DNA of 62,053 nucleotides, counting the filler, from Stramenopiles sp. TOSAG23-6 (taxonomy: Eukaryota), in NCBI GenBank assembly GCA_900128565.1. It is 23 parts of 23 records of this genome, joined end to end, with 100 filler letters (N's around TTAATTAATTAA, not from the genome) between each part and the next. Parts side by side here need not be neighbours in the genome. Positions count along the whole stretch, not along the records: positions 51,392 to 53,982 come from LT637931.1; 22 more parts are not named here. One strand, 5' to 3'. Below are positions 1 to 62,053 of the stretch, in pieces. Numbering within the stretch: the stretch's first letter is position 1; each line of letters begins with the position of its first letter. The notes below the pieces were generated by a model. It did no database searches and had not been told where the DNA came from. It worked only from the letters and a program-made list of their open reading frames with translations. Both the position numbers and the translations under genes were made by a program.

Positions 1-15
1 TTATTATTTCTGAGC

Positions 16-2151
16 ATGGTATTGGGTGAAGGTCGTTTATGGAAGGATTCTTCAACTCATGTACTCATTGGCTTCGCAAAATTCTTTGGTTATTTAATTG
101 TATTGTGTCCTTTTTTTAGCGGTGTTTTAATTTTACTTCGTTGGATAATTGTGTCATTCGTCTCGGAGGATAAAACGAAAAATACGAAACAGAAAAAGCT
201 CAACTTCGTGAGTGTTCCTTCATCTTCTGTTTTTTCACAAAAGGAACCTTGTAAAAGTTCAAAGAGAAATCGAAATGTTCATTTAGAGAATGCTTTCCAA
301 TATATTCAAACTTTCAACTTTGTTTTATATATAATTGCAGTAATTGGTGTTTTCATATACATTGCGATGTTAATATGGCCTCTGGATAATCTTTATAAAG
401 GATTGCATAGACCAATCCCCACATTGACTTCGAAAACCACTGGTACTACTCGCAAACGAGTTGCTGTAATTGGAGGAGGTCCAAGCGGCTCTGGCGCGAC
501 ACTTAGTTTACATAAGATGCCAGATCAGTATGATGTCGTTTTATATGAAGCTGAGTCAGAGTTAGGTGGTCATGGCTACGGTACCAAATTTATATACACT
601 TCAAAAAGTACAGGTTTACAGAAAGCAACTAACGTAGAAATGGGATTCATATTTGGTGGTCGTTGTGCGTATTATCATCTCCGACAACTTCTAAAATTCT
701 ATGATGTCGGATTTTCGACTAGTAAAATATCATTATCTACAATGAAAAATGATGTTGTGAAGTATGCCACAGATGACAGTAAACTTTCTAATTCATCTGA
801 ATTTGACCGCTTCAATAAGTTAATGGCACCTGTGATTCAACGTCTGGAAGCAAAGAAACCATCTATTTCCGATTATCTTACGCCTTTTGGTGATTGGCTT
901 GACAAAAATAATTTCAATGATGATTTTCGAGCTACACATTTGACTCCTTTATTTATGACATTATTTGTCGTCAAGACTGGAATGTACCGTTACCCAGTTG
1001 TATTTATTGCAAATATGTTTAATAAATACATTGATTTGTATCATGGAACGCCAGCATGGGGCATAGATGGGAGTTCTAGAGCGTTATACGATAAAATTGA
1101 AGCAGATTTGAAAGAAAATCAACACGCAACATTGAAATTAGATTCACCTGTTTATTCTGTGAGTCGACTAGACAATGGTGGGGTTCGTGTAAGTTTGAAA
1201 GATGGAAGTCATGAAGACTATGATGGAGTTGTATTTGCAACAGGAGCGAATGTTGCAAGGGAAATTTTAAGGCGAGGTGGAACCTCTTCATTGTGGGAAC
1301 AATTTGTACTTAATCTTACTCAATATTCTGACCCAATAGAAATGGTGCTTCATACTGATCGTTCGTTTCTACCTAAAGATAAAAAACATTGGAGAAACTT
1401 TAACTTTAAAGCACTCGGAGATTCATATCATTCCGCGTCTGATTTTGAGTTTAACGCATTGATGCATTGGACTAATCCACTGGAGGATATTGATGAAGAT
1501 GGAGATATTCCTATCCTCACAACTAATCCTGGACATCCTATAGATGTGACAAAGATCAAAAATAGTAAAGTATGGGATCATTTACAAGGAGATTTAGTGA
1601 CCATGATATTTTGTATTTTAGGTTTCAATTCGTCTATTCAAGGCTATGGTAATATTGTATTTGCGGGAGAATGGGTAAAAGGTTTTGTTGGACACGACGA
1701 AGCATTATCTAGTGGGCGTATAGCACTGGAACACCTTGGTGTACACATGAAAAGAGAAAAAACAGATCCTGACTGGTATACAAAAAAAATTTTACTTGCA
1801 AATGATCCTCTTCCAACTTGCCCTGCAGATGATGAACTTACTGATGAAACTGAGTTTTGTTCTATACCAAAGAGGCAACCTGGTATCAATGGAAAGAATT
1901 GCAGTGAATTGAATATTACTGCTAGTGAGCTGTTTTTTTATAGGTTATGGGGGAAACCAGAGGAAAGAAGTCATTTTGCTCGCGAAGATTTTGCTAACAC
2001 AATGCAACGTATAGTTGTTCAAAAATTATATCCATCATTTGTTGTTCTCATTATTTTCTATGCTATATCCGGATTGTTTGTTTTGGCTGAAGCTTGTCGC
2101 TATAAATTCAACATTGTTTGGTGGTGTTCTTGTGGGAAATTATGTAAATAA
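16..2151 (+). CDS. Membrane-anchored FAD/NAD(P)-dependent oxidoreductase (amine oxidase-like)
   Basis: 711-aa intronless ORF. Rossmann motif RVAVIGGGPSG..VVLYEA..LGGH, C-terminal FAGEW..GHDEALSSG, hydrophobic helices at both ends. Confidence 0.8.
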   Translation: MVLGEGRLWKDSSTHVLIGFAKFFGYLIVLCPFFSGVLILLRWIIVSFVSEDKTKNTKQKKLNFVSVPSSSVFSQKEPCKSSKRNRNVHLENAFQYIQTFNFVLYIIAVIGVFIYIAMLIWPLDNLYKGLHRPIPTLTSKTTGTTRKRVAVIGGGPSGSGATLSLHKMPDQYDVVLYEAESELGGHGYGTKFIYTSKSTGLQKATNVEMGFIFGGRCAYYHLRQLLKFYDVGFSTSKISLSTMKNDVVKYATDDSKLSNSSEFDRFNKLMAPVIQRLEAKKPSISDYLTPFGDWLDKNNFNDDFRATHLTPLFMTLFVVKTGMYRYPVVFIANMFNKYIDLYHGTPAWGIDGSSRALYDKIEADLKENQHATLKLDSPVYSVSRLDNGGVRVSLKDGSHEDYDGVVFATGANVAREILRRGGTSSLWEQFVLNLTQYSDPIEMVLHTDRSFLPKDKKHWRNFNFKALGDSYHSASDFEFNALMHWTNPLEDIDEDGDIPILTTNPGHPIDVTKIKNSKVWDHLQGDLVTMIFCILGFNSSIQGYGNIVFAGEWVKGFVGHDEALSSGRIALEHLGVHMKREKTDPDWYTKKILLANDPLPTCPADDELTDETEFCSIPKRQPGINGKNCSELNITASELFFYRLWGKPEERSHFAREDFANTMQRIVVQKLYPSFVVLIIFYAISGLFVLAEACRYKFNIVWWCSCGKLCK

Positions 2152-2509
2152 AATTTTTTTAAAGTTGAGTTCTTGTGAGAAATTATGTAAAGAAAAATAA
2201 AAATTTTAAAAAGTTGAGTTCTTGTAGGAAATCTTTTCAAGACGAAAAATATGAAAACTTGAAGAATCCATTATCTTATCGAGTTAAAAAAAAATATGCG
2301 GAAATTTATGTGTAAGCAACAAAAATTACAATGTAAATTTTCAGGAGAATGACAATATCCACAATATCCGCGACATTTAGTATGGAAGGCAGGTTTGTAC
2401 CCCTGCGGAGATTTTCGATTGATTTTACCGTTACAACATTTCCTCTAGCTCTAAGCTAGTACCTATTAGTACCTACGTACGTATAGGAGACAACCGATAA
2501 TAATAGTCG

Positions 2510-2622
2510 ATGGCCTCATTGCAAAATTTACCAGTGTGGGAGACGTGCTACACGGAAGATGGTTATTGCTATTACCATAATACTGTCACAGAAGAATCCT
2601 CTTGGGAGTGGCCAGAAGGAGN
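2510..2622 (+). CDS. WW-domain protein, 5' fragment cut by contig end
   Basis: Manual translation MASLQNLPVWETCYTEDGYCYYHNTVTEESSWEWP matches the WW pattern W..YY.N..T..S.W..P. Confidence 0.75.
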
Positions 2623-2721
2623 NNNNNNNNNNNNNNNNNNNNNNNNNNNNNNNNNNNNNNNNNNNTTAATTAATTAANNNNNNNNNNNNNNNNNNNNNNN
2701 NNNNNNNNNNNNNNNNNNNNN
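2623..2721. other. Artificial contig linker (N-run, TTAATTAATTAA, N-run); first of 22 such linkers, spaced ~2.7 kb apart
   Basis: Identical all-frame-stop linker recurs at 5343, 8062, 10773, 13482, 16188, 18894, 21600, 24306, 27010, 29714, 32417, 35120, 37821, 40517, 43212, 45907, 48600, 51292, 53983, 56674 and 59364. Confidence 0.99.
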
Positions 2722-2775
2722 TACGAAATTTCGTACCTAACGAATTTTTTTTTGAAATATTTTTTCACAATACTT

Positions 2776-3514
2776 GCGTTTCAGTCGGAGAAGCGACGGA
2801 GACTTAACATCCAAAATAATCTTGCAAATGAACGTAACCTGTTCATACATAACCCAAATAGATGCATTAAACGTCAATTAACCAAAGCAAAAATACGTAA
2901 AAAATTGATGGAGAAATCTGGGTATTCCTTGGAGGCCATGTACGTTGTCCACTTTCTTTCTAAAAATATTTTTTTAAAAATTTTGTACCTAACAAATTTA
3001 AGTTTTTTATTTTTGAAATCCTTGGCCCAAGGCTTCTTAGATTCAGGTTTGTATGCATACTCAAGACATCCAAATTACTTTGCTGAAGTATCACTTTGGT
3101 GGTGTTTATATTTGTACACTCTATCGATGTCTGTTGAAATGCATCAAAGTGATAATGTTTGGGATACACTGTATATTTTCATGATCAATTTAGGAATTTT
3201 TTATTTTTTTATCGAAATTTTTTTTCATACGAAATTTTGTACCTAACAAAATTTTTTTTTTTTTTTGAAATATGTCCCAGCATTACATAATTGATTTTCG
3301 ATTACAAAATGTAGTTTGGTTCAATTGGTCTATATTTGGATGCATTTTATTAACTTTGTTATTTATCGCCCCAGGAGGCTCTATCGACTTTGGTGAGTCT
3401 ATTAGCGCAGCCAAATATGACAAATATAAATTATACCAGAGTAGAGTCAGTAAATTTATTCCTTGGTTTCCATCAACTGAAAATGATTTCACTAAAAAAA
3501 CAAAAAAACATTGA
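2776..3514 (+). CDS. DUF1295 / steroid 5-alpha-reductase-like membrane protein, 3' part (exons 2776-2939, 3024-3170, 3289-3514)
   Basis: GFLDSGLYAYSRHPNYFAEVSLWW and E.IS..KY..Y..YQ.RVSKFIPW motifs. Frame is restored by removing two family introns. Confidence 0.85.
2940..3023 (+). mobile_element. Family intron (GT...TT)
   Basis: GTACGT start, TTTTGTACCTAAC core, removal joins SLEA-M-AQGFLDSG. Confidence 0.7.
3171..3288 (+). mobile_element. Family intron (GT...AT); upstream CAG at 3278-3280 not usable
   Basis: Removal gives WDTL-IDFRLQ. Splicing at the CAG gives CTC ATT ACA TAA (stop). Confidence 0.8.
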
Positions 3515-3753
3515 AAAAAAAATCAAAACAATACATGGACAATAAACACTAAAAAAACAAAAAACATTGAAACAAAAATCAAAACAATACATGGACAAAT
3601 AAATGATGATTTAGATATAATAAAAATGGTAATACTATTTTATAGTACTAGTACTTTATTCATTTATAATTTTTCTGATTTTTTTTTTAATTTTCTTTCC
3701 CATGACCGAATCTGAATTGATGTCTTCTTTTTTACTTTTTAAACCCTAACCCT

Positions 3754-5342
3754 TTAAAAACTCATCGAAAATGTATTGGTATTACTTAGAAGTACACTAT
3801 CAAAATATGAAAGTAATTCTTGTTGATTTCGTGTCTCTACAAGTAGTACATCAATATCTTTTCGACTAGAGATTTCTGCAATAATATGTTTGGGATGATC
3901 ACCAATGATTTTATTATACACAGCATCATACTCAACAACAACAATTTTATTATTTGTCCTTTTAAACGATTGAACAAGATCAGGACGACGAATAAATAGC
4001 AAATAAGGCAGTTTTAAGACATCATATATATCAAATAAATTTTCATAAATAGCTCTTTCTAATAATTTTTCATTATGGATAAAAACTCCGAGCAAATTCG
4101 GATTCGTGTCTGTTGTAGGGTTAGGGTTTCCACAATTAGGGTTAGGGCTATTTTGTACATTTAATAATTCAAATTGTAAATCCTTGTCGCGTAAAACACC
4201 CATTGACATTTCCACATCCATTCCAACACCAAATGATGTATATAATAAATCAATATCATTTCCAATTTTTAATTTTTTTTTTCTATTTGACAAATGATCA
4301 TATAACAATTTCTTATAAAAATCTGTAGGTACAGTTGCAGTAGGGTTAGGGTGAATTGTCCATGTAGAAGTGAAGATAAAATTAAAATTTTCACTCCATT
4401 TACGAAATAAAATTTTACAGTGATGTTTGTTTAGTGGTATATCAATGACAACATGTATATTTTTCTTTGTGCTTTTTTTGGGGTATACATCTGGTGCATT
4501 TTTAGGGTTTTTAGGGTTTTTAGGGTTAGGGTCAGGACTAGGTACATTTTTACTATAAAGTTCAAAAAAATTCAACATTAATTTTTGCATTTTTACAATT
4601 GAATTTAAATCTATTTTAAGTTTTGAAATCTTGTCAGTCTGTATTGTGAATATATATATATACTTTTAAAGTAAAATGATTTTTGTTAGACACAAAATTT
4701 TGAAGAAACAAAATATGAAAAAAAATTAATTTGAAAGAAACAAAATTTGAAAAAAAATTAATTTTCAAGAAACAAAATGTGAAAAAAATTAATTTTGAAA
4801 ATGTACTATTAAAGGTGAATAATGCTTTGTATCACATTTTGTATCAAATGTTGAAAAATTCAAACCTATGAATGAGATATGCGTAGTAGTACCGTTAACA
4901 TTGATTGGTGTTACTCTCATTTTTTTTTCAAATGACACTGTTGAAGTCTCTAATTTTTGTTGAATTTTACATGGAATTAGATTAGGGTTAGGGTTACATG
5001 GAAGCACAACTTCTCCAGGGGTATTATTATTAGTACGAGTTTGTTTTGTAACAACATTCACAGCATTCAACATATTATCATATAAATCTAGACGAATTTT
5101 AAATTGTTTTGATATCCAAGGGTGATGTATTGTAAACAAATATATATAATTGTGAAAAAAACACAAAAAATATCGTTAGGTACGAAGTTTCGTACGAAAA
5201 AAAACTTGGAAAAAACAAATTGAAAAAAAACTATATATATATATATGGATAAAATAATCGTTGGGTACCAAAAAAAATGTTTCAGACAAAAAAAAATAAA
5301 TTTGAAATTGATAATGAAAAAGTACATGATTTTGATTTCCAA
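3754..5342 (-). CDS. Hypothetical protein, 3' part, with PNPN inserts; family introns 5125-5325 (GT-AT) and 4639-4806 (GT-AG)
   Basis: ORFs 4789-5166 and 3754-4590 join in phase 0 across the 4639-4806 intron. No recognised domain. Confidence 0.6.
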
Positions 5343-5442
5343 NNNNNNNNNNNNNNNNNNNNNNNNNNNNNNNNNNNNNNNNNNNNTTAATTAATTAANN
5401 NNNNNNNNNNNNNNNNNNNNNNNNNNNNNNNNNNNNNNNNNN

Positions 5443-6228
5443 GAATATGTTGATAGAATTATGATTATTCATTTGTTTTATTATTCAGATATTGTATACA
5501 GTATATCTCGTATTTTACATGTATTACAAATATAACTACAACAAAGAATATGTTGATAGAGTTATGATTATTCATTTGGTTTATTATTCAGATATTGTAT
5601 ACATTATATCGCGTATTTTAATTTTGTTAGAAATAAAAGTACAACAAAGAATATGTTGATAGAATGATAATTATTTATTTGGTTTATTATTCAGATATTG
5701 TATACATGATATGCAGTATTTTAATTTTGTTACAAATCTAACTACAACAAAGAATATCTTGATAGAATGATGATTATTCATTTGGTTTATTATTCAGATA
5801 TTGTACACATTATATTGGGTATTTTAGATTTTGCTACAAATAAAACTACAGCAAAGAATATCTTGATAGAATGATGACTATTCATTTGATTTATAATTCA
5901 GATATTGTATACATGATATAACGTATTTTAATTTTGTTACAAATATAACTACAACAAAGAATATCTTGATAGAATAATGATTATTCATTTTATTTATAAT
6001 TCAGATATTGCATACATTATATTGGGTATTTTAGATTTATTACAAACATAACTGCAACAAAGAATATCTTGATAGAATTATGATTATTCATTTTATTTAT
6101 TATTCGGATATTGTATACATTATATCTTGCATTTTAGATTTATTACAAATATAACTACAACGAAGAATATCTTGATAAATTATGATTATTCATTTGGTTT
6201 ATTATTCAGATATTGTATACATGATATG
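5443..6228. repeat. AT-rich tandem repeat, ~103-bp unit, ~7.5 diverged copies
   Basis: GAATAT(G/C)TTGATAGAAT..GATTATTCATTTG..TTATTCAGATATTGTATAC recurs at about 5443, 5546, 5649, 5752, 5856, 5959, 6062 and 6165. Confidence 0.95.
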
Positions 6229-6669
6229 ATTAGGGTCGAGTACCACTTCGTTGTATGACTTATTTTGTTTTTTTCATTCCATTTTTTATTCCATTTTTCA
6301 TTAAATTTATTTTGTATTTTTCCTTAAATTTTTTTAAATATTTTTTAAATTTTATTTTACCCTTGGAGTGTCATGGGTCACAGTCACATTTTTATTTACA
6401 AGCTCTCCGCAGGAGTCCGCCTGAAGGGCATGTTAATCTATTACTCCAATTGTCCATTTTTATAATGAAGAAGAACAATAGAAACTACAACAATAAAATG
6501 AAACATAACTTGTGAAGAATAATGATAAATAAATACTTACACAATAGTATATTTTTTGGGTGTTATATTTTATTTTTAAATAAATTAGATTTATAAGAGA
6601 ATGACTCTCCTATTATTTTATTTATTTATCCCATCTTTTTTCTTTGTTGTACATAGATTTATATATACT

Positions 6670-8061
6670 TTACATTTCATCTGAATAGGATGACTCATCA
6701 CCATCATAATTATTGTTTTGTTGGCGTTGTTCAGATTGGAACATATTCCACAATATTCTACGAACATTTTGATAACCTCTATTACAAACAAAATTTTGAA
6801 ATCTTCTCATATCTCTTCTTTTGAAACCAAAATAAAACTTCTCATATAAGTGTAATGAACTCCAACAAACTCCAGCTTCCTTCATTCTATCCTGTACAAT
6901 ATAATCATTTAGAACCTCTTCATAGTGACGTTCTTCTGGTCCATGTGCTTGTATATCTTTTAATTCACTAATCATTTTAAAGATTAGTTTCAAAATATCT
7001 TTATGATTTGAATTATTTGAATCAATATTGGTATTTGTATTATTCTTGCTTTCACTATTACCATCACTGTATTCATTTACTTCTGCAGATCTATCTCGAT
7101 AATTTATAGCAATTCTTTCAACACTTTTATGCTTTTGTTGAGGGTTATCAAGATACCAATTAGGACTTCCTACATAATGACTTTTACTTTCACCATCATT
7201 ATAATCATCATTACATTGACTTTTACTTTCACTCTGATCATCACTGTTTTCATTTTCTTCTGAAAATGATGAATAATTATAATCATCATTACATTGACTT
7301 TTACTTTCACCATCATCATGAATGTTTTGTTGAGCTTCATCACCCAATTCAACATATTCACCACAATGTTCTAAAGTTTTGCATTGTTCTTCAAGTGGTT
7401 TAAATATCTTTTCATCAATATCTTGAATTGCAGATTCTACATCTGCTTTGAATTGTGATATTACATCTGTATTAGGGCAAGCTACATCACATTCTAACAT
7501 ATTGTACAAAATGAGATATATACTTTCACATCCTTTCTTATCAAGCACCTCTTCAAATATTGACATATCTCTATATTTGAAATTAGTATTAAAAAAGGTA
7601 AATAAATAAGCTGCAGTCCAATTAACTCTAGCTTTAATCATTAGTTCCTTTACAGCATCTACATTTAGAATATTCTCATATTGATGTTTTTGTGGTCCAT
7701 CTGATTGTATATCTTTTGATTCACTAATCTTTTCAAAGATTAGTTTCAAAATTTTTCTATGCGTTGGATTTTTTGAAAGAATAGTAGTATTATATGTATC
7801 ATATAATGATAAAATGCTTGAAGTAATATAATGCCTTGGTGTGACCCTAGAACCCACATAAGGTACATCACCCCCTTCATTAAAAGCACAGTCACCATCT
7901 GCAGCCTTTGGAATAGTAGCACATCTTTCACTCTGATCATCACTTTGTTTATTTTCAGATGCTAATGAGTTATAGCATGAAGGAAACCACTCTGTTGAAG
8001 ATGCTTTTAAAGGAGATACTGGTGCATCAGAATTACTATTATTATTATTTTTACTTTCACC
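6670..8061 (-). CDS. Hypothetical protein with an internally duplicated helical domain and GESKSQCNDDYN repeats (5' truncated)
   Basis: HRKILKLIFEKISESKDIQSDGP and HKDILKLIFKMISELKDIQAHGP are two copies of one domain. The frame appears to stay open upstream of 7857. Confidence 0.65.
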   Translation of the reverse strand, partial: GESKNNNNSNSDAPVSPLKASSTEWFPSCYNSLASENKQSDDQSERCATIPKAADGDCAFNEGGDVPYVGSRVTPRHYITSSILSLYDTYNTTILSKNPTHRKILKLIFEKISESKDIQSDGPQKHQYENILNVDAVKELMIKARVNWTAAYLFTFFNTNFKYRDMSIFEEVLDKKGCESIYLILYNMLECDVACPNTDVISQFKADVESAIQDIDEKIFKPLEEQCKTLEHCGEYVELGDEAQQNIHDDGESKSQCNDDYNYSSFSEENENSDDQSESKSQCNDDYNDGESKSHYVGSPNWYLDNPQQKHKSVERIAINYRDRSAEVNEYSDGNSESKNNTNTNIDSNNSNHKDILKLIFKMISELKDIQAHGPEERHYEEVLNDYIVQDRMKEAGVCWSSLHLYEKFYFGFKRRDMRRFQNFVCNRGYQNVRRILWNMFQSEQRQQNNNYDGDESSYSDEM

Positions 8062-8161
8062 NNNNNNNNNNNNNNNNNNNNNNNNNNNNNNNNNNNNNNN
8101 NNNNNTTAATTAATTAANNNNNNNNNNNNNNNNNNNNNNNNNNNNNNNNNNNNNNNNNNNN

Positions 8162-8796
8162 ATGACGACAGCAGGAATTGTAGTCACCCCTGCGCCTGCA
8201 ACAGCCAAGGCCATGCGAGGGTATATAATTTTAGCGCCGAGAGCAAGCATACTACCACCTGCTGCAAGTTTTCCCCCTCCTAATGCATAGACCAACCCAG
8301 TCGTGAATCCCGTACCAGCTGGCATATTAAACTGTAAAACATCTAAAACGTCGTTGGCTATAGCACTCAGATCTTCAGAATCTACTTTACCATCCTGATT
8401 ACGGTCGAGAGTACGATTGTAGTCTCGTTCAACAGCACGCCAGTTAACGTTAACATAGTCTAAATACGATAGTCCTTGAAGAAAAACAAAACTAAAACCT
8501 ATACTAGCTGCCGCAAAACGACCAGCTACTTTGAGAGCAAAGCCTGAGCAATAGCCTAGAGTTGATCCAAGCATAATCTGAGATCCCATTGGAACTAAAT
8601 TTGACGTGATAGACTTTGCAATAGCAGTCGGAGTCTGTGCTGCCAGTTCTTCTGCAGCAACTCTTCGCGCTTCAACCTCTGCCAGCACTTCATTCTTTTC
8701 AAGCATTTGTCTTTTCAGCTCTAACAATTCTTTACGCTGTTTATCTATTAGAATATCCGATGCCGATGGACCAAAAAAGAATGAATATATTCCCAT
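8162..8796 (-). CDS. FUN14-family mitochondrial outer-membrane protein (3' truncated)
   Basis: QIMLGSTLGYCSGFALKVAGR..G..F..LQ.LSY.DYVNVNW..VE and NMPAGTGF..G are FUN14 signatures. An EF-hand-like DRNQDGKVD loop is also present. Confidence 0.9.
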
Positions 8797-9170
8797 TGTA
8801 AAGATATTTATACACTCAGAAATTATAATTTGTTTTCTTGGAATTCTCTTTAAGAGTAAAAGAATGAGATTCATCAATTTGCAAGCACAAACACGTGTTT
8901 CTAAATAACATATATAACACACAAACCTGCTGCTTTAGGCTTTGCGGCTTTGTTTTTTTTGATTCAATGAGATTTATTTGATTGGCCATTTTTTNTACAC
9001 GTGTTCCATCAAGTTCTTCTGTTGTGGCATGTGTGTCTACTACGAACTACTAGNTNCTACTACTGTAGTACTAACTACTAGTACAGGTACTCTACGTAGT
9101 TAGTTAGCATCTACTACTACTAGTTTATTAGAATACTATATATTGCTGTCTTAGAATATCTCTACCNTAN

Positions 9171-10772
9171 ATGACTGCGTTACGCATTGCATATGCTTCG
9201 TCGCAGTACCTAGTACGTAAGGCTACGCATATATCAGGTGCTCACCACCGACAAATACGACCACTCACTCTAATTCAAAGTGTNCTTAATTACCATATAA
9301 GNACGGTCACAAATNTACGTCAACANGGAACGCGTCAGAATGGGCATGTGAATCGTTCTGTACAGAACCTTGGCAAACAAAAGAACCAAAAGAACCTTGG
9401 CAAACAAAATGCAGCTCTGGACTTTCAATTGCTGAGTCCAAAAATGGTGAAACAAATTTGGCAGAATTTNTACGAGTCTTTATCCAATGACACTTTAAAA
9501 GCAAAAACCTGCTTCAATGCGATCAAGATTTGTCTTAGCACTGCCGATATGATTCACATAGCATTTGATATTATGCCAAGAAAAGGCTTATTACCAAGGA
9601 GAAGTATTAGAGATTTCATTGCTACTCGATTTCTATTAGAGGGTGATATAAATGGCGCAACGAATTTCCTAAATTCACCTGTCCCAAAGTTCAGTACAAC
9701 TGAATTACAACTTCTTCGTGATACATCAAAAAGTCGTAGAAAAGATGTGTATGACTTATTATATACAAAACCTTTTATTGACAATAGTTTGGGTAGTATA
9801 AAAAATGCAGAAAATGTTGATCATCTAGACGAAAATGCTGATCAACTAGACATTACAAACAAAAATAACAAAAATAACAAAAATAACAAAAATGTATTAA
9901 GCCCACCATCGTTTAGACAAGCTCATCTCAGGCAATGTCGAGAAAAACTTTTAGAGTTTTTCATAAATTGCAATGAACACCAAGCTGCGTGGGATTTTTT
10001 CCATAAATTAGAAAAAAATCAAAAACTTGTAAGTTTTATTTTTTTTTACCGAAAAAAAAAAAAAAAAAAAATCGATTTTTTTTTCATAGTAAATTTTGTA
10101 CCTAACGATTTTTTTGGTAAAAAAATTTTGAAATATTTTTCCAAAATATATACGACGCCTCTCTGTTCATTGATATTACGTTGTTGTTATGGTTGGAATG
10201 ATTATCAATATGTCATTGACCATATTATGAAAAAACATAACCTCAAAATGGATGTTGGTATCTTTTATAACTTAATTACGCTGTTACGAATTGAAGGAAA
10301 CAAACCTGCCGTTCAAGCTTTAATTGACACCGCAATGTATGTTTTATTTTATTTTTTTTTTTTGGTTTAAAAAAAAAAAAAAAAAATGGATTTTTTTTTT
10401 TGTACGAAATTTCGTACCTAACAAATTTTTTAAAAATTTTTTTGGAATATTTTTCCAAAAAACATGCCAGCGAATAATGTAAAACCGACTAAATTAATAT
10501 ATGAAGTTTTAGATCGTGAAGAACCAAGTTTTAGACGAATGGCAACGTCAATCATTAAACAACATGTTTTTTCTAACAACGTGACTCGTACGTTTTCATT
10601 ATTTTTTTTTTTTGGTTTCGTACGAAATTTTGTACCTAATAACAAAAATAACAAAAATATTTTCGTTTTCATTATTTTTTTTTTTACAAAAAAAATTAAA
10701 ATTTTTTTTTTCGTACGAAATTTTGTACCTAATAACAAAAATGTTTTTGATTTTTTTTCACAAAACATGTTT
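9171..10772 (+). CDS. Helical-repeat (PPR-like) protein with a possible mitochondrial presequence; family introns 10029-10151, 10337-10465, 10588-10768
   Basis: PPR-like segments MKKHNLKMDVGIFYNLITLLRIEG and MPANNVKPT; Arg/Ser-rich N-terminus. Confidence 0.6.
10029..10151 (+). mobile_element. Family intron (GT...AT)
   Basis: The same site holds a 107-nt variant (42484-42590) in the second copy of this contig, which delimits the insertion. Confidence 0.85.
10337..10465 (+). mobile_element. Family intron (GT...AT, flanking AT duplication)
   Basis: Removal gives DTA-M-PANNVKP. The next AG (10470) gives ATC GAA TAA. Confidence 0.8.
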
Positions 10773-10992
10773 NNNNNNNNNNNNNNNNNNNNNNNNNNNN
10801 NNNNNNNNNNNNNNNNTTAATTAATTAANNNNNNNNNNNNNNNNNNNNNNNNNNNNNNNNNNNNNNNNNNNNATGTTCTTTTTTTTTTTTTACAAAAAAA
10901 TTCGATTTTTTTTTTTTGGTTTCGTACGAAATTTTGTACCTAACAATTTTTTTTTTGGTAAAAAAATTTTGAAATATTTTTCCAAAAAACAG

Positions 10993-11427
10993 TAACACAA
11001 GATGAAGATGTTCTTGATACATGGTTTTCCTCTTCATTATTACCACTCAGTGCATTAGGATGGCCAAATAATAACCCTAACGCTACTCATTCTAATCGAT
11101 ATCCTCTTGATGTAATGGAAACCGGATGTTTGTTTTCATCATGAATTTTTTTTTTTTTTTCATACGAAATTTCGTACCTAACAAAAAACTTTTTTTTCTA
11201 CATTTTTTTTTTTTTTTTTCACAATACATCGGATATTTTGTTTTTTTGGGTAGCTCGAATGGCAATGATTTGTTCTGAATTAAACCCTAACCCTAACTCT
11301 AATGATGATGAAAATAGAAATCATCCATTTAATCGAATTTTACTTCATCCTATGGTACGAGATCGATCTGGTAGAAAAATGTCAAAAAGTTTAGGAAATG
11401 TGATTGATCCAAATCATGTACGTGTTT

Positions 11428-11466
<39 letters not shown>

Positions 11467-11515
11467 GGCAAAATTAAAATTTTTTTTTTTTTTTTTTTTT
11501 TTTCTAGCAAAAATA

Positions 11516-11546
<31 letters not shown>

Positions 11547-12090
11547 ACTATGAATTTTTGTATTTTATTAATTTTTTGAAATATGTTTGAAAAATATCCT
11601 CTATAGTATATGTCATTAATGGTATATCTCTGCAAACATTACTCTCAAATTTAGAAATTGGGAATTTAAACAAGAATGAAATCAAATTGGCAACAAAAAC
11701 AATGAAAATGGAATTTCCACAAGGCATGTATGTTTTTTTTTTTTTTTTTTTTTTTATTTTTCCAAAATACATTCCTGAGTGTGGAAGTGATGCGTTGAGG
11801 TTTACATTATTAACATATTTACAACAAGGAACTAATATTAACATGGATATTGGTAGAGTTGTAACACACAGGCAATTTGGTAATAAAATATGGCAAGCTA
11901 CAAAATTTGCATTACAACATCGAATTTCTCCTTTAAACCCTAACCCTAATTCAACAATTCCAACAACAGTTGAAATGTTATTTGATGCAAAGAATAATAG
12001 TACTATCAATTTTGATACACTGAAAGATTCAGGGTTTCTACATCAATGGATTTTATCAAGATTAGCATGTATGTTATTTCATCATGAATT

Positions 12091-12129
<39 letters not shown>

Positions 12130-13322
12130 GTAAAAAAAATTTTGTACCTAACAAATTTTTCAAATTTCAATTTTTTTTTTGTATGAAAATTTTGTACCTA
12201 ACAAATTTAAAAAAAAAATAAAAATATTTTTCTACATAAAAGACACTACTGAAACTGTCAATAAAAGTCTTGAAATTTTTGATGTTTCAGCAGCTGCAAA
12301 AAGTATTCATTCTTTTATACAAAATGATTTATGTGGTACTTTTATAGAATGGTCTAAACCAATTTTGAATACAAAAAATAACCCTAACCCTAGTAACCCT
12401 AACCCTAGTTGTGTAATGACGGGTTCGTATGAAATAACTACAACAATTTTACATATTTCTTTAGAAGCATCTTTACGTTTAATGCATCCATTTATGCCTT
12501 TTATTACTGAAGAATTATGGCAAAAATTACCACTTAATAACCCTAACCCTAATTCCAGTAGAAACCCTAACCCTAATTCCAGTAGAAACCCTAACCCTAG
12601 AGAAAATTTGGAATGTTTGAAAAATGTTTCAAAAATAACAAAATCAAATAATGATAAAACGTCTATAATGATGTCAGCGTTTCCAACGACATGCTCTAAC
12701 ACTGCAAAAATATGTGGTACACATTCCATTGATTTGTTATATGATAAAAATGTTGAAACGAAAATGTAAGGTTTTTTTTTTCGTAGTAAATTTTGTACCT
12801 AACAATTTTTTTTTTTTTTTTTTTTTTTTTGACAAAAAAAAATATGTTAAAATTTCATACCTAACAAAAAAAATTTCAAAAAATATTTTTTACTATTACA
12901 TGGAAACATTACTCTCTGTATATAGAGGTGTTCTATCATTACGAAAACAAGCTAGAGATTTAGGTGTTTCAGTAGAAAATACAAAAGATATTGTAGTAGA
13001 TATTACTATAAACCCTAACCCTAGTACAATTTCAAAAAAATCAAAAATTTCAAAAATTTCAAAAAAATCAAAAATTTCAGAAAAATCAAAAATTTCAAAA
13101 AAATCAAACCCGTCTACAAATAATAATAATAATAATAATGATGGAATGGATGAAAAAAAATTGATTCTTTTGTATAAAAAATCTCTACTTGAAAGATGTC
13201 AACTCAATTCTATTGATATACACACGAAATCTGACGTACACACGAAATCTTTACAAAATGAAAAATCTTTGGTGTATGTTATGAATGATTGCTGCACCAT
13301 TCGATTACCCGTTTCTCTTGAT
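10993..13322 (+). CDS. VARS: Valyl-tRNA synthetase, C-terminal half (exons 10993-11127, 11230-11417, 11612-11727, 11773-12068, 12243-12765, 12902-13322)
   Basis: [59 protein letters not shown] and [15 protein letters not shown] motifs. Confidence 0.95.
11128..11229 (+). mobile_element. Family intron (GT...AT) in ValRS
   Basis: Removal restores [15 protein letters not shown] exactly. There is no AG near the junction. Confidence 0.92.
11418..11611 (+). mobile_element. Family intron (GT...AT) in ValRS, poly-T expanded
   Basis: Removal restores [15 protein letters not shown]. The TAG 5 nt upstream would frameshift. Confidence 0.85.
11728..11772 (+). mobile_element. Family intron (GT...AT) in ValRS; interior probably collapsed by assembly
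   Basis: Removal restores [15 protein letters not shown]. Confidence 0.9.
12069..12242 (+). mobile_element. Family intron (GT...AG) in ValRS with duplicated branch core
   Basis: Removal restores WILSRLA-x-TTETVN spacing. The AG sits at the same distance from AAATATTTTT as the AT of other copies. Confidence 0.75.
12766..12901 (+). mobile_element. Family intron (GT...AT) in ValRS
   Basis: Removal joins VETK-M-ETLLSV in frame. Confidence 0.8.
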
Positions 13323-13669
13323 GTACGTTTTATTTTTTTTTTACAGAAAAATTGATTTTTTTTTTTTTTTTTTTTCATACGAAATTTTGTACCTAACAAA
13401 TTTAAGTTTTTTTTGTAAAACTGTAGATTTTTTTTTTTTTTTTTTTTTTTAAATTCAAAAAAAATTTTTTTTTTTTTTTTTNNNNNNNNNNNNNNNNNNN
13501 NNNNNNNNNNNNNNNNNNNNNNNNNTTAATTAATTAANNNNNNNNNNNNNNNNNNNNNNNNNNNNNNNNNNNNNNNNNNNNTTTTGGAAAAATATTTCAA
13601 AAAAAAATCGTTAGGTATAAAATTTCGTACGAAAAAAAATTCGAATTTGAAAAAAAAAATAAAACATAC

Positions 13670-14788
13670 ATTAACGTCAATGCGTCTGTCATCGTCAGTA
13701 TCCACATCTTCAAAAAGATCCCATAATTTATTAAAGTAGTAAATATTTCGTAAAAGAGAGGCAAATTCTCTTTTTTCAACCCAAGAATCTCCATCACCAC
13801 CACCCGCTTTTGACGTAGTCCTTTTGTATGCTCTCATGAGAGCAGGTTTGTTGTTAAACTTTTCAAAACTTGGTACGCTTGTTATCCACTTATCAATTTC
13901 AGCTAAGGAACAGATTCCATTTCCGTTAAAATCAAGTTGTTTCCACATCTTTCGTAAATTATCTTTTGATGATAACGCTTCTTCTAGCTTTTTATCTTCA
14001 ACGGTTCGTGCAGCTATCAGGAATGAAGGAAGTGCAGCTCGACTTTCGTTAGGGTTAGGATTTTCATTATTTTCATTCCCTTGGGAAGTATCATCTTCAA
14101 CTTGATTCTTTGACCAAGCTTGTTTTCGTACTTCAGCAGGTTTATGTCCATTGAGACTTGATGTATGACCATTAAGCTTAGGTTTGTGACCATTCAGAGC
14201 AGGTTTTGATCGTACAGGACCTTTTCTTGGAGGAGGACCTCGAAATCCTTTTCTTTGTCGGAGAGGTGAATTAGTTCTACTCAATTGAGCTGCCTTTCCA
14301 GAAACGTATTTACAGAATTCATCGAACAAAATTTGACCCCCACCATTTGTATCAATTTTGTTAAATTCTTTGTCTGAATTTAAAACTGTCATTTTTACAC
14401 CCAATTTTGTCAAACCTTTATGAAATTCGGTTGGGTCAACTCGCCTATCATCGCCCGTATCAATATCTTCAAAAATATTCCAGAGTTTATTGAAATAGTA
14501 GATATTCCTGAGTAGTGGTACGAATTGTTTCTTTTGAACAAATTCAGTGTTATTTTCTTTCGCGGTAGCCTTGAATGCACGAATTAGAGCAGGTTTATTG
14601 TTGAACTTTTCAAAACCTTGGAAGGTTTGAATGAATTTATCCACTTCTGCCAGAGAACAAATTCCGTTGCCGTTTAAGTCCAATTTCTTCCACATTTCTC
14701 TCAGCTTTGTTTTTGTTTTTAACAGCTTGTCTATTTGGCTATCTTCTATCGATTTGACATTGTCTAAGATAGATCCACCAGCTCCCAT
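13670..14788 (-). CDS. N-myristoylated tandem EF-hand protein resembling flagellar calcium-binding protein (3' truncated at a family intron starting 13669)
   Basis: MGAGGS start. Two copies of W..LD.NGNGICSLAE.DK..KPAL.RA...LRNIYYFNKLW..FED.DT.DDRR. Confidence 0.85.
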
Positions 14789-15103
14789 ACTTTTGTCTTT
14801 TATTAATGAGATAAATATGATAAAAAGATTCTGTTGTAAGCCAGTAAAAGCTGGATACTTACAAAAGATTTGATTTGATGGCTTCTCCTTTGGTAACGTA
14901 ACGTTAAAAACAGATTAGACAGGTTTGTGACATAAAATTTTTTCAGTCAAAAAAACACCTTGAAAATGACACTATAATCATTAATCATTATCAGCTCATT
15001 ATAATAGTTGAAAAAGTAAATATTAACAATTCATTTTATTATTCTCTCCTCTCAACATTTTTTTTAGAAAATAATCCGTACCAAAATTAAACCCATTCAA
15101 TTT

Positions 15104-16097
15104 TCAACATTTCCAAATTCGACAAGTGTTGTCTTTTGATCCAGTAATAACAGTATCCCCCTCATAGTTGAAAGCACATGAAAAAATTTCATCTGTATGT
15201 CCTTCAAGTATTTGAAGACAATCTCCGGTATCAACATCCCAGAGACGCGCAGTTTTATCACTACTTGCCGTCAGGATTTTAGTCCCTTGAGGATTGAACG
15301 CAACTTTTGAAATTTCGCCCTCATGGCCAATTAGGATAGCTTGACAAGCACCAGTCATGGAGTTATAAACTCTTGAAGTTCCATCCGCAGATGCTGTGAC
15401 AAGTTTGCTTCCAGTCTCATTAAAGCAAACATCTAGTATTTCATCATTGTGTCCTCGTAAAGTTTGAACACATCGACCAATATATTGTGAAAATATATAT
15501 TTTTTCTTTCAAGAAAAAAATCGTTAGGTACAAAATTTGGTACGAAAAAAAAAACTTAAAAAATTTGAAATTCAAAGAAAAACGTACGTAGCGACATCCC
15601 AAATTTTGCAAGTTCTGTCTATCGAACCACTGATGCATAAATCACCAGCGAAATTAAATTGTGTTGAAGAAATTTCTCCATGATGTCCGGCTAAGGTATT
15701 AATGCACCTTCCTGTTTTAATATCCCAAACTTTTACGGTATGATCAAAAGATACATAGTGAAAAAATATTTGAAAAAAAAAAAAAAATGTTAACCCTAAC
15801 CCTAATGGAATTTTTTGAAAAAAAAAATTCAAAAAAAAAAAAAAAACCCTAACCCTAATGGTTACATACATCCAGTTATAATATTATCTCCAGTCGTATT
15901 AAAATTCAATGAAACAATTTCTGCTGTATGACCGAGTAGAGTGTGTATTTCCTTCCCAGTTTCCACATCCCATAATTTAGCAGTGTTATCCATCGAACCA
16001 GTAGCTACAATTTTCCCATGAGGATCGAAAGACAAACAAACAATTTCTGTGGCGTGTCCACGAAATGTATAAAAAAGTTTTCCAGTCTCTGAGTCCC
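15104..16097 (-). CDS. DAW1: Dynein assembly factor with WD repeats 1 (ODA16/WDR69), 3' part; family introns 15751-15869 and 15480-15587
   Basis: Consecutive WD40 repeats ending [30 protein letters not shown], the characteristic DAW1 C-terminus. Confidence 0.92.
15480..15587 (-). mobile_element. Family intron (GT...AT) in DAW1
   Basis: Removal restores [17 protein letters not shown]. Confidence 0.9.
15751..15869 (-). mobile_element. Family intron (GT...AT) in DAW1, containing TTAGGG repeats
   Basis: Removal restores [13 protein letters not shown]. Confidence 0.9.
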
Positions 16098-16517
16098 ATG
16101 TATTGTGAAAAAATATTTCAAAAAAAAATTTGAAAATTTGTTAGGTACGAAATTTCGTATGAAAACCAAAAAAAAAAAATTAAATTANNNNNNNNNNNNN
16201 NNNNNNNNNNNNNNNNNNNNNNNNNNNNNNNTTAATTAATTAANNNNNNNNNNNNNNNNNNNNNNNNNNNNNNNNNNNNNNNNNNNNATATATATTTATA
16301 ACTAACAAATACATTATGTACTCAATTATCATACAATACAGGGATTACAACAATGACAAGGTAACAGGCTGTCAATAAAATTAGTTTTGTAATTACAAAC
16401 AAAATAAAAATATTTCACATATGTTTTTTACAATATTATGATGATGTTATGGTTATATAAAAAAAAAAACGAACTTTTTTTTTTTAAATTTTATTTACAA
16501 AACCCTAACTCTTAGAT

Positions 16518-17361
16518 TTACCCTACATAAAAACAATTTGTTGTCGAGGTTAATAAATCACGAGCCTTATCAAAATAATATCCCTCTAATAATAGACGAA
16601 CATCTTCTAATAAAATTCCTTTATTCTCTGGATCGTTGATCATGTATTACGAAAAATATTTCAAAAAAAAAATTACAATTTGTTAGGTACAAAANTTNGT
16701 ACGAAAAAAAAAAANTANTAANCAAAANTATGATGAAAACGTATATATCTTCAAGTAGCTCCAATGTGTCATATCGCATAGATGCTAATTTCATTCCTTG
16801 TAAAATACCTCTTACTTGATTACAGCTAAATCCTCCTTCTATTTTATCCTTAATAACGCGTATGACATCTTTTTGATCAGAAGCTTGTTCGAGATTTTCC
16901 ATAACTTTTTTCAGTTCCTCGGGACAAAGATTTGGTGTCGCTTTGCAACGCCTGTGTTGCCAAAACCATTGGCGTGTTGCATCGACAACCCCTGATTCTA
17001 TTGACCCACAAGAATCAGCTCTACGAATTGTCTTTGCAACAGTACTTGAAAGATGAGGGAGTCCACTGTTCACAAGTGTGCCCATCGTAATCGTTTTGCA
17101 GTTTCCTTGCAATGTAGAACTGACTGAGGTAGGTAAAACTTCCCCATATGTTACTGGAGCGGATAGAACTTGTTGACGTGGGAGGACTGTTTCGTTCGAA
17201 ATAGATGCAGCTGGAGGAAGCATTGGTGGAGGACTATCTAAAAGACACAGCTTATAACGATTTTTCAAAAGTTCAACAGCTTCCTCTAAAGTCTCGTCTG
17301 TCATTCTGTTGAGCATGCCAACTGCCTCGGCGATATGATCAGCACGGGATTTTTGAGACAT
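16518..17361 (-). CDS. Protein with C-terminal DUF4476-like domain; family intron 16642-16744 (AT-start)
   Basis: FSCNQVRGIL..RYDTLELLED-M-INDPENKGIL after splicing resembles DUF4476. Confidence 0.65.
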
Positions 17362-18069
17362 CTTTATACTTTTGACTTGATAAAACTGTTTACCTACTAG
17401 TAATAAATAAAGGAATGAATCGATGAATGAATAAATGTGATTGATTGGAATGAAGACTAATGTGGTGTGTTTTTATACTTCTACCAGTTGTACTTTTTGT
17501 TATATACTAGTATAGCTTAGTACGTGTAGTAGGTCAGAATGTGTGTGGCTTCTCTCGTTCTTCTTCAGATTCTCCAGAATCTGCTACTGACTTTTGCTGT
17601 CTAGCTAGATTTCGTGTTATCAGGTAAATACATAGTTTCTCTACCAAAATTTTGTACCTAAAGGCTAAATCTAAAGGCTAAATTGAAAACTTTTCTTATG
17701 TGAAAAGAGAGTCATTTTTCATATTCGATAAAAATCCAGAAAATCTAAATATTCATCAAATAATGATCATATATATATATATGATTGTTTGATATGATAT
17801 TCTATAATTAATATAGTATAATATAATATAATTATAGTATAAAAAACAAAATATTCATCAAATAAAAATAAAATTCCGGAAAATTTATAGTTTATAAACA
17901 TTCAAAAAATAATAAAATCGTATTTATATGATTGTTATTCACAGTTTATTATACAATTATACAATAATTATAAATAATATAAATATATCTCTTTCATCAA
18001 ATATATATAAATATCCCATCATCATCATTTATAATATAGATATGCGTGACAGGGTTACATGTACAACAT

Positions 18070-18774
18070 TTACACAAAAAAACTTGATATTGTAATACAT
18101 ATACTTGAGCCTGCAAGCAAGAAGAATGAAAGTTCAATTGAATTTTTTGATTTTTCAAAATGAATATTGTCCTTGATTCTGTAATAATCTGATGTAGCTT
18201 CCAGAATATATTTGAATTCATAAAACCATACCAAAGATCCAATACATAATAGCATAAATGATAATAAAGAAACATTCATTGTAATTACATATTTATCAGC
18301 CATTACAGTACCTATCGAAACACCAAGTGCAATAGTTGAAAGAATACAAAAAGAAAAAATGACTTCACCACCAGTTTTGACTTTTTGTAATCCTTTGATG
18401 TAATTATTCCTTGCTTTTTCGAATTTTGCAGATTTTGTAGCAGAATTGGCGACTTCTTTTTTCGTTTTTGAAATGTATGATGAAAATGTATCCTTTGTTT
18501 TCTTTACAGCATCACCATTATTCATTGTTGCTTCCACTTTCCTCCATCGAAATGTGAATGCAGCATAATCCACGCCATGTCCGCTCAATTTTACTGTTCC
18601 ATATTTATCAACAGATAGTGCTGCAATTTGAAGTGCAATGGCAGCAATCAAGAAAAAACTTGGGATAGCTTTCTTTATCCAATCAATTTGAGTTTGTTCT
18701 TTTTCTTTTGTGTGATCATTTGGATCAATGGGTAGAAATGGTTTTGATTGTTCCGATAGTTTTTTTTCATCCAT
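18070..18774 (-). CDS. Four-TM claudin-like membrane protein
   Basis: One N-terminal TM helix, a long loop, then three C-terminal TM helices. Confidence 0.6.
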   Translation of the reverse strand: MDEKKLSEQSKPFLPIDPNDHTKEKEQTQIDWIKKAIPSFFLIAAIALQIAALSVDKYGTVKLSGHGVDYAAFTFRWRKVEATMNNGDAVKKTKDTFSSYISKTKKEVANSATKSAKFEKARNNYIKGLQKVKTGGEVIFSFCILSTIALGVSIGTVMADKYVITMNVSLLSFMLLCIGSLVWFYEFKYILEATSDYYRIKDNIHFEKSKNSIELSFFLLAGSSICITISSFFV

Positions 18775-19047
18775 GTTAAATTGTTTTACGTGTTTTACTG
18801 GTTGTAGTCTTTTTGTTTTTCTGTTTGTTTTTCTGTTTGTTTTTGTTTGTTTGTTTATTATTGTCTTTTAGGTCTTTTAGTAATGTTATGATTNNNNNNN
18901 NNNNNNNNNNNNNNNNNNNNNNNNNNNNNNNNNNNNNTTAATTAATTAANNNNNNNNNNNNNNNNNNNNNNNNNNNNNNNNNNNNNNNNNNNNGTACGAA
19001 ATTTTGTACCTAACGATTTTTTTTTGAAATATTTTTCCAAAATACAT

Positions 19048-20403
19048 GATGGCAGCTTGGTTTTACCAAAGTTTTGTCTAGGAAAATCAAGCTCGAAGAC
19101 TTTACATTGCAAATATTGGGATCCACCACCACCACCAAAGAATTTTATTGCAAAACACAAATTTAAAGAAAAACTTGTAGTAGGTAGCTACGATACAACT
19201 TTTAGTAATAGCTCTGACAAATTGAACCAACCTAGCAATTCTAAATTAATATCATCTACATCACGTCAATCACTGTCGGTAACTCCTCCTCCACCACCCA
19301 TGGGTTCTTCGGAGACAGCAATCATTTTAGAGAAATTTCGTGCACCCACCATACTACCAAATACAGTGAAGGAACACCACGTATCTGAAAAGAATCAAGT
19401 CATATCGGAAACTGTACCATCTACAAGTGAAAATTCACAGAATGTGCAATCTTCAAACTCAAACAGTGCTGGTCATGTACAAGTAAATATCGCTTCTGCT
19501 TTGTCGTCTCGATTTTCTCTTCCTGGTCAATCTAAAACGGGAAACTCGAACAAAGTATCCATGGAATCATCGTCTGGACATTCTGAAGCCACTGCATCTA
19601 CAATTCAATCTAAAACTCATTCCATTGTTCAACGTAGTGAATCTTCATGGGTGCCAACACGGTTATTGTGTAAACGTTTTCATGTTCCTCCACCACCGGA
19701 TTGGATAGGCTGTGCTACAAGCACTAGAATGTCTGAAAATAAATCTGACGTAGATTCTTTGAAGTCTTGGGAAACTATAAATAGTTGTGTAAATATTTCA
19801 AAACATTCCAACAAAAATGCAAACAAAAGTGTACATAAATCGGTTCAAATGAGTACCACAAACCTACGAAATATAGATATGAAAAATGTAAGGGTATCAT
19901 CTCATCACCATCGAAATGCGATAGGGAAAAATAAAATTCTTGTATATCCCCCACCCGTACGACCACATGCGAGTGTATTCAAAGCAATATTTGAAAGTTC
20001 TGGTGACGAACAAGAAACAAAGTCAAATTTGGAAAGGGTGAAATCGAAAGAATCTAACTCTGCATTAACAATAATTTCAATGGATAAACCTATCTTAGAA
20101 AACAGCAATGCAAATGATAGTATTACAATAGGTCAACAACTAAGTGAAAAACAAAAAAATCCAATTGTATCACAGAATATTTTAACCAGAAATGATTTCA
20201 AAAGTAGTTATAAAAATATCTCAATTATTAAAAGTCCAAAATATACATCAAAATCTATCAAGGAAGATATTTCTTCTGATAGCGATTCAGGTACAAGTGA
20301 TTCTTACCGGAAATCAAAGAAACGTCGTAAACATAAGAAAAAGTCGAGTAAAAAAAAAAAAAAACACAAAAAAAAGTTAAAAAAAAAACGAAAGAAATTA
20401 TAA
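19048..20403 (+). CDS. GPATCH1: G-patch domain-containing protein 1-like spliceosomal factor, 3' exon
   Basis: DG..L.KF, PP.NF...H.F, W.PTRLLCKRF.V, RP..SVFKAIF motifs and a Lys-rich tail, as in the GPATCH1/TOUGH C-terminus. Confidence 0.75.
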   Translation, partial: DGSLVLPKFCLGKSSSKTLHCKYWDPPPPPKNFIAKHKFKEKLVVGSYDTTFSNSSDKLNQPSNSKLISSTSRQSLSVTPPPPPMGSSETAIILEKFRAPTILPNTVKEHHVSEKNQVISETVPSTSENSQNVQSSNSNSAGHVQVNIASALSSRFSLPGQSKTGNSNKVSMESSSGHSEATASTIQSKTHSIVQRSESSWVPTRLLCKRFHVPPPPDWIGCATSTRMSENKSDVDSLKSWETINSCVNISKHSNKNANKSVHKSVQMSTTNLRNIDMKNVRVSSHHHRNAIGKNKILVYPPPVRPHASVFKAIFESSGDEQETKSNLERVKSKESNSALTIISMDKPILENSNANDSITIGQQLSEKQKNPIVSQNILTRNDFKSSYKNISIIKSPKYTSKSIKEDISSDSDSGTSDSYRKSKKRRKHKKKSSKKKKKHKKKLKKKRKKL

Positions 20404-20626
20404 AGAAAGTTTGTTGTATAACTTTTTTTTCTACTACCAATTATTTCAAAGTTTCAACTTTCAACTTTCAAGTGTATTAGTATTATTGATTTTGGATTTC
20501 GTGGATTTTTCGGGCCATTCGGAGATTTTCTTTGCGAGCGAGTCGACTAATAGCACTATACTATTTGTGTCACCTCGACACTATTCTTTCACTATGTCAC
20601 ATTCTCAAAAACAAAGTTTCTGCAAA

Positions 20627-21540
20627 ATGATTTCAAAAATTATCTTTCTTTTATCGATCTGCTCCGTGTCAGGGTACTTACGTGCCCCGATGACTTCTAT
20701 GAAGACGCCAGAACCTATTCTTGGCGCTACTGGGTGCACAGGAAAGCTTCCTTGCTTACCAGGTATTGATGCAATGGGTATCGGATTCGACGCTGTCACA
20801 GGGACTTCAGATTTGCTTCTCCCAGTTATCGAATTTACGTACAACAGCGACAACGTCTTTGTCAACCCGTTTGATAAAAAATTAACGTACTCCGTTCCAG
20901 ACGAAGCCTCTGTAAGAGTTGCTACTTCGGTAAACAGTGGAGTCACTTCTAAAGCCTTTACAACCACAAGATCCTTCGAGAACAACCAAAGTCTGAGTGT
21001 TGGTTTATCCGGTGAATACGGCGAATTCTCTGGCAGCATCAATGCAAAGTGGTCACGTGATCATTTACATGAAACTCAAAGGTATGGTAGTGTTGTTCAA
21101 TCTTCACTTGATGTTTCATTGTACGAAGTTGCCTTACAACCTTCTCCTTTACTAAGGAAATCCGCCGCTTTCGATAAAATGGTGAAATTGCTACCTCGTT
21201 CATATGATAAAGCAAAGTACGACGATTTCTTAGTGAATTTTGGTACGCACTACGTCTCGGCTGCCACTTTTGGTGGTTCGGGTAGAATGCTATCTGCTGT
21301 TGATACTTGCTACACAAAAGAAAAAACTTCATCTGAGATTGAAGTCGATGTATGTTTTATTGTTTTTCAAAATCGTTTTTTTTTCATACGAACATTTGTA
21401 CCTAACAAATTTTTTTAGATTTTTTTTTGAAATATTTTTCCAAAACACATGCGTCGGCACATTTTGCAACAGTTGCAAACCTAACTTCCTCTTATAAAGG
21501 ATCTACGAATACCACTGACACAGAATTCATGAAGAATAGT
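20627..21540 (+). CDS. Secreted MACPF-domain (perforin-like) protein, 3' truncated; family intron 21350-21450, next intron starts 21541
   Basis: Signal peptide, LPGID.MG.GFDAVTG and Y..F...FGTHYV..ATFGG MACPF signature. Confidence 0.9.
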
Positions 21541-21700
21541 GTATGTTTTATTTTTTTTCAAATTCGATTTTTTTTTCGTACGAAATTTTGTACCTAACGN
21601 NNNNNNNNNNNNNNNNNNNNNNNNNNNNNNNNNNNNNNNNNNNTTAATTAATTAANNNNNNNNNNNNNNNNNNNNNNNNNNNNNNNNNNNNNNNNNNNNG

Positions 21701-21934
<234 letters not shown>

Positions 21935-22059
21935 TCCTCTTTCAAATAATTATGTCGTTTTCAGACGAAAGAAGCAACCCTCCTCGTGTTAAAATTATTA
22001 TTGTTATTATTGTTATTATATATTTATTCATTACTTTAAAAACAAATTGACAAATTGAC

Positions 22060-22190
22060 CAGGACTCAAATATTCGAAATTGAATGTTTTAGGACTTCGA
22101 CACGTTTTTTTTCATACGAAATTTTGTACCTAAACAAACAAAACAAAAAAAACAGGACTCAAATATTCGAAATTGAATGTTTTAGGACTT
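22060..22190 (+). repeat. 38-bp direct repeat (22060-22097, 22153-22190) flanking a 55-bp fragment carrying the intron-family core
   Basis: CAGGACTCAAATATTCGAAATTGAATGTTTTAGGACTT occurs twice, with TTCATACGAAATTTTGTACCTAA between. Confidence 0.9.
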
Positions 22191-22785
22191 GGACAAGTTT
22201 AGCAGTTGTTTTGTTTTCCTTTGAACACATGATGGAGTTTCCTTCTAATATTTGTCTAACTCTAGCACGCTCCCACAATGGAATTGGATTGTTGTCATGT
22301 TTCTTGAGAAAAACTTTTTTTTTAATGAAAGACGACTTTTTTTGTGTTGAATTTTCTGCATTCTTTTGATTCTTTTGTACATTCCAATGCCTCTGTGCTC
22401 GACATAACGGACAAAAATGTTTAGTCGTCTTATCAAATATATGACCGATTTGAATAAGACACTCTTTGTGAAACTCTCCAACACATAAAATATTGCTGCA
22501 TTGCAATAAGCGTCCCATAATATCATCAGAACTGTTTTGATGCACTTGTGAAGTAGATTGATTAGTAGTTCTTGAACTAATGCCACAGAAGTTACAGAAG
22601 TGACGTCGTGGTTGGTTTCTAATACACTGTGGACAACACCAATCAAATTCTGGAACGCTAATTAGCGGTGTCGGAAGACACTGCAAATGATATACATTGC
22701 TACAATTTGAACAACAAAGTAAGTCACCAGTTTTTCTACATTTTACGCAATGATCGGGATACTCAATATAAGTACTACTTCCCAT
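22159..22785 (-). CDS. Tandem PHD-finger protein
   Basis: C..C...GDLLCC..C..VYHL.CL..PL..VP..DW.CP.C, followed by a second C4HC3 finger. Confidence 0.85.
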   Translation of the reverse strand: MGSSTYIEYPDHCVKCRKTGDLLCCSNCSNVYHLQCLPTPLISVPEFDWCCPQCIRNQPRRHFCNFCGISSRTTNQSTSQVHQNSSDDIMGRLLQCSNILCVGEFHKECLIQIGHIFDKTTKHFCPLCRAQRHWNVQKNQKNAENSTQKKSSFIKKKVFLKKHDNNPIPLWERARVRQILEGNSIMCSKENKTTAKLVQVLKHSISNI

Positions 22786-23117
22786 TCTCTTGAAAATTTA
22801 CTCAAGATTATTTTGAGAATCGATAACTATTATCAGCTTCTACAAACATTACAGTCTTACTATCTTCGAATTAGTATTTGAAGGAAAGCTTTATTTACAA
22901 TCATCAAAAAGTTGAAAAATTGAGTGTACTCTAGTACCTGCTAAGTCTTGTATTGAGAGACACAGTCTGAAGTCATACGTACATACCGTACCGTACTTAG
23001 GGTTAGGGTTTGGAACGGAGAGAGGTTTTCAAGCTATTACTAAAATTTTATAATGAGTATCTGAAGCCAATTGGTATTAAATAAGCAAGTCCAGTAACAT
23101 TCTAGAATCAGTATATA

Positions 23118-23963
23118 ATGGTAGGATCAAATAAGATCGATTTTAGTGTCCTTGCTTCACCCACCTTGACCGATTATTCCGAGTGTAGATTAGTCAAGCA
23201 CAGTGACTTAAAAATGAAAACGGTACAACAGTCAACCCAAATTCTTCGCAGCTGTTTGAAGTCTTCATCGTATAAAGAACCAATAACGAGATATAAAACA
23301 CGTCGTCGTGTTGCTTTCAACCTTACAATGACAAAGAATATATTTTTTCTAAGCAAATCTGAGGCAGAATTTGCAAGAGAGGCTAGAATTGGATATTATA
23401 CAAAGCGTGTGAACTCAAAACCTCGTCGTAGCGTTAAAAACAGAAACAATAAACATCCTACTAGAAAGAAAGACGCTGTCCAGCAAAAACGACGAAAAAA
23501 ATACAAAAGGGCAAGAAAAGAAAATTATGAAAAAGTACAAAATAATACTCAAAATAATACTCAAAATAATACTCAAAATACTCAAAAATATACTCATATT
23601 GTGAATGCAAATAATACCAATAATAATACTAGTAGTAGTAGTAATAATAATTGTAAGGAGGAAAGGGACACTATCCAAATTCTAAATGCATTATACATGA
23701 ATATTGGCATGGATTCTATTTTGAATGTGCTGCGGAACACCAACTTAAATAATAGTAATACTCATGAAACTTTGCATTTGTTATCCATGTATGTTTCTTT
23801 TTTTCAATTTCAAATTTATTTATTTTTTCGTACGAAATTTTGTACCTAACAATGTTTTTTGTGATTTCGTATTTTTTCACAATACATGTTGACATTCTTT
23901 GTTGTCACTGGAATAATTGCATTAGCATTAGTCATTGTAAATTTTGATGAAGTCGGTGGTTAG
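23118..23963 (+). CDS. Hypothetical tail-anchored protein; family intron 23789-23887 (GT...AT)
   Basis: Splicing adds a C-terminal TM helix MLTFFVVTGIIALALVIV before the stop. An RRVAF (RVxF-like) motif is present. Confidence 0.65.
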
Positions 23964-24568
23964 CTTAGGGATCTAAGAGCAAAGTGTAATACAAAATGTA
24001 TCAGAAATCTTCCTCTACACTAACCCTAACCCTAATATTACTATTTTTTAATAATTTCGTATTTACCCCTAACCCCAATTTAAATTTTTGTCAAGATTTT
24101 TTTAGTACAATAAAAAAGAGTAGAATATTTATTTTGATTAAATATTTAGTACCATGCATGTGGCATGATTTCCTTTGACTTTTGTATTGAATATAAGGGA
24201 ACACCTTTATCATCACGGAGCATGTATTTTGGAAAAATATTTCAAAAAAAAATGTTAGGTACAAAATTTTTATAAAAAAAAAAATCATAGAAAAAAAAAA
24301 AAAAANNNNNNNNNNNNNNNNNNNNNNNNNNNNNNNNNNNNNNNNNNNNTTAATTAATTAANNNNNNNNNNNNNNNNNNNNNNNNNNNNNNNNNNNNNNN
24401 NNNNNTTTTATTTTTTTTTAAAATTTTAAATTGAATTTTTTTTTTTTATACGAAATTTTTTTCCTAAAAAATTTTTTTTTTTTTTTTTTTTCGTTTTTTT
24501 TTCGGTACAAAAAAAAAATTGTACCTAACGAAAATTAATTTTTTTTAAAATATTTTCCTACAATATAT

Positions 24569-25943
24569 TGAACCATTGTCTATCCTCTGGAAATCAAGAC
24601 TTACACATATACGGTATTGGTATTGGTGGACCTGTTGTTACATCAGGCGGGACTTCAAATGTTGTTTATGGCTTAACGACTCCTGAGGTCAAAGTAGGTG
24701 GTCAGGCTTGTACAAATGTAACTATACTTTCAGCGCATCATCTTCAATGCAAGACTCCTGCAATTTCACCAGCAAAAACAAACGACATTCAATCTGTTAT
24801 TGTAACTGTAGGGAAGTGGAATTATGACAATAGTCAAGTATTTTACAATGAAGCAAAACAAATCTTAGCTCCTGGTGGGTTAATATATACAAAAACAACA
24901 ATACCAACAGTTATCACTTTAAAAGGCTGTATGCCTGCTGACAGTGTGAAAACTGTAAATACTATAGATGTATGTAAGCCTAAGCCTACTATGAAAGTTG
25001 TTATCTAATTTGTTTTTGTAGGAATTTGTATATCTAACGATTTTTTTTCTGAAATTGATTTTTTACAACACATGTACACCATATGAAGAAATTATCTGAT
25101 ATAATTATTATGTCAAATGCAACTGGGAATCTTTCAGAAGAGCAACAATTGTATGTTTTTTTCAAGAATGTTTTTTTCAAGAATGTTTTTTTGAAGAATT
25201 TTTTTTTCAAGAATGTTTTTTTCAAGAATTTTTTTTTTCAAGAATTTTTTTTTTTCAAGAATTTTTTTTTTCAAGAATCTAACATTTTATTATTTTCTAA
25301 AATGTCCCAAACATTACATGGGAACATCATGCCCTGTGACAGGTTCTGATATAAATGTCTCTAGTACTAAACTAATCATCGGAGGTTTTAATTTTGGTAA
25401 GGCAAATACACACACTTTAAATGTAACTGTAGGCGGTGTTAATTGTTTACATCCATCCTATGAAATGGATGATTATATAATTTCATGTTATGCACCAGCG
25501 GGAATTGGCTCTACTAACGTTGTGCAAGTGACACGTGTCAAAAAAGCGGATAATACTTCAGTTTCATCTTCAAATACAGGAGCACCGTCTGTGCATTATT
25601 TACCCCCCGCAGTCTCTCGAGTTTTAATCGACTGTGAAGACTCTATGTATGTTTTATTTTTTTCAATTTCAAATTTATTTTTTTTTCGTACGAAATTTTG
25701 TACCTAACAAATTTTAAGTTTTTTTTTTAAATATTTTTCCAAAATACATAAATGCAACAAAATGTTCAGAAAAATTAACAGATTCTTTTTACAAAAATGC
25801 TCCAATGGCTAATGCATTTGGAGCTTCAAAGTTGACAATTATAGGTACTAATTTTGGTACACAAAATCCTGGATCAAAACTAAAAATAAAATTTCAAAGT
25901 CATTCTGGAGTTGTCAGCACATGCGCTGCTAAAGATACTAAAT
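24569..25943 (+). CDS. IPT/TIG-repeat surface protein, internal fragment; family introns 24970-25073, 25151-25319, 25647-25749
   Basis: L.I.G.NFG..V.VGG..C......I.C..P.G.G repeats typical of IPT/TIG domains. Confidence 0.75.
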
Positions 25944-26068
25944 GTATGTTTTATTTATTTTTTTTTCTTTACCAAAAAAAAAAAAAAATCGAATTTTTTT
26001 TTTCGTACGAAATTTTTTACCTAACAATTTTTTTAGATTTTTTTTTGAAATATTTTTCCAAAATCAAT

Positions 26069-27009
26069 GCTGTCGGCATCACAAGAAAAGAATGGCGTTT
26101 TCTTACCAAAAGATGTATATGAAAAAATGTCTCAACAATGTGAAAATGGTGGAGCTCAAATGAGAGAATTACAAACTGCATTAGCAAAACGTGAAGAACA
26201 ACGAAAAAATTTAGAGACTCTTTTAGGATGTACTCAAGAAGAATTAGATAAATTAAATTGCGAAATTCAAAAAGAAAGAAGTGAAAAAAAAGATGCGGTG
26301 TCTGTCTTGGAAGAGTATGTAAATACAAACGAAACACTTCTTGAACAAGCGAATGGTACTGCATCTATATTGAAACAAAGTGTCTCTGATGTTGATGGTT
26401 TATGGGCAAAAGTTGGTCGGAAAACAAAAGTTGCTCATTCGAATGATTCTGCTGTACTTCAAATGGCATCGACAATGGCACAAGATGTAGCTGCATTAAG
26501 TGTAGATATTGCATCATTCAATACATTACAAAATGAAGCATCTCAAATTCTTCGGACACAAATCAAGACACATCATGAAAATTCTCGTTTGATGCATATC
26601 TCTTTACAAAAAAGAATGAATGATATAATGAATATAGTACATACACAAAATATTCAAATGAAAAAAACAGAAGAAGAAAATGTTAAAAAAATGAATAATT
26701 ATTTACAAAATGTACAAAATCATATCACACGAAATATTGGTGGACATTCTGAAAGTAATTTAAATATTGAAAATTCAAAAAAAATGAATCATGATTTTCG
26801 ATTATCCATTGGAAAAATTAATACTTTAAAAGTAGCAGAACTCAAAATTGAATTAACAAAAAGAGATTGTATGTTTTCATCATGAAATTTTAATTTTAAT
26901 AATTTTTTTTTTTTTGAAAATTTTGTACCTAACGATTTGTTTTATTATCCAAAAAAAAAAGATATTTTTTCACAGTATTGTATGTACCTCTGGATTAAAA
27001 GCTGTTTTA
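26069..27009 (+). CDS. Kinesin-5 (BimC)-like stalk followed by a SAP domain, fragment; family intron 26869-26980 (GT...TG)
   Basis: LSASQEKNGVFLP resembles the kinesin-5 neck (REKNGVYL), followed by coiled coil. LKVAELKIELTKRD-L-CTSGLKAVL is a SAP motif. Confidence 0.75.
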
Positions 27010-27771
27010 NNNNNNNNNNNNNNNNNNNNNNNNNNNNNNNNNNNNNNNNNNNNTTAATTAATTAANNNNNNNNNNNNNNNNNNNNNNNNNNNNNNNNNNN
27101 NNNNNNNNNAAGTTTCAGAGCGATTCATGGACAAATGAAAAAGTTGGAGTGATATGGTTACAGTGACATGCGGTGTTTCATTCCTCCAGTCTAAAAGTGA
27201 TAGACAATCACGGTAAAAATATACTTTAAACACATAAAATAATACAGAAAACAAGTAAATCCATTACAAGAAACTATTACTTGGCACGTAGTAATCATAG
27301 AAGGACAAGAATATCAACAATTGTCTACAATTTTCCATACAGTAGGAAGCAGTATCACTATAATCTGCTGGGTTTATAGTACACACATTTGAAAATGCCA
27401 ACAAACATATTGAATTATATCATAAATGGCTCCAAAAGTTATTCATTGTTTTTCCATAATATCAAAGTGGATACTAAACTATCATTGTGTTTTATTATCT
27501 GTATTAAGTGACATTGCTGGTGAAAAATAGCAACAGCAATATATTGAGAAAGTATTTCTAATTTTGTATGCGTTTAGACAGCAAACTTGAAAAACGGTTA
27601 CGCGAAAACACAAAACACGAAAAACATCGATTTGTCTTTACTTACCTCTTAACTGCTATAAGCTAGTAGTAGCACTCTACTAATATCTTTGAGAAAAAGA
27701 ATCGAAGGAAAATAAATTAGAGCCATCATTACACTGTTTTTAGTGTATGATTATTTAGTAGTGACAAATAA

Positions 27772-29291
27772 ATGGAAAGTAACGCGTTGTACCAGGAAAG
27801 ACTTTCGTCTTACCAACGAAAATTATTGAGACGCCGCGTTTTCAATAACACTTTGCAGAAAAGAGTAGGTTTGACAAATAGTGATATCGAAAAATATGAG
27901 AAAAATCGGGCTACCAAAAACAACAAATACCTTGGCAATGGAAAATTAGGTTTTATGTATACTCTTCGAGAAGACCTTTATGCAGAAGATACTAGAGTCA
28001 CTGATACGAAGAATAGATGGTACGGAAATTCTATGCCATTGAGTAGTCATAAGAAAAAGACAGATGTGGAAAGGTTGGTGCATGCCTTAGAAAAGACTCC
28101 TCAATGTCTATCTTTATCGCGAGAAATTCAAATTCAATCAATGTTGCGATCTCTGACTTATGCTGGAATATCGGGGAAAAACTACGAATTGGCGTTTAAA
28201 AGATTTGACCGAGATGGCGATAGCTTAATAGGATTTGACGATTTTGTTGTGACTTTTCGTAAATTTATTCGGAAAAAAGTAAGTGAAGAAGAATTAGCAT
28301 CATATTTCTGTATTATGGATGACACTGAAGATGGATATATAGATTTAAATGAATTTACAAAAGCTTTGGAGGAAGATTTAGTTGTAAATGGGTTTGTACG
28401 TTTTTTTTTTCTCAATTTCAATTGCTTCTTTTTCATAGAAAATTCCGTACTTATACATTTTTTTTCTAAAAATATTTTTTCCCACTACATTCAGACCGCA
28501 GACGAGCAACTCCATGTACGCTTCAAAATTATTTAGACGTGATGAGCCTCATCCATCAAAAAGAAATCGAAAATAAACGGTATGAAGAGGCATCCACTCG
28601 AAGTGAAGAAGGAAATCCAGCGAGTGAGATTTTGAATAATCCATCGACAGATTCAATCGGAAACAAAACTAAAAATTCAAAACGTGATTTTCGCAATTTC
28701 AATATTATGCAACTTATAGCCTTTTATACAGCCTGTGAGAGGAAATACGCAAATGCAGAATTCACTTCAGATTTACTCAATCGTTGGAAGTTTCGCGAGC
28801 AAGATCTATGTAACAAACTATGTGAGAAATACAACAGAAAAATTCATCTATTGACAACAACTGATGAGGAGAGTGCAAACATTAATTTGAAAACAGGAGG
28901 TAGCACAGTACAAGAAACATCATATAAAAAAGACGAATTACAAAAAAGAATGAAACAGAAATCGATTGCATTTCAAAAAAGTACACACAACTTTCTAAAA
29001 AAGAAAAATATACCCACAATAATAGATCGTGCTCGATCAAGATTAAGAGGATTAACGTATGTCGATACTTCTGGACAAAATTATGCACTAGCATTCAGAC
29101 GTTTAGATAAGGATAAAGATGGCAATATTAGCTTTCAAGATTTTGAGTCGTCAGCAAAACGAACTTTAGGAATGAAAATATCCGTGGAAGAAATGCAGCG
29201 ATTATTCAAGGCAATTGATGCTGATAACAATGGGGTCATTGCCTTTGACGAATTTGTAGAGTTCATTCAAAATGAAGTTCGAATAACTTAG
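27772..29291 (+). CDS. EF-hand protein with duplicated EF-hand pair; family intron 28396-28490 (GT...AT)
   Basis: LR.LTY...SG.NY.LAF.R.D.D.DG repeated twice. The two ORFs join in phase 0. Confidence 0.85.
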
Positions 29292-29510
29292 AACAATGAG
29301 ACATTGACATCATATATTTCATTGGTAAAAATAATAAAGTGAATACAATTTTGTTCTTCATTATTTGTTATATTTTAGTATTTTATTAAAACCAGAAAAT
29401 CACTAACTGTTACATGCTACACACAATACGTCTGTAGATACACCTCTCAAAAAAGAAACTTCCCAGAAGAAAACGCAACTTCTTCCAAACATACAAAAAA
29501 GTTTTTACAA

Positions 29511-29657
29511 TTAGAATGATCCAGGCATACGGCGCCTTTTACGCTCACCAAAAAACAATCCAATAGAATGTATCCCACTGTCCATCAATGTTACTATAGT
29601 AAACATACCACCAACAATGGCTAAAATGGAAGTCAGTAAATTATACAAAGGTTTTAC
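29511..29657 (-). CDS. ERGIC (Erv41/Erv46-family) protein, last exon
   Basis: Manual translation KPLYNLLTSILAIVGGMFTIVTLMDSGI. Preceded by the 3' end of a family intron. Confidence 0.75.
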   Translation of the reverse strand, partial: VKPLYNLLTSILAIVGGMFTIVTLMDSGIHSIGLFFGERKRRRMPGSF

Positions 29658-29813
29658 ACGTATTGTGAAAAAATATTTCAAAAAAAAAATCGTTAGGTAC
29701 GAAATTTCGTATGNNNNNNNNNNNNNNNNNNNNNNNNNNNNNNNNNNNNNNNNNNNNTTAATTAATTAANNNNNNNNNNNNNNNNNNNNNNNNNNNNNNN
29801 NNNNNNNNNNNNN

Positions 29814-30486
29814 AAAAAATCTAAAAAAATTTGTTAGGTACAAAATTTCGTACGAAAAAAAAATTNANTTCNAANTNAAAAAAAAAAAATAAAACATACA
29901 TTTGATAATTTCATTACAATGTGTTCCTTTCCAATGTGGAGAACAATTACATTTACAACTTTTATTGCCATTTGCATCTGTCGTTTCTTCAATCCATCCA
30001 TTATTACATTTAAATGTATCAGTTACACATAATGAAGTTTGTTCAGTGCAATGACGTCCATATATTGTGAAAAATATTTTTTTTTTGTTATATTTTTTGT
30101 TAGGTACAAAATTTCGTACGAAAAAAAAAACACAAATTAGAAATTGAAAAAAAAAAAACGTCCACTCCAACCATTTGTACATTTACACCAACAAGAGCCA
30201 AATAATCCATGAACAATTCCATTTTTACAATAAAATCCTCCATTTTCTTGTCCATTGGCATTTTTTTGTTCTTTTACAGAATTGACTGCATAACACATTT
30301 TTGGCTGACACTTTCCAAAATAATTCATTTCATAATTTAAATCACAATTACAATAATATTTTGATGATGTAGTTGATATACTTGTACAAGTACCACCAGA
30401 ACCACAAGTATTTGCTTTACATATTGAATGACATTGTTTTAATTTCCATTTACCTATTTTTGTAACTTGGTCATACACACACTTCA
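29814..30486 (-). repeat. Inverted duplicate of 31744-32416 (fold-back, likely an amplification or assembly chimera)
   Basis: Reverse-complement identity, including the N positions. Confidence 0.9.
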
Positions 30487-32330
30487 ATAATAATGGTCAA
30501 AACAAGAATAATCAAAAATATCAAATTGATTATAGTTATGGTGTTCTACAAGTGATATCACCTTGTCAACCCTCTTTTAAATGTATTTCAGTGAATCATA
30601 TGGAAATTGGTACTACAATACAAATTCAAAATGGTGTGTGTTACCCGGGACCATGTAAATATGTTTGTCGTAATGGGTATACACCACAGAGTGGTCGTGT
30701 TGATTGTGTGCATAATCCAAATAGCGATTATGGAAAATTTATTCTAAAAGATGAATGTAAACCAAAATATAAATGCGAATTTGATAATAATTTGTATGAA
30801 AAGGAGTTAAAATCGCAATTACAAAACAAATATTTGGACTTTTCTGAAAAAATTAAAAAAGATCACTTCTGTTACCCGGGTATCTGCTCTCATGTTTGTT
30901 CCTCTGGGTATACGGGTGGTAGTATTCGTTGTACACACAACGAACAACAGGATAAACCGATTTGGGAATTTGAACCTTGTTATTCAATAGATAAGCAATG
31001 TGATACAAACAACAAAACAAAAGTGATAAACGAATTTCAAATATCTGAAATTTCAACACCTTGTAAAGTTGGACGAACCTGTAAACATAAATGTATTGAT
31101 GGTTACATCAATGGGTCTGTATTCTGTGATAAAAATGCTCATTTAAGTTACAAACCATGTATCAAAGATCATGTACAATGTCTTGTTAATAACATTAAGG
31201 ATTTTAAAACATCCAATATGATGTTTATTCAACAAAAATGTGTTCAAGGTGTCTGTGATCATTTTTGTCTCAATGGATATGAAAAAGGTGAAGTTATATG
31301 TAGTTCTAATGGTACTTTTTCAATAACGCCATGTAAAAAAATCATAAAGAATGGAAATGGAAATGTTTGTTGTAAAGCACTTACGTTAAGCTGTCTTTCA
31401 TGTGGGTTAAATCTGACCGAGGCAGAATATTGTACAATGTGTAAAAATCAGCATGATAAACACACGTGTCATTCCGTATGTACTCAAAATAAGATTTCCT
31501 CATGTGGTCTCGGCTATACTCGAAATTCAAATACACAAAAATGTATACCTCATTTTTATTGTACCGAAAAAACGTATTTACCTAAATATACTACAAATAA
31601 TCAATTATATAATATTGTCCTTGACGAAAATTCTAGACAAAAATGTACTTCAAATATTTCTGCATATCAAGTCAATACTAATGATAATTCATCGATTAGT
31701 GCCTGCCAATTTAACTGCCTTCCAGGGTTTGTTGGTGGTGATATGAAGTGTGTGTATGACCAAGTTACAAAAATAGGTAAATGGAAATTAAAACAATGTC
31801 ATTCAATATGTAAAGCAAATACTTGTGGTTCTGGTGGTACTTGTACAAGTATATCAACTACATCATCAAAATATTATTGTAATTGTGATTTAAATTATGA
31901 AATGAATTATTTTGGAAAGTGTCAGCCAAAAATGTGTTATGCAGTCAATTCTGTAAAAGAACAAAAAAATGCCAATGGACAAGAAAATGGAGGATTTTAT
32001 TGTAAAAATGGAATTGTTCATGGATTATTTGGCTCTTGTTGGTGTAAATGTACAAATGGTTGGAGTGGACGTTTTTTTTTTTTCAATTTCTAATTTGTGT
32101 TTTTTTTTTCGTACGAAATTTTGTACCTAACAAAAAATATAACAAAAAAAAAATATTTTTCACAATATATGGACGTCATTGCACTGAACAAACTTCATTA
32201 TGTGTAACTGATACATTTAAATGTAATAATGGATGGATTGAAGAAACGACAGATGCAAATGGCAATAAAAGTTGTAAATGTAATTGTTCTCCACATTGGA
32301 AAGGAACACATTGTAATGAAATTATCAAAT
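30487..32330 (+). CDS. Cys-rich extracellular protein with EGF-like and sushi-like modules, fragment; family intron ~32067-32170
   Basis: C..GY.GG...C repeats and EGF motifs C.C.NGWSGRHC and C.CSPHWKGTHC. Confidence 0.8.
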
Positions 32331-32605
32331 GTATGTTTTATTTTTTTTTTTTNANTTNGAANTNAATTTTTTTTTCGTACGAAATTTTGTACCTAACAAA
32401 TTTTTTTAGATTTTTTNNNNNNNNNNNNNNNNNNNNNNNNNNNNNNNNNNNNNNNNNNNNTTAATTAATTAANNNNNNNNNNNNNNNNNNNNNNNNNNNN
32501 NNNNNNNNNNNNNNNNTATTTTGGAAAAATATTTCAAAAAAAATTCGTTAGGTACAAAATTTCGTACGAAACAAAATTCGAATTTGAAAAAAAAATAAAT
32601 CATAC

Positions 32606-33854
32606 ATAATACACGACTCTCTGATGGAATGCCTCGACTTCTTTTGTCATGTAGTGAAAATCTTTTATCAACACACCAGCCTTTATACTTTTTTAAACGT
32701 TTCGCTAAATTGTAATAATATTCTTTACTTACACCTGGTGTAAATTTCCCATCATTCATTTTCCCTAATCGTGCTTCCATCTCAACAACACTCTGCCCAC
32801 CTGTAAGGAGTATATTGTCCCAACTATTACGAAGCATTGTACGAATTTTATCAGGCATACACGATTCCCACACTTCTTGAACCCGAAAGGATTCATCAAT
32901 GTCAGATGTAGTCTCTTGTTGTAGACTACTACTACTGTTGTTGTTGTTGTTAGTATTGTTGTTAGTATTGTTGTTAGTATTGTTGTTAGTATTGTTGTTG
33001 ATGTTGTTGTTAGTATTGTTGTTATTAGTAGTATTGTTGTTGTTATTAGTAGTAGTGTTGTTGATGTTGCTATTCTGTAAATGTTGTTGATTGGGAACTG
33101 GTTCCTTAGATCTTTGTTGTAGTTTTTGCATCAGTTCACGTTGCTGTTGTTGATGCAATTCTTCCTGATACTTCCTCTGTGTCGCATAAAACACTTTACG
33201 ACAATCCACTATTAGCATTAACCACTTTTTATACTTTATTGTATCTACTTTGAGCTCTAATGGCGGTTCGCCCAATTGTTTCTGGAAATCTAATATAGCA
33301 AAATTCAACGGCACCTTTAAAGCTATATATTTGCAATAACGAGATGAACTCTCACAAATGTCAGCAATGTCAACGTCAGATAAAAATAAATGCACTTGAG
33401 GATTCTTCATATAATCAACACCACCCCATGGTGGATCAAAAAAAACTACATCCTGCTTCAAGCCTTGGCCAGGTTTCTGGCGTGCAAGCATCATCATAAA
33501 ATCCTTGTTGAAAAACTTGATATTTTTCAATTGTAGCACTTGACAGTTGTTTTGAAGCATATCGAAACGTCCCTTATCAAATTCAACAGAATTGACCTCT
33601 GTAAAAAACTTTGCAAAAGACATCGTATTTCCACCAACACACGCACATGCGTCCGTAATGATAGAATCGTCATCAATCCCTTGTAATTCCATGATTTTTC
33701 TCGACATGTCATCCGCTTGCCTCATTTCAGTCACACTAAAATTTGCGACCTCATCTAACTGCATCTTGCCTCTAACCTCGGGTGACAAATCCTGAAAGAA
33801 ATAATTACGCTTGTCATATGGCTTTCTCTTACTACTTGCATGATTCTTGGACAT
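32606..33854 (-). CDS. RNA cap guanine-N2 methyltransferase (Tgs1-like) joined by an Asn/Gln linker to a putative CYTH/TTM RNA triphosphatase (3' truncated)
   Basis: FSVT, ITDACACVGGNT.SFA, DVVFFDPPWGGVDY and LKVPLNF match Tgs. EMEARLG..F.PGVS matches the TTM motif A region. Confidence 0.8.
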
Positions 33855-34187
33855 TGTGGTAACTTACAATCCAACAATGCCAAAAAATATTGAAAAGTAG
33901 TGCTCGTATCAATTGTACAGGTTAATAACTTAATATATATTATGTGACGTCCATCCATGGCCGGCACGGCGACGACTTGAGTTGAGTCACTTGACATTGA
34001 CATGGTAAGTTTTTGTCACGAAAACTTGTAAATTTTTGGCCAAAAAATCGATAAAATATAGCAGTCAAAACGATCTTGTTGATGTCGATGTTGACATCAT
34101 CTCATGTTCATCATAAAATTTTCATGAGGCAATTCATGTAAAAAATAGTAATACAGACATCTTCTCAAATTCAGAATAAATAAACAA

Positions 34188-35054
34188 ATGGATTACTTTC
34201 AAGTTATACCAATTTCAAATCAGCAAATAAGCAATGGTGTGATGTTTCCTTTGGCTCTGGCTCCTCTTCCTGGTTCAGATAAATCTTTTGACTCACTTGT
34301 GAAAGCTATCAAAAAGCACCGTAAGCACATCTTGACCACTACGTTTCAGCACGGTGCTCTCCTACTTCGAGGGTGGACAAATGATTCTCCTGAGGGTTTT
34401 GCCGATGTTAGTGAAGCGCTTAATTTAGAAAAGTATCCGTATGTCGGTGGAGCTGCACCTCGCACGAATGTAGTTCGAGACGTCGTTTTTACCACGAATG
34501 AATCACCACCTGAAAAGCCAATACCCTTCCATCATGAAATTTCCCAAGTACCAAACCCACCTTCATACATTATGTTTTATTGTAACGTTGAACCAAATCA
34601 GGGAGGTCATACTCCTATTATTCAATCAGCTGAAGTTTGCGATTATTTGTTTCGAAAGTACCCTGAGTTTGCAAAAGAGCTAGAAAGCAAAGGTGTAAAA
34701 TATATTAGGGTTATGCCAAAAGAGACAGATAATGATTCTCCAATCGGACGCTCGTGGAAAGAAACATTTCAATGTGAAACTAAGGTTGATGCAGAAAGAG
34801 CAATGTCTAAAATTGGAAGCACATGGGAATGGTTATCTAATGGTGATGTTCGTGTTACATCTGCTGTAGTACCAGCATTGTACGTTGTCCACTTTTACTT
34901 TTGTTTTTTTTTTTCATACGAAATTTTGTACCTAACTGTAAAACCTAAAAAATCAAATTTTTGAAATATTTTCCTAAAATACTTACGTATAGATAAACGA
35001 AGTGGTCGTAAAATGTTTTTTAACTCAGTTGTTGCAGCATACACTGGATGGATT
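34188..35054 (+). CDS. TauD/clavaminate synthase-like Fe(II)/2OG dioxygenase; family intron 34880-34984 (GT...TT)
   Basis: HGALLLRG, YVGGAAPR, VFTTNESPP..IPFHHE, GG.TP and GRSWK.TF motifs. Splicing restores VPA-L-RIDKRSGRKMFFNS. Confidence 0.9.
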
Positions 35055-35608
35055 GTACGTTTTATTTTTTTTTTTTTTACAAAAAAATCGAATTTTTTTT
35101 TTTATAAAAATTTTGTACCNNNNNNNNNNNNNNNNNNNNNNNNNNNNNNNNNNNNNNNNNNNNTTAATTAATTAANNNNNNNNNNNNNNNNNNNNNNNNN
35201 NNNNNNNNNNNNNNNNNNNCGTCATCGTCGTCACTTGAATCACTTGGACTATTGAAACTTCGGATCTTCTTTGCGCCGGTGCCAGATATAGAAATATCAG
35301 AGTCAGAGTCAGATAAATCCATAATAGTCAAACGAATGATAAATTATGATGTTCTACTTTGATACAATGTCATTCTCTCTCTAAAGGTCAATTCAATTCT
35401 TTCTTTTTCTCTTTTTTTTCTCTTTTTTGTTTTTGCGTTTTTGACTGATTAGAAAATATTGAACAAACCTGCTTATCCGTTGGAGATTTTTTTTCAAAAT
35501 TTTTCGCAGTAAAAATTGGAAAATAATCTTGGTATTAAGTAGTAGTACAGTGTACCGTAGTAGTTCCTTTCATTTTTTGTTTCCTTTTTCAACAAATTGA
35601 ATAAAATT

Positions 35609-36088
35609 ATGACAAGGTCGTCATCATTGGTAATATGTTTTTTGTATTTATATTTCAGTGCCACAGAATCTAGAATGTTTAGAATTGAAAAACAAGCAAC
35701 TGAAAATGGATCTATGAGTTATCTCAGTATGCTGAAGTCGGAATCATTACACCTTCTGGCAGAAAAACAAATTGAAATGTTGAAGGATGAAATCAGTATG
35801 CCAGAATATGGAGATGGGATTGATAAAGATGATGTAAAAGCGATGACTAATGCAATTGCGTTATTTTGGACCATGGTTCGGGATGGTAGTGAAAATATGC
35901 AAAACAATAGTATTCAAAATCCTATTGGAGAACTCGTAGATCCATCTTCAGCAAAGTTTGCCATTTCGTTAATAAATAAATTTAAACTGTTGCAAGAGGA
36001 TTTACACTTGCACCAACATCGACTTGATATAGCCCCACTTTATGCAGAGACACAGAATATGGTTCGTATGTTACAGGGATTACTGTAG
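35609..36088 (+). CDS. Secreted hypothetical protein
   Basis: Signal-peptide-like N-terminus on an intact ORF. Confidence 0.55.
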   Translation: MTRSSSLVICFLYLYFSATESRMFRIEKQATENGSMSYLSMLKSESLHLLAEKQIEMLKDEISMPEYGDGIDKDDVKAMTNAIALFWTMVRDGSENMQNNSIQNPIGELVDPSSAKFAISLINKFKLLQEDLHLHQHRLDIAPLYAETQNMVRMLQGLL

Positions 36089-36183
36089 AAACTGAAATGA
36101 AACTTTAGTGTATAATAAAATAAAATAAGTGACTTTACTTTTTATATTTTGTTCCAAAAAAATTAATGATGACAAGCGTAAAT

Positions 36184-37820
36184 TTAAATGAATGTATTTT
36201 GTATATCATCTGGGTTAGAAAATCGTCCCGCAGTACTAATGGCACGAAGCGATTGACCTTCATTAATGCCACTACTACTTACATCAGTCCTATTGTCATC
36301 GTCATCTTCCCAGTAGTACACACCTTGTACAGTAATAGGCCGTTGAATGAGTGCTTGTATTTTTGATTCATATGATGTCTGTACTCTGCCATATTCAGTG
36401 CGAGCTCTGTTCCACTCTTCGTGATTTATTCTCATCGAAGATACTCGGGAAGAAGATGGGCTATATAAAGAGACGTCACTAGATTCAACATTATTATCAT
36501 TATGTGACAGGGGATTGTCATTATTATCATTATGTGACAAGGGATTGTCTTTGTGCTCACTGCCGTCCCACACAAAATCCTCATTACCAATAGTGGTATC
36601 ATCCTCTTCTGACATCCTTCTACGACGTGTACGCTCTCTCGAACTAAGAATATTATTTGAAGTATACGTAGTATAATATTGTGTGTCATTGACTGTTTTA
36701 CCTCGTTCTTCTTGGTTATTTTTACGTAGTGCATCCATCATCATTTCATGCGGTCGTGGGACATTGTGTGTTGTACCTCGTGCCCAAGAATTAGTGCTTT
36801 CATTTGACCATGGACGATCGCTACGATCACTTTTCAAATACTGCGTAGGGTGCCCAATACCCGATTGCCTTCTTTGTTGACGATGTATAGAATGATATGG
36901 TGATCGTTTACTTGTTCCTCTACTACTACTTTGTAAACCGTTGACCAAATAATCGAATAGATGAATTATGCATTTGTTTTGATTTTCTATGTGAGCATCC
37001 TAGTTTATTATTGATACCACGTAGCGCGATATACATACCTGAAGATTCTACAGATTTTGTTGTATTACTTGTACCAGCGAACTCATCAAGAGATTCGAAC
37101 TCTTCTGGCCACTCTGGTGATTTAGGACGATTTTGTAATTTCATTTTGCGATTTACTATCTTATTTTCATTCTTAGTAGACTTAGTAAATGTTTTATTTT
37201 TAGTTTTTTTACGTTGTCGCCTATTTTTAAAATTTGTACGTGATTTTAATTTATTTGACTTAACTTTTACGTTTTCATCTTCATCGGACAGAATATTTTC
37301 TTCTTCGGTAATATTTCCAAACAGAAACTGAAGCATTGCTGACCCTGCTTCACCATCAAAACCATCATTATCAAACTCATTCCATGGTGCTGTGATTTCT
37401 TCTTCCAATGTAGATTTTGCCCTTGCTACAATCATCTTTGCAAATCCTAATTGACCANNNNNNNNNNNNNNNNNNNNNNNNNNNNNNNNNNNNNNNNNNN
37501 NNNNNNNTCACTGCTGCGTTATGCTCATTTTTCATTCTCATAGCATCACGTCTGCGTCTGAAATAATCTCTACCCTTTCTACCTCTCCAAAGTTTCTGTA
37601 TATAGGATGCGGATGCTTTGCGTTCTATCATTTCTCGACGAGCCATTGCAAGTAAATGTGCACTATGACCTCGCCATTTTAATTGTACTCTTAAAGCTGC
37701 TTGGTTTAAGACCCTGTCGAGCTCAATACAAATTTTTCTATATTTACGAAAATTCTTTTGAATGATACACGCTGCAACCATACGTTCCACTTCAATGGAG
37801 TTACTTCCATTCAATTTCAT
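36184..37820 (-). CDS. IQ-motif protein, 3' part, with canonical intron 36987-37038 and an internal N gap
   Basis: IQKNFRKY, VQLKWRGH and IQKLWRGRKGR IQ motifs. ORFs 36926-37435 and 36184-36948 are joined by a 52-nt GT-AG intron. Confidence 0.7.
36987..37038 (-). other. Canonical short GT-AG intron, not of the repetitive family
   Basis: CAG|GTATGT...GCTCACATAG|. Removal repairs the frame. Confidence 0.7.
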
Positions 37821-37920
37821 NNNNNNNNNNNNNNNNNNNNNNNNNNNNNNNNNNNNNNNNNNNNTTAATTAATTAANNNNNNNNNNNNNNNNNNNNNNNN
37901 NNNNNNNNNNNNNNNNNNNN

Positions 37921-38591
37921 CGTGGTACATTAGGTTTTGGTGATGATTTTGCTCAAGGTAATATCGGCATGCAAGGCATTGCTGATATTGATGATATTCT
38001 TACAGGTATCAATTACTTAAAACATGAAAAATATATATCTTGTAGATCTCGAATAGGCGTCTTTGGTGGAAGTTATGGTGGATATCTTACTTTACGTTTA
38101 TTAAGTAAAACTACTGAGTTTAGTGCTGGAATTTCAGAATACGGATTTATTCATAATCGTTGGATGACATTAGAAGGAGGAGATCCGACATGGGAAAGTG
38201 AATATGTATGTTTTTTTTTTTTCAATATCATTTTTTTTTCATACGAAATTTTGTACCTAACGATTGTTTTTTGAAATATTTTTCCAAAATACATATTGGC
38301 CAAGAGAATGTATGGCCATTAAATAATACACTCCAGAGAAGTGATATTTTCAATGATTTAGTAAATATTAAGACTCCATGTTTATTTATGCATGGAGAAA
38401 AAGATGATATATGCACACCATCACAATCACTTGTAGCGTTTAGAGTTTTGAAATCAAATAAGATTCCCACTGGACTTATTATCTACCCAGATGAAAAACA
38501 TGGATTTTCTAAACCATGTAATAGACAAGATCGAGATAGACGAATGTTATTCTGGTTCTTGAAGTTTATGCCTGTCAACTCAATAAAATAA
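37921..38591 (+). CDS. S9-family serine peptidase, C-terminal part; family intron 38206-38294 (GT...AT)
   Basis: GGSYGG nucleophile, HGEKDD and YPDEKHGF catalytic motifs. Confidence 0.92.
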
Positions 38592-38669
38592 ACCGTAAAG
38601 TTTTCATTATAATTCTTAAATATTGTTTTCTATTTTTGTTTATTGTCATTTTGTCATTTATCATTGAAA

Positions 38670-40128
38670 TTAAAATAAATTGTGGTATTTCATCAATGCT
38701 TCAATCTCAGATGGCTGAAAAATCTCATTCGATGCTTCCATAAACCGACGTACTTCAGTGGCTGTAGACATTAGCCCCCACCATTTTGCCAAAGGATTTT
38801 NNNNNNNNNNNNNNNNNNNNNNNNNNNNNTTTGCCCAAGGATTTTTATTTGTTTTAGGAGTAGTTGCATCACTTTTGAGACCAATTGTACCAATATTTAA
38901 TAGTAAATCATCTAATAGCTTTTTCCCTGGAGTTTCATTCTCATTATCTTTGCTAATATGCCGTGTGATGATACTACGAATTATGCCAAGACGTGCGATA
39001 TATGGATAAGCATAAAAATCCATTGCCATAGGGACATTTGAGTTCATAAAATATTGAGTCACATTTGACTCAGCTGAATCATTTGTTTTGACTGACTCAG
39101 CTGAATCCTTTGTTTTGACTGGGTCTACACTTTTAATAGATTCTTTTAGAGTATTCGCAATACCTTGCATATTATCCAAGTCAGCGTTATATTTTTTAGC
39201 AAGAATTTCGTTTAATCCTTTCTGATTATTCTCAAACTTTGCACAAGCTTTCTCAACAAGATTTCCTTTTCCCTGAGTCAACTTTGTAGGGTTATGTTTT
39301 AAAAAGAATTTAGTAAGTCTTTGGCGTAGTTGCTCTTTAGTCCGAATTCTACATATTCCTAAAGTATTCGTTGCTGATGACGCACATGTTGATATCAGTT
39401 CACTCTGTAAATTAGATAATGCTGTATTTAACGACGATATATCAGGGAGAAGACTAGATAAATTGAATCATCCATCTTTCAACATGAGCTCTAGCACGAG
39501 GACGACGCGGGAAAAGTGGCCGTGCCTTTGGCCAACATTCATCAACATATAAAAAAGCTTTAATAGGATCTAAAAAACATTCTTCACCATGATCTAACAT
39601 GAAAATGTCTTTTTCAGATACTTTGCGTATTTTTTCCTCGTCATCTTCATCATCACTTTTATATGATACATCTTCACCATTGTACCAATCGTGTGCATGT
39701 GATGATTCCTGAGTAATAAATGGAGTTCGTTTACTTATGAGAGCTAGGCTAACCTGCTGCAACCTAGGGTGAAGTCGCTGACCACGGACTATCGGAGTAC
39801 CCCGTTTTTTTACCAAAGACGCTGCTTTCGAGAGACGAACACCGTGACCCAATTTCATCAATTTCATTTCCTTTCGTTTTAAGCACTCCATACGTTCCGC
39901 ACGGCGTTTACGCTTACCTAATTTCTTCTTTTGGGGGCCACATTTAGCGCTTGTAGTCAAAGCCAATTGAGTCTTTTTTGCCAATTTTGCTGTGGCGTGA
40001 TTTCTGTTTACTGAATCCTTGAAAGCTTTGATGCGCTGAATTTTTGCAGCTTTTGCTGCCTTCTTATCCATTTTGTGAGCCTCATAGCGAGCGCGCTTCT
40101 TACCAGTAGCACATCCGGCTTTTGCCAT
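38670..40128 (-). CDS. Protein with GST-like C-terminal elements; apparent 1-nt frameshift near 39460
   Basis: LFPRRPRARAHVERW (GST linker-like) in one frame and PMAMDFYAYPYIARL (GST-C N-cap-like) in the next. The frames differ by 1 nt. Confidence 0.45.
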
Positions 40129-40616
40129 TGTATGTGCGAAATACTTTTACGTGACCTAGCTGTGTATCTGTGGTACAGTAGAACGAAGACTTCAAGCGAG
40201 AGAAATTTATTCTGTGCTGACTTCAAATTTATACCGTACCTGGTACCTACATAATATACCATGAAAGGTGATTATGTTCATATTCTTCACCAATTTTAGT
40301 GCTATCACCATATAAATACAACTCAGCACGTAAACAAACTTTAGATTGATTTCTGACGATACATCCTTGGTGTGGAGTGCTATGAGGAAATATAAACAAT
40401 CTATTTCTAGTACAAGATACATGACCAAGAAGATCTTCCTCATCTTTCTTTGATTTTGATACATGAACAAGAAGACCTTCCTCATCTTTCTTTGATTTTA
40501 CCTTTTTTCTTTTTTTNNNNNNNNNNNNNNNNNNNNNNNNNNNNNNNNNNNNNNNNNNNNTTAATTAATTAANNNNNNNNNNNNNNNNNNNNNNNNNNNN
40601 NNNNNNNNNNNNNNNN

Positions 40617-41251
40617 ATGACGACAGCAGGAATTGTAGTCACCCCTGCGCCTGCAACAGCCAAGGCCATGCGAGGGTATATAATTTTAGCGCCGAGAGCA
40701 AGCATACTACCACCTGCTGCAAGTTTTCCCCCTCCTAATGCATAGACCAACCCAGTCGTGAATCCCGTACCAGCTGGCATATTAAACTGTAAAACATCTA
40801 AAACGTCGTTGGCTATAGCACTCAGATCTTCAGAATCTACTTTACCATCCTGATTACGGTCGAGAGTACGATTGTAGTCTCGTTCAACAGCACGCCAGTT
40901 AACGTTAACATAGTCTAAATACGATAGTCCTTGAAGAAAAACAAAACTAAAACCTATACTAGCTGCCGCAAAACGACCAGCTACTTTGAGAGCAAAGCCT
41001 GAGCAATAGCCTAGAGTTGATCCAAGCATAATCTGAGATCCCATTGGAACTAAATTTGACGTGATAGACTTTGCAATAGCAGTCGGAGTCTGTGCTGCCA
41101 GTTCTTCTGCAGCAACTCTTCGCGCTTCAACCTCTGCCAGCACTTCATTCTTTTCAAGCATTTGTCTTTTCAGCTCTAACAATTCTTTACGCTGTTTATC
41201 TATTAGAATATCCGATGCCGATGGACCAAAAAAGAATGAATATATTCCCAT
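40617..41251 (-). CDS. FUN14-family protein (duplicate copy)
   Basis: Identical to 8162-8796. Confidence 0.9.
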
Positions 41252-41625
41252 TGTAAAGATATTTATACACTCAGAAATTATAATTTGTTTTCTTGGAATT
41301 CTCTTTAAGAGTAAAAGAATGAGATTCATCAATTTGCAAGCACAAACACGTGTTTCTAAATAACATATATAACACACAAACCTGCTGCTTTAGGCTTTGC
41401 GGCTTTGTTTTTTTTGATTCAATGAGATTTATTTGATTGGCCATTTTTTNTACACGTGTTCCATCAAGTTCTTCTGTTGTGGCATGTGTGTCTACTACGA
41501 ACTACTAGNTNCTACTACTGTAGTACTAACTACTAGTACAGGTACTCTACGTAGTTAGTTAGCATCTACTACTACTAGTTTATTAGAATACTATATATTG
41601 CTGTCTTAGAATATCTCTACCNTAN

Positions 41626-43211
41626 ATGACTGCGTTACGCATTGCATATGCTTCGTCGCAGTACCTAGTACGTAAGGCTACGCATATATCAGGTGCTCAC
41701 CACCGACAAATACGACCACTCACTCTAATTCAAAGTGTNCTTAATTACCATATAAGNACGGTCACAAATNTACGTCAACANGGAACGCGTCAGAATGGGC
41801 ATGTGAATCGTTCTGTACAGAACCTTGGCAAACAAAAGAACCAAAAGAACCTTGGCAAACAAAATGCAGCTCTGGACTTTCAATTGCTGAGTCCAAAAAT
41901 GGTGAAACAAATTTGGCAGAATTTNTACGAGTCTTTATCCAATGACACTTTAAAAGCAAAAACCTGCTTCAATGCGATCAAGATTTGTCTTAGCACTGCC
42001 GATATGATTCACATAGCATTTGATATTATGCCAAGAAAAGGCTTATTACCAAGGAGAAGTATTAGAGATTTCATTGCTACTCGATTTCTATTAGAGGGTG
42101 ATATAAATGGCGCAACGAATTTCCTAAATTCACCTGTCCCAAAGTTCAGTACAACTGAATTACAACTTCTTCGTGATACATCAAAAAGTCGTAGAAAAGA
42201 TGTGTATGACTTATTATATACAAAACCTTTTATTGACAATAGTTTGGGTAGTATAAAAAATGCAGAAAATGTTGATCATCTAGACGAAAATGCTGATCAA
42301 CTAGACATTACAAACAAAAATAACAAAAATAACAAAAATAACAAAAATGTATTAAGCCCACCATCGTTTAGACAAGCTCATCTCAGGCAATGTCGAGAAA
42401 AACTTTTAGAGTTTTTCATAAATTGTAATGAACACCAAGCTGCGTGGGATTTTTTTCATAAATTAGAAAAAAATCAAAAACTTGTATGTTTAAAAAAAAA
42501 AAAAAAAAAAATCCATTTTTTTTTTCATAGTAAATTTTGTACCTAACGATTTTTTTTAGAAAATTTTTGAAATATTTTTTCAAAATACATACGACTCCTC
42601 TCTGTTCATTGATATTACGTTGTTGTTATGGTTGGAATGATTATCAATATGTCATTGACCATATTATGAAAAAACATAACCTCAAAATGGATGTTGGTAT
42701 CTTTTATAACTTAATTACGCTGTTACGAATTGAAGGAAACAAACCTGCCGTTCAAGCTTTAATTGACACCGCAATGTATGTTTTATTTTATTTTTTTTTT
42801 TTGGTTTAAAAAAAAAAAAAAAAAATGGATTTTTTTTTTTGTACGAAATTTCGTACCTAACAAATTTTTTAAAAATTTTTTTGGAATATTTTTCCAAAAA
42901 ACATGCCAGCGAATAATGTAAAACCGACTAAATTAATATATGAAGTTTTAGATCGTGAAGAACCAAGTTTTAGACGAATGGCAACGTCAATCATTAAACA
43001 ACATGTTTTTTCTAACAACGTGACTCGTACGTTTTCATTATTTTTTTTTTTTGGTTTCGTACGAAATTTTGTACCTAATAACAAAAATAACAAAAATATT
43101 TTCGTTTTCATTATTTTTTTTTTTACAAAAAAAATTAAAATTTTTTTTTTCGTACGAAATTTTGTACCTAATAACAAAAATGTTTTTGATTTTTTTTCAC
43201 AAAACATGTTT
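41626..43211 (+). CDS. PPR-like protein (duplicate copy)
   Basis: Same protein as 9171-10772 after removing introns, the first being 42484-42590. Confidence 0.6.
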
Positions 43212-43311
43212 NNNNNNNNNNNNNNNNNNNNNNNNNNNNNNNNNNNNNNNNNNNNTTAATTAATTAANNNNNNNNNNNNNNNNNNNNNNNNNNNNNNNNN
43301 NNNNNNNNNNN

Positions 43312-43793
43312 AGAAACCAACAAGGGATCCTTTTGAGACGACTCTTATTCTCTATACTTCCCCACAAGACATCTGAAAATGATGCTTTTTTTACTCTTTC
43401 CGCATGTTCCTGTAAAATAGTAACTAAATCGTTCATTGTTTTGTTTCCACTGCAAACACTCGCTCCAGTTTTAGCAGCTTGTAAAGCATCAACAGCTCTT
43501 CCTAGAGCTAACAACGAGTTTGCTTTATGGTAATGCCCTTTATACCAATCATTTTTTATCGATATGGCGGATTCTGCATCTTTTAATGCAAGACTGTAGA
43601 GAGATGATTTACCATTTTGAACGGCAAGTTTCTGGTATGCAGCAGACCTGTTTCCGAAATATGTATGCAGTGACGGGTTATTCTCGATGGCCTCAGAATA
43701 CTTTTTAATTGCCTCCGATAACTTTCCTTCTTTGAGAAGAGAATTACCAGCTTCTTTAGCTGCGGCAGCAATGCTTTCCTTATCACTTGGCAT
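43312..43793 (-). CDS. STI1/HOP-type TPR protein, 5' part
   Basis: AKEAGN..LKEG...AI.KYSEAI, YFGNRSAAY and WYKGHY.KA motifs. Confidence 0.85.
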
Positions 43794-44076
43794 TCTGCAA
43801 TTGAATATATTTCTGAAATACTTTCAGTAATCCCACAAATTTCAATTAATGTTTCTACAACGAAGAACGATCGCTGTGTAAAAAGAAGAATATAGGATGA
43901 ATAGAATGAATAGAATATTCTTCTTGACATTCGGAATTCTGACCCTGCTGGCCAAATTTTATACCCGGAGTACCCGGTAACGCTTGCGAATTTGCCACTG
44001 TCAGGAAAGTTCATGATGTCATTGTGTGTTTTTTGTGCTCCTCCTGTCTACCAAAGATACAATTTAAAATAATATA

Positions 44077-44868
44077 ATGGTAATCGAGAGAGAAGTAGAA
44101 ATGATAAAACCGATGGTACAGGAAAATGAACAACTGAAACCTGCAAACGACGTAGTATCAAAAACAGATCGTATAAAGGGTCTTATACTTGTCTCGATGA
44201 TGTTAATTGGTTATTCTCCTGATGGCCTCTTTACCAAGCTTTGTGTCGATGAAGGTGCAAGTCCTTTCAATTTAGCATATTTGTGGTGTCAAACGAAGCA
44301 AATAGTTGATACTAGCTCTATCGAAGAACCCAAGGGTAAAATGAGTAAAAAATATTTAATACTATGCACGGTTTTCGCTACGGGTTGCAATATTTCATAC
44401 ACCGTAGCTTTTTCATATGCAACTGCCGCAGCGGCTTTATCATTCGCTGCACTTGCACCAATTTGGGCAGCATTTGGAGCTAAGTTTATATTAGGAGAAA
44501 GGCTTCCCATGATTACTGTATTTGTTAGTTTTGGTGTCTTCCTAGGAATGGTTGTTTCATGCACGGGTTATTTTGTGACGGATCACGAGGACGAACTATG
44601 GGAAATACTTCTGGGTGTAGCTAGTGGTTTTTCTGCAGGATTATCTTTCGCAGGTTTCCTTTTGACATGTCGCTCAGCCGCGAAGTTTGCGGAAACAACA
44701 AATATGCTCTACTCAACTTTTTACTCCTTAATAGCAACAAGTTTGATTGGAGTTGTGTCTTCTTTAGTAGTAGATGGAGAGATTTATACAGGCAATACAA
44801 ATAGTATTATATATGGCGTTGTATATGGTCTCTTCTTTTTACCCATTGCATTTCTGGGATATATTTGA
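44077..44868 (+). CDS. EamA/DMT-family transporter, apparently truncated at the C-terminus
   Basis: Multiple TM helices and LAPIWAA..AKFILGERLP. The frame ends before the last expected helices. Confidence 0.75.
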   Translation: MVIEREVEMIKPMVQENEQLKPANDVVSKTDRIKGLILVSMMLIGYSPDGLFTKLCVDEGASPFNLAYLWCQTKQIVDTSSIEEPKGKMSKKYLILCTVFATGCNISYTVAFSYATAAAALSFAALAPIWAAFGAKFILGERLPMITVFVSFGVFLGMVVSCTGYFVTDHEDELWEILLGVASGFSAGLSFAGFLLTCRSAAKFAETTNMLYSTFYSLIATSLIGVVSSLVVDGEIYTGNTNSIIYGVVYGLFFLPIAFLGYI

Positions 44869-45906
44869 CGAAAACAAAAAACAGGCATATATTGATAACT
44901 ATGACATATTCAGACGATTTTCCGAAGGACTGGCAATGCATAACTTGGTAAACGTATGTAGTATGATTGTCTATTTGGGACTGACAGCAGACAACGCCGA
45001 GGCCAGAACGAAGAAACAAAGACGAAAGAAAGATCCAACGAAATCAATCGAAGACCAAGGTTTGCGAAGACGATAAAGAGTTTCAAAATTTTTTAAAGTC
45101 TTTTTTAAACGACAACAACCAAACACAGGACGTACTTGATTTTCTACAAAATGGACTGTTACCAAAATCTCCCACACCCACAAAAGATGACTTCAAAAAA
45201 GAGTCTGACTGGGATTCTTACTGGAAGAATCCGGAGTTTTTCCCGTATACGTATGACAATCCTAATTTATGGCACAAACGGGCTCGAAGTCATCTGCGCT
45301 TAGCAAAGGACATTCTTGGTAGGATAAATGCAAAAAAGAAAGATAGTACATTGAAACGAGGTGTGATCACAAGTTTGAGGGTTTCATCGTTTGCCCTTGC
45401 ACCAGTAACTGGTGGTCTGTCTGCTCTGGCTACAAATGGAGTGTTGGGGTTGGTAAAGTTAAATGATTTGCATGCAAAAATTCGAGGAGAACGCATAATA
45501 GGATACGCCAAGTCCATTGTTGCATCACTTGAAGACATTCTCGCAAGTGTGGAATTGTTAGTTCCTGAGGTCAAGTTGGATGGGGATACTATTACCACAC
45601 TTAATTCTGAAGACCAAAGTAAGCTGAACAGGGCTCGTATTGCTTTCTCAGAAATACTTTCTTATTTTGCAGAAAAAAAAAATAATTTCGAGTCGGGAAC
45701 ATTTAACCTTGATGATCCAGTGAAAACGCTCATAAAGTTTTATGCGGGTGGTGAAAGTCCATCATCACGAAAAAGCCTTGAACATGATCTTGAGAACGAG
45801 AACATAGTCCATAGACTTGAGAATTTATGTTTGGACTTGGAGGAAGCCATGCGGATAGATAAAATGCGTGGTACAGCAGAGGCATCTGTAGTTGAACAAC
45901 TTGATA
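44856..45906 (+). CDS. Hypothetical protein fragment with canonical intron 44954-44987
   Basis: The ORF 44774 frame joins the ORF 45351 frame when GTATGT...CTGACAG is removed. Confidence 0.55.
44954..44987 (+). other. Canonical short GT-AG intron, not of the repetitive family (34 nt, or 37 nt with the next CAG)
   Basis: GTATGT start, CTGAC branch point, CAG end. Removal repairs the frame. Confidence 0.7.
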
Positions 45907-46006
45907 NNNNNNNNNNNNNNNNNNNNNNNNNNNNNNNNNNNNNNNNNNNNTTAATTAATTAANNNNNNNNNNNNNNNNNNNNNNNNNNNNNNNNNNNNNN
46001 NNNNNN

Positions 46007-46694
46007 TTTCCTTTAAAATTTGTACCGCAGGAATTGGACCGGATAGTTTGCTGTTATGCAAGTTCAAGTAATCGACATTTGATAGTTGACCAATTTCTTT
46101 TGTCGCTGCTTTCTTTCCTAGATGTTCTTTGGCAAAAATGGGAGAGTCATATATATAAGTGTGTAAAACACCGTGTGGATTTTGTGATGAAACTTCTGCT
46201 GGGCTCTCTTTATACCCTGTCATGTTTTGTTGAGCTGCTCGAGCTGCTGCTTCTCTTGCTGCTACATGGGATCCTAGATCCTTATACATGGAAATGGCAT
46301 GATCAATCTCTTTCAATGTTGCGTTTTTCTTTATTCCAAAATATGGATACCGTGCATCAATATCAGTATCAGTATTGCCTTTACCGTACGCTGCTACCAT
46401 ACTATGCTGTTCCTTTGGTATATTTTTTATATTGAACCACCTTAGATGTTTCAACCACTCATTATGTTGCTGTGTATTTGGTATATATTCCCATATCTTC
46501 TTATTCCTGATTTTATCTGTTGGTGTTACTTCGTCATTAATGTTTTCATAAGTTATTGTGTCACCGGAGTCATATGGAATTGTCGGCTTACTATTCAAAG
46601 CCGAAACTTTAATGTGCAGGTTTTGGCCCATTGCTTTTACCTCCTGAAGGATCAACTGCGTTAATAGGACAAAGAATATTATGCTTGATTTCAT
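46007..46694 (-). CDS. Secreted protein with a degenerate J-domain-like segment and a leucine-rich repeat (3' truncated)
   Basis: Signal peptide MKSSIIFFVLL, YPYFGIKKNATLKEI, and IGQLSNVDYLNLHNSKLSGPIP. Confidence 0.55.
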
Positions 46695-46991
46695 TTTGAA
46701 GAATATAAAGTATACTTTTGGCGATTGCAATTGAAGCCGTAAAAAAGTAAAAAGAATGGTAAAACAAACGTTGAGTTCCTGAGTTCCTGAGTTCCGGAGT
46801 TCCGGTGGTAGCAATGTTTTTTGTTCAATAACTTTAACGGAAAATCACGCGGTATATCCCTTGCTTGATTTCGTGTTTCGGAGATTTTCCGTTAGTATTT
46901 CCATCGAAAAAGTTTTGCAAAGCAAAGAGAAAGTAACACTTAAACAGCACACATCTTTTCCACTACTTGTTACAATTCAATACGATTTTCA

Positions 46992-48599
46992 ATGCGCGCA
47001 TCAGCAAAAGTGATGCCAGTACAAAAGAGGGAAACATTTTCCCGTATTAGAAAGCTCAAGGCGCATCTTGAAGCTCCAACAAGAGAGGCGAGAAAATTTG
47101 ATCAGCAGCAAGTCAAGACAAAAAGCGGACTCCATGGTACGACTATGAAATTCCTTTGGTTTATGCCAAAAAATTGGTATTATCTTATCCTTGATGCTAG
47201 TTGGAAAATGATGGCACTATTTACCATGATATCATACATAATAATTTGCTTTCTTTTATCGTGTATTTCAATGTCCATCGTTGATGAATTAAAGGAATTG
47301 GCCAATGCCGAGAATGAGAAATCTTTTGTAGTCGCACTCCAATTTGCAATAACAAATGTTATAACTATGGGGTTTGGACGTTTCATACCTAATAGTATGG
47401 GTGCATTTCTTCTCGCTAGTATTCAGCAATTTGCAGGTATCATTTTGAATGTAATTATTTTTAGTGTTTTTATCACGAAACTTCAATTAGCTTCACCAGA
47501 TCTGACATTTTCAACAAAAGCATTAATCACAACGAGAGATGATGTTCCAACATTACTTTTTAGAATAGCTAATCTTAGATCAAATTTCATTTACATGCCT
47601 GAAATAAGATGTTCTTTATTACGGCGGAAACATACTAAAGAAGGTGAAGCGTTTATGAAGTTCTATCCATTAAAAATAGAGCTACCACCAGTTATGACAG
47701 CTGTTGCAACGATTAGCCACGTGATAGATCAAAATAGCCCACTGTGGGGTATAAAACAACGTGAGTTGCATACTTTAGAAAAGGGATCTTTTGCAATCTC
47801 CGTGGTCTTTACTGGTCGTGATTCTGTGTTTCATGATGATATCTGTGCAACCGGACAGTATCGTAGTAGTGATATAATTGTTGGAAAATATATTTTTGGA
47901 GATACATTAAGACTTATTGAAGGCAAAATGCGTGTCGATTTCTCTCAACTTTCTACTGTACTTAAAGGTACTAAAATTAATCAAACTAACACAAAAATTG
48001 TAAAATGGGATGAATTTAATAATGTACCTATCGGTGTTAAAAATGATGAAGTTGTATTATGCTTCGGCTGTCAAACTCGTTCGAATTCACTGATTAAAAT
48101 TTGCCCTGAAAGTAGAATTGTAGAGGTTACGTTACAAAAGGAACATATTCGATATGTTGTAATACTCATCGACATTGGTAATAAGCCAAAATGGTTTAAA
48201 ACTCTTGTAGGTGAAAGTACACCAGCAGTGCTTGACACCAATCGTAATTGGCTTCGGGGTGTAGTTCCAATCTTAGAAGGGATTTGTTATGGTGATATCG
48301 ACAATGACACAAAAACTTTACATCGAGATTCGAACACCTCAAATACTCCTCATATTAGTACTCATTCGAAAAAGTCTTTAGAATTGTTTCTTATGGCCAG
48401 AAATAATCAACCAGGTAAACAAGCTGCTTGTCGGTATTGTCTATGGGTCTTATTGCATGCATATATATCAGGTGCACATGTAAAGACTACATTTATTGAT
48501 CCTAAAAATAAACCACAATGGTTTCTTGACCTCAGTGAAAAGGCAACAATGCCTGCTGCTCGACATGGAGATGTGATATTGTTGGACTCTAAATCAATT
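46992..48599 (+). CDS. Inward-rectifier K+ channel fused to two CLIC/DHAR-like GST N-terminal domains (3' truncated)
   Basis: TMGFG filter, FSTKALI, PTLLFRIANLR and HVIDQNSPL Kir motifs. Then CPES..ID..NKPKWF and CRYC..ID..NKPQWFL..P.....DSKSI. Confidence 0.88.
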
Positions 48600-48826
48600 N
48601 NNNNNNNNNNNNNNNNNNNNNNNNNNNNNNNNNNNNNNNNNNNTTAATTAATTAANNNNNNNNNNNNNNNNNNNNNNNNNNNNNNNNNNNNNNNNNNNNT
48701 TTTTTTTTTTTTTCAAAATTTTTTTTTTTTAGGTACAAAATTTACTATGAAAAAAAAAAAAAAAAAAAAAATTTTAAATTTAAAAAATTTAAATTTAAAA
48801 AAAAAGGATTAGTATAAACAACATAC

Positions 48827-48999
48827 AAGGTGGTCCACGTCTTTTTCTAGTTCCTTTACGTTTATGAATTGTTGTTAGATGGCTTGCATACGACATATTT
48901 TCCATTGATTTGTTTGACATTTTCGTTTTATGGAAATTCCACCAATGGAGAAAACAATCCTATATTGTGAATTTTTTTTTTCCAACTTTTTTTCCCTAT

Positions 49000-49032
<33 letters not shown>

Positions 49033-50058
49033 AAATGTCTTAGGTACAAAATTTACTATGAAATATTTTTTGGAAAAAAAAAAAAAAAAAAAAAAACGTA
49101 CAACGACTCCTTCTTTTGTATTTGTTTGCATATTAATTAACCCTCGTAATGAAGGACAGCGACTGATTAAACCTCTTAATTTCCACCCTATAGTGTGAAA
49201 CAAAGACGAAATTTCACCCAAAAAAAAATGTTAGGTACAATGTATGGTACAATTTATGTTTAAAAAAAAAAAAAAAATTCTATGAAAATTTTCATACAAA
49301 ATTTTTTTACCAAAAAAAAAAAAAATAAATTTGAAATTCATCAATCAAAACGTACATGGATATTGAATCAACTCTTCACGCGAAGGACATGTATCACAGA
49401 GTTGAGTTACATTGAGATTTGGTCCAACATGAAGAAAATCACAATGTGTGCGACATTTTTGACAACGAGCTAAACCACCAGAAAATGGATCAACAAATTC
49501 ACAAATTCGACATTTTGGACAGATTTCCCTGCATAATTCACAAAATGATGTTCCTTCAAGCTTTGGTATATATAAATATTGTCGAAGTAAGATACTACTT
49601 ACCTTAGAAGCAGCACTAAAATCATGAATTTGAAAAAGTTTCATAAATTCTTTAGTCAAAACTCGAAGTTGTTCCCGTTGCCAGTGACTGAGTTCAATTT
49701 CAGTCTTTACATTGTGGTTTCCACGTAAGCTTGCTGCAGCGGCATCTGTGCCAACAGACCATTTGTCAGGACAAATATGTCCCCACTTTGGTTGTAAACA
49801 CCTCGAGCAAATTTCAGCTTTATGTTGTTGTGTGAAACCTGCTAAACGACCTCTCTTTACGGTACGATAACTACTTGAAGCTGCAACAGATTTACGCTTT
49901 TTACTAGTTGAACGAGTTTTTCTCGTAGATTTTGTCTTTGCTTTTGTTTTTGTATCTTTTTTAGATTGCGAAGAAGTGTCAGGAGGTGTTGAAAATACTG
50001 GTCTTTCCGACATTAATTCAGAGTCTTGTGACGCCGCCATTTGTGAAATCCAATCCAT
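48827..50058 (-). CDS. Cys-rich nuclear-type hypothetical protein; family introns 49188-49355 and 48960-49101 (both GT...AG)
   Basis: C..C...K.GH.C knuckle and further CxxC pairs. Frame is continuous after splicing. Confidence 0.6.
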
Positions 50059-50544
50059 GGTTGGTTACTCGTTTGTTTTCTCTATAAAAACGATAAAAAC
50101 AAGATAATACCGAATACCTTTGAAACTATACATATACTATATATAAAGTAATTGTATAGACATTATATCATATTCTTTTATGACGCTTTATAGATAATGC
50201 AGTTTTATATAATACCTATTATGAATAGTACAGAGAATGTAAAGTAGAGGTACAGTTATGTAGACTACTTTAGAAAATCAACAAATAAATATAGTACGTA
50301 GTATGCATACAATTGTTGTTACTGAAAGTTTAATGCTACATAACTGACGCATGGTGCAGAATTGTGCAGTACCCGGTACTACGTCAGTTTTTAGGCTGAA
50401 ACGACACGAAATCCAAAATCGAGAGGAACTCAAAATGAACAGCGCAAGGAATGAACAGCGAATGAACAGCGAATGAACAGCTGTCGGTCAGTGAACAGTA
50501 TTATTACCTAAAACAAAGTTACTTTTCTCGCTTTCTCTACCAAA

Positions 50545-51291
50545 ATGAAATATTCTATTCTTCTAAGTGTACAACTTATCTTGAGCTCTTTGGTTTTTAC
50601 CACGGCAGTAAATTGGGATAACCATGATGAAGTATTGACTGCTGTTCAAGAACATGGCTTATTCCTCCAATATGCTTCAGAGGATCTCAAAAATGATCGT
50701 GACATTGTATTGGCTGCGGTTCAACAATATGGCTATGCACTCAAATTTGCTTCAGATGATTTCAAAAATGATCGTGACATTGTATTGGCTGTGGTTCAAC
50801 AATATGGCGATGCACTCGATTATGCTTCAGATGATCTCAAAAATGATCGTGACGTTGTATTGGCTGCGGTTCAACAATATGGCTATGCACTCCAATATGC
50901 TTCAGATGATTTCAAAAATGATCGTGACATTGTATTGGCTGCTGTTCAAAGAGCTGAAGGCCGTGCACTCAGATATGCGTCAGATGATCTCAAAAATAAT
51001 CGTGGCATTGTATTGGCTGCGGTTCGACAAAATGGCCGTGCACTCGAACATGCTTCAGATGATCTCAAAAATGATCGTGGCATTGTATTGGCTGCTGTTC
51101 AAAGAGCTGAAGGCGGTGCACTCAGATATGCGTCAGATGAACTCAAAAATAATCGTGAATTTGTATTGGCTGCGGTTCGACAAAATGGCCGTGCACTCGA
51201 ACATGCTTCAGATGATCTCAAAAATGATCGTGGCATTGTATTGGCTGCTGTTCAAAGAGCTGAAGGCGGTGCACTCAGATATGCGTCAGAT
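50545..51291 (+). CDS. DUF4116-repeat protein with signal peptide (3' truncated)
   Basis: ~25-aa repeats DRDIVLAAVQQYGYALQYASDDLKN, also tandem at the DNA level. Confidence 0.9.
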
Positions 51292-51391
51292 NNNNNNNNN
51301 NNNNNNNNNNNNNNNNNNNNNNNNNNNNNNNNNNNTTAATTAATTAANNNNNNNNNNNNNNNNNNNNNNNNNNNNNNNNNNNNNNNNNNNN

Positions 51392-51545
51392 ATTGTACAG
51401 ATTACTTGCAGTATTTTTGTTTTTATTCAAAAGATGAATGATGTTTGGTTTTACATGATAGAAATGTTTATTTATTTCAAATACTATTGACATATTATAC
51501 AGATTACTTGCAGTATGATTGTTTTTATTCAAAAGTTGAATGATG
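51392..51545. repeat. End of an AT-rich ~102-bp tandem repeat
   Basis: TACAGATTACTTGCAGTAT..TTGTTTTTATTCAAAAG.TGAATGATGT repeated at 102-bp spacing. Confidence 0.7.
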
Positions 51546-51633
51546 TAGACATATTCTATGGATTATTCAGTGTATTTTTGAAGCCCAAGTCTTTTTTTCT
51601 TATTAGGCGTAGGGTTGACCAAAATTAATTTTT

Positions 51634-52814
51634 TTATAAATTTAATTTAGGTGACAATTCAAATAGAAAATATTCTGTACAAATATTTTCCCCTCTTTCC
51701 ACTCTACCACTTTCTTTATGATTTGATAAAATTGAAAATCCAAATTGTTTAGCTGTGTTTAAAATATATATAGTGGAATGTATGAAACGTCCATTTTTAT
51801 TTAATTCCCATTCAAATTGTTCATTTTTATTGAATTCTTTTTGGTCATTTTTATTGAATTCTGTTTTTTCATTTTTATAACTTGACAAAGTATCATTTTT
51901 ATTACTTGACAAAGTATTATTCTTTGTAAAAAAACATTCAGTACTACATAAAAACATTAAACGATAATATTGGTCCACTTGATATTGTTTCCTACGAATA
52001 GAATACCCGGTAACAATTGCTTCAAAAATAGAAGATACATCACCAAAATAAACTAAAACATCTGCAGCTACAACTAAATCAATAATTTGAGTATTAGTTT
52101 CATTCATGATATATTTTTGACTATTATTATATTTATGTAATAAAGATGATATCATAATAGAATCATCAATTTCACCCACCAAAACTTCATCATATATTTT
52201 GTATTTCAAATGATTCTGTTCTTCATTTTTTCTATTACGTGCAATAGTAACCATTTTCGGTGATATATCGATACCTATGGTTTTTCTGGCTATTCCATGA
52301 AATGCTAATCCTAAAAGTCCAGTTCCACAACCCAAGTCAAGAAGTATATCTACAATAAAATTTGTATTTAATGTTTTATTATTTTTATGAATTGTTGGGT
52401 ATTTTTTATTATTTTTATGAAAATTATTATTATTTTTATGAAAATTATTATTATTATTATCATCATTATTATCATCATTAGTAGTACTACAATTATCAGT
52501 ATTATTACAATTATCATCATTATCATCATTAGTAGTACAATGATTACTATTATAAAAATCATCATGATTATCAAAAAGAGTATTATTAAAATAAGATTTA
52601 AAATGTTTTAAAAGTATATCAGGTACTTTATATCGTAATCCTTTATTAGAACTATTTGATTCATTTGTTAACATCACTGAATCAAATTCATCAGAAAAGT
52701 CATCAAACAATTTTTGTATATACGAAATAAATTGTTAAAAAAATATTTCAAATTCAAAAAGTGTACTTTTTGTTAGGTAATTTGAGAAATACAATGTAGG
52801 ATAAAAACTTTAAC

Positions 52815-52845
<31 letters not shown>

Positions 52846-53878
52846 TTTTTTTAGGCAAAAAATTTCTTATAAAAAAAAAAACATTCGAAATAAATTAGGA
52901 AAACATACATGGGTGCCTTTTTTACCTTTTTCATCTTTTTCAAACGTTTATTATTTGAAAATTGTAAAGAATGCAACATATGAATAGCTGTAGCTAATGT
53001 TGCATTTTTATGAGCATGTAAACGCTTATTAAAACGAAGTGTATGAAGCATAGAACTCTTTTCATTTGACGTTTGAAATTGATTAATTACATCTTCATAT
53101 AGAATTGCTGCATCATAAAAATACTATGAAAAAATATTAAAAAAATATTTTGTTTTCGTTAGGTACAAAATTTCGTACGAAAAAAAAACTTTTGTAAAAA
53201 ATTAAAAATGATGAAAACGTATAATTCGCCTTTTTCATGTAATAAAGTAGCTAAATTATGCATCGTATCAATATGAGTAGGTGCAATATCCAAAGCTCTT
53301 CTCAATAAATTCTCTGCACCTTGCATCGAATATTTTTTTAGTGAAATTGCATGTGCATTCAACACATTAGCATTACACGAAATATCTTTACATAGAAAGA
53401 GACATTGTTCAAAACTATATTCTGCTTCAACATTTCTATTAAAATGGAAGAGTAGTATACTATGTATTTTGGGAAAATATTTTTTTTTTTTTGTTTAAAA
53501 AAAAAAGTTTTTTGTTAGGTACAAAATTTCGTATGAAAAATAAATAAATTTAAATTTAAATTTAAAATTGATCCTGAGAAAACATATATGTTGTATGATT
53601 GCATCTATATTTGAAGAATCATTTTGAATTGCTTTTTCAAAAAAATCAAATGCAGTTTCAAAATTAGCATTATTTTGATATAATATACCAAGATTTGTAA
53701 GAATGGAACTTTGTGTTTTTCGTGTTTTTCGTGTTTTTCGTGTTTTTTGTTCAAGTTGCAATGCTGTTTGAAATGCAATTTCAGCTTCTTTGAAAGAAAT
53801 GTCTGATATGAGAGGTTCATCGCTAAGAGCAACACCAAAATTTAATAAATGTTTTGATAACTCTCTTTGTTTGGGAGC
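51634..53878 (-). CDS. TPR-repeat SAM-dependent methyltransferase; family introns 53462-53587, 53119-53222, 52727-52908
   Basis: TPR helices, AP-I-SYIQKLFDDFS..FD, LDLGCGTGL, GIDISPKM, DLVVAADVLVYFGD and GRF.HS..YI motifs. Confidence 0.88.
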
Positions 53879-53921
53879 AAGTATTGTACACAAATATTTT
53901 CAAACATTTGAAAATGGTTAG

Positions 53922-53958
<37 letters not shown>

Positions 53959-54082
53959 TAAAAAAAATTGAAAAAAAAAAAANNNNNNNNNNNNNNNNNN
54001 NNNNNNNNNNNNNNNNNNNNNNNNNNTTAATTAATTAANNNNNNNNNNNNNNNNNNNNNNNNNNNNNNNNNNNNNNNNNNNN

Positions 54083-54290
54083 AGTGCTCTCTGAGACAGA
54101 TGTATGTTTTATTTTTTTTCAAATTCGAATTTTTTTTCGTACGGAATTTTGTACCTAACGATTTTTTTTTGGAAATATTTTTCCAAAATACATATTGTCG
54201 TTTTTACCGACTTGGGTATGGGCTTGGTATAAAATGAATTTAGGACTAAGTATTCGCAAGCGAGCTCTTGCTAAAAAGAAGAAAATGTAA
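54083..54290 (+). CDS. Probable very-long-chain 3-oxoacyl-CoA reductase (KCR/17-beta-HSD12-like), C-terminus
   Basis: Spliced translation ILSFLPTWVWAWYKMNLGLSIRKRALAKKKKM*. Confidence 0.55.
54102..54193 (+). mobile_element. Near-consensus copy of the repetitive intron (92 nt, GT...AT)
   Basis: GTATGTTTT start, AAATTCGAATTT and TTCGTACG core, GTACCTAAC branch point, TTTTGGAAA-TATT-TTTCCAAAA hairpin, TACAT end. Preceded by AT. Confidence 0.85.
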
Positions 54291-54402
54291 TAAATAAAAA
54301 CATTTGACTTTTGTTTTCACTTCATTGTTTGATTGTAAAAAACCCGTTTATTGTTTTATTTATTGAAAAATGTACAATGAGAAAAATATCCTGAGAAGAA
54401 GA

Positions 54403-56640
54403 CTACACATCTATGATATCTCTACCACTACTAGTGCTTGAACTACTTTCAGAACTTTCAGATACACTCTCTAATGTATTGGCGTAACGCGGTCTGTAAC
54501 TAGAGTGTAACAGACTTGTTCTGTATGGACTTCTCGATTGGATTCTACCACCTGGTGGAAGTCCTGTATCCATGCTACCTCCACTACTACCTTGACTTGC
54601 CGGTGCCGAATTCCATTTTGTCCTAGATTCTCGAACTGCGAGAAATCGACGCAGTCTATTGTACCCAGTACGACTACGACTGGCGTGTGTTGAATCATCA
54701 TCGTTCAAGTATTCATTAGATAAAGCCGAGGCAGCCGCAACTTCTGCACGACGACGAGCTGATATAAGACTATCACTTGCAATTTTCATTTGGCTTGAGT
54801 GTAACCTTCTAATCGCTGGTGTCATCCAGGCTCTTCGACATCGACGATGACTCTCACGAGCATGCAGCACTGTTAAATCTTTGCGAGTGACAATACCAGC
54901 GACATCACCATCCAAATCAAGAACACATAAGTGTCTTAATTCAAGACTGCGAAAGATTTTAAATGTTCTTGTAAGGGATGCACGTTTATTCACAGTAAAT
55001 GGCATACCCATATATGGAGACAGATCGACAAACAACTCCCGCTCTTCAGGAGATAATGACAACTCTTTCACATTTACATATCTTGGATACAAGGTCTCAA
55101 ATGCTTCCCATGGAAGTGCCTCTGCAACTGACTTTGAATTTAACCCACGAAGAGATTGTTGCAACCATTCTGTATTTCCACGCGCCATGATTTCTTCTAG
55201 TGGTCTCAAGGTTTGTGCTTTATATTGATTGCACAACAGGACGCATAATTGCTTACGCTTAATTATACCTGTAAGATGTCTCGCCATTGTATCATCAATA
55301 ACGTTTGAATCACTTTTGATTGCATACGTAGAATACGCAGATGTCGATGCGTTAAATTGAAAATGTTGATTATCAGACGAATTTGTGTTCTTTGTTGAAA
55401 ATGACTTTTGAGTTCCCTTTCTTGAAGAAGGTGATCTTGGTGATCCTAAACCACCCTCTGGATCATGACCAATTCTTGGACGGTAAATTACTACAGGAAA
55501 CCCACTGTGTTGTGTACTTTTCAGCATATCAAGTATAGTACCAGCTTTCTCAACTGGTTGAAGCACTTTTGGTTGACAACTCATTACATTTTCAACGTGT
55601 AATCTTCGAAACCATTTTGGTGGGTCCCACTCTAACAGAGGAATCCCTCGTTCTTCAATATGCATATCATATAAACCTTCATTGAAATAATTTCCCACCC
55701 AACGTGCAGTTATAAAAGTGACTAAGAGAGGAAGACCATAATTAATGTCTCCACACGATTCAAGCATAATGACAGTGAGTGAGAGAACCATACGANNNNN
55801 NNNNNNNNNNNNNNNNNNNNNNNCCAAGTACAGCAGCTGCGCCTATCAGTGCACAATTACCGTAATGTAAATATTGCCAATTGTTTGCCGCACTACCCAT
55901 CAAACTATCTACAATTTGTCCACACATCTTTCCATACGCTGAGCCTGCTACAATAAGAGGCATAAACACACCGGCAGGAACTTGTAGGCCAAGTATTGTG
56001 AAAAATATTTAAAAAGAAAATTGTTAGGTATGGAATTTAGAATCAAGGACAAAAAACAAAAAAAGATTTGAAATTTATCATGAAACATACAAATGTATAA
56101 CATGTTGTGAAGAAATAAAAGACGAAAAATGTGATGACTGGTAAATATTGGGTTGTTAACAAAACTGTTGGCACCCAACCACCGCCTGAAACTAAATTTT
56201 CTATAGAGCTCATCCCAGGTGCGAGCAAAAATCGCACAAGTTGTGAATTTGTAGCTGAGTTGCACGGTGGAATGACCACCACAGGTGTAATCATTCCAGT
56301 TGTGTTGGTACTATTATTGAATGTAATACTATTATTGAAATATGTGTTACTACTACTACTATCCTGTGTGTAACTTGGAAGATCTTTCACCTTACAATTT
56401 ATAAATGTATATGGAAAGAAAAATCCTCCTATACTCATGAGAAAAGCCATACATGCTGCTTCTAACAACATTTTGAATGGTTTTCCTACGATATATTTTA
56501 AGCGAAATTTTGTGATTCTACGGTTCATTGAAACAAAGGCAGCACCTAAAATTCCCCCACCTATACCTATAAGAATAAATATAGGCAATTCCCAATATGT
56601 GTATGCGTATTGCCATTGAGGATGATTACCGGAAGTACCA
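54403..56640 (-). CDS. CLC chloride channel/antiporter (CLC-6/7-like) with CBS domains; family intron 55991-56090 (GT...TT)
   Basis: GIGGGILGA.F, TF-GLQVPAGVFMP, RM..SLTVI..E, GN.FNEGLYD and CBS motifs HSGFPVV and LRHLCV..GIVTRKDL. Confidence 0.93.
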
Positions 56641-57003
56641 TTATTTGGTTTAAAAAATGATTTAAAAAATGATNNNNNNNNNNNNNNNNNNNNNNNNNNN
56701 NNNNNNNNNNNNNNNNNTTAATTAATTAANNNNNNNNNNNNNNNNNNNNNNNNNNNNNNNNNNNNNNNNNNNNATATATATTTATAACTAACAAATACAT
56801 TATGTACTCAATTATCATACAATACAGGGATTACAACAATGACAAGGTAACAGGCTGTCAATAAAATTAGTTTTGTAATTACAAACAAAATAAAAATATT
56901 TCACATATGTTTTTTACAATATTATGATGATGTTATGGTTATATAAAAAAAAAAACGAACTTTTTTTTTTTAAATTTTATTTACAAAACCCTAACTCTTA
57001 GAT

Positions 57004-57847
57004 TTACCCTACATAAAAACAATTTGTTGTCGAGGTTAATAAATCACGAGCCTTATCAAAATAATATCCCTCTAATAATAGACGAACATCTTCTAATAAA
57101 ATTCCTTTATTCTCTGGATCGTTGATCATGTATTACGAAAAATATTTCAAAAAAAAAATTACAATTTGTTAGGTACAAAATTTNGTACGAAAAAAAAAAA
57201 NTANTAANCAAAAATATGATGAAAACGTATATATCTTCAAGTAGCTCCAATGTGTCATATCGCATAGATGCTAATTTCATTCCTTGTAAAATACCTCTTA
57301 CTTGATTACAGCTAAATCCTCCTTCTATTTTATCCTTAATAACGCGTATGACATCTTTTTGATCAGAAGCTTGTTCGAGATTTTCCATAACTTTTTTCAG
57401 TTCCTCGGGACAAAGATTTGGTGTCGCTTTGCAACGCCTGTGTTGCCAAAACCATTGGCGTGTTGCATCGACAACCCCTGATTCTATTGACCCACAAGAA
57501 TCAGCTCTACGAATTGTCTTTGCAACAGTACTTGAAAGATGAGGGAGTCCACTGTTCACAAGTGTGCCCATCGTAATCGTTTTGCAGTTTCCTTGCAATG
57601 TAGAACTGACTGAGGTAGGTAAAACTTCCCCATATGTTACTGGAGCGGATAGAACTTGTTGACGTGGGAGGACTGTTTCGTTCGAAATAGATGCAGCTGG
57701 AGGAAGCATTGGTGGAGGACTATCTAAAAGACACAGCTTATAACGATTTTTCAAAAGTTCAACAGCTTCCTCTAAAGTCTCGTCTGTCATTCTGTTGAGC
57801 ATGCCAACTGCCTCGGCGATATGATCAGCACGGGATTTTTGAGACAT
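57004..57847 (-). CDS. DUF4476-like protein (duplicate copy); intron 57128-57230
   Basis: Same as 16518-17361. Confidence 0.65.
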
Positions 57848-58539
57848 CTTTATACTTTTGACTTGATAAAACTGTTTACCTACTAGTAATAAATAAAGGA
57901 ATGAATCGATGAATGAATAAATGTGATTGATTGGAATGAAGACTAATGTGGTGTGTTTTTATACTTCTACCAGTTGTACTTTTTGTTATATACTAGTACG
58001 TAGTAGGTCAGAATGAGTGTGGCTTCTCTCGTTCTTCTTCAGATTCTCCAGAATCTGCTACTGACTTCTGTTGTCTAGATTTCGTGTTATCAGGTAAATA
58101 CATAGTTTCTCTACCAAAATTTTGTACCTAAAGGCTAAATCTAAAGGCTAAATTGAAAACTTTTCTTATGTGAAAAGAGAGTCATTTTTCATATTCGATA
58201 AAAATCCAGAAAATCTAAATATTCATCAAATAATGATCATATATATATATATGATTGTTTGATATGATATTCTATAATTAATATAGTATAATATAATATA
58301 ATTATAGTATAAAAAACAAAATATTCATCAAATAAAAATAAAATTCCGGAAAATTTATAGTTTATAAACATTCAAAAAATAATAAAATCGTATTTATATG
58401 ATTGTTATTCACAGTTTATTATACAATTATACAATAATTATAAATAATATAAATATATCTCTTTCATCAAATATATATAAATATCCCATCATCATCATTT
58501 ATAATATAGATATGCGTGACAGGGTTACATGTACAACAT

Positions 58540-59244
58540 TTACACAAAAAAACTTGATATTGTAATACATATACTTGAGCCTGCAAGCAAGAAGAATGAA
58601 AGTTCAATTGAATTTTTTGATTTTTCAAAATGAATATTGTCCTTGATTCTGTAATAATCTGATGTAGCTTCCAGAATATATTTGAATTCATAAAACCATA
58701 CCAAAGATCCAATACATAATAGCATAAATGATAATAAAGAAACATTCATTGTAATTACATATTTATCAGCCATTACAGTACCTATCGAAACACCAAGTGC
58801 AATAGTTGAAAGAATACAAAAAGAAAAAATGACTTCACCACCAGTTTTGACTTTTTGTAATCCTTTGATGTAATTATTCCTTGCTTTTTCGAATTTTGCA
58901 GATTTTGTAGCAGAATTGGCGACTTCTTTTTTCGTTTTTGAAATGTATGATGAAAATGTATCCTTTGTTTTCTTTACAGCATCACCATTATTCATTGTTG
59001 CTTCCACTTTCCTCCATCGAAATGTGAATGCAGCATAATCCACGCCATGTCCGCTCAATTTTACTGTTCCATATTTATCAACAGATAGTGCTGCAATTTG
59101 AAGTGCAATGGCAGCAATCAAGAAAAAACTTGGGATAGCTTTCTTTATCCAATCAATTTGAGTTTGTTCTTTTTCTTTTGTGTGATCATTTGGATCAATG
59201 GGTAGAAATGGTTTTGATTGTTCCGATAGTTTTTTTTCATCCAT
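58540..59244 (-). CDS. Four-TM claudin-like protein (duplicate copy)
   Basis: Same as 18070-18774. Confidence 0.6.
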   Translation of the reverse strand: MDEKKLSEQSKPFLPIDPNDHTKEKEQTQIDWIKKAIPSFFLIAAIALQIAALSVDKYGTVKLSGHGVDYAAFTFRWRKVEATMNNGDAVKKTKDTFSSYISKTKKEVANSATKSAKFEKARNNYIKGLQKVKTGGEVIFSFCILSTIALGVSIGTVMADKYVITMNVSLLSFMLLCIGSLVWFYEFKYILEATSDYYRIKDNIHFEKSKNSIELSFFLLAGSSICITISSFFV

Positions 59245-59517
59245 GTTAAATTGTTTTACGTGTTTTACTGGTTGTAGTCTTTTTGTTTTTCTGTTTGTTT
59301 TTCTGTTTGTTTTTGTTTGTTTGTTTATTATTGTCTTTTAGGTCTTTTAGTAATGTTATGATTNNNNNNNNNNNNNNNNNNNNNNNNNNNNNNNNNNNNN
59401 NNNNNNNTTAATTAATTAANNNNNNNNNNNNNNNNNNNNNNNNNNNNNNNNNNNNNNNNNNNNTGTACCTAACAATTTTTTTTTGTTTTTTTTTTGAAAT
59501 ATTTTTCCAAAATACAT

Positions 59518-60197
59518 GGAGCGTTTAGCTTTGGCACAAGAAAAAAGAAATGATTTAAATAAAAGATCAAAATCACAAAATATGGCATTGAATAGAACCT
59601 TATATGAAATAAATGAGACTAATATTCATGAGAAATTTCAAAAATCATTGAAAGAATTTGAAGATATATTGAATCAAGTGACAAATGACGAACAGGAAAG
59701 TCTCAAAATGTTATTGGAAAGTGATGCTAAAAATATTATTACAGCTACATCTCAACCTACTAGGTTGAAAGCTAGGTTTAAAAAACAAATTCAGTCTAAC
59801 CCTAACCCACAACAAAATGAAGAACTTGAACAAAGAAATTTAAAACGTCCACTCAAGAATGCATACAGATTTCGTGAGCTTCATAACCCTAATGCATACA
59901 GATTTCGTGAGCTTCATACATTATTAGCTCCCAATGTTACTCCAGAACAAGTCACTGTAAACAAAAAACACGAAAAAAACCAAAAAAACAAAAAAAACAA
60001 AAAACACGAAAAAAACCAAAAAAAACAAAAAAACGAAAAAAAAATCTTGGTCAGTGAAGAAATTCGAAATCTACCCACAGGAGGACAACGCATATTTAGT
60101 CCATTAAATGAATCTTTTTATTTTGATTCTTTTCGATTTCGTGAAACAGACACGAAAAATAAGATTTTGAAAATATGTAGTCATTCTAAAGGTCCAT
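59518..60197 (+). CDS. Hypothetical coiled-coil protein exon bounded by family introns
   Basis: Open frame between ...AATACAT at 59517 and GTACGT at 60198. Confidence 0.55.
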
Positions 60198-60213
60198 GTA
60201 CGTTTTCATTATG

Positions 60214-60360
60214 AATTTCGAATTTAGTTTTTTTTTTCGTACGAAATTTTGTACCTAACAAATTTCGAATTTAGTTTTTTTTTTCGTACGAAATTTTGTA
60301 CCTAACAAATTTCGAATTTAGTTTTTTTTTTCGTACGAAATTTTGTACCTAACAAATTTC
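60214..60360 (+). repeat. Triple tandem copy of the ~46-bp intron core
   Basis: AATTTCGAATTTAG(T)nCGTACGAAATTTTGTACCTAACA three times. Confidence 0.9.
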
Positions 60361-60891
60361 GATATGTTCTTATTATTCAAAAAGAGGAGTTCAATTGTCA
60401 TCAAATGTTGCCTGTGTAATTGATTGTCAAATATCATTAGAGATGAATCAAGACTCTCTCCTCCATCCATGATATTGAATTCAATAATAATCTCTTTTGA
60501 AAATATTGTATTGAATTGGTAAAGAAGAGTAATATATACTATTAATAAGTTATACTATTATATTAATAAGTTATACTATTAATAAGTTATACTATTAATG
60601 GTAACTGAAATACATATATATCTATATTATGTAAAAAAAAATAAAAAAATAAAAAAAAGCGAATGAACAAATAATGTCACAAATAAAATATAAAAAAAAA
60701 AAAATAAAAAAATTCCAAAAAAAAATGGCATTCAATTTGAAATTTAAATTCAAAAATATTTTTTTATTTATTTTTTTAAGTATGACGTGAATATGTGTAA
60801 AGTGTTTTAGGGTGTCTAGTGATATAATGAACCAACTGTATTAATATAATTAGGTCATTGAAGCAAAGAATGCATGTTAATCTAAAAGCAT

Positions 60892-62053
60892 TTATTTAGT
60901 GGCGCTAGATTTAGAAAAAAACCCGGTACCCGCCTTGTAATTAGACACTGAGAAGGCCTCGAGGTCTTCATGATAATTAGGGGTAGGGTAGGGTTTAGGG
61001 TCTTCAGGATCATGAAGGGGCTGTTCTTCCTGCCTTTTCAATGAAACAGCAATTGCAATTGGATTTTTTGTTTGAGGCATTTCTCTTTCTTTTTCATCAT
61101 ATGCTACTTCACACGCTTTTGTACTACTCTTGATTATTTCTGTTTCCTTTTCTCCTTTTGGAGATTTCTGAAGCTCATTTTCTCCTTTTGAAGATTTCTG
61201 AAGTTCCTTTTCTCCTTTTGAAGATTTCTGAAGTTCCTTTTTCTTTTTGTGTAGACTTAAACATAAATTAATTTTATGTTTTCTTATTTGTTGTTCTTCA
61301 TATGACCCACCAACATTCAAATCTACCCATACATTCATTTCATCTAACCGCCTTCCATATTTTAAATATTCTCCTACATCATTTTGTACCTTGACAAGAT
61401 TGACATCTTTATATGATATTACATAACCATTTAGGGCGTCGGAATCTTTTCCCTTTTCAAGTTTTAATAAAGATATTGTAAGATTTTGATTTGGCATACC
61501 CAGTGTATCATATTCAAATTCATATACCCTGGCATTTAAATTCACAGAGTTTGGATCTATCATAGGTGTTATAAACATTTGATGGTTACATTCAAGCTTT
61601 ACAGTGTAATCATACATCATATCATCTGAAATATCTTTTGAAATACCATTCACTTGAATAATCTTAACTTTTAGGAAATGCTCACCGTCAATTCTGTGAA
61701 TTTGTTTTACTCGACCACCATCTGTCCATTTTCCCAAAACTACGAAAGCTAAAAAATCTAGAAATATGGAACCAAGAACAAGCAAACTCATAGTACCAAC
61801 AATAGTAGCTATACAAGCATCATAATTGTATGATCCAGACTCACCAACTACACTAAACTGTATAAGAATTCCATTATATTTCATACTAAAATATGAGCCT
61901 TTTTTTTTTCCTTCATCATAGTCTTGCCCATAATCAGTATCAGTAATATCATCATGATCCACCGCACCTGCATGAGCCTGATGCACATGAATGTTTCCCA
62001 AAATACTTTGTGCTGATATTGTGTAATGATAATCACCTATGAAGCCATATGCA
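60892..62053 (-). CDS. P2X-receptor-like channel (TM2 region) with a C-terminal C2-like domain, 5' truncated
   Basis: GILIQFSVVGESGSYNY..IATIVGTMSLLVLGSIFLDFLA matches the P2X pre-TM2/TM2 pattern. LKVKIIQVNGI..YTVKLEC..LTISL resembles C2. Confidence 0.65.
   Translation of the reverse strand, partial: AYGFIGDYHYTISAQSILGNIHVHQAHAGAVDHDDITDTDYGQDYDEGKKKGSYFSMKYNGILIQFSVVGESGSYNYDACIATIVGTMSLLVLGSIFLDFLAFVVLGKWTDGGRVKQIHRIDGEHFLKVKIIQVNGISKDISDDMMYDYTVKLECNHQMFITPMIDPNSVNLNARVYEFEYDTLGMPNQNLTISLLKLEKGKDSDALNGYVISYKDVNLVKVQNDVGEYLKYGRRLDEMNVWVDLNVGGSYEEQQIRKHKINLCLSLHKKKKELQKSSKGEKELQKSSKGENELQKSPKGEKETEIIKSSTKACEVAYDEKEREMPQTKNPIAIAVSLKRQEEQPLHDPEDPKPYPTPNYHEDLEAFSVSNYKAGTGFFSKSSATK

Follow-up and report, generated by a model that had tools for sequence, protein, structure and literature searches.

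The AG that closes an intron at its 3' end is almost universal, and few lineages are known to depart from the GT-AG rule on a large scale. The DNA analysed here raises the question of whether an entire intron family can be removed from RNA with other bases at that position. Our window, 62,053 nt made up of 23 short contigs of roughly 2.6 kb from an AT-rich marine eukaryote, contains a single intron family that interrupts unrelated genes and mostly ends in dinucleotides other than AG. Two open questions are touched by such a case: (i) why GT-AG is nearly universal and (ii) how much departure from it the catalytic core accepts. One homogeneous family combines textbook 5' and branch signals with a 3' end other than AG, which sets the 3' requirement apart much as a designed experiment would.

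An intron family in sense orientation

Members of the family open with GTAYGT, in its longer form GTAYGTTTT; in most of them a TACCTAAC box follows, then a T-run, and an A-rich stretch closes the copy with AYAT. The box occurs 48 times in the window where 1.02 matches are expected (shuffle maximum 4). These matches cluster into 46 element groups, five of which are same-locus repeats from duplicate loci on contigs 4/16 and 7/22 (pairwise identity about 99%) or from contig 12, an inverted chimera; additional copies lacking the box are found by a matrix scan. For 46 of the 48 matches the longer flanking ORF lies on the element strand. Our census of 26 complete, non-duplicate introns, each checked by reading frame, gives sense orientation in every case, as the original prediction of one family placed always in sense within unrelated genes had it. 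Boxes are enriched near contig ends (18 of 44 ends lie within 110 nt of one, versus 15% of the sequence that near), which points to a high copy number of the family.

Within the census the borders are conserved in the manner of splice sites. At the 5' end G is found at +1 in 23 introns, and T at +2, A at +3, G at +5 and T at +6 in 25 each; position +4 is variable (T 14, C 10, A 2). Counted back from the intron end, position -3 is a pyrimidine in 24, -2 is A in 22 and -1 is T in 23 or G in three. The TACCTAAC box, a feature of full-length copies that includes the classic branch motif CTAAC, is found in 21 of 26 introns at a distance of 31-53 nt from the 3' border, and T is most frequent at -16 to -12, corresponding to a pyrimidine tract. 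One 45-nt copy consists of the 5' and 3' end motifs only, without the CTAAC box. Ends defined by the motifs are in frame in 25 of 26 introns, against one in three expected, and shifts of 1 or 2 nt in either direction fail. Judged from their sequence, the introns resemble spliceosomal ones in their 5' site, T-tract and branch-like box and in lying strictly in sense.

Several excised lengths are fixed by homology (Table 1). Protein alignment does so for the ValRS intron at 11128..11229, through residues 488 and 490 of 1gax_A. For 11418..11611, two residues separate IDP from the following block in the metagenomic ValRS fragment P0001, as they do in the window after removal, and a 15-residue gap relative to P0001 matches the 45-nt mini-intron at 11728..11772. 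Between the exon blocks of the peptidase gene (38206..38294), 29 residues stand against 28 positions of the Peptidase_S9 profile. All of the junction motifs named originally (ETG-S-DIL, FPQG-I-PECG, ITG-S-FDH, TF-GLQVPAG and AP-I-SY) are recovered.

Metatranscriptome contigs bridge two ValRS junctions, and the insert is absent from both. In RNA contig X7 record 22, position 12068 is followed directly by 12243 and the GT..AG copy is missing; X5 record 13 is short by a net 45 nt at 11720-11769, a copy that is AG-less in every register. Precise removal of the inserts at the level of poly(A) RNA libraries is thus supported at two junctions from one study, in contigs rather than reads and in libraries that may contain DNA.

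Table 1. Family members in the window, with the observations that define them; alternative registers are given together.
Feature	Position	Strand	Evidence or remark
Intron GT..TT, 84 nt, truncated 3' part	2940..3023	+	ORFs of 72 and 73 codons join only with this end
Intron GT..AT (or TG..CA), 118 nt	3171..3288	+	Joins 149- and 74-codon ORFs; 1-nt T redundancy
Intron GT..AT, 123 nt	10029..10151	+	Near-duplicate locus 42484-42590 (107 nt)
Intron GT..AT / AT..AC, 129 nt	10337..10465	+	Joins 288- and 102-codon ORFs; duplicate 42776-42904
3' part of copy, ACAG end before ValRS exon	10873..10992	+	5' end lost at contig start; outside census
ValRS intron GT..AT / AT..AC, 102 nt	11128..11229	+	Exons align to 1gax_A 448-488 and 490-539; one residue is the split codon
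ValRS intron GT..AT, 194 nt, without TACCTAAC	11418..11611	+	In frame; length matches P0001 fragment
ValRS mini-intron, 45 nt; registers CA..TA, AT..AC, TG..CA, GT..AT	11728..11772	+	RNA contig, P0001
ValRS intron GT..AG, 174 nt, two TACCTAAC boxes	12069..12242	+	RNA contig junction
ValRS intron GT..AT, 136 nt, box duplicated	12766..12901	+	Joins 204- and 150-codon ORFs
5' part of copy, runs past contig end	13323..13481	+	Element grouping
DAW1-like WD40 gene intron GT..AT, 108 nt, zero redundancy	15480..15587	-	Joins 98- and 124-codon ORFs
DAW1-like intron GT..AT, 119 nt, without TACCTAAC, TTAGGG repeats inside	15751..15869	-	Protein across joined exons
MACPF gene intron GT..AT, 101 nt	21350..21450	+	Reading frame, gene identity
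Intron GT..AT, 99 nt	23789..23887	+	Reading frame
Intron GT..AT, 103 nt	25647..25749	+	Joins 150- and 123-codon ORFs
Intron, sole frame-rule exception	25944..26064	+	Motif end 26068 out of frame; in-frame end 26064 also AT
Copy at contig end, GT..TG by motif	26869..26980	+	Short downstream flank; end motif-defined only
EF-hand gene intron GT..AT, 95 nt, without TACCTAAC	28396..28490	+	Joins 208- and 266-codon ORFs; 1-nt T redundancy
Intron GG..AT by motif; 6-nt direct repeat permits GT..AC	32067..32170	+	Mirror copy 30060-30163 (-)
TauD-family gene intron GT..TT, 105 nt	34880..34984	+	Reading frame, gene identity
Peptidase S9 gene intron GT..AT, 89 nt	38206..38294	+	Pfam profile positions 23-106 and 135-209
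Intron GT..AG, 142 nt	48960..49101	-	Reading frame; supersedes false 39-nt call
Intron GT..AG, 168 nt	49188..49355	-	Joins 236- and 85-codon ORFs
Methyltransferase gene intron GT..AT, 182 nt	52727..52908	-	Reading frame, gene identity
TPR gene intron AT..TT, 104 nt	53119..53222	-	Joins 90- and 88-codon ORFs
TPR gene intron AT..AT / AT..AC, 126 nt	53462..53587	-	Joins 104- and 100-codon ORFs
CLC channel gene intron GT..TT, 100 nt	55991..56090	-	TF-GLQVPAG after removal
Intron AT..AT / AT..AC, 103 nt	57128..57230	-	Duplicate 16642-16744

Intron ends and a possible mobile-element origin

The 26 introns end as GT-AT (16), GT-TT (3), GT-AG (3), AT-AT (2), GG-AT (1) and AT-TT (1), giving 3' ends of AT in 19, TT in four and AG in three. 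These proportions agree with the earlier count of AT 23, TT 4, AG 4 and TG 1 among 32 copies. By motif 22 begin with GT, and GT is reachable by register choice in 23; the atypical starts, AT in three copies and GG in one, are unusual for U2-type 5' sites. Only three of the 26 have an equivalent register that ends in the AG expected of U2-type introns. The claim that no register supplies AG in the non-AG copies holds, and 23 of the 26 have no in-frame AG nearby. Two of the AG copies (48960-49101 and 49188-49355) carry the usual 3' motif with its last T changed to G, and in the third (12069-12242) ACAT is kept and the splice falls at an AG 5 nt beyond. Assembly error was considered as a source of the AT ends and rejected because these ends are the consensus across independent loci.

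Beyond the original prediction, the family has a transposon-like anatomy, in which the intron's 3' dinucleotide tends to copy the last dinucleotide of the exon. The two dinucleotides are identical in 17 of 26 introns, with a permuted mean of 13.4 (P = 0.029), and differ in nine; exon positions -2/-1 are AT in 17 of 26, and AT or TT at the exon end is associated with the same at the intron end (Fisher P = 0.032). This recurrence is what a target-site duplication would leave, the signal being modest. The terminal inverted repeat comprises only about six complementary bases, the duplicated AT included. Many near-identical copies, in sense orientation in unrelated genes, are what characterizes an introner, as is absence from mature RNA, which holds for two of the two junctions that RNA-library contigs bridge; the family looks like an introner derived from a transposon. 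No transposase ORF was noticed among 20 window ORFs scanned, and neither an autonomous element nor an empty insertion site was seen in the window.

All of these introns could have come from one non-autonomous mobile element. It would insert mostly at AT or TT dinucleotides and duplicate the target, and a cut at the element's GT and directly after the duplicated dinucleotide would restore the original frame; the last two intron bases would therefore copy AT or TT, not AG. An introner making viable introns while neither supplying nor borrowing an AG would widen the set of intron-seeding transposons.

Comparison with known systems

The larvacean Fritillaria is the closest precedent, having YAY 3' ends and frequent 3' AT. 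Introns of F. borealis and F. pellucida are non-canonical and MITE-derived, many being recent and transposon-like; they keep a U-rich tract, end most commonly in AT (34% and 44%) and are removed by a U2-type spliceosome, and a YAY triplet often immediately precedes the 5' site and nearly always makes up the last three intron bases (PMC13326754, PMC11282704). The window introns similarly end mostly in YAT. A consensus unlike that of other non-canonical lineages had been proposed, and for the 3' end this no longer stands, AT and YAY being shared with Fritillaria (PMC13326754); at the 5' end the main Fritillaria classes start with AG (AG/AC and AG/AT) and 22 of our 26 introns have GT inside a yeast-like GTAYGT. 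The window also differs from that animal, in which U2AF is duplicated in F. borealis, in its CTAAC-type box, in one family making up nearly all introns seen and in a host that looks like a single-celled marine eukaryote.

Introners of Amoebophrya (Syndiniales) are repeated introns with inverted repeats and 3-5 nt direct repeats at their borders, mostly without GT-AG, in a lineage where U1 snRNA was not detected (PMC7789003). The window family shares repeated copies and mostly non-GT-AG ends and may share the inverted and border direct repeats, but its termini are uniform (GT, then AT or TT) where Amoebophrya is described as having no preferred dinucleotides, and its inverted repeat is about 6 nt rather than 8-20 nt. 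Euglenid nonconventional introns and the non-canonical introns of hemistasiids and uncultured marine diplonemids likewise depart from GT-AG en masse; their hosts are marine or free-living flagellates, and direct repeats stand at the intron borders (PMC12621601, PMC6221363). They lack conserved termini and pair extensively at their ends, whereas the window termini are conserved and pairing is weak. One window protein has its labelled relatives in choanoflagellates, dinoflagellates and stramenopiles, not in euglenozoans.

Canonical introners (Micromonas, Aureococcus, dinoflagellates and many others) resemble the window family in that one element family creates introns in sense; their target duplication forms part of a splice site, as it may in the window, but they splice at GT/GC-AG (PMC11282704, PMC12130899). 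Survey pipelines are described there as beginning with annotated introns and checking or dropping families with unfamiliar ends (PMC12130899). Surveys built on AG-based annotations would miss a family of this kind, and annotation software that requires AG would get almost all genes of the organism wrong.

Removal of the introns

Removal would take place on RNA, most likely by a U2-type spliceosome. Recognition would rely on the branch box and T-tract together with a strong 5' site, and where the AYAT motif stands, rather than any AG, would set the 3' site. As in U2-type introns, GT lies within a U1/U6-complementary motif and a CTRAY-type branch box precedes the pyrimidine tract; the window yields zero Rfam snRNA matches and no splicing-factor gene, and no lariat was seen, which we count against the mechanism. 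The AG-independent spliceosome put forward in the original prediction is supported in part: the insert-free RNA at two junctions (one AG-less), the spliceosome-like signals and the scarcity of in-frame AG all speak in favor. Spliceosome involvement, the GT register and the transposon origin are what we infer from these patterns. We rate at slightly better than even the combined proposal of an introner that descends from one non-autonomous, target-duplicating element and undergoes AG-independent U2-type removal at AYAT. Tentatively, and at somewhat less than an even chance, a marine single-celled eukaryote may have made YAT its default 3' splice site independently of Fritillaria, with about nine in ten introns derived from one mobile element whose 3' site copies the insertion target, and with a major spliceosome that reads yeast-like GTAYGT and CTAAC and no longer needs the terminal G.

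More than one equivalent register exists in 24 of 26 introns, which we count against our favored explanation. Among the junctions first listed as free of redundancy 15480-15587 is confirmed; at 3171-3288 and 28396-28490 a single redundant T allows TG..CA. A and C are a known compatible pair of terminal bases, as in AT..AC introns. The same elements and spliceosome might cut 2 bases leftward where the AT repeat permits, making many introns AT..AC and the rest GT..AT: the AT..AC register leaves the mRNA identical in 10 of 26 introns, including two of the three with an AT motif start, and TT..AC is possible in two more. Such a cut is impossible in nine of 26, where the left redundancy is below 2 nt (15480-15587 among them), the conserved G at +1 and +5 suits a GT cut, and the DAW1-like gene would receive I at a position where WD40 repeats usually carry T; we regard the leftward cut as unlikely. 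A little less likely again is structure-guided, spliceosome-free excision as in euglenid nonconventional introns, with paired ends bringing the exons together. The terminal ATACAT is complementary to exon AT followed by GTAT, and short direct repeats flank the introns as in euglenids (PMC11282704). Folding of 26 sequences, a set that still contained the false 39-nt intron call, predicts the stem in four, including the 45-nt copy. The mean number of expected end pairs is 2.70, as against 1.85 when the 3' end is shuffled; 16 of 26 sequences score above their own control and the value at 15480-15587 is 0.03, so pairing is not general. The T-to-C changes at +4 are uncompensated, and conserved ends with a T-tract are unlike the euglenid introns as reviewed (PMC11282704).

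An expanded and transformed minor (U12-like) system, as in Physarum, whose non-canonical U12-type introns include GT-AT and AT-AT, would accommodate the observed ends and is improbable on several grounds. Positions +5/+6 are GT rather than CC, RTATCCTT has two matches where 4.3 are expected and none at family starts, and the distance between box and intron end is 31-53 nt, as against about 10-20 nt for a U12-type TCCTTRAC-like branch box; minor snRNAs are absent from the window, which in 62 kb is uninformative. We consider it very improbable that the inserts are removed from DNA, like ciliate eliminated sequences, or that the insert-free RNA-library contigs derive from intron-less alleles or contaminating DNA. 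The short border repeats and inverted termini do resemble eliminated sequences, and RNA libraries can contain DNA. No insert-free DNA contig is listed, a weak point because DNA run X4 lacks cover at the two RNA-bridged junctions. Against removal from DNA, strict sense orientation is unexpected for DNA excision, and the ORFs of the window are long under the standard genetic code.

The intron family and its host genes

The box TACCTAAC, a branch-like element containing CTAAC, occurs 48 times in the window against 1.02 expected, and these matches form 46 element groups. Their alignment describes one family with a GTAYGT start, a T-rich stretch, a small palindrome adjoining TACCTAAC, a T-run and an A-rich 3′ motif; a matrix scan adds members that retain the end motifs only. 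The longer flanking ORF lies on the same strand as the box for 46 of the 48 matches. The host genes are unrelated, encoding ValRS, a DAW1-like WD40 protein, a CLC channel, MACPF, TauD, peptidase S9, EF-hand proteins, a methyltransferase and a TPR protein. A 22-nt stretch of the family has no match in the JGI metagenome contigs. Within some single introns the branch-box region is tandemly duplicated, with copies of TACCTAAC ~47–62 nt apart.

The window is built from 23 contigs of 2,590–2,621 nt, separated by linkers consisting of N44, a 12-nt stop-codon spacer and N44. Its GC content is 23–37%, and ORFs reach 716 codons under the standard code. A family box lies within 110 nt of 18 of the 44 contig ends, whereas such zones cover no more than 15% of the sequence. 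This excess shows that the assembly breaks at the repeat, a sign of high copy number, and that genes are systematically cut at their introns.

Positions of the cuts

For 30 start/end pairs, we determined which 3′ position joins a long upstream ORF to a long downstream ORF. Four pairs were uninformative (10588–10768, 26869–26980, 54102–54193 and 5125–5325). In 23 of the 26 informative pairs both ORFs are joined at the motif-defined end and never at ±1 or ±2. One of these 23 is a duplicate locus, and another, a 39-nt "intron" at 49063–49101, was rejected as a chance frame pass; the sequence reading extends this intron to 48960, where the corrected end reads AG and is in frame. The motif-defined ends at 11611 and 12901 are in frame, and 25944–26068 is out of frame, its in-frame alternative at 26064 likewise ending in AT. 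A third DAW1-like intron completes the hand-curated list of 26 non-duplicate introns of 45–194 nt, and the family-defined end is in frame for 25 of them (binomial P ~2e-11 at 1/3, for a hand-curated set). The GC content of the introns is 0.11–0.23 versus 0.23–0.52 in the 60-nt flanks.

Independent length checks agree with the frame-defined cuts. The exons flanking 11128–11229 align to residues 448–488 and 490–539 of Thermus ValRS (1gax_A), leaving one residue for the split codon. The metagenomic ValRS fragment P0001 has a 15-residue gap exactly over 11728–11772 and is continuous, with no break, over 11418–11611. The Peptidase_S9 profile continues across 38206–38294.

The comparison with RNA covered one contig, that of ValRS, where two junctions are bridged by contigs from the poly(A) runs X5 and X7. 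Record 22 of X7 runs unbroken from 12068 to 12243, skipping a 174-nt GT..AG intron. Record 13 of X5 matches 11664–11719, continues with 5 letters and then matches 11770–11898; the corresponding genomic gap is 50 nt, a stretch masked as repeat in the comparison, and a net 45 nt is therefore missing. The 5 letters equal the number of exon bases before a CAT that is found on both sides. This 45-nt copy can be placed in four equivalent registers (CA..TA, AT..AC, TG..CA and GT..AT), none ending in AG; it retains only the two end motifs, yet is missing from the RNA contig. Both records mismatch the window at a few positions and therefore derive from a close strain. The DNA run X4 has zero cover at the two bridged junctions. 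RNA support for removal is thin; X5 and X7 belong to one study, their contigs are blind to strand and abundance, and such libraries may contain DNA. A lower intron/exon depth ratio in X5 and X7 than in X4 was discarded, contig depths being unfit for such use, and an apparent exact exon start in record 29 of X8 (11230–11425) proved to be an artefact of repeat masking.

Terminal sequences and mode of removal

Among the 26 introns, the terminal pairs are GT-AT (16), GT-TT (3), GT-AG (3), AT-AT (2), GG-AT (1) and AT-TT (1). Short border repeats permit shifted registers in 24, and AG can be reached in only three in any register. The original prediction of one family, mostly without a 3′ AG, in unrelated genes is borne out. 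The junction 15480–15587, which had been put forward as lacking redundancy, does read GT..AT with no shift possible. Of the three AG copies, two have the family 3′ motif with G replacing the last T, and the third (12069–12242) uses an AG 5 nt beyond ACAT. Conservation at the 5′ site follows the U2-type pattern (n = 26), with little variation at positions +1, +2, +3, +5 and +6 and a variable +4. The CTAAC-containing TACCTAAC sits 31–53 nt before the intron end in 21 of 26 introns. At the 3′ end, position −3 is C or T in 24, −2 is A in 22 and −1 is T in 23 or G in 3, while the last exon base is T in 25 and the penultimate one A in 18.

Spliceosomal removal is the best reading, because the sense-only orientation is combined with a 5′ site, a branch box and a T-tract; an AYAT motif, in place of AG, would define where the intron ends. 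Where an AT repeat permits, the cut could instead fall in an AT..AC register, which is possible in 10 of the 26 introns, as is TG..CA. A transformed minor spliceosome is another candidate, but RTATCCTT is not enriched, and the box is too distant from the 3′ end. Structure-guided excision as in euglenids fits poorly with conserved ends and weak pairing, and removal at the DNA level, or the existence of intron-less alleles, is opposed by the sense bias. The proposal of an AG-independent spliceosome stands in part: sense orientation, splice-like signals and RNA contigs without the insert at two junctions (one non-AG) speak for it, and the spliceosome itself is something we infer.

The closest known system is that of Fritillaria. 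According to PMC13326754, the three bases before the 5′ site are often a YAY triplet and the three that close the intron almost always are, AT is the commonest 3′ end (44% in F. pellucida, 34% in F. borealis), and the introns are removed by a U2-type spliceosome, with U2AF duplicated. A review (PMC11282704) traces the 3′ site to the triplet at the end of the upstream exon and regards the introns as derived from MITEs. The window family shares the same logic, but retains GT, a yeast-like 5′ site and the branch box. Other systems differ more: Amoebophrya introners have no preferred ends (PMC7789003), introns of hemistasiid diplonemids and euglenids have no conserved ends and pair extensively (PMC12621601; PMC11282704), and in Physarum GT-AT and AT-AT occur among non-canonical U12-type introns (preprint 10.1101/2020.10.12.336362). 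In the literature searched, neither the window family nor any protist intron class with GT-AT ends is described, and matches to TACCTAAC were primers only.

The exon-final and intron-final dinucleotides are identical in 17 of 26 introns versus a permuted mean of 13.4 (P = 0.029). Between AT- and TT-ending introns, the TT-ending ones account for three of five after a TT exon end and one of 15 after AT (Fisher P = 0.032). Such sharing would be the trace expected from a 2-bp target duplication, and excision from the element's GT through the duplicated pair would restore the original sequence. The terminal ATACAT can form base pairs with GTAT and the exon AT in front of it; the expected number of end pairs averages 2.70 versus 1.85 in controls and exceeds its own control in 16 of 26 cases, in a run that included the false 39-nt call. 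The predicted pairing is not general and is near nil at several frame-validated introns. The family probably consists of transposon-derived non-canonical introns, which bear on intron origin and splice-site choice and are of interest to those fields.

Source of the sequence and other features

Sampled words of an 8-kb stretch are present at 59–81% in three small DNA runs of 2015, which share one coded organism label, and at 5–39% in seawater metagenomes and poly(A) metatranscriptomes of 2022–2024; this distribution marks the source as a free-living marine eukaryote. The encoded proteins are remote from any labelled protein, with best matches of 41–43% identity for a ValRS exon and 58% for an EF-hand protein, whose labelled relatives are a mixture of choanoflagellates, dinoflagellates and stramenopiles. 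No near-identical transcript-derived proteins are found among the protein-search matches for these two, and a search for longer DAW1 relatives yielded long WD40 proteins from bacteria and fungi and nothing else.

Contigs 4 and 16 (8162–10772 and 40617–43211) are 99.0% identical and contigs 7 and 22 (16288–18893 and 56774–59363) 99.2%; these pairs may be alleles or come from separate cells. One intron varies between near-duplicate contigs (GTAAGT, 123 nt versus GTATGT, 107 nt), with nearly identical exons. Contig 12 (29814–32416) is an inverted-repeat chimera, of a kind typical of multiple-displacement amplification, and carries the same two introns and exons on both strands (30060–30163 and 32067–32170; 29833 and 32390).

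Positions of box duplications, telomere-like repeats and two further ORFs
Feature	Position	Strand	Content
Tandem box duplication	12133–12210		two TACCTAAC boxes
Tandem box duplication	12780–12870		two TACCTAAC boxes
Tandem box duplication	60240–60360		three TACCTAAC boxes
AACCCTAACCCT sites (others occur)	11283–11294, 11936–11947, 12380–12406, 12539–12598, 13011–13022		
AACCCTAACCCT sites	4117–4128, 4984–4995	−	
AACCCTAACCCT sites in DAW1-like intron	15792–15803, 15845–15856		sense strand reads TTAGGG
Channel ORF	46944–48599		Ion_trans_2, IRK_C, GST N-terminal domain
Methyltransferase ORF	32607–33863	−	Methyltransf_15

The window holds 15 copies of the telomere-like repeat AACCCTAACCCT against none expected. 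Many copies lie in frame within coding exons of ValRS and other genes, where they read NPNP, and those in ValRS lie within insertions relative to homologues in the alignments. An inward-rectifier K+ channel and a GST N-terminal domain are encoded in a single open frame. The cap guanine-N2 methyltransferase ORF extends across a long N/T-rich low-complexity run and, past it, into another conserved-looking part without a Pfam match.

What the first reader, a model, noticed from the sequence alone, without database searches (positions are those of the whole stretch)
3241..3290. 3' splice site appears set by position after a conserved hairpin, skipping nearby AGs
Seen: in typical copies the junction lies about 11 nt after AAATATTTTT, just past the stem TTTTG(G)AAA-TATT-TTTCCAAAA, whatever the dinucleotide (CCAAAATACAT vs CTACATAAAAG at 12242). 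AGs 4-8 nt away (3280, 10470, 11606, 26975, 28494) give stops or frameshifts. The branch A lies about 30-45 nt upstream. Inference: a ruler or RNA-structure mechanism replaces AG scanning; the hairpin could shorten the branch-to-3'ss distance, or the GTAT/ATAC ends could pair.
Basis: partly seen in the sequence, partly recalled or inferred. Interest (0 to 1): 0.75.

Follow-up and report, generated by a model that had tools for sequence, protein, structure and literature searches.

The report
Transposon-like introns ending in AT
A marine protist carries a repeated, transposon-like intron family that is cut out at a fixed spot ending in AT or TT instead of the near-universal AG, so standard gene finders misread its genes.

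Summary
The hairpin explanation does not.

**What is there.** The window is a chain of 23 short contigs of an AT-rich marine eukaryote. About 37 copies of a roughly 100-nt intron family interrupt unrelated ORFs. The family consensus is (A)T|GTAYGTTTT … TTTYGTACCTAAC … T-run … YCAMAATAYAT|.

**The 3' junction.**
- It lies directly after the conserved terminal block. The last two bases are AT in 25, TT in 5, AG in 5, AA in 1 and GT in 1 of 37 ends.
- This site is in frame in 20 of 22 informative copies.
- One poly(A) RNA contig bridges a non-AG junction.
- ValRS and CLC homologues align without gaps across three more.
- None of 10 neighbouring AGs is in frame.

**The hairpin.** It is weak, shows no covariation, and is absent from copies that use the same junction, including the flagged copy itself.

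**Origin.** The ends are inverted repeats (GTAT/ATAC). The last two intron bases repeat the last two exon bases, which looks like a 2-bp target-site duplication. I read the family as a MITE-derived introner, probably removed by a U2-type spliceosome with a relaxed 3' site anchored on the element's terminus.

**Annotation.** A public gene model forces GT-AG and deletes conserved residues.

**Verdict.** New variant of a known kind.

The parts
3171..3288 (+). Intron copy at the finding. It reads GTATAT...CATTACAT and is 118 nt long. It lies in a DUF1295 gene and lacks the 3' arm of the proposed stem.
   Evidence: In frame only with acceptor 3289 plus or minus 3n. The AG acceptor 3281 is out of frame. 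Pfam DUF1295 matches the upstream exon. The profile cannot fix the exact codon.
3237..3247 (+). Branch-site-like core TTGTACCTAAC of that copy.
   Evidence: The A of CTAAC lies 43 nt before the junction.
11128..11229 (+). ValRS intron, GTTTGT...CACAATACAT. It has no hairpin and no AG nearby.
   Evidence: Homologues P0007 and P0010 run [14 protein letters not shown] across it without a gap. Predicted MFE of the last 36 nt is 0.0.
11418..11611 (+). Degenerate ValRS intron, GTACGT...TATAGTATAT. An AG lies 5 nt upstream of the junction.
   Evidence: Frame. Homologues have exactly DPxx[IV]I, so length is fixed. An AT..AG reading shifted by -5 has the same length and cannot be excluded.
11728..11772 (+). 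45-nt mini-copy, GTATGT-T(n)-ATTTTTCCAAAATACAT. It has no CTAAC core and no 5' stem arm.
   Evidence: RNA contig X7 record 13 lies on 11664-11719 and 11770-11898 and skips 45 nt, with CAT ambiguous. Homologues read FPxG-IPECG.
12069..12242 (+). Copy with two cores that ends ...CTACATAAAAG. This one is GT-AG.
   Evidence: RNA contig X8 record 22 joins 12068 to 12243 with no ambiguity.
55991..56090 (-). CLC-channel intron, GTATGT...CACAATACTT. It ends in TT.
   Evidence: The P0001 alignment is ungapped across the junction and scores 111, against 96 and 94 for junctions shifted by 3 nt. Its tblastn match starts at 55990.
15480..15587 (-). WD40-gene intron, ac|GTACGT...CAATATAT|t. It has no repeat at the borders, so the register is readable.
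   Evidence: Register 0 gives WDVATG and register -2 gives WDVAIG. In 1185 W[DN]xxXG motifs of 120 homologues, X is T 670 times and I 6 times.
54102..54193 (+). Typical full copy with the best stem, TTTGGAAA-TATT-TTTCCAAA.
   Evidence: MFE -11.4, z -3.4.
10337..10465 (+). Typical copy, at|GTATGT...CCAAAAAACAT|g.
   Evidence: In frame. The AG 5 nt downstream is out of frame.
21350..21450 (+). Typical copy in a MACPF-domain gene.
38206..38294 (+). Typical copy.
28396..28490 (+). Degenerate copy ending CCCACTACAT. A canonical GT..AG reading shifted by +4 has the same length.
48960..49101 (-). Copy whose terminal position carries AG (CACAATATAG).
53119..53222 (-). Copy with an A at +1 (ATACGT) that ends TAGTATTT. 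The exon ends in tt.
34880..34984 (+). Copy ending AAATACTT. The exon ends in tt.

Best explanation
These are copies of one short mobile element, a MITE-like 'introner' of 45 to about 200 nt, that has inserted into many genes in the sense orientation.

**What the element carries (shown by the sequence).**
- Its left end supplies a near-perfect U2-type 5' splice site, GTAYGT.
- Its middle supplies a branch site, YGTACCTAAC, followed by a U-run.
- Its right end is the inverted repeat of the left end, ...CAMAATAC.
- Two further bases follow. They usually repeat the two exon bases before the element (AT, sometimes TT), which fits a 2-bp target-site duplication.

**What removal does (shown for a few copies, inferred for the rest).** RNA-level removal from |GT to two bases beyond ATAC takes out the element plus one copy of the duplication. 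That restores the original reading frame exactly.

**How the 3' site is chosen (inferred).**
- The 3' cut cannot be chosen by an AG.
- It is fixed by the conserved 3'-terminal block (T-run, YCAMAATAY, then 2 nt; effectively YAT, YTT or YAG).
- I take the machinery to be a U2-type spliceosome whose second step tolerates U at the last position.
- The AU-rich hairpin upstream is ancestral element sequence, not the ruler.
For: **A repeat family in unrelated genes.**. The genes include DUF1295, ValRS, CLC, WD40, MACPF and TauD.

**Conserved splice signals.**
- 5' end: G+1 in 31 of 34, T+2 in 33 of 34, G+5 in 32 of 34.
- 3' end: A-7 in 36 of 36, A-4 in 35 of 36, Y-3 in 35 of 36, A-2 in 30 of 36, T-1 in 30 of 36.

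**Junction position.**
- The terminal site is in frame in 20 of 22 informative copies.
- RNA contig X7 record 13 skips exactly 45 nt at 11728-11772.
- RNA contig X8 record 22 fixes the 5' cut at |GTATGT at 12069.
- Homologues align without gaps across 11128-11229, 11728-11772 and 55991-56090.
- The WD motif favours register 0: T 670 against I 6.
- 14 of 23 non-AG copies have no in-frame GT/GC-AG alternative within 30 nt.

**Inverted repeat.** Pairs +1/-3, +2/-4 and +3/-5 are complementary in 23, 24 and 20 of 26 copies.

**Target-site duplication.**
- The exon ends in tt in 3 of 3 TT-ending introns, against 2 of 19 AT-ending introns (Fisher p = 0.0065).
- Exon position -1 is T in 32 of 34.

**Against the hairpin.**
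Against: **Thin RNA evidence.**
- Only two RNA contigs bridge introns, both from one study, and only one of them crosses a non-AG junction.
- Contigs cannot show how often neighbouring AGs are used.

**Limits of the frame test.**
- For most copies the junction rests on frame (length modulo 3) plus alignment to the family.
- Shifting both sites together keeps the frame. 9 of 23 non-AG copies have some canonical in-frame alternative, for example 28400..28494.
- For 11418-11611, an AT..AG reading shifted by -5 gives DPIY. By eye that looks more like the homologues' DPLY/DPLF than DPNH does.

**Exceptions to the terminal-motif rule.**
- In copy 12069 an ACAT is passed over for an AG 5 nt downstream, which also sits at the 17-nt distance.
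- Copy 25944 does not fit without a 1-nt shift.

**Not examined.**
- No whole genome is held, so snRNAs, U2AF, Prp8 and any transposase are unexamined.
- No empty site or autonomous element was found.
- The duplication is broken in several copies (ct, ac, gt, tc before AT).
Confidence: 0.6

Rival explanations
1. An RNA hairpin (TTTTGGAAA-TATT-TTTCCAAAA) acts as a ruler, or shortens the distance from the branch point. The 3' cut then falls a fixed number of bases after it.
For: The junction is 17 nt from the palindrome centre in 21 of the 27 ends that hold the motif. The aberrant copy 12069 also uses a site at 17 nt (AG) and skips an ACAT at 12 nt. A few copies have a strong stem: 10466 (-12.4 kcal/mol) and 54194 (-11.4).
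Against: Most stems are no better than shuffles. Covariation is absent. Four frame- or homologue-supported copies sit at 16 nt and follow the terminal motif. Stem-less copies are cut at the same terminal site: 11728-11772 (RNA), 11128-11229 and 55991-56090 (homologues). The flagged copy has no 3' arm.
Confidence: 0.08
2. Pairing of the intron's two ends ((AU)GUAU with AUAC(AU), the inverted repeats) brings the exons together and sets both cuts. This is what has been proposed for euglenid, hemistasiid and Amoebophrya non-canonical introns. The spliceosome may or may not be involved.
For: The ends are complementary in most copies. The helix has probability above 0.85 in 7 of 22 copies, including the RNA-supported mini-intron. 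There are isolated double changes: C+4/G-6 twice, A+4/T-6 once and A+1/T-3 once.
Against: Helix probability is below 0.06 in 15 of 22 copies, including the homologue-supported 55991-56090. C+4 faces A-6 in 7 copies. The double changes are not significant. The strongly conserved GTAYGT and CTAAC point to ordinary 5' and branch recognition.
Confidence: 0.17
3. A transformed minor (U12-like) spliceosome removes them. U12-type introns tolerate GT-AT ends, and in Physarum they were multiplied by a transposon.
For: GTAT at the start and CCTAAC at the branch resemble RTATCCTT and TCCTTAAC. GT-AT is a known rare U12 subtype (PMC1557818, passages read; bioRxiv 10.1101/2020.10.12.336362, passages read).
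Against: Position +5 is G in 32 of 34 and +6 is T in 32 of 34, where U12-type introns have CC. The branch motif lies 34-54 nt from the junction, and a long U-run is present. snRNAs could not be searched. Rfam finds nothing in the window.
Confidence: 0.06
4. The elements are removed from DNA, like ciliate internal eliminated sequences. Or the non-AG junctions are artefacts, that is, pseudogenes, assembly errors or hidden canonical sites.
For: Precise removal of an element plus one duplicated dinucleotide is what a transposase-like excision does. 9 of 23 non-AG copies have a canonical in-frame alternative.
Against: The elements stand in the assembled DNA and in DNA runs. They carry spliceosomal signals in the sense orientation only. 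Poly(A) RNA lacks them. 14 of 23 have no canonical alternative. Long open reading frames on both sides argue against pseudogenes.
Confidence: 0.04

Closest known systems
Introner elements with inverted and direct repeats among the non-canonical introns of Amoebophrya (Farhat et al. 2021, PMC7789003; abstract and passages read)
   Same: Both are repeated intron families in a marine protist. Both have terminal inverted repeats, short direct repeats across the borders, non-GT-AG ends and a MITE-like look without a transposase.
   Different: In Amoebophrya both borders vary, no dinucleotide dominates, direct repeats are 3-5 nt, and U1 was not detected. Here the 5' site is a strict GTAYGT, a CTAAC branch motif and a U-run are kept, and only the 3' end departs (AT or TT), with a 2-nt repeat.
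Transposon-made U12-type introns of Physarum polycephalum (Larue, Elias, Roy; bioRxiv 10.1101/2020.10.12.336362; passages read)
   Same: In both, inverted repeats carry the splice signals, and a 2-bp duplication means that splicing restores the frame. GT-AT ends occur there too (17% of the non-canonical ones).
   Different: Those introns have U12-type 5' sites (RTATCTTT), a branch point 9-12 nt from the 3' site and a TA target. Here the signals are U2-like, the branch motif is 34-54 nt away and the repeat is AT or TT.
Introners of Micromonas, Aureococcus, dinoflagellates and others (Gozashti et al., bioRxiv 10.1101/2022.06.06.494994, listing only; PMC12130899, passages read)
   Same: Transposable elements that create introns on insertion, with sense orientation and with splice sites built from element ends plus the target duplication.
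   Different: Those are described with canonical splice sites. The survey discarded families with mainly non-canonical sites unless transcripts supported them, so a family like this one would be missed.
Non-canonical introns of Fritillaria borealis (bioRxiv 10.1101/2025.08.15.670264, abstract read; MITE origin recalled from Henriet et al. 2019, not read)
   Same: A U2-type spliceosome processes mostly non-GT/AG introns. Changed U2AF is proposed to read non-AG 3' ends.
   Different: It is a metazoan, the 5' ends are also non-canonical, and there is no single conserved family with GTAYGT.
Non-conventional introns of euglenids and hemistasiid diplonemids (PMC12621601, abstract and two sections read; PMC4770533, listing only)
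   Same: Non-AG ends, short direct repeats and end-to-end base pairing.
   Different: Those have no conserved borders, are GC-rich, lack U1 complementarity, and their removal machinery is unknown.
Rare GT-AT introns of animals (Sheth et al. 2006, PMC1557818; passages read)
   Same: GT-AT ends occur with otherwise optimal U2-type signals (DGCR2, conserved between human and mouse) and as U12 subtypes.
   Different: Those are single exceptions among hundreds of thousands of introns. Here GT-AT is the main form of the main intron family in the window.

Membership tests
Introner (transposon-derived intron family) | Many similar copies in introns of unrelated genes of one genome | tested here: met
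   About 37 copies in 62 kb, in DUF1295, ValRS, CLC, WD40, MACPF, TauD and other genes.
Introner (transposon-derived intron family) | Terminal inverted repeats | tested here: met
   GTAT...ATAC. Positions +1/-3, +2/-4 and +3/-5 are complementary in 23, 24 and 20 of 26 copies.
Introner (transposon-derived intron family) | Target-site duplication | tested here: inconclusive
   Exon positions -2,-1 equal intron positions -2,-1 in 14 AT/AT and 3 TT/TT cases of the 26 rows. The association has p = 0.0065. AT is self-complementary, and several copies do not match.
Introner (transposon-derived intron family) | Removed from RNA | tested here: met
   Two poly(A) RNA contigs bridge two copies. The other copies were not covered in the rows shown.
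Introner (transposon-derived intron family) | Mobility: presence/absence between genomes, or an autonomous partner | not testable with these tools
   No genome is held. The 21-mer had 0 hits, and the 16-mer gave only chance hits in metagenome contigs.
U2-type GT-AG spliceosomal intron | 5' site GTRNGT, branch YTRAY and a pyrimidine tract | tested here: met
   (5' site). CTAAC lies 34-54 nt upstream in 32 of 35 ends. There is a U-run at -16 to -12.
U2-type GT-AG spliceosomal intron | 3' terminal AG | tested here: not met
   AG is present at 5 of 37 ends. The others are AT 25, TT 5, AA 1 and GT 1.
U12-type intron | 5' site RTATCCTT | tested here: not met
   Position +5 is G in 32 of 34 and +6 is T in 32 of 34.
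U12-type intron | Branch TCCTTAAC close to the 3' end | tested here: not met
   The motif is TACCTAAC, 34-54 nt away.
U12-type intron | Presence of U11, U12, U4atac and U6atac | not testable with these tools
   No genome is held. There are no Rfam hits in the window.
Euglenid/Amoebophrya-type non-conventional intron | Variable borders without U1 complementarity | tested here: not met
   The 5' border is conserved as GTAYGT.
Euglenid/Amoebophrya-type non-conventional intron | Stable pairing of the intron ends | tested here: inconclusive
   Probability is above 0.85 in 7 of 22 copies and below 0.06 in 15 of 22.
Hairpin-assisted 3' site choice (as described for some yeast introns; recalled, no paper read) | Conserved structure between the branch point and the 3' site | tested here: not met

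The most novel reading that the evidence does not exclude
In a lineage of uncultured marine protists, the main intron class may be a transposon family spliced as GT...AT/TT. The nearest named protein carries a source label pointing to marine stramenopile group MAST-3. The 3' cut would then be set by the element's terminus and its 2-bp target duplication, not by AG. If so, this spliceosome, or an added factor, performs the second step without the near-universal terminal G. The published gene sets of these organisms would be systematically mis-spliced.
Probability: 0.45. Interest if true: 0.8.

Novelty: new variant of a known kind. Interest (0 to 1): 0.68.

Why it matters
**Biology of splicing.** The terminal AG is among the most constant signals in eukaryotic genes. 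Here, one intron family keeps textbook 5' and branch signals but ends in AT or TT. That isolates the question of how the second splicing step finds its site, and it gives dozens of natural variants for testing it.

**Origin of introns.** The family shows how the end of a transposon plus its target duplication can dictate an intron border.

**Annotation.**
- GT-AG-bound gene finders fail on these genomes. The public model P0005 of this very ValRS gene drops DILFFWVA and IPE and adds false residues.
- Low gene counts or apparent pseudogenes reported for such single-cell genomes may therefore partly be artefacts. This last point is inference and was not tested.

**Literature.** My searches and the passages read in PMC5778133 found no description of this family. 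Supplements were closed and may hold more.

Tried and rejected
- **Whole-genome search:** none is held.
- **Rfam on the window:** no family.
- **Metagenome contigs:** the exact 21-mer core gave 0 hits. The 16-mer AAATTTYGTACCTAAC gave 117 single hits. None extends beyond about 29 nt of a copy, so they are chance. No relatives were obtained for covariation.
- **Read laying over 8162-27009:** Only the ValRS contig was laid. The flagged copy itself has no read evidence.
- **RNA record X9-29:** it runs 8 nt into intron 11418 and says nothing about splicing.
- **DNA run X3:** the rows shown cover only repeated intron parts and say nothing on DNA-level excision.
- **Pfam and a DUF1295 profile:** they cannot fix the junction at 3289.
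- **Taxon by CLC homologues:** uninformative.
- **Hidden canonical GT/GC-AG pairs:** rejected for 14 of 23 non-AG copies. RNA or homologues reject them for two more.
- **Register -2 (AT..AC) and register -1 (TG..CA):** rejected by the unambiguous RNA joint at 12068|12243 and by the WD motif.
- **A 'first YAT after the branch' rule:** rejected by eye, because TAT inside AAATATTT precedes the used site in typical copies.
- **Marine diplonemid origin:** considered because of the FCaBP EF-hand hit. The label of P0005 points elsewhere.
- **Earlier findings of this scan:** none on this genome.
Full report
**What the window is.**
- The 62,053 bases are not one locus. They are 23 contigs of about 2.6 kb each, in descending length, joined by 22 linkers of N44-TTAATTAATTAA-N44.
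- Three pairs of pieces are near-identical copies: 8162-10772 = 40617-43211, 16288-18893 = 56774-59363, and 29814-30486 inverted = 31744-32416.
- The DNA is AT-rich, with GC of 23-37% per 2 kb. Long ORFs are open under the standard code.
- No whole genome is held.
- Public runs that hold the stretch are small DNA runs of a coded 'organism A', seawater metagenomes and poly(A) seawater metatranscriptomes.
- The nearest named protein, P0005, carries the EukProt label GSMAST32.... I use that only as a hint that the organism is a marine stramenopile of the MAST-3 kind.

**The repeat family.**
- A core TTGTACCTAAC with flanks recurs on both strands.
- Full copies read (A)T|GTAYGTTTT..(AAATTCGAATTT)..T-run..CRTACGAAATTTYGTACCTAAC..T-run..(GAAATATTTTT)YCAMAATAYAT|.
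- I catalogued 37 3' ends, 26 of them with both ends present.
- All catalogued copies lie in the sense orientation between open reading frames of unrelated genes. These include DUF1295, valyl-tRNA synthetase, a CLC channel, a WD40 protein, a MACPF protein and a TauD-like protein.
- Position counts:
  - 5' end: G+1 in 31 of 34, T+2 in 33 of 34, A+3 in 33 of 34, Y+4 in 32 of 34, G+5 in 32 of 34, T+6 in 32 of 34.
  - Exon position -1 is T in 32 of 34.
  - 3' end: A-7 in 36 of 36, A-4 in 35 of 36, Y-3 in 35 of 36, A-2 in 30 of 36, T-1 in 30 of 36. A U-run covers -16 to -12.

**Where the 3' junction lies.**
- With the donor at |GTAYGT, the site directly after the terminal block is in frame in 21 of 26 copies at first guess.
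- Aligning the ends resolves two of the misfits. Copy 53222 ends TAGTATTT. Copy 49101 ends CACAATATAG, with an AG at the same aligned position.
- Four copies were dropped as uninformative or redundant: 42484 (allele of 10029), 54102 and 5325 (short upstream ORF) and 26869 (short downstream ORF).
- That leaves 20 of 22 in frame (p = 3e-8). The exceptions are 25944, which is off by one base, and 12069.
- The last two bases are AT 25, TT 5, AG 5, AA 1 and GT 1 of 37.
- None of 10 AGs within 10 nt of informative junctions lies at a multiple of three.
- The frame test fixes only the intron length modulo 3, so I looked for hidden canonical pairs. 14 of 23 non-AG copies have no in-frame, stop-free GT/GC-AG alternative within 30 nt of either border, and 9 have one.

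**Independent support.**
- RNA:
  - Contig X7 record 13, from a poly(A) metatranscriptome, lies on 11664-11719 and 11770-11898 with five unassigned letters between the two pieces. That equals a skip of exactly 45 nt, either 11728-11772 or the same shifted by up to 3 nt because CAT stands on both sides. No AG is involved.
  - X8 record 22 joins 12068 to 12243 with no ambiguity. It shows a 5' cut right before GTATGT and, in this aberrant copy, an AG acceptor.
  - Both runs belong to one study.
- Homologues:
  - ValRS proteins P0007 and P0010 align as [14 protein letters not shown], DPxx[IV]IxGI and FPxG-IPECGxDALRF across three introns without gaps.
  - CLC protein P0001 aligns without gaps across 56090|55990, an intron that ends ACTT. 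It scores 111, against 96 and 94 for junctions shifted by 3 nt.
- Register:
  - Copy 15587 has no repeat at its borders.
  - Register 0 gives WDVATG and register -2 gives WDVAIG.
  - In 1185 W[DN]xxXG motifs of 120 WD40 homologues, X is T 670 times, S 297 times and I 6 times.
- One reservation: for 11418-11611 an AT..AG reading shifted by -5 has the same length and gives DPIY. By eye this is closer to the homologues' DPLY/DPLF than DPNH is.

**The flagged copy.**
- Copy 3171-3288 fits GT..AT by frame. The AG at 3279-3280 gives a frameshift.
- Its junction lies in a lineage-specific insert of the DUF1295 protein.
- A profile of 21 homologues scores the in-frame variants alike, at 151.6-152.4 bits.
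- One canonical alternative, 3157..3280, has the same frame.
- This copy lacks the 3' arm of the proposed stem.

**The hairpin.**
- The last 36 nt were folded at 20 °C against 200 dinucleotide shuffles. Mean z is -0.99 and 9 of 36 copies have z below -2. Typical copies fold at about -4 kcal/mol with z between -0.2 and -0.8. Two copies have no structure.
- On an alignment of 37 ends, the named 9-bp stem is paired in 64.3% of cells against 62.0 ± 1.2% in shuffles (19 of 500 reach it). The slid controls give 55-60%.
- The covariation score is 0.114 against 0.090 (30 of 500 reach it), and sliding by -2 gives 0.123.
- RNAalifold predicts no pair.
- The junction is 17 nt from the palindrome centre in 21 of 27 ends. 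It is at 16 nt in four ends (26068, 32171, 16641, 55990) where a T is missing or the block is changed, so there it follows the terminal block.
- Copies without the stem use the terminal site: 11728-11772 (RNA) and 11128-11229 and 55991-56090 (homologues).
- The one fact in favour of a ruler is copy 12069. There an ACAT at 12 nt is skipped and an AG at 17 nt is used. A simple preference for an available AG explains that equally well.

**Ends, duplication and origin.**
- The 5' GTAT and 3' ATAC are inverted repeats.
- The last two intron bases repeat the last two exon bases: AT/AT in 14 rows and TT/TT in 3 rows of 26.
- The exon ends in tt in 3 of 3 TT-ending introns but in 2 of 19 AT-ending ones (p = 0.0065).
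- This is what a 2-bp target-site duplication would leave. Removing the element plus one copy of the duplication restores the frame.
- The terminal helix, including the two exon bases, is predicted with probability above 0.85 in 7 of 22 copies and below 0.06 in 15. Its double changes are too few to count as covariation.

**Mechanism.**
- Shown:
  - a repeat family with spliceosome-like 5' and branch signals;
  - absence from two poly(A) RNA contigs;
  - a 3' junction that is not an AG in most copies.
- Inferred:
  - transposon origin;
  - a U2-type spliceosome;
  - recognition of the 3'-terminal block rather than a structure.
- Rivals (U12-like spliceosome, end pairing, DNA excision) are weighed in their sections.

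**Comparison and novelty.**
- The closest systems are listed in their field: Amoebophrya, Physarum, Fritillaria, euglenozoans, canonical introners and rare animal GT-AT introns.
- None of those combines a strict U2-type 5' site and branch site with a mainly AT/TT 3' end in a single family.
- The public gene model P0005 covers essentially this contig. It forces GT-AG and thereby loses DILFFWVA and IPE and gains false residues.
- The passages I saw of the paper on single-cell genomes of uncultured stramenopiles (PMC5778133) mention no unusual introns.
- A large introner survey discarded families with mainly non-canonical sites that lacked transcript support (PMC12130899).
- Supplements were closed.

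Noticed in passing
window 2622-2721 and 21 further sites about every 2.7 kb: The window is a chain of 23 contigs, sorted by length and joined by N44-TTAATTAATTAA-N44 linkers. Apparent 2.7-kb periodic repeats are the N runs. Single Ns mark sites where near-identical pieces differ.
   Followed up: yes
window 8162-10772 = 40617-43211; 16288-18893 = 56774-59363; 29814-30486 = 31744-32416 (inverted): Near-identical contig pairs (99-100%), probably alleles or redundant assembly. The copies of the intron at 10029 and 42484 differ mainly by indels inside the intron (123 against 107 nt).
   Followed up: partly
20 sites, e.g. 11283, 11936, 12379-12598, 4128-4532 (-), 14059 (-): Telomere-like (CCCTAA)2 motifs sit inside coding exons. 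15 of 20 are read in frame as Asn-Pro-Asn-Pro in long ORFs, on the sense strand of genes on both strands. In ValRS they fall in insertions relative to homologues. One, at 11936, is retained in an RNA contig.
   Followed up: partly
window 10873-12766 against protein P0005: A public gene model of essentially this contig forces GT-AG introns. It starts by translating intron sequence, loses conserved ValRS motifs, and removes two stretches (MLFDAKNNS and [14 protein letters not shown]) that look like ordinary coding sequence.
   Followed up: partly
window 60198-60380 (+); also 12069-12242, 10588-10768, 12766-12901, 5125-5325 (-): The branch-site module is tandemly duplicated inside single introns. 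There are three 47-nt units at 60215-60356 and two cores in the others, so which branch point is used is open.
   Followed up: no
window 16744 (-) and its near-identical copy at 57230 (-); 53222 (-); 53587 (-); 32067 (+) and its inverted duplicate near 30109 (-): Some copies have a non-G first base (ATACGT, ATATGT) or begin GGACGT. Copy 32067 is flanked by a 6-7 nt direct repeat (T)GGACGT, so its borders are ambiguous over 8 registers.
   Followed up: partly
window 22040-22200 (+): A partial element (core plus A-rich tail) lies beyond the end of a minus-strand ORF. It is flanked by a direct repeat of about 38 nt (CAGGACTCAAATATTCGAAATTGAATGTTTTAGGACTT), seen in the rows.
   Followed up: no
window 5443-6227 and 50632-51291: There are tandem repeats of 103 nt (7 units) and 75 nt (7-8 units). 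The latter encode a repeated ...YASDDLKNDRDIVLAAVQ... protein motif.
   Followed up: no
window 13586-14914 (-): This is a protein with EF-hands and an FCaBP-type EF-hand domain (PF22592, E = 1.7e-12). I recall that family as named after a kinetoplastid flagellar protein. It is interrupted at its 3' end by a family intron.
   Followed up: no
window 4638-4760 (-): A family copy ending CACAATACAG lies upstream of the first ATG of the ORF 3754-4665. It is probably a 5'-UTR intron or an intergenic copy.
   Followed up: no

Follow-up and report, generated by a model that had tools for sequence, protein, structure and literature searches.

The introns described here are best compared with introners, i.e. 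transposon-derived introns, and with a few other classes that depart from the GT-AG rule. According to the available part of the report on Amoebophrya, most of its introners are not GT-AG introns, have border direct repeats of 3–5 nt and carry inverted repeats of 8–20 nt that form hairpins (PMC7789003). Those of Micromonas and Aureococcus, as far as the accessible sections of the sources describe them, have canonical splice sites, terminal repeats and target-site duplications (PMC7789003, PMC12130899). The MITE-derived introns of Fritillaria borealis commonly have AG-AC or AG-AT ends, and the text at hand states that the major spliceosome is thought to remove them (PMC11282704). A MITE origin is also suggested, in the parts of the literature available to us, for the nonconventional and intermediate introns of euglenids and the noncanonical introns of hemistasiid diplonemids (PMC6221363, PMC12621601, PMC11282704).

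The DNA analyzed here, hereafter the window, is a stretch of 62 kb (62,053 nucleotides) from an assembly labeled as a stramenopile. It is a chain of ~2.6 kb contigs joined by 22 linkers, each N-TTAATTAATTAA-N, and is AT-rich, with a G+C content of 23–37% per 2 kb. The sole near-identical protein in a large protein database, P0001, models the valyl-tRNA synthetase contig (window 10873–13481), and its source label, which starts with GSMAST32, suggests that the host is a MAST-3-type marine stramenopile. A diplonemid host, considered because noncanonical introns have been described in marine diplonemids, was discarded in view of this label. The contig at 51392–53982, which carries a gene for a TPR-methyltransferase, was found nearly whole in two small DNA runs from one sample and in small part in marine metagenomes and metatranscriptomes.

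A family of related introns occurs throughout this window, in genes as unrelated as those for the valyl-tRNA synthetase, a WD40 protein and the TPR-methyltransferase; from a reading of the ORFs by eye, an EGF-like protein and a chloride-channel-like ORF are likely further hosts. Its core motif, GTACCTAAC, has 62 matches in the window at up to one mismatch, against 6.5 expected. From 5' to 3', the members share GTAYGT, a T-rich stretch, a 12-nt palindrome, a CTAAC box located 33–53 nt from the 3' end, and a 3' box ending in ACAT. Our sample consists of 25 distinct members with both ends fixed, duplicate contigs being counted once; two of them were picked up by scanning the window with position weights, a scan that demanded an in-frame join and that returned these two extra G-start members and no A-start member. 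Family introns have a median length of 105 nt (range 45–201), and 23 of the 25 have a YTRAY branch motif, which is missing in 11728–11772 (45 nt) and 28396–28490.

The unusual feature of the family lies in its ends. The terminal dinucleotides are GT..AT in 17 members, GT..TT in two, AT..AT in two, AT..TT in one, GT..AG in two and GG..AT in one, so that 23 of the 25 end without AG and the other two have AG at the family position, while the 5' dinucleotide is GT in 21, AT in three and GG in one. Position +1 (G in 22, A in three) is thus not more conserved than +2 or +3, each of which has one variant. The three A-start introns begin with ATACGT or ATATGT at 53587 and 53222, in the TPR-methyltransferase gene, and at 16744, repeated at 57230, with sequences and coordinates exactly as a preliminary description of this DNA had given them. 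That description offered, as one of two options, a relaxed interaction between the first and last G, which agrees with our count, since a pairing cannot be required where 23 of 25 members have no final G. An association of the +1 base with the last base, which it suggested checking, found no support: all three A-starts end in T, yet so do 20 of the 22 G-starts.

As far as the available parts of the reports allow a comparison, the family resembles the Amoebophrya introners in its unrelated host genes, short border direct repeats, candidate inverted-repeat ends, mostly non-GT-AG ends and absence of an internal transposase. It differs in having a conserved 5' GTAYGT and a conserved 3' box, where the same partial account gives no preferred end dinucleotides for Amoebophrya (PMC7789003), and also in that its complementary ends span only ~4 bp, its repeat is 2 nt and its host is, by label, a stramenopile. 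With the introners of Micromonas and Aureococcus, the latter likewise a stramenopile, it shares high-copy, near-identical introns and, going by the sections at hand, one copy of the target-site duplication, putative here, that stays in the mRNA; unlike them, it lacks AG in 23 of 25 members and +1 G in three of 25. The F. borealis introns, as presented in the accessible text, are also transposon-derived and also escape GT-AG, but their odd end is the 5' one, whereas here it is the 3' end and a 5' GT is kept in 21 of 25. Introns of euglenids and hemistasiids, in the excerpts available, share with the family the missing 3' AG and border repeats like target-site duplications; however, their borders are unconserved, with stable GC-rich end pairing, whereas the borders here are conserved and AT-rich, with no stable fold predicted. 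Set against these systems as the accessible reports describe them, three traits distinguish the family: its 5' site and its 3' box are both strongly conserved, its repeat measures only 2 nt, and a stable hairpin is missing.

We consider it slightly better than an even bet that nothing sets the A-start introns apart from the rest of a high-copy family of introners derived from a transposon, and that they are cut at ends fixed by the family, probably by the major spliceosome. The observed base of this reading is family membership, the non-AG ends, the 2-nt direct repeat and the fixed cut positions. In the mechanism that we propose, the 5' cut would fall before the first base of RTAYGT and the 3' cut after the conserved terminal box ending in AT or TT, rarely AG. 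The 3' site would be chosen by this box, not by scanning for AG, perhaps aided by the 4-bp complementarity of GTAT and ATAC, which would leave the last two bases unpaired. The major spliceosome could recognize the introns by their yeast-like GTAYGT and, in those members that have it, by the CTAAC box, although these two elements may be conserved because the copies share a recent ancestor and not because of function. With a non-AG 3' end, pairing of the first and last G would be out of use already, and a +1 change from G to A could then be tolerated and persist without killing the host gene. In a genome rich in AT, G to A is the change to be expected most often.

The features on which the argument turns are collected in Table 1.

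Table 1. Introns, exons and motifs discussed in the text, with positions in the window
Feature	Positions	Strand	Evidence or remark
A-start intron 1 of TPR-methyltransferase gene, 126 nt, ATATGT ... ACAT, exon flank AT	53462..53587	-	sequence, frames, homologs
A-start intron 2 of TPR-methyltransferase gene, 104 nt, ATACGT ... TATTT, exon flank TT	53119..53222	-	sequence, frames, homologs
TPR-methyltransferase exon A	53588..53899	-	TPR_1 match, E 7.8e-08
TPR-methyltransferase exon B, between both A-start introns	53223..53461	-	TPR matches
TPR-methyltransferase exon C	52909..53118	-	open frame
G-start family intron of TPR-methyltransferase gene, GTATGT ... TTTAT	52727..52908	-	junction gapless vs P0056
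TPR-methyltransferase exon D, SAM-methyltransferase domain	51634..52726	-	Methyltransf_25/11/12/31
Core motif GTACCTAAC in A-start intron 2	53158..53166	-	also at 53514-53522 (A-start intron 1) and 16682-16690
A-start intron, 103 nt, ATACGT ... ACAT, gene with weak DUF4476 match	16642..16744	-	sequence, frame, family rule
Copy of the 16744 intron in duplicate contig	57128..57230	-	same locus assembled twice, not independent
Family intron, valyl-tRNA synthetase	11128..11229	+	removal gives gapless alignment to four homologs over conserved motif
Family intron, valyl-tRNA synthetase, GTACGT ... GTATAT	11418..11611	+	family ends gapless vs four homologs
Minimal member, valyl-tRNA synthetase, 45 nt: two termini and T run, without CTAAC box	11728..11772	+	junction gapless vs homologs

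We infer removal of the introns at the family ends from reading frames and homology. Cuts aligned by the family fuse the longest flanking frames in 22 of the 24 testable members (binomial p 4e-9 against an expectation of one in three), or in 20 of 22 when the two scan-selected members are set aside. The exceptions are 12069, which stands outside the 25 members and works with an AG 5 nt beyond the family end, and 25944, for which the cut is one base out. In some members an AG lies 12–17 nt past the CTAAC box, but its use leads to a stop or a frameshift (partly checked by hand), so the first AG does not mark the 3' site.

The valyl-tRNA synthetase also bears on these ends. When the gene was spliced in silico at the family ends and the product aligned with four homologs, its three junctions listed in Table 1 were gapless over strongly conserved motifs, and they were so with the family ends only, which argues that the non-AG ends are real. 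Excision of the 45-nt member brings back a conserved synthetase motif; the termini thus seem to be the necessary parts of the intron. By comparison, the GT-AG gene model behind P0001 has eight conserved residues deleted, three inserted and three replaced relative to the same homologs. The eight residues are lost at 11128–11229, while at 11418 the model uses an in-frame reading from the GT at +5 to an AG, adding three residues that are missing from all four homologs. This intron is the nearest parallel to the one at 53222, which has an in-frame alternative of the same kind.

A second regularity of the family is a short direct repeat. The last two bases of the upstream exon equal the last two bases of the intron in 17 of the 25 members (permutation p 0.004), including all three A-start introns, and the TT-ending members with a known flank are preceded by exon TT in three of three cases (Fisher p 0.004). 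Because TT cannot pair with TT, the repeat points to a target-site duplication and not to base pairing, and it would be a 2-bp duplication left by insertion. One consequence is that the mRNA stays identical when both cuts are moved upstream by two bases. Of the labels AT..AT and AT..TT in the preliminary description, what stands is that A-start members of the family exist; the register that the labels imply is not fixed by the sequence, and in the shifted one the introns at 53587 and 16744 would be AT..AC and that at 53222 TT..AT.

The true cuts might accordingly lie two bases upstream, which would put the A-for-G change at +3 instead of +1 and make AT..AC introns of most members and of two of the three A-starts. 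AT..AC ends are a known splicing-compatible pair, and the two registers give the same mRNA in the 17 members with the repeat, all three A-starts among them; a hand tabulation of the shifted register gave AT..AC in 13 of the 25 and an AC end in 18. The flank differs from the last two intron bases in eight members, 15587, 10029, 28396 and 3171 among them. One informative junction is that at 15587 in the WD40 gene, where the unshifted register places threonine, the usual residue before glycine in WD40 repeats, before a glycine, and the shifted register places isoleucine there. Moreover, in the shifted register members with TT, TC, CT, AC or TA flanks would begin with those dinucleotides, and the intron at 53222 would turn into TT..AT. 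We regard this shift as rather unlikely.

In the TPR-methyltransferase gene, removal of the A-start introns at the family ends joins frames of 104 and 100 codons at 53587 and of 90 and 88 codons at 53222; together with 16744, the longest flanking frames are joined in all three cases, so the sensible frames noted in the preliminary description are borne out, and at the two TPR-methyltransferase junctions homology favors them as well. Each of the four exons has an open frame, and the methyltransferase motif is preserved. We built three in-silico mRNAs, one with the family cuts of the preliminary description, one with 53222 read from the GT at +5 to the AG that precedes the family end by 5 nt, and one with 53587 read from the GT at +5 to an AC, and compared them with homologs retrieved via the methyltransferase exon. 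The collinear homolog P0056 aligned over residues 62 to 264 with zero gaps at all three junctions when the family cuts were used. These cuts also place the alanine of TPR position 20, a consensus feature of the TPR, in register in four of four repeats (checked by hand). A search with exon B among longer proteins found no spliced or modeled protein of this gene.

The same comparison bears on the possibility that the GT at +5 simply serves as the 5' splice site of the A-start copies, with the 3' ends just named for 53222 and 53587 and a downstream AG for 16744, which would add or swap 2–6 residues. Such readings are in frame for all three A-starts by hand check, the one at 16744 being GT..AG, and the P0001 gene model applies the same kind of reading at 11418. 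However, the family cut outscores the in-frame GT..AG reading of 53222 in 43 of 45 homologs and the GT..AC reading of 53587 in 37 of 45, the GT readings break the P0056 spacing, use of a nearby AG at 53587 is out of frame, and the parallel reading at 11418 carries the three extra residues against four homologs. We give cutting at +5 a slim chance overall, though it may apply at 16744.

A different concern is that the +1 A arose through faulty assembly or amplification, or else by a disabling mutation of recent date, such that the introns stay unspliced and the genes are dead or dying. G to A is the commonest type of error as well as of mutation, the 16744 intron contains several ambiguous bases, and two of the three A-starts share one gene, so that the TPR-methyltransferase gene could be decaying. 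Independent DNA bears on the +1 A at 53587, the one A-start it covers: a metagenome contig over 53579–53915, ~1% diverged (three differences in 337 bases, two of them placed), lists no change at 53587, which makes it improbable that single-cell amplification introduced the A at this site. In addition, the exons of both A-start genes are all open, and a random error is unlikely to strike one position three times among 25 members. Error or gene death as the explanation is quite improbable in our estimate.

The junction at 16744 draws on the joined frames (242 and 40 codons), the family rule and a weak hint from Pfam. Positions 2–61 of the 91 in the DUF4476 profile are matched and stop at the end of the exon before 16744, with an E-value of 0.014 that is below threshold. 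A protein search with exon 1 for spliced or modeled homologs was empty, as was a Pfam search with exon 2 even at E 10.

Excision by a route other than the spliceosome, as in euglenids, would have the paired ends recognized and cut with a 2-nt stagger. The 5' GTAT can pair with the ATAC just before the last two bases, in the introns at 53222 and 11418 a change at one end is matched by a change at the other (A with T and C with G, respectively), and the 45-nt member suggests that termini suffice. However, the candidate terminal inverted repeats GTAT/ATAC, and hence the terminal helix, span just 4 bp; fold predictions for nine introns gave z-scores of −1.8 to +1.4, no better than shuffles, with the terminal helix in two predictions only; and pairing of +1 to +4 with −3 to −6 reached 81 of 100 pairs, not above shuffles (p 0.09). 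The TT/TT repeats are identical, not complementary, and the family borders are conserved where those of euglenids are not. This route has little probability, and given the weak folds and chance-level pairing we do not claim a structural mechanism for the family.

In U12-type introns, the +1 base is typically either A or G, the 3' ends are loose, and the branch motif lies ~10–15 nt from the 3' end. That a remodeled minor (U12-type) spliceosome removes the family, as the preliminary description had offered, found no support and is highly improbable: the family shares A or G at +1 and several tolerated 3' dinucleotides with U12-type AT-AC introns, but has neither their defining 5' motif (RTATCCTT, reported as missing and indeed matched in the window only twice, at one duplicated locus and at no family intron, against 4.3 expected) nor their branch motif near the 3' end (TCCTTRAY, 10 matches in the window against 9.9 expected), its CTAAC box lies farther upstream, and the 62 kb, a very small sample, contained no Rfam match to snRNAs including U11, U12 and U6atac, either at the gathering score or with the E-value limit relaxed to 1. 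No spliceosome genes were seen in the 62-kb window.

Returning to transposon-derived introns cut at family ends, the evidence for high copy number comes from read depth. The core stretch at 53132–53218 has a depth of 482 to 14,699 in four marine runs, against 0 to ~230 for the remainder of the contig, which marks the family as a high-copy repeat. The core motif also lies within 130 nt of 20 of the 44 contig ends at the 22 linkers, and the assembly seems to have been broken at these repeated introns. A metagenome scan with a 19-nt core found four loci, of which one is a family member, with a G-start. This member, in the public metagenome contig L003:1-619, is typical in being flanked by AT and ending in ACAT, and places the family beyond the source assembly.

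The depth excess of 53132–53218 over its flanking exons was seen across metagenome and metatranscriptome contigs alike. In RNA libraries, the core signal could come from unspliced RNA, excised introns or DNA carry-over. No RNA contig crosses any intron of contig 51392–53982; the RNA contigs are exon pieces and the repeated core only, so that their coverage of this contig says nothing either way about splicing.

A broader reading, which we put forward tentatively and somewhat below even odds, is that a MAST-3-like stramenopile cuts most of its introns at non-AG sites set by the terminal box, needing neither terminal G, and that these introns come from a recent miniature transposon with a 2-bp footprint. 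If true, no earlier stramenopile would be known, as far as our literature search reaches, whose introns are mainly non-canonical, and the poor gene models of such single-cell assemblies would be explained. In the full-text search, no paper dealing with non-canonical introns of MAST-3 came up; in a report on single-cell stramenopiles the word "canonical" is absent from the main text, though its supplements could bear on the point (PMC5778133).

The wider interest is in how a 3' splice site is chosen. The terminal guanines of introns belong to the least variable positions of eukaryotic genes because they touch in the second splicing step. A family in which nearly every member is missing the last G, and about one copy in eight the first G, offers a natural series for studying 3' site choice free of AG, in which the A-start copies are a modest yet telling detail of a more interesting whole. 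On the practical side, mis-splicing like that in P0001 may be widespread in the gene sets of such assemblies, and gene counts, possibly also claims of gene loss, may be distorted. As described in the available part of one account, introner surveys start from annotated introns and drop families with unfamiliar splice sites that lack RNA support (PMC12130899). Surveys built in this way would miss a family like the present one.

Several other observations were made in the window. The internal core, palindrome plus CTAAC box, is present in two or three tandem copies inside the introns at 60251–60353, 10632–10733 and 12144–12202, with a period of 47 nt in the first of these. The member at 32067–32170 (= 30060–30163, minus strand) starts with GG in the family register and carries a 6-nt direct repeat at each end; with this repeat the cut can slide over seven positions, and removal of the intron restores the cysteine spacing of the EGF-like protein, as read by eye. 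The contigs at 8162–10772 and 40617–43211 are identical but for 27 alignment columns, all within 9971–10157, in and beside one family intron, and including GTAAGT versus GTATGT and a 15-nt indel; these differences could be allelic, or the repeat could have led to a different assembly of the two copies. Finally, the telomere-like hexamer AACCCT occurs in runs within coding exons, at 11280–11300, 11935–11950, 12378–12408 and 12540–12600 and in other exons. The runs translate as N-P-N-P and are insertions relative to the valyl-tRNA synthetase homologs, and NPNP stretches of a like kind occur in several further ORFs of the window.

What the first reader, a model, noticed from the sequence alone, without database searches (positions are those of the whole stretch)
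54100..54193. The introns look like a mobile element (introner): terminal inverted repeat plus 2-bp duplication
Seen: the core GTAT...ATAC is an inverted repeat (ATGTAT...ATACAT with its flanks). The 2 nt before the intron equal its last 2 nt in 19 of 32 copies (16 AT/AT; 3 TT/TT at 34880, 53222 and 56090). The last exon base is T in 29 of 32 copies, not the usual AG|GT. The interior is built from palindromes (AAATTCGAATTT, TTTCGTACGAAA, GTACGAAATTTCGTAC). Established: introners are often non-autonomous DNA transposons whose target-site duplication supplies one splice site. Inference: here the duplicated AT or TT itself serves as the 3' boundary, so insertion is scarless without needing an AG target.
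Basis: partly seen in the sequence, partly recalled or inferred. Interest (0 to 1): 0.82.

Follow-up and report, generated by a model that had tools for sequence, protein, structure and literature searches.

The report
High-copy stereotyped GT–AT intron family
The flagged stretch is one copy of a very abundant family of near-identical ~100-base introns that start with GT but end with AT instead of AG; they look copied from a common template, but a cut-and-paste transposon origin is suggested, not shown.

Summary
The observation largely holds. I count 32 two-ended copies in the window, 5 of them redundant assemblies. Twenty have the same dinucleotide before the intron and at its end, and 29 have T as the last exon base. 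On 28 non-redundant copies, flank and terminus match 19 times against 14.1 expected (permutation P=0.003).

The elements are real introns. Removing the core plus 2 nt restores the frame in 20 of 22 testable copies. It also rejoins a ValRS profile and a WD40 motif exactly. Borders are GT...AT; AG occupies the same register in five copies.

They form a family. Linked 5' and 3' variants define two subtypes (6/0/0/7, P=0.0006). Thousands of contigs from the probable source runs pile on the intron modules. One further copy lies in an unrelated metagenome contig.

The transposon reading is only partly supported.
- The inverted repeat is 4-6 bp, exists at consensus level only, and shows no per-copy compensation.
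- Nine of 28 copies lack the duplication.
- "AT|GT...AT|" parallels the ordinary "AG|GT...AG|" junction consensus.
- No antisense copy, empty site or transposase was seen.

Mobility by 2-bp target duplication: about 0.3.

The parts
54102..54193 (+). The flagged intron (c21a), 92 nt, GT...AT. 5' site GTATGTTTT at 54102-54110; palindrome AAATTCGAATTT at 54121-54132; branch box TACCTAAC at 54152-54159; 3' box AAATATTTTTCCAAAATAC at 54173-54191; terminal AT at 54192-54193. The exon AT lies at 54100-54101.
   Evidence: The frame cannot be tested here because the contig starts at 54083.
11128..11229 (+). Intron c5b in the valyl-tRNA synthetase gene (GTTTGT...CACAATAC+AT; flank AT).
   Evidence: The exons on either side match Pfam tRNA-synt_1 positions 294-335 and 337-387. 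One profile position is left for the split codon. In frame.
15480..15587 (-). Intron c6b in a WD40 (DAW1-like) gene: AC|GTACG...CACAATAT+AT|. The flank is not equal to the terminus.
   Evidence: Only the GT...AT borders give WDVATGRC, which matches the same protein's WDIKTGRC and WDVDTGDC repeats. PDB chain 5mzh_A aligns at 240-292 and 295-417.
15751..15869 (-). Intron c6c (AT|GTATGTAACC...CACTATGT+AT|). It lacks TACCTAAC and holds two TTAGGGTTAGGG blocks.
   Evidence: The junction gives [13 protein letters not shown].
34880..34984 (+). Intron c13b, a TT/TT copy.
53119..53222 (-). Intron c20b, a TT/TT copy that begins ATACG (A at +1).
55991..56090 (-). Intron c21b, a TT/TT copy in the ClC/CBS channel gene.
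48960..49101 (-). Intron c19b, a family member with canonical GT...AG. AG sits in the same +1,+2 register; the flank is TT.
49188..49355 (-). Intron c19c, GT...AG, flank AT.
30060..30163 (-). Intron c12b (GT|GGACG...CACAATAT+AT) in an EGF-like gene. It is duplicated at 32067-32170 by the inverted repeat of contig 12.
10029..10151 (+). Intron c4a (TT flank, ATAT+AT). Its second assembly, c16a at 42484-42590, differs mostly within and next to this intron.
11728..11772 (+). Intron c5d, a 45-nt deletion form with no branch box (AT/AT).
3171..29000 (.). Span holding further two-ended family members. Plus strand: 3171-3288, 10337-10465, 10588-10768, 11418-11611, 12766-12901, 21350-21450, 23789-23887, 24970-25073, 25647-25749, 26869-26980, 28396-28490. 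Minus strand: 5125-5325, 16642-16744. Outside this span: 38206-38294 (+) and 53462-53587 (-).
60198..60370 (+). Irregular copy c23 with three tandem 47-nt branch-box modules; its 3' end is unresolved. The other irregular copies start at 2940, 12069 and 25944 (+) and at 52908 (-).
22060..22194 (+). Intron-like core (ACACGTTTTTTTTCATACGAAATTTTGTACCTAAAC...AAAACAG) flanked by direct repeats of about 43 nt. It lies outside any coding sequence, between convergent NACA-like (+) and PHD-finger (-) genes.

Best explanation
The flagged stretch is one member of a very abundant, lineage-specific family of stereotyped U2-type spliceosomal introns, an introner-like family.

Anatomy. Each copy carries:
- a 5' site, GUAYGUUUU;
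- a T-run followed by CRUACGAAAUUUYGUACCUAAC, which contains a yeast-like branch box;
- a 3' box, AAAUAUUUUUYCAMAAUAY.
The exon resumes exactly two bases after that 3' box. Those two bases are AU in most copies, sometimes UU, and sometimes AG.

Shown:
- the removed unit is the core plus 2 nt;
- the borders are GT...AT;
- the copies share whole-length architecture and fall into two linked 5'/3' subtypes;
- the family is present in thousands of contigs of the probable source runs.

Inferred:
- the copies descend from a template by copying;
- the conserved blocks are kept by selection for splicing;
- the 3' cut is set by position relative to the 3' box rather than by AG.

How the copies spread is not settled. 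The leading specific mechanism is DNA insertion at AT (less often TT) sites with a 2-bp duplication, at about 0.3. Reverse splicing of the excised intron is at about 0.2.
For: - Frame: core plus 2 nt restores the frame in 20 of 22 testable copies, where chance would give one third.
- ValRS exons abut at Pfam profile positions 335 and 337.
- The WD40 junction restores the conserved Thr-Gly only with GT...AT borders.
- AG lies in the same register as AT at 48962, 49190, 10990, 4641 and 22153.
- Of 28 non-redundant copies, 24 begin with GT. TA[CT]CTAAC occurs 49 times in the window. TTTCGTACGAAA occurs 20 times against 0 expected.
- Family descent: the 21-copy alignment has a recognisable consensus over its whole length. 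5' GTATGTTTTATT goes with 3' CCAAAA in 6 of 6 copies, and 5' ...CAT[CGT]AT goes with a 3' CACAATAC-type box in 7 of 7, with no mixed copy. Fisher P=0.0006 on the 13 of 28 copies that could be classed at both ends. The subtypes are mixed within single genes.
- Abundance: 5,936 of 119,919 contigs of run X1 and 5,037 of 99,615 of X2 lie on one 2.6-kb contig. They pile on bins with intron modules (summed depth 1.7 million, against about 8-26 on several exon-only bins) but not on a T-run-only intron.
- About 18 of 46 contig ends fall inside a copy.
- An independent copy lies in metagenome contig L001.
- Intron phases are 10/3/9, which is not the usual phase-0 excess.
Against: - No RNA read directly shows a spliced joint. 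The only clean RNA-library contig (X3, 11230-11425) runs 8 nt into the next intron.
- Two testable copies (c5e, c10d) break the core-plus-2 rule.
- Linker regions differ greatly in length and sequence while the blocks are conserved. The similarity could therefore be selection on signals rather than recent common descent.
- Linked 5'/3' subtypes could reflect two recognition systems, as with U2- and U12-type introns.
- The sample is 28 copies from short contigs of what looks like an amplified single-cell assembly with chimeras.
- The census depends on my motif-based detection.
Confidence: 0.62

Rival explanations
1. The core GTAY...AYAY is a miniature inverted-repeat DNA transposon. It inserts with a 2-bp target-site duplication (AT or TT). 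Splicing from the element's own GT to the end of the second duplicate removes it without a scar, so no AG is needed.
For: - The flank equals the terminus in 19 of 28 non-redundant copies, against 14.1 expected (P=0.003).
- All 3 TT termini have TT flanks.
- Five of 6 non-AT termini lie in the 7 TT-flank copies (P=0.001).
- TT/TT fits a direct repeat and does not fit base pairing.
- The architecture (5' site at the first base of the element, 3' cut at the end of the duplicate) is the one reported for Micromonas introners (PMC11282704, passages read).
- The junction consensus CAT|G is a palindrome centred on AT: +1 G in 12 of 26 (P=0.0007), -3 C in 8 of 26 (P=0.07).
- One intron-like copy lies outside coding sequence.
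Against: - Nine of 28 copies have no duplication.
- All four copies with flanks CT, TC, AC or GT have AT termini, which looks like a required signal rather than a copy of the flank.
- Neither two-ended AG-ending copy has an AG flank.
- In c6b the flank AC encodes a conserved Thr and so is probably ancestral, yet the terminus is AT.
- The TIR is 4 bp beyond the AT, shows no covariation (57 of 500 shuffles reach the observed value), and is reduced to 3 bp in GTAC copies.
- No antisense copy among 57 hits, no empty-site allele, and no transposase family among 20 ORFs.
- The flank/terminus association may be confounded by subtype, because the non-AT termini are nearly all of the CACAATAC type.
Confidence: 0.3
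2. Propagation through RNA. The excised intron, which carries all its own signals including the terminal AU, reverse-splices into other transcripts at sites resembling the normal exon junction (..AU|G..). It is then copied back into the genome, as proposed for fungal introner-like elements. The AT flank is then a target preference and not a duplication.
For: - The unit that is copied coincides with the unit that is spliced.
- All copies are in the sense orientation within genes.
- The terminus is AT whatever the flank in the four odd-flank copies.
- There is no convincing TIR.
Against: - TT termini occur only with TT flanks, 3 of 3 (P=0.013 on n=26). This model leaves that to chance.
- A copy-like core lies outside a coding region with long flanking direct repeats.
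- No reverse transcriptase was seen, although only 62 kb was examined.
Confidence: 0.2
3. No mobility. These are ordinary, old introns of a lineage whose spliceosome demands unusually long signals and accepts AU at the 3' end. AT|GT...AT| is simply the local version of AG|GT...AG|. The two subtypes reflect two sets of recognition factors.
For: - Conservation is concentrated in blocks at the 5' site, the branch region and the 3' box, while linkers vary freely in length.
- Exon -1 T is found in 24 of 26 copies and intron -1 T in 24 of 26, which are consensus features.
- Diplonemid 5' sites are reported as (G)/GTATG (PMC12621601, section 5 read). This applies only if the organism is a relative, which is unproven.
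Against: - This is an intron-dense locus set (about 45 copies in about 57 kb), and such strict signals of 20 nt or more in an intron-rich genome are unusual (from general knowledge).
- The subtype-defining 5' positions (+10 to +15) lie beyond the usual U1/U6 contacts.
- A third shared block, CAAATTCGAATTT or CAATTTCAAATTT, has no known splicing role.
- Flank and terminus covary.
- Phases are 10/3/9.
Confidence: 0.15
4. Register shift. The introns are AT-AC introns (ATGTATG...ATAC) of the minor, U12-type class.
For: In the 16 AT/AT copies the borders AT...AC give the same mRNA as GT...AT.
Against: - The 5' end is not ATATCCTT.
- The branch box lies 32-52 nt from the 3' end in 23 of 24 copies and 79 nt in one, not about 10-15 nt.
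- In c6b the shifted register gives Ile where Thr is conserved.
- AG-ending copies fix the register at +2.
Confidence: 0.03

Closest known systems
Introner elements of Micromonas and Aureococcus (DNA-transposon introners). Source: review PMC11282704, passages read.
   Same: Thousands of similar short introns in unrelated genes. The element supplies one splice site at its very end. The intron equals the element plus one copy of a short flanking duplicate, so excision leaves no scar.
   Different: Those have 3-nt duplications, clear TIRs and GT/GC-AG borders. Here the putative duplicate is 2 nt and is present in 19 of 28 copies. The TIR is 4-6 bp, and the 3' end is AT or TT.
Non-canonical introns of Fritillaria borealis (Henriet 2019, as summarised in PMC11282704).
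   Same: Genome-wide non-AG or non-GT borders, including ...AT 3' ends. A MITE origin is proposed from TIR plus TSD. The spliceosome is thought to have adapted.
   Different: In Fritillaria the 5' end is also non-canonical (AG-AC, AG-AT) and the sequences are diverse. Here the 5' GT and a strict branch box are kept, and the interior is stereotyped.
Amoebophrya introners (PMC7789003, seen as a search listing only; summary in PMC11282704).
   Same: Multi-copy non-canonical introns with short direct repeats at their borders, in a marine protist.
   Different: Variable TSDs of 3-5 nt, strain-specific TIRs and reported loss of U1. Here the 5' site is a classic U1/U6-type GUAYGU.
Fungal introner-like elements (recalled from van der Burgt et al. 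2012; named only in PMC11282704).
   Same: Near-identical introns of about 100 nt carrying all splice signals, with no convincing TIR or TSD. They degenerate into ordinary introns.
   Different: Fungal elements have canonical GT-AG borders.
Nonconventional introns of euglenids and marine diplonemids (PMC6221363 and PMC12621601, passages read). Gawryluk 2016 is not held and is known to me by recall only.
   Same: Non-GT-AG borders, short direct repeats at the junctions, a suspected MITE origin, and marine single-cell genomes. If the window comes from such a cell, the phenomenon has been reported in outline.
   Different: Those lack a U1-type 5' site and rely on pairing of the intron ends. Hemistasiid ends are G/C-rich with no consensus. 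Here the signals are U2-type, and no end-pairing covariation or consensus structure is found.

Membership tests
U2-type spliceosomal intron | Precise removal restores the reading frame and the protein. | tested here: met
   20 of 22 testable copies are in frame. ValRS profile positions 335 and 337 abut. The WD40 Thr-Gly is restored. No RNA junction read was obtained.
U2-type spliceosomal intron | 5' GT with a GTRAGT/GTATGT-like site and a YTRAY/TACTAAC-like branch box. | tested here: met
   24 of 28 copies begin with GT. TA[CT]CTAAC occurs 49 times and lies 32-52 nt from the 3' end in 23 of 24 copies.
U2-type spliceosomal intron | 3' terminal AG. | tested here: not met
   Termini in 28 copies: AT 22, TT 3, AG 2, TG 1.
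Introner (transposon-derived intron family) | Many introns in unrelated genes that share sequence over their whole length. | tested here: met
   subtypes; thousands of contigs in X1 and X2.
Introner (transposon-derived intron family) | A target-site duplication flanks each copy. | tested here: inconclusive
   19 of 28 match, against 14.1 expected, P=0.003. However, 9 mismatch, AT is also the junction consensus, and subtype may confound the association.
Introner (transposon-derived intron family) | Terminal inverted repeats. | tested here: not met
   Only GTAT/ATAC plus the self-complementary AT. 79.4% of cells pair against 77.2% after shuffling. GTAC copies keep 3 bp.
Introner (transposon-derived intron family) | Copies outside genes or in either orientation, and presence/absence polymorphism. 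| tested here: inconclusive
   One intron-like core in a non-coding gap. No antisense copy among 57 hits. Both redundant contig pairs carry the same introns. A whole genome and a population sample are needed.
Introner (transposon-derived intron family) | An autonomous partner with the same ends. | not testable with these tools
   No transposase family among 20 ORFs of the window. No genome is held.
U12-type AT-AC intron | 5' /ATATCCTT and a TCCTTAAC branch site 10-15 nt from the 3' end (features recalled). | tested here: not met
   The 5' end reads (AT)GTAYGTTTT. The branch box is 32 nt or more from the 3' end. The register is excluded by c6b.
Euglenid-type nonconventional intron | Intron ends pair and bring the borders together (+4..+6 with -8..-6, per PMC11282704); there is no U1-type 5' site. 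| tested here: not met
   RNAalifold predicts 0 consensus pairs. The terminal helix shows no covariation. A U1-type GUAYGU is present.

The most novel reading that the evidence does not exclude
A spliceosome that measures its 3' cut from an internal box rather than reading AG. Any 2-bp target duplication made by an inserting miniature transposon would then be spliced out without a scar. The element could therefore land in coding sequence at non-AG sites, and it has filled the genes of a marine protist with thousands of GT-AT introns.
Probability: 0.22. Interest if true: 0.8.

Novelty: new variant of a known kind. Interest (0 to 1): 0.55.

Why it matters
Introners are the best current explanation for bursts of intron gain. 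Known cases either need an AG in the target or duplicate, or go with a loosened spliceosome. This family keeps a strict 5' site and branch box but ends in AT at a fixed offset from a conserved box.

That makes it a clean system for two questions. First, how is a 3' splice site chosen without AG? Second, did a transposon shape that choice? If the organism is one of the uncultured marine groups already reported to have non-canonical introns, this gives a concrete, testable anatomy for them.

Tried and rejected
- RNA evidence for junctions. Read laying could be run only on one N-free contig. The joints listed were short-sided matches among repeat copies, and no clean spliced joint appeared.
- Consensus RNA structure of 21 copies: 0 pairs.
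- Terminal ATGTAT/ATACAT helix: no covariation.
- A hairpin between the branch box and the 3' end: z below -1.64 in only 8 of 24 copies. Rejected as a general feature.
- Single-copy fold of the flagged intron: z = -1.75, with 11 of 200 shuffles folding as well.
- AT-AC register: rejected.
- Reading a TA duplication with an ATGTACAT target: considered from the sequence and dropped, because it would not be scarless.
- Rfam on the whole window: no family, so no snRNA is available to test complementarity.
- Collection scans with the 20-nt branch module. Metagenome contigs gave 1 true locus (L001). Genome contigs gave 1 chance hit inside a Bacteroidales coding frame (L002). Viral contigs gave 0.
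- An ORF-junction scan for missed introns was very noisy and added only c6c and c19c.
- A 3'-box mismatch scan added no other convincing copy. The hit at 1029 lies inside a 716-codon ORF.
- Protein atlas search for taxonomy: no resolution.
- Literature motif searches (TACCTAAC, GTATGTTT) found nothing relevant.
Supplements of the papers were not opened.

Full report
**What the window is.** The 62,053 bases are 23 contigs of about 2.6 kb, sorted by length and joined by N44-TTAATTAATTAA-N44 linkers. GC content is 23-37%.
- Contigs c4/c16 and c7/c22 are 99.0% and 99.2% identical.
- Contig c12 ends in a 673-bp perfect inverted duplication.
- Several intron copies are therefore counted twice if redundancy is ignored.

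**The observation.** At 54100-54193 the sequence is AT|GTATGTTTTATTTTTTTTCAAATTCGAATTTTTTTTCGTACGGAATTTTGTACCTAACGATTTTTTTTTGGAAATATTTTTCCAAAATAC|AT, followed by an open frame that runs to a stop.
- The same architecture recurs. TA[CT]CTAAC occurs 49 times. A profile built from six copies gives 57 hits with E<=0.01.
- About 18 of 46 contig ends fall inside a copy, so the assembler broke at this repeat.
- My census of two-ended copies gives 32 in the window. Twenty have flank equal to terminus (17 AT/AT, 3 TT/TT), and 29 have T as the last exon base.
- After removing 5 redundant copies and adding one copy from metagenome contig L001, n=28 with 19 matches. Shuffling the termini gives a mean of 14.1, P=0.003.
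- Five irregular copies with ambiguous 3' ends (c2a, c5e, c10d, c20a, c23) were left out of this count.
- Palindromes: AAATTCGAATTT 3 hits, TTTCGTACGAAA 20 hits, and GTACGAAATTTCGTAC 2 hits that are one locus assembled twice. The flagged copy has only the first.

**They are introns, and the borders are GT...AT.**
- Define the core as the G of GTAYGT through the last base of the AYAY motif. Removing the core plus 2 nt puts the long upstream and downstream ORFs in frame in 20 of 22 testable copies. The two exceptions, c5e and c10d, have variant 3' ends.
- In the valyl-tRNA synthetase gene, the exons flanking intron 11128-11229 match Pfam tRNA-synt_1 positions 294-335 and 337-387. One position is left for the split codon.
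- In a DAW1-like WD40 gene the flank (AC) differs from the terminus (AT), so the register can be read. GT...AT gives WDVATGRC, which agrees with WDIKTGRC and WDVDTGDC elsewhere in the same protein. The PDB chain 5mzh_A segments 240-292 and 295-417 fit this. The shifted AT..AC-type register would give Ile.
- Five copies end in AG in exactly the same +1,+2 register: 48962, 49190, 10990, 4641 and 22153.
- The first two bases are GT in 24 of 28 copies, AT in 3 and GG in 1. The termini are AT 22, TT 3, AG 2 and TG 1.

**They are a family.**
- A 21-copy alignment has a consensus over its whole length. There are strongly conserved blocks at the 5' site, the T-run plus CRTACGAAATTTYGTACCTAAC, and the 3' box. 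The linkers between them vary in length.
- Two subtypes have linked ends. GTATGTTTTATT goes with CCAAAA (6 of 6). ...CAT[CGT]AT goes with the CACAATAC type (7 of 7). There is no mixed copy (Fisher P=0.0006). Fifteen of the 28 copies could not be classed by these strict definitions. Both subtypes occur within single genes.
- Laid on one 2.6-kb contig, 5,936 of 119,919 contigs of run X1 and 5,037 of 99,615 of X2 fit at 90% identity or more. These are probably the source sample, so they are not independent support.
- Those contigs pile on bins that hold branch-box modules. They do not pile on exons or on a T-run-rich intron that lacks the box.
- A seawater RNA-library run (X3) also holds module-like contigs. 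This shows presence in that library, not transcription.

**Inverted repeat and structure.**
- Treated as a helix, ATGTAT/ATACAT pairs in 79.4% of cells, against 77.2% after shuffling, and 57 of 500 shuffles reach that value.
- RNAalifold predicts no consensus pair.
- A hairpin before the 3' end is present in the flagged copy but not in general.
- The inverted repeat is therefore a property of the consensus ends. Two of its six pairs are the self-complementary AT.
- The TT/TT copies show that the flank/terminus relation is identity, not complementarity.

**Duplication or consensus?**
- For a real link: the permutation result; all 3 TT termini sit in TT-flank copies; and 5 of 6 non-AT termini sit in the 7 TT-flank copies (P=0.001).
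- Against a simple target-site duplication: 9 of 28 mismatches; all four odd flanks (CT, TC, AC, GT) carry AT termini; neither two-ended AG-ending copy has an AG flank; and in c6b the AC flank encodes a conserved residue.
- The pattern (C)AT|GTAYGT...YAT|G mirrors the ordinary MAG|GTRAGT...YAG|G, where exon end and intron end are also alike without any transposition. Exon -1 is T in 24 of 26 copies, and +1 is G in 12 of 26.
- The association may also be confounded by subtype.

- No antisense copy among 57 hits.
- One intron-like core lies outside coding sequence at 22060-22194, flanked by direct repeats of about 43 nt, between convergent genes.
- Neither redundant contig pair shows an empty-site allele. 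The 29 differences between c4 and c16 cluster at 9971-10157, in and beside intron c4a.
- None of the 20 ORFs scanned hits a transposase family.
- Positions in related taxa could not be tested.

**Literature.** The review PMC11282704 (passages read) describes:
- Micromonas introners, with a 3-nt TSD, a TIR, and one splice site supplied by the TSD;
- Fritillaria, with AG-AC and AG-AT borders plus TIR and TSD;
- Amoebophrya, with TSDs of 3-5 nt;
- euglenid nonconventional introns.

PMC12621601 (outline, passages and section 5 read), PMC6221363 and PMC6792441 (passages read) state that single-cell genomes of marine diplonemids hold many non-canonical introns. They cite Gawryluk 2016, which is not held; what I recall of its claims is unverified. 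Whether the window comes from such an organism is not shown. The only hints are an FCaBP-type EF-hand hit and the GTATG 5' site reported for Diplonemidae. My searches found no description of this exact anatomy. Supplements were not read.

**Verdict.** The phenomenon is real and striking: a high-copy, stereotyped GT-AT intron family. Its common descent is reasonably supported. The specific claim of a TIR-bearing DNA transposon, whose 2-bp duplication supplies the 3' border, is suggestive but unproven, at about 0.3.

Noticed in passing
window 3742-24033: 15 sites, e.g. 11283, 11936, 12380, 12395, 12539, 12563, 12587, 13011 (+ strand, ValRS exons); 15792 and 15845 (inside intron c6c): The telomere-like 12-mer AACCCTAACCCT occurs 15 times, against 0 expected. 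It lies in frame inside coding exons, read as NPNP. These look like insertions relative to the Pfam profile: the 61 aligned residues of ValRS exon 2 cover 51 profile positions. It also lies inside an intron, and it occurs on either strand. L001 also carries such blocks.
   Followed up: partly
window 22060-22194: Two direct repeats of about 43 nt (one mismatch) flank a 47-51-nt intron-like core. The region lies in the non-coding gap between a NACA-like gene (+, stop near 21932) and a PHD-finger gene (-, ORF end at 22159). It could be a long duplication made on insertion or a local tandem duplication.
   Followed up: partly
window 60198-60370; also 12069-12237, 12766-12901, 10588-10768 and 5125-5325: Introns with two or three tandem copies of the branch-box module; the unit is 47 nt, repeated three times, in contig 23.
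   Followed up: no
window 29814-32416: Contig 12 ends in a 673-bp perfect inverted duplication. Contigs c4/c16 and c7/c22 are near-identical. Single Ns cluster inside intron copies. These look like artefacts of an amplified single-cell assembly and inflate copy counts.
   Followed up: yes
window 9971-10157 compared with 42426-42596: All 29 differences between the two assemblies of one locus cluster in and beside one intron (GTAAGT vs GTATGT, ATAT vs ATAC, and a 14-nt indel). The other two introns of the contig are identical. This could be allelic variation, ectopic conversion between copies, or misassembly of the repeat.
   Followed up: partly
window 11728-11772: A 45-nt family member keeps only the 5' site, a T-run and the 3' box. 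It has no branch box, yet it sits in frame in the ValRS gene.
   Followed up: no
window 46944-48599: One uninterrupted ORF combines inward-rectifier K+ channel domains (Ion_trans_2, IRK_C) with a C-terminal GST_N domain. This is either an unusual fusion or two genes read together.
   Followed up: no
window 13583-14914 (-): An EF-hand protein matches the FCaBP EF-hand domain, a family named after a trypanosomatid flagellar protein. This is a weak hint of a euglenozoan source. The atlas search gave no taxonomic resolution.
   Followed up: partly
L002 6187-6206: The 20-nt branch module also occurs once inside a coding frame of a Bacteroidales MAG. It is a chance match, not a copy.
   Followed up: yes
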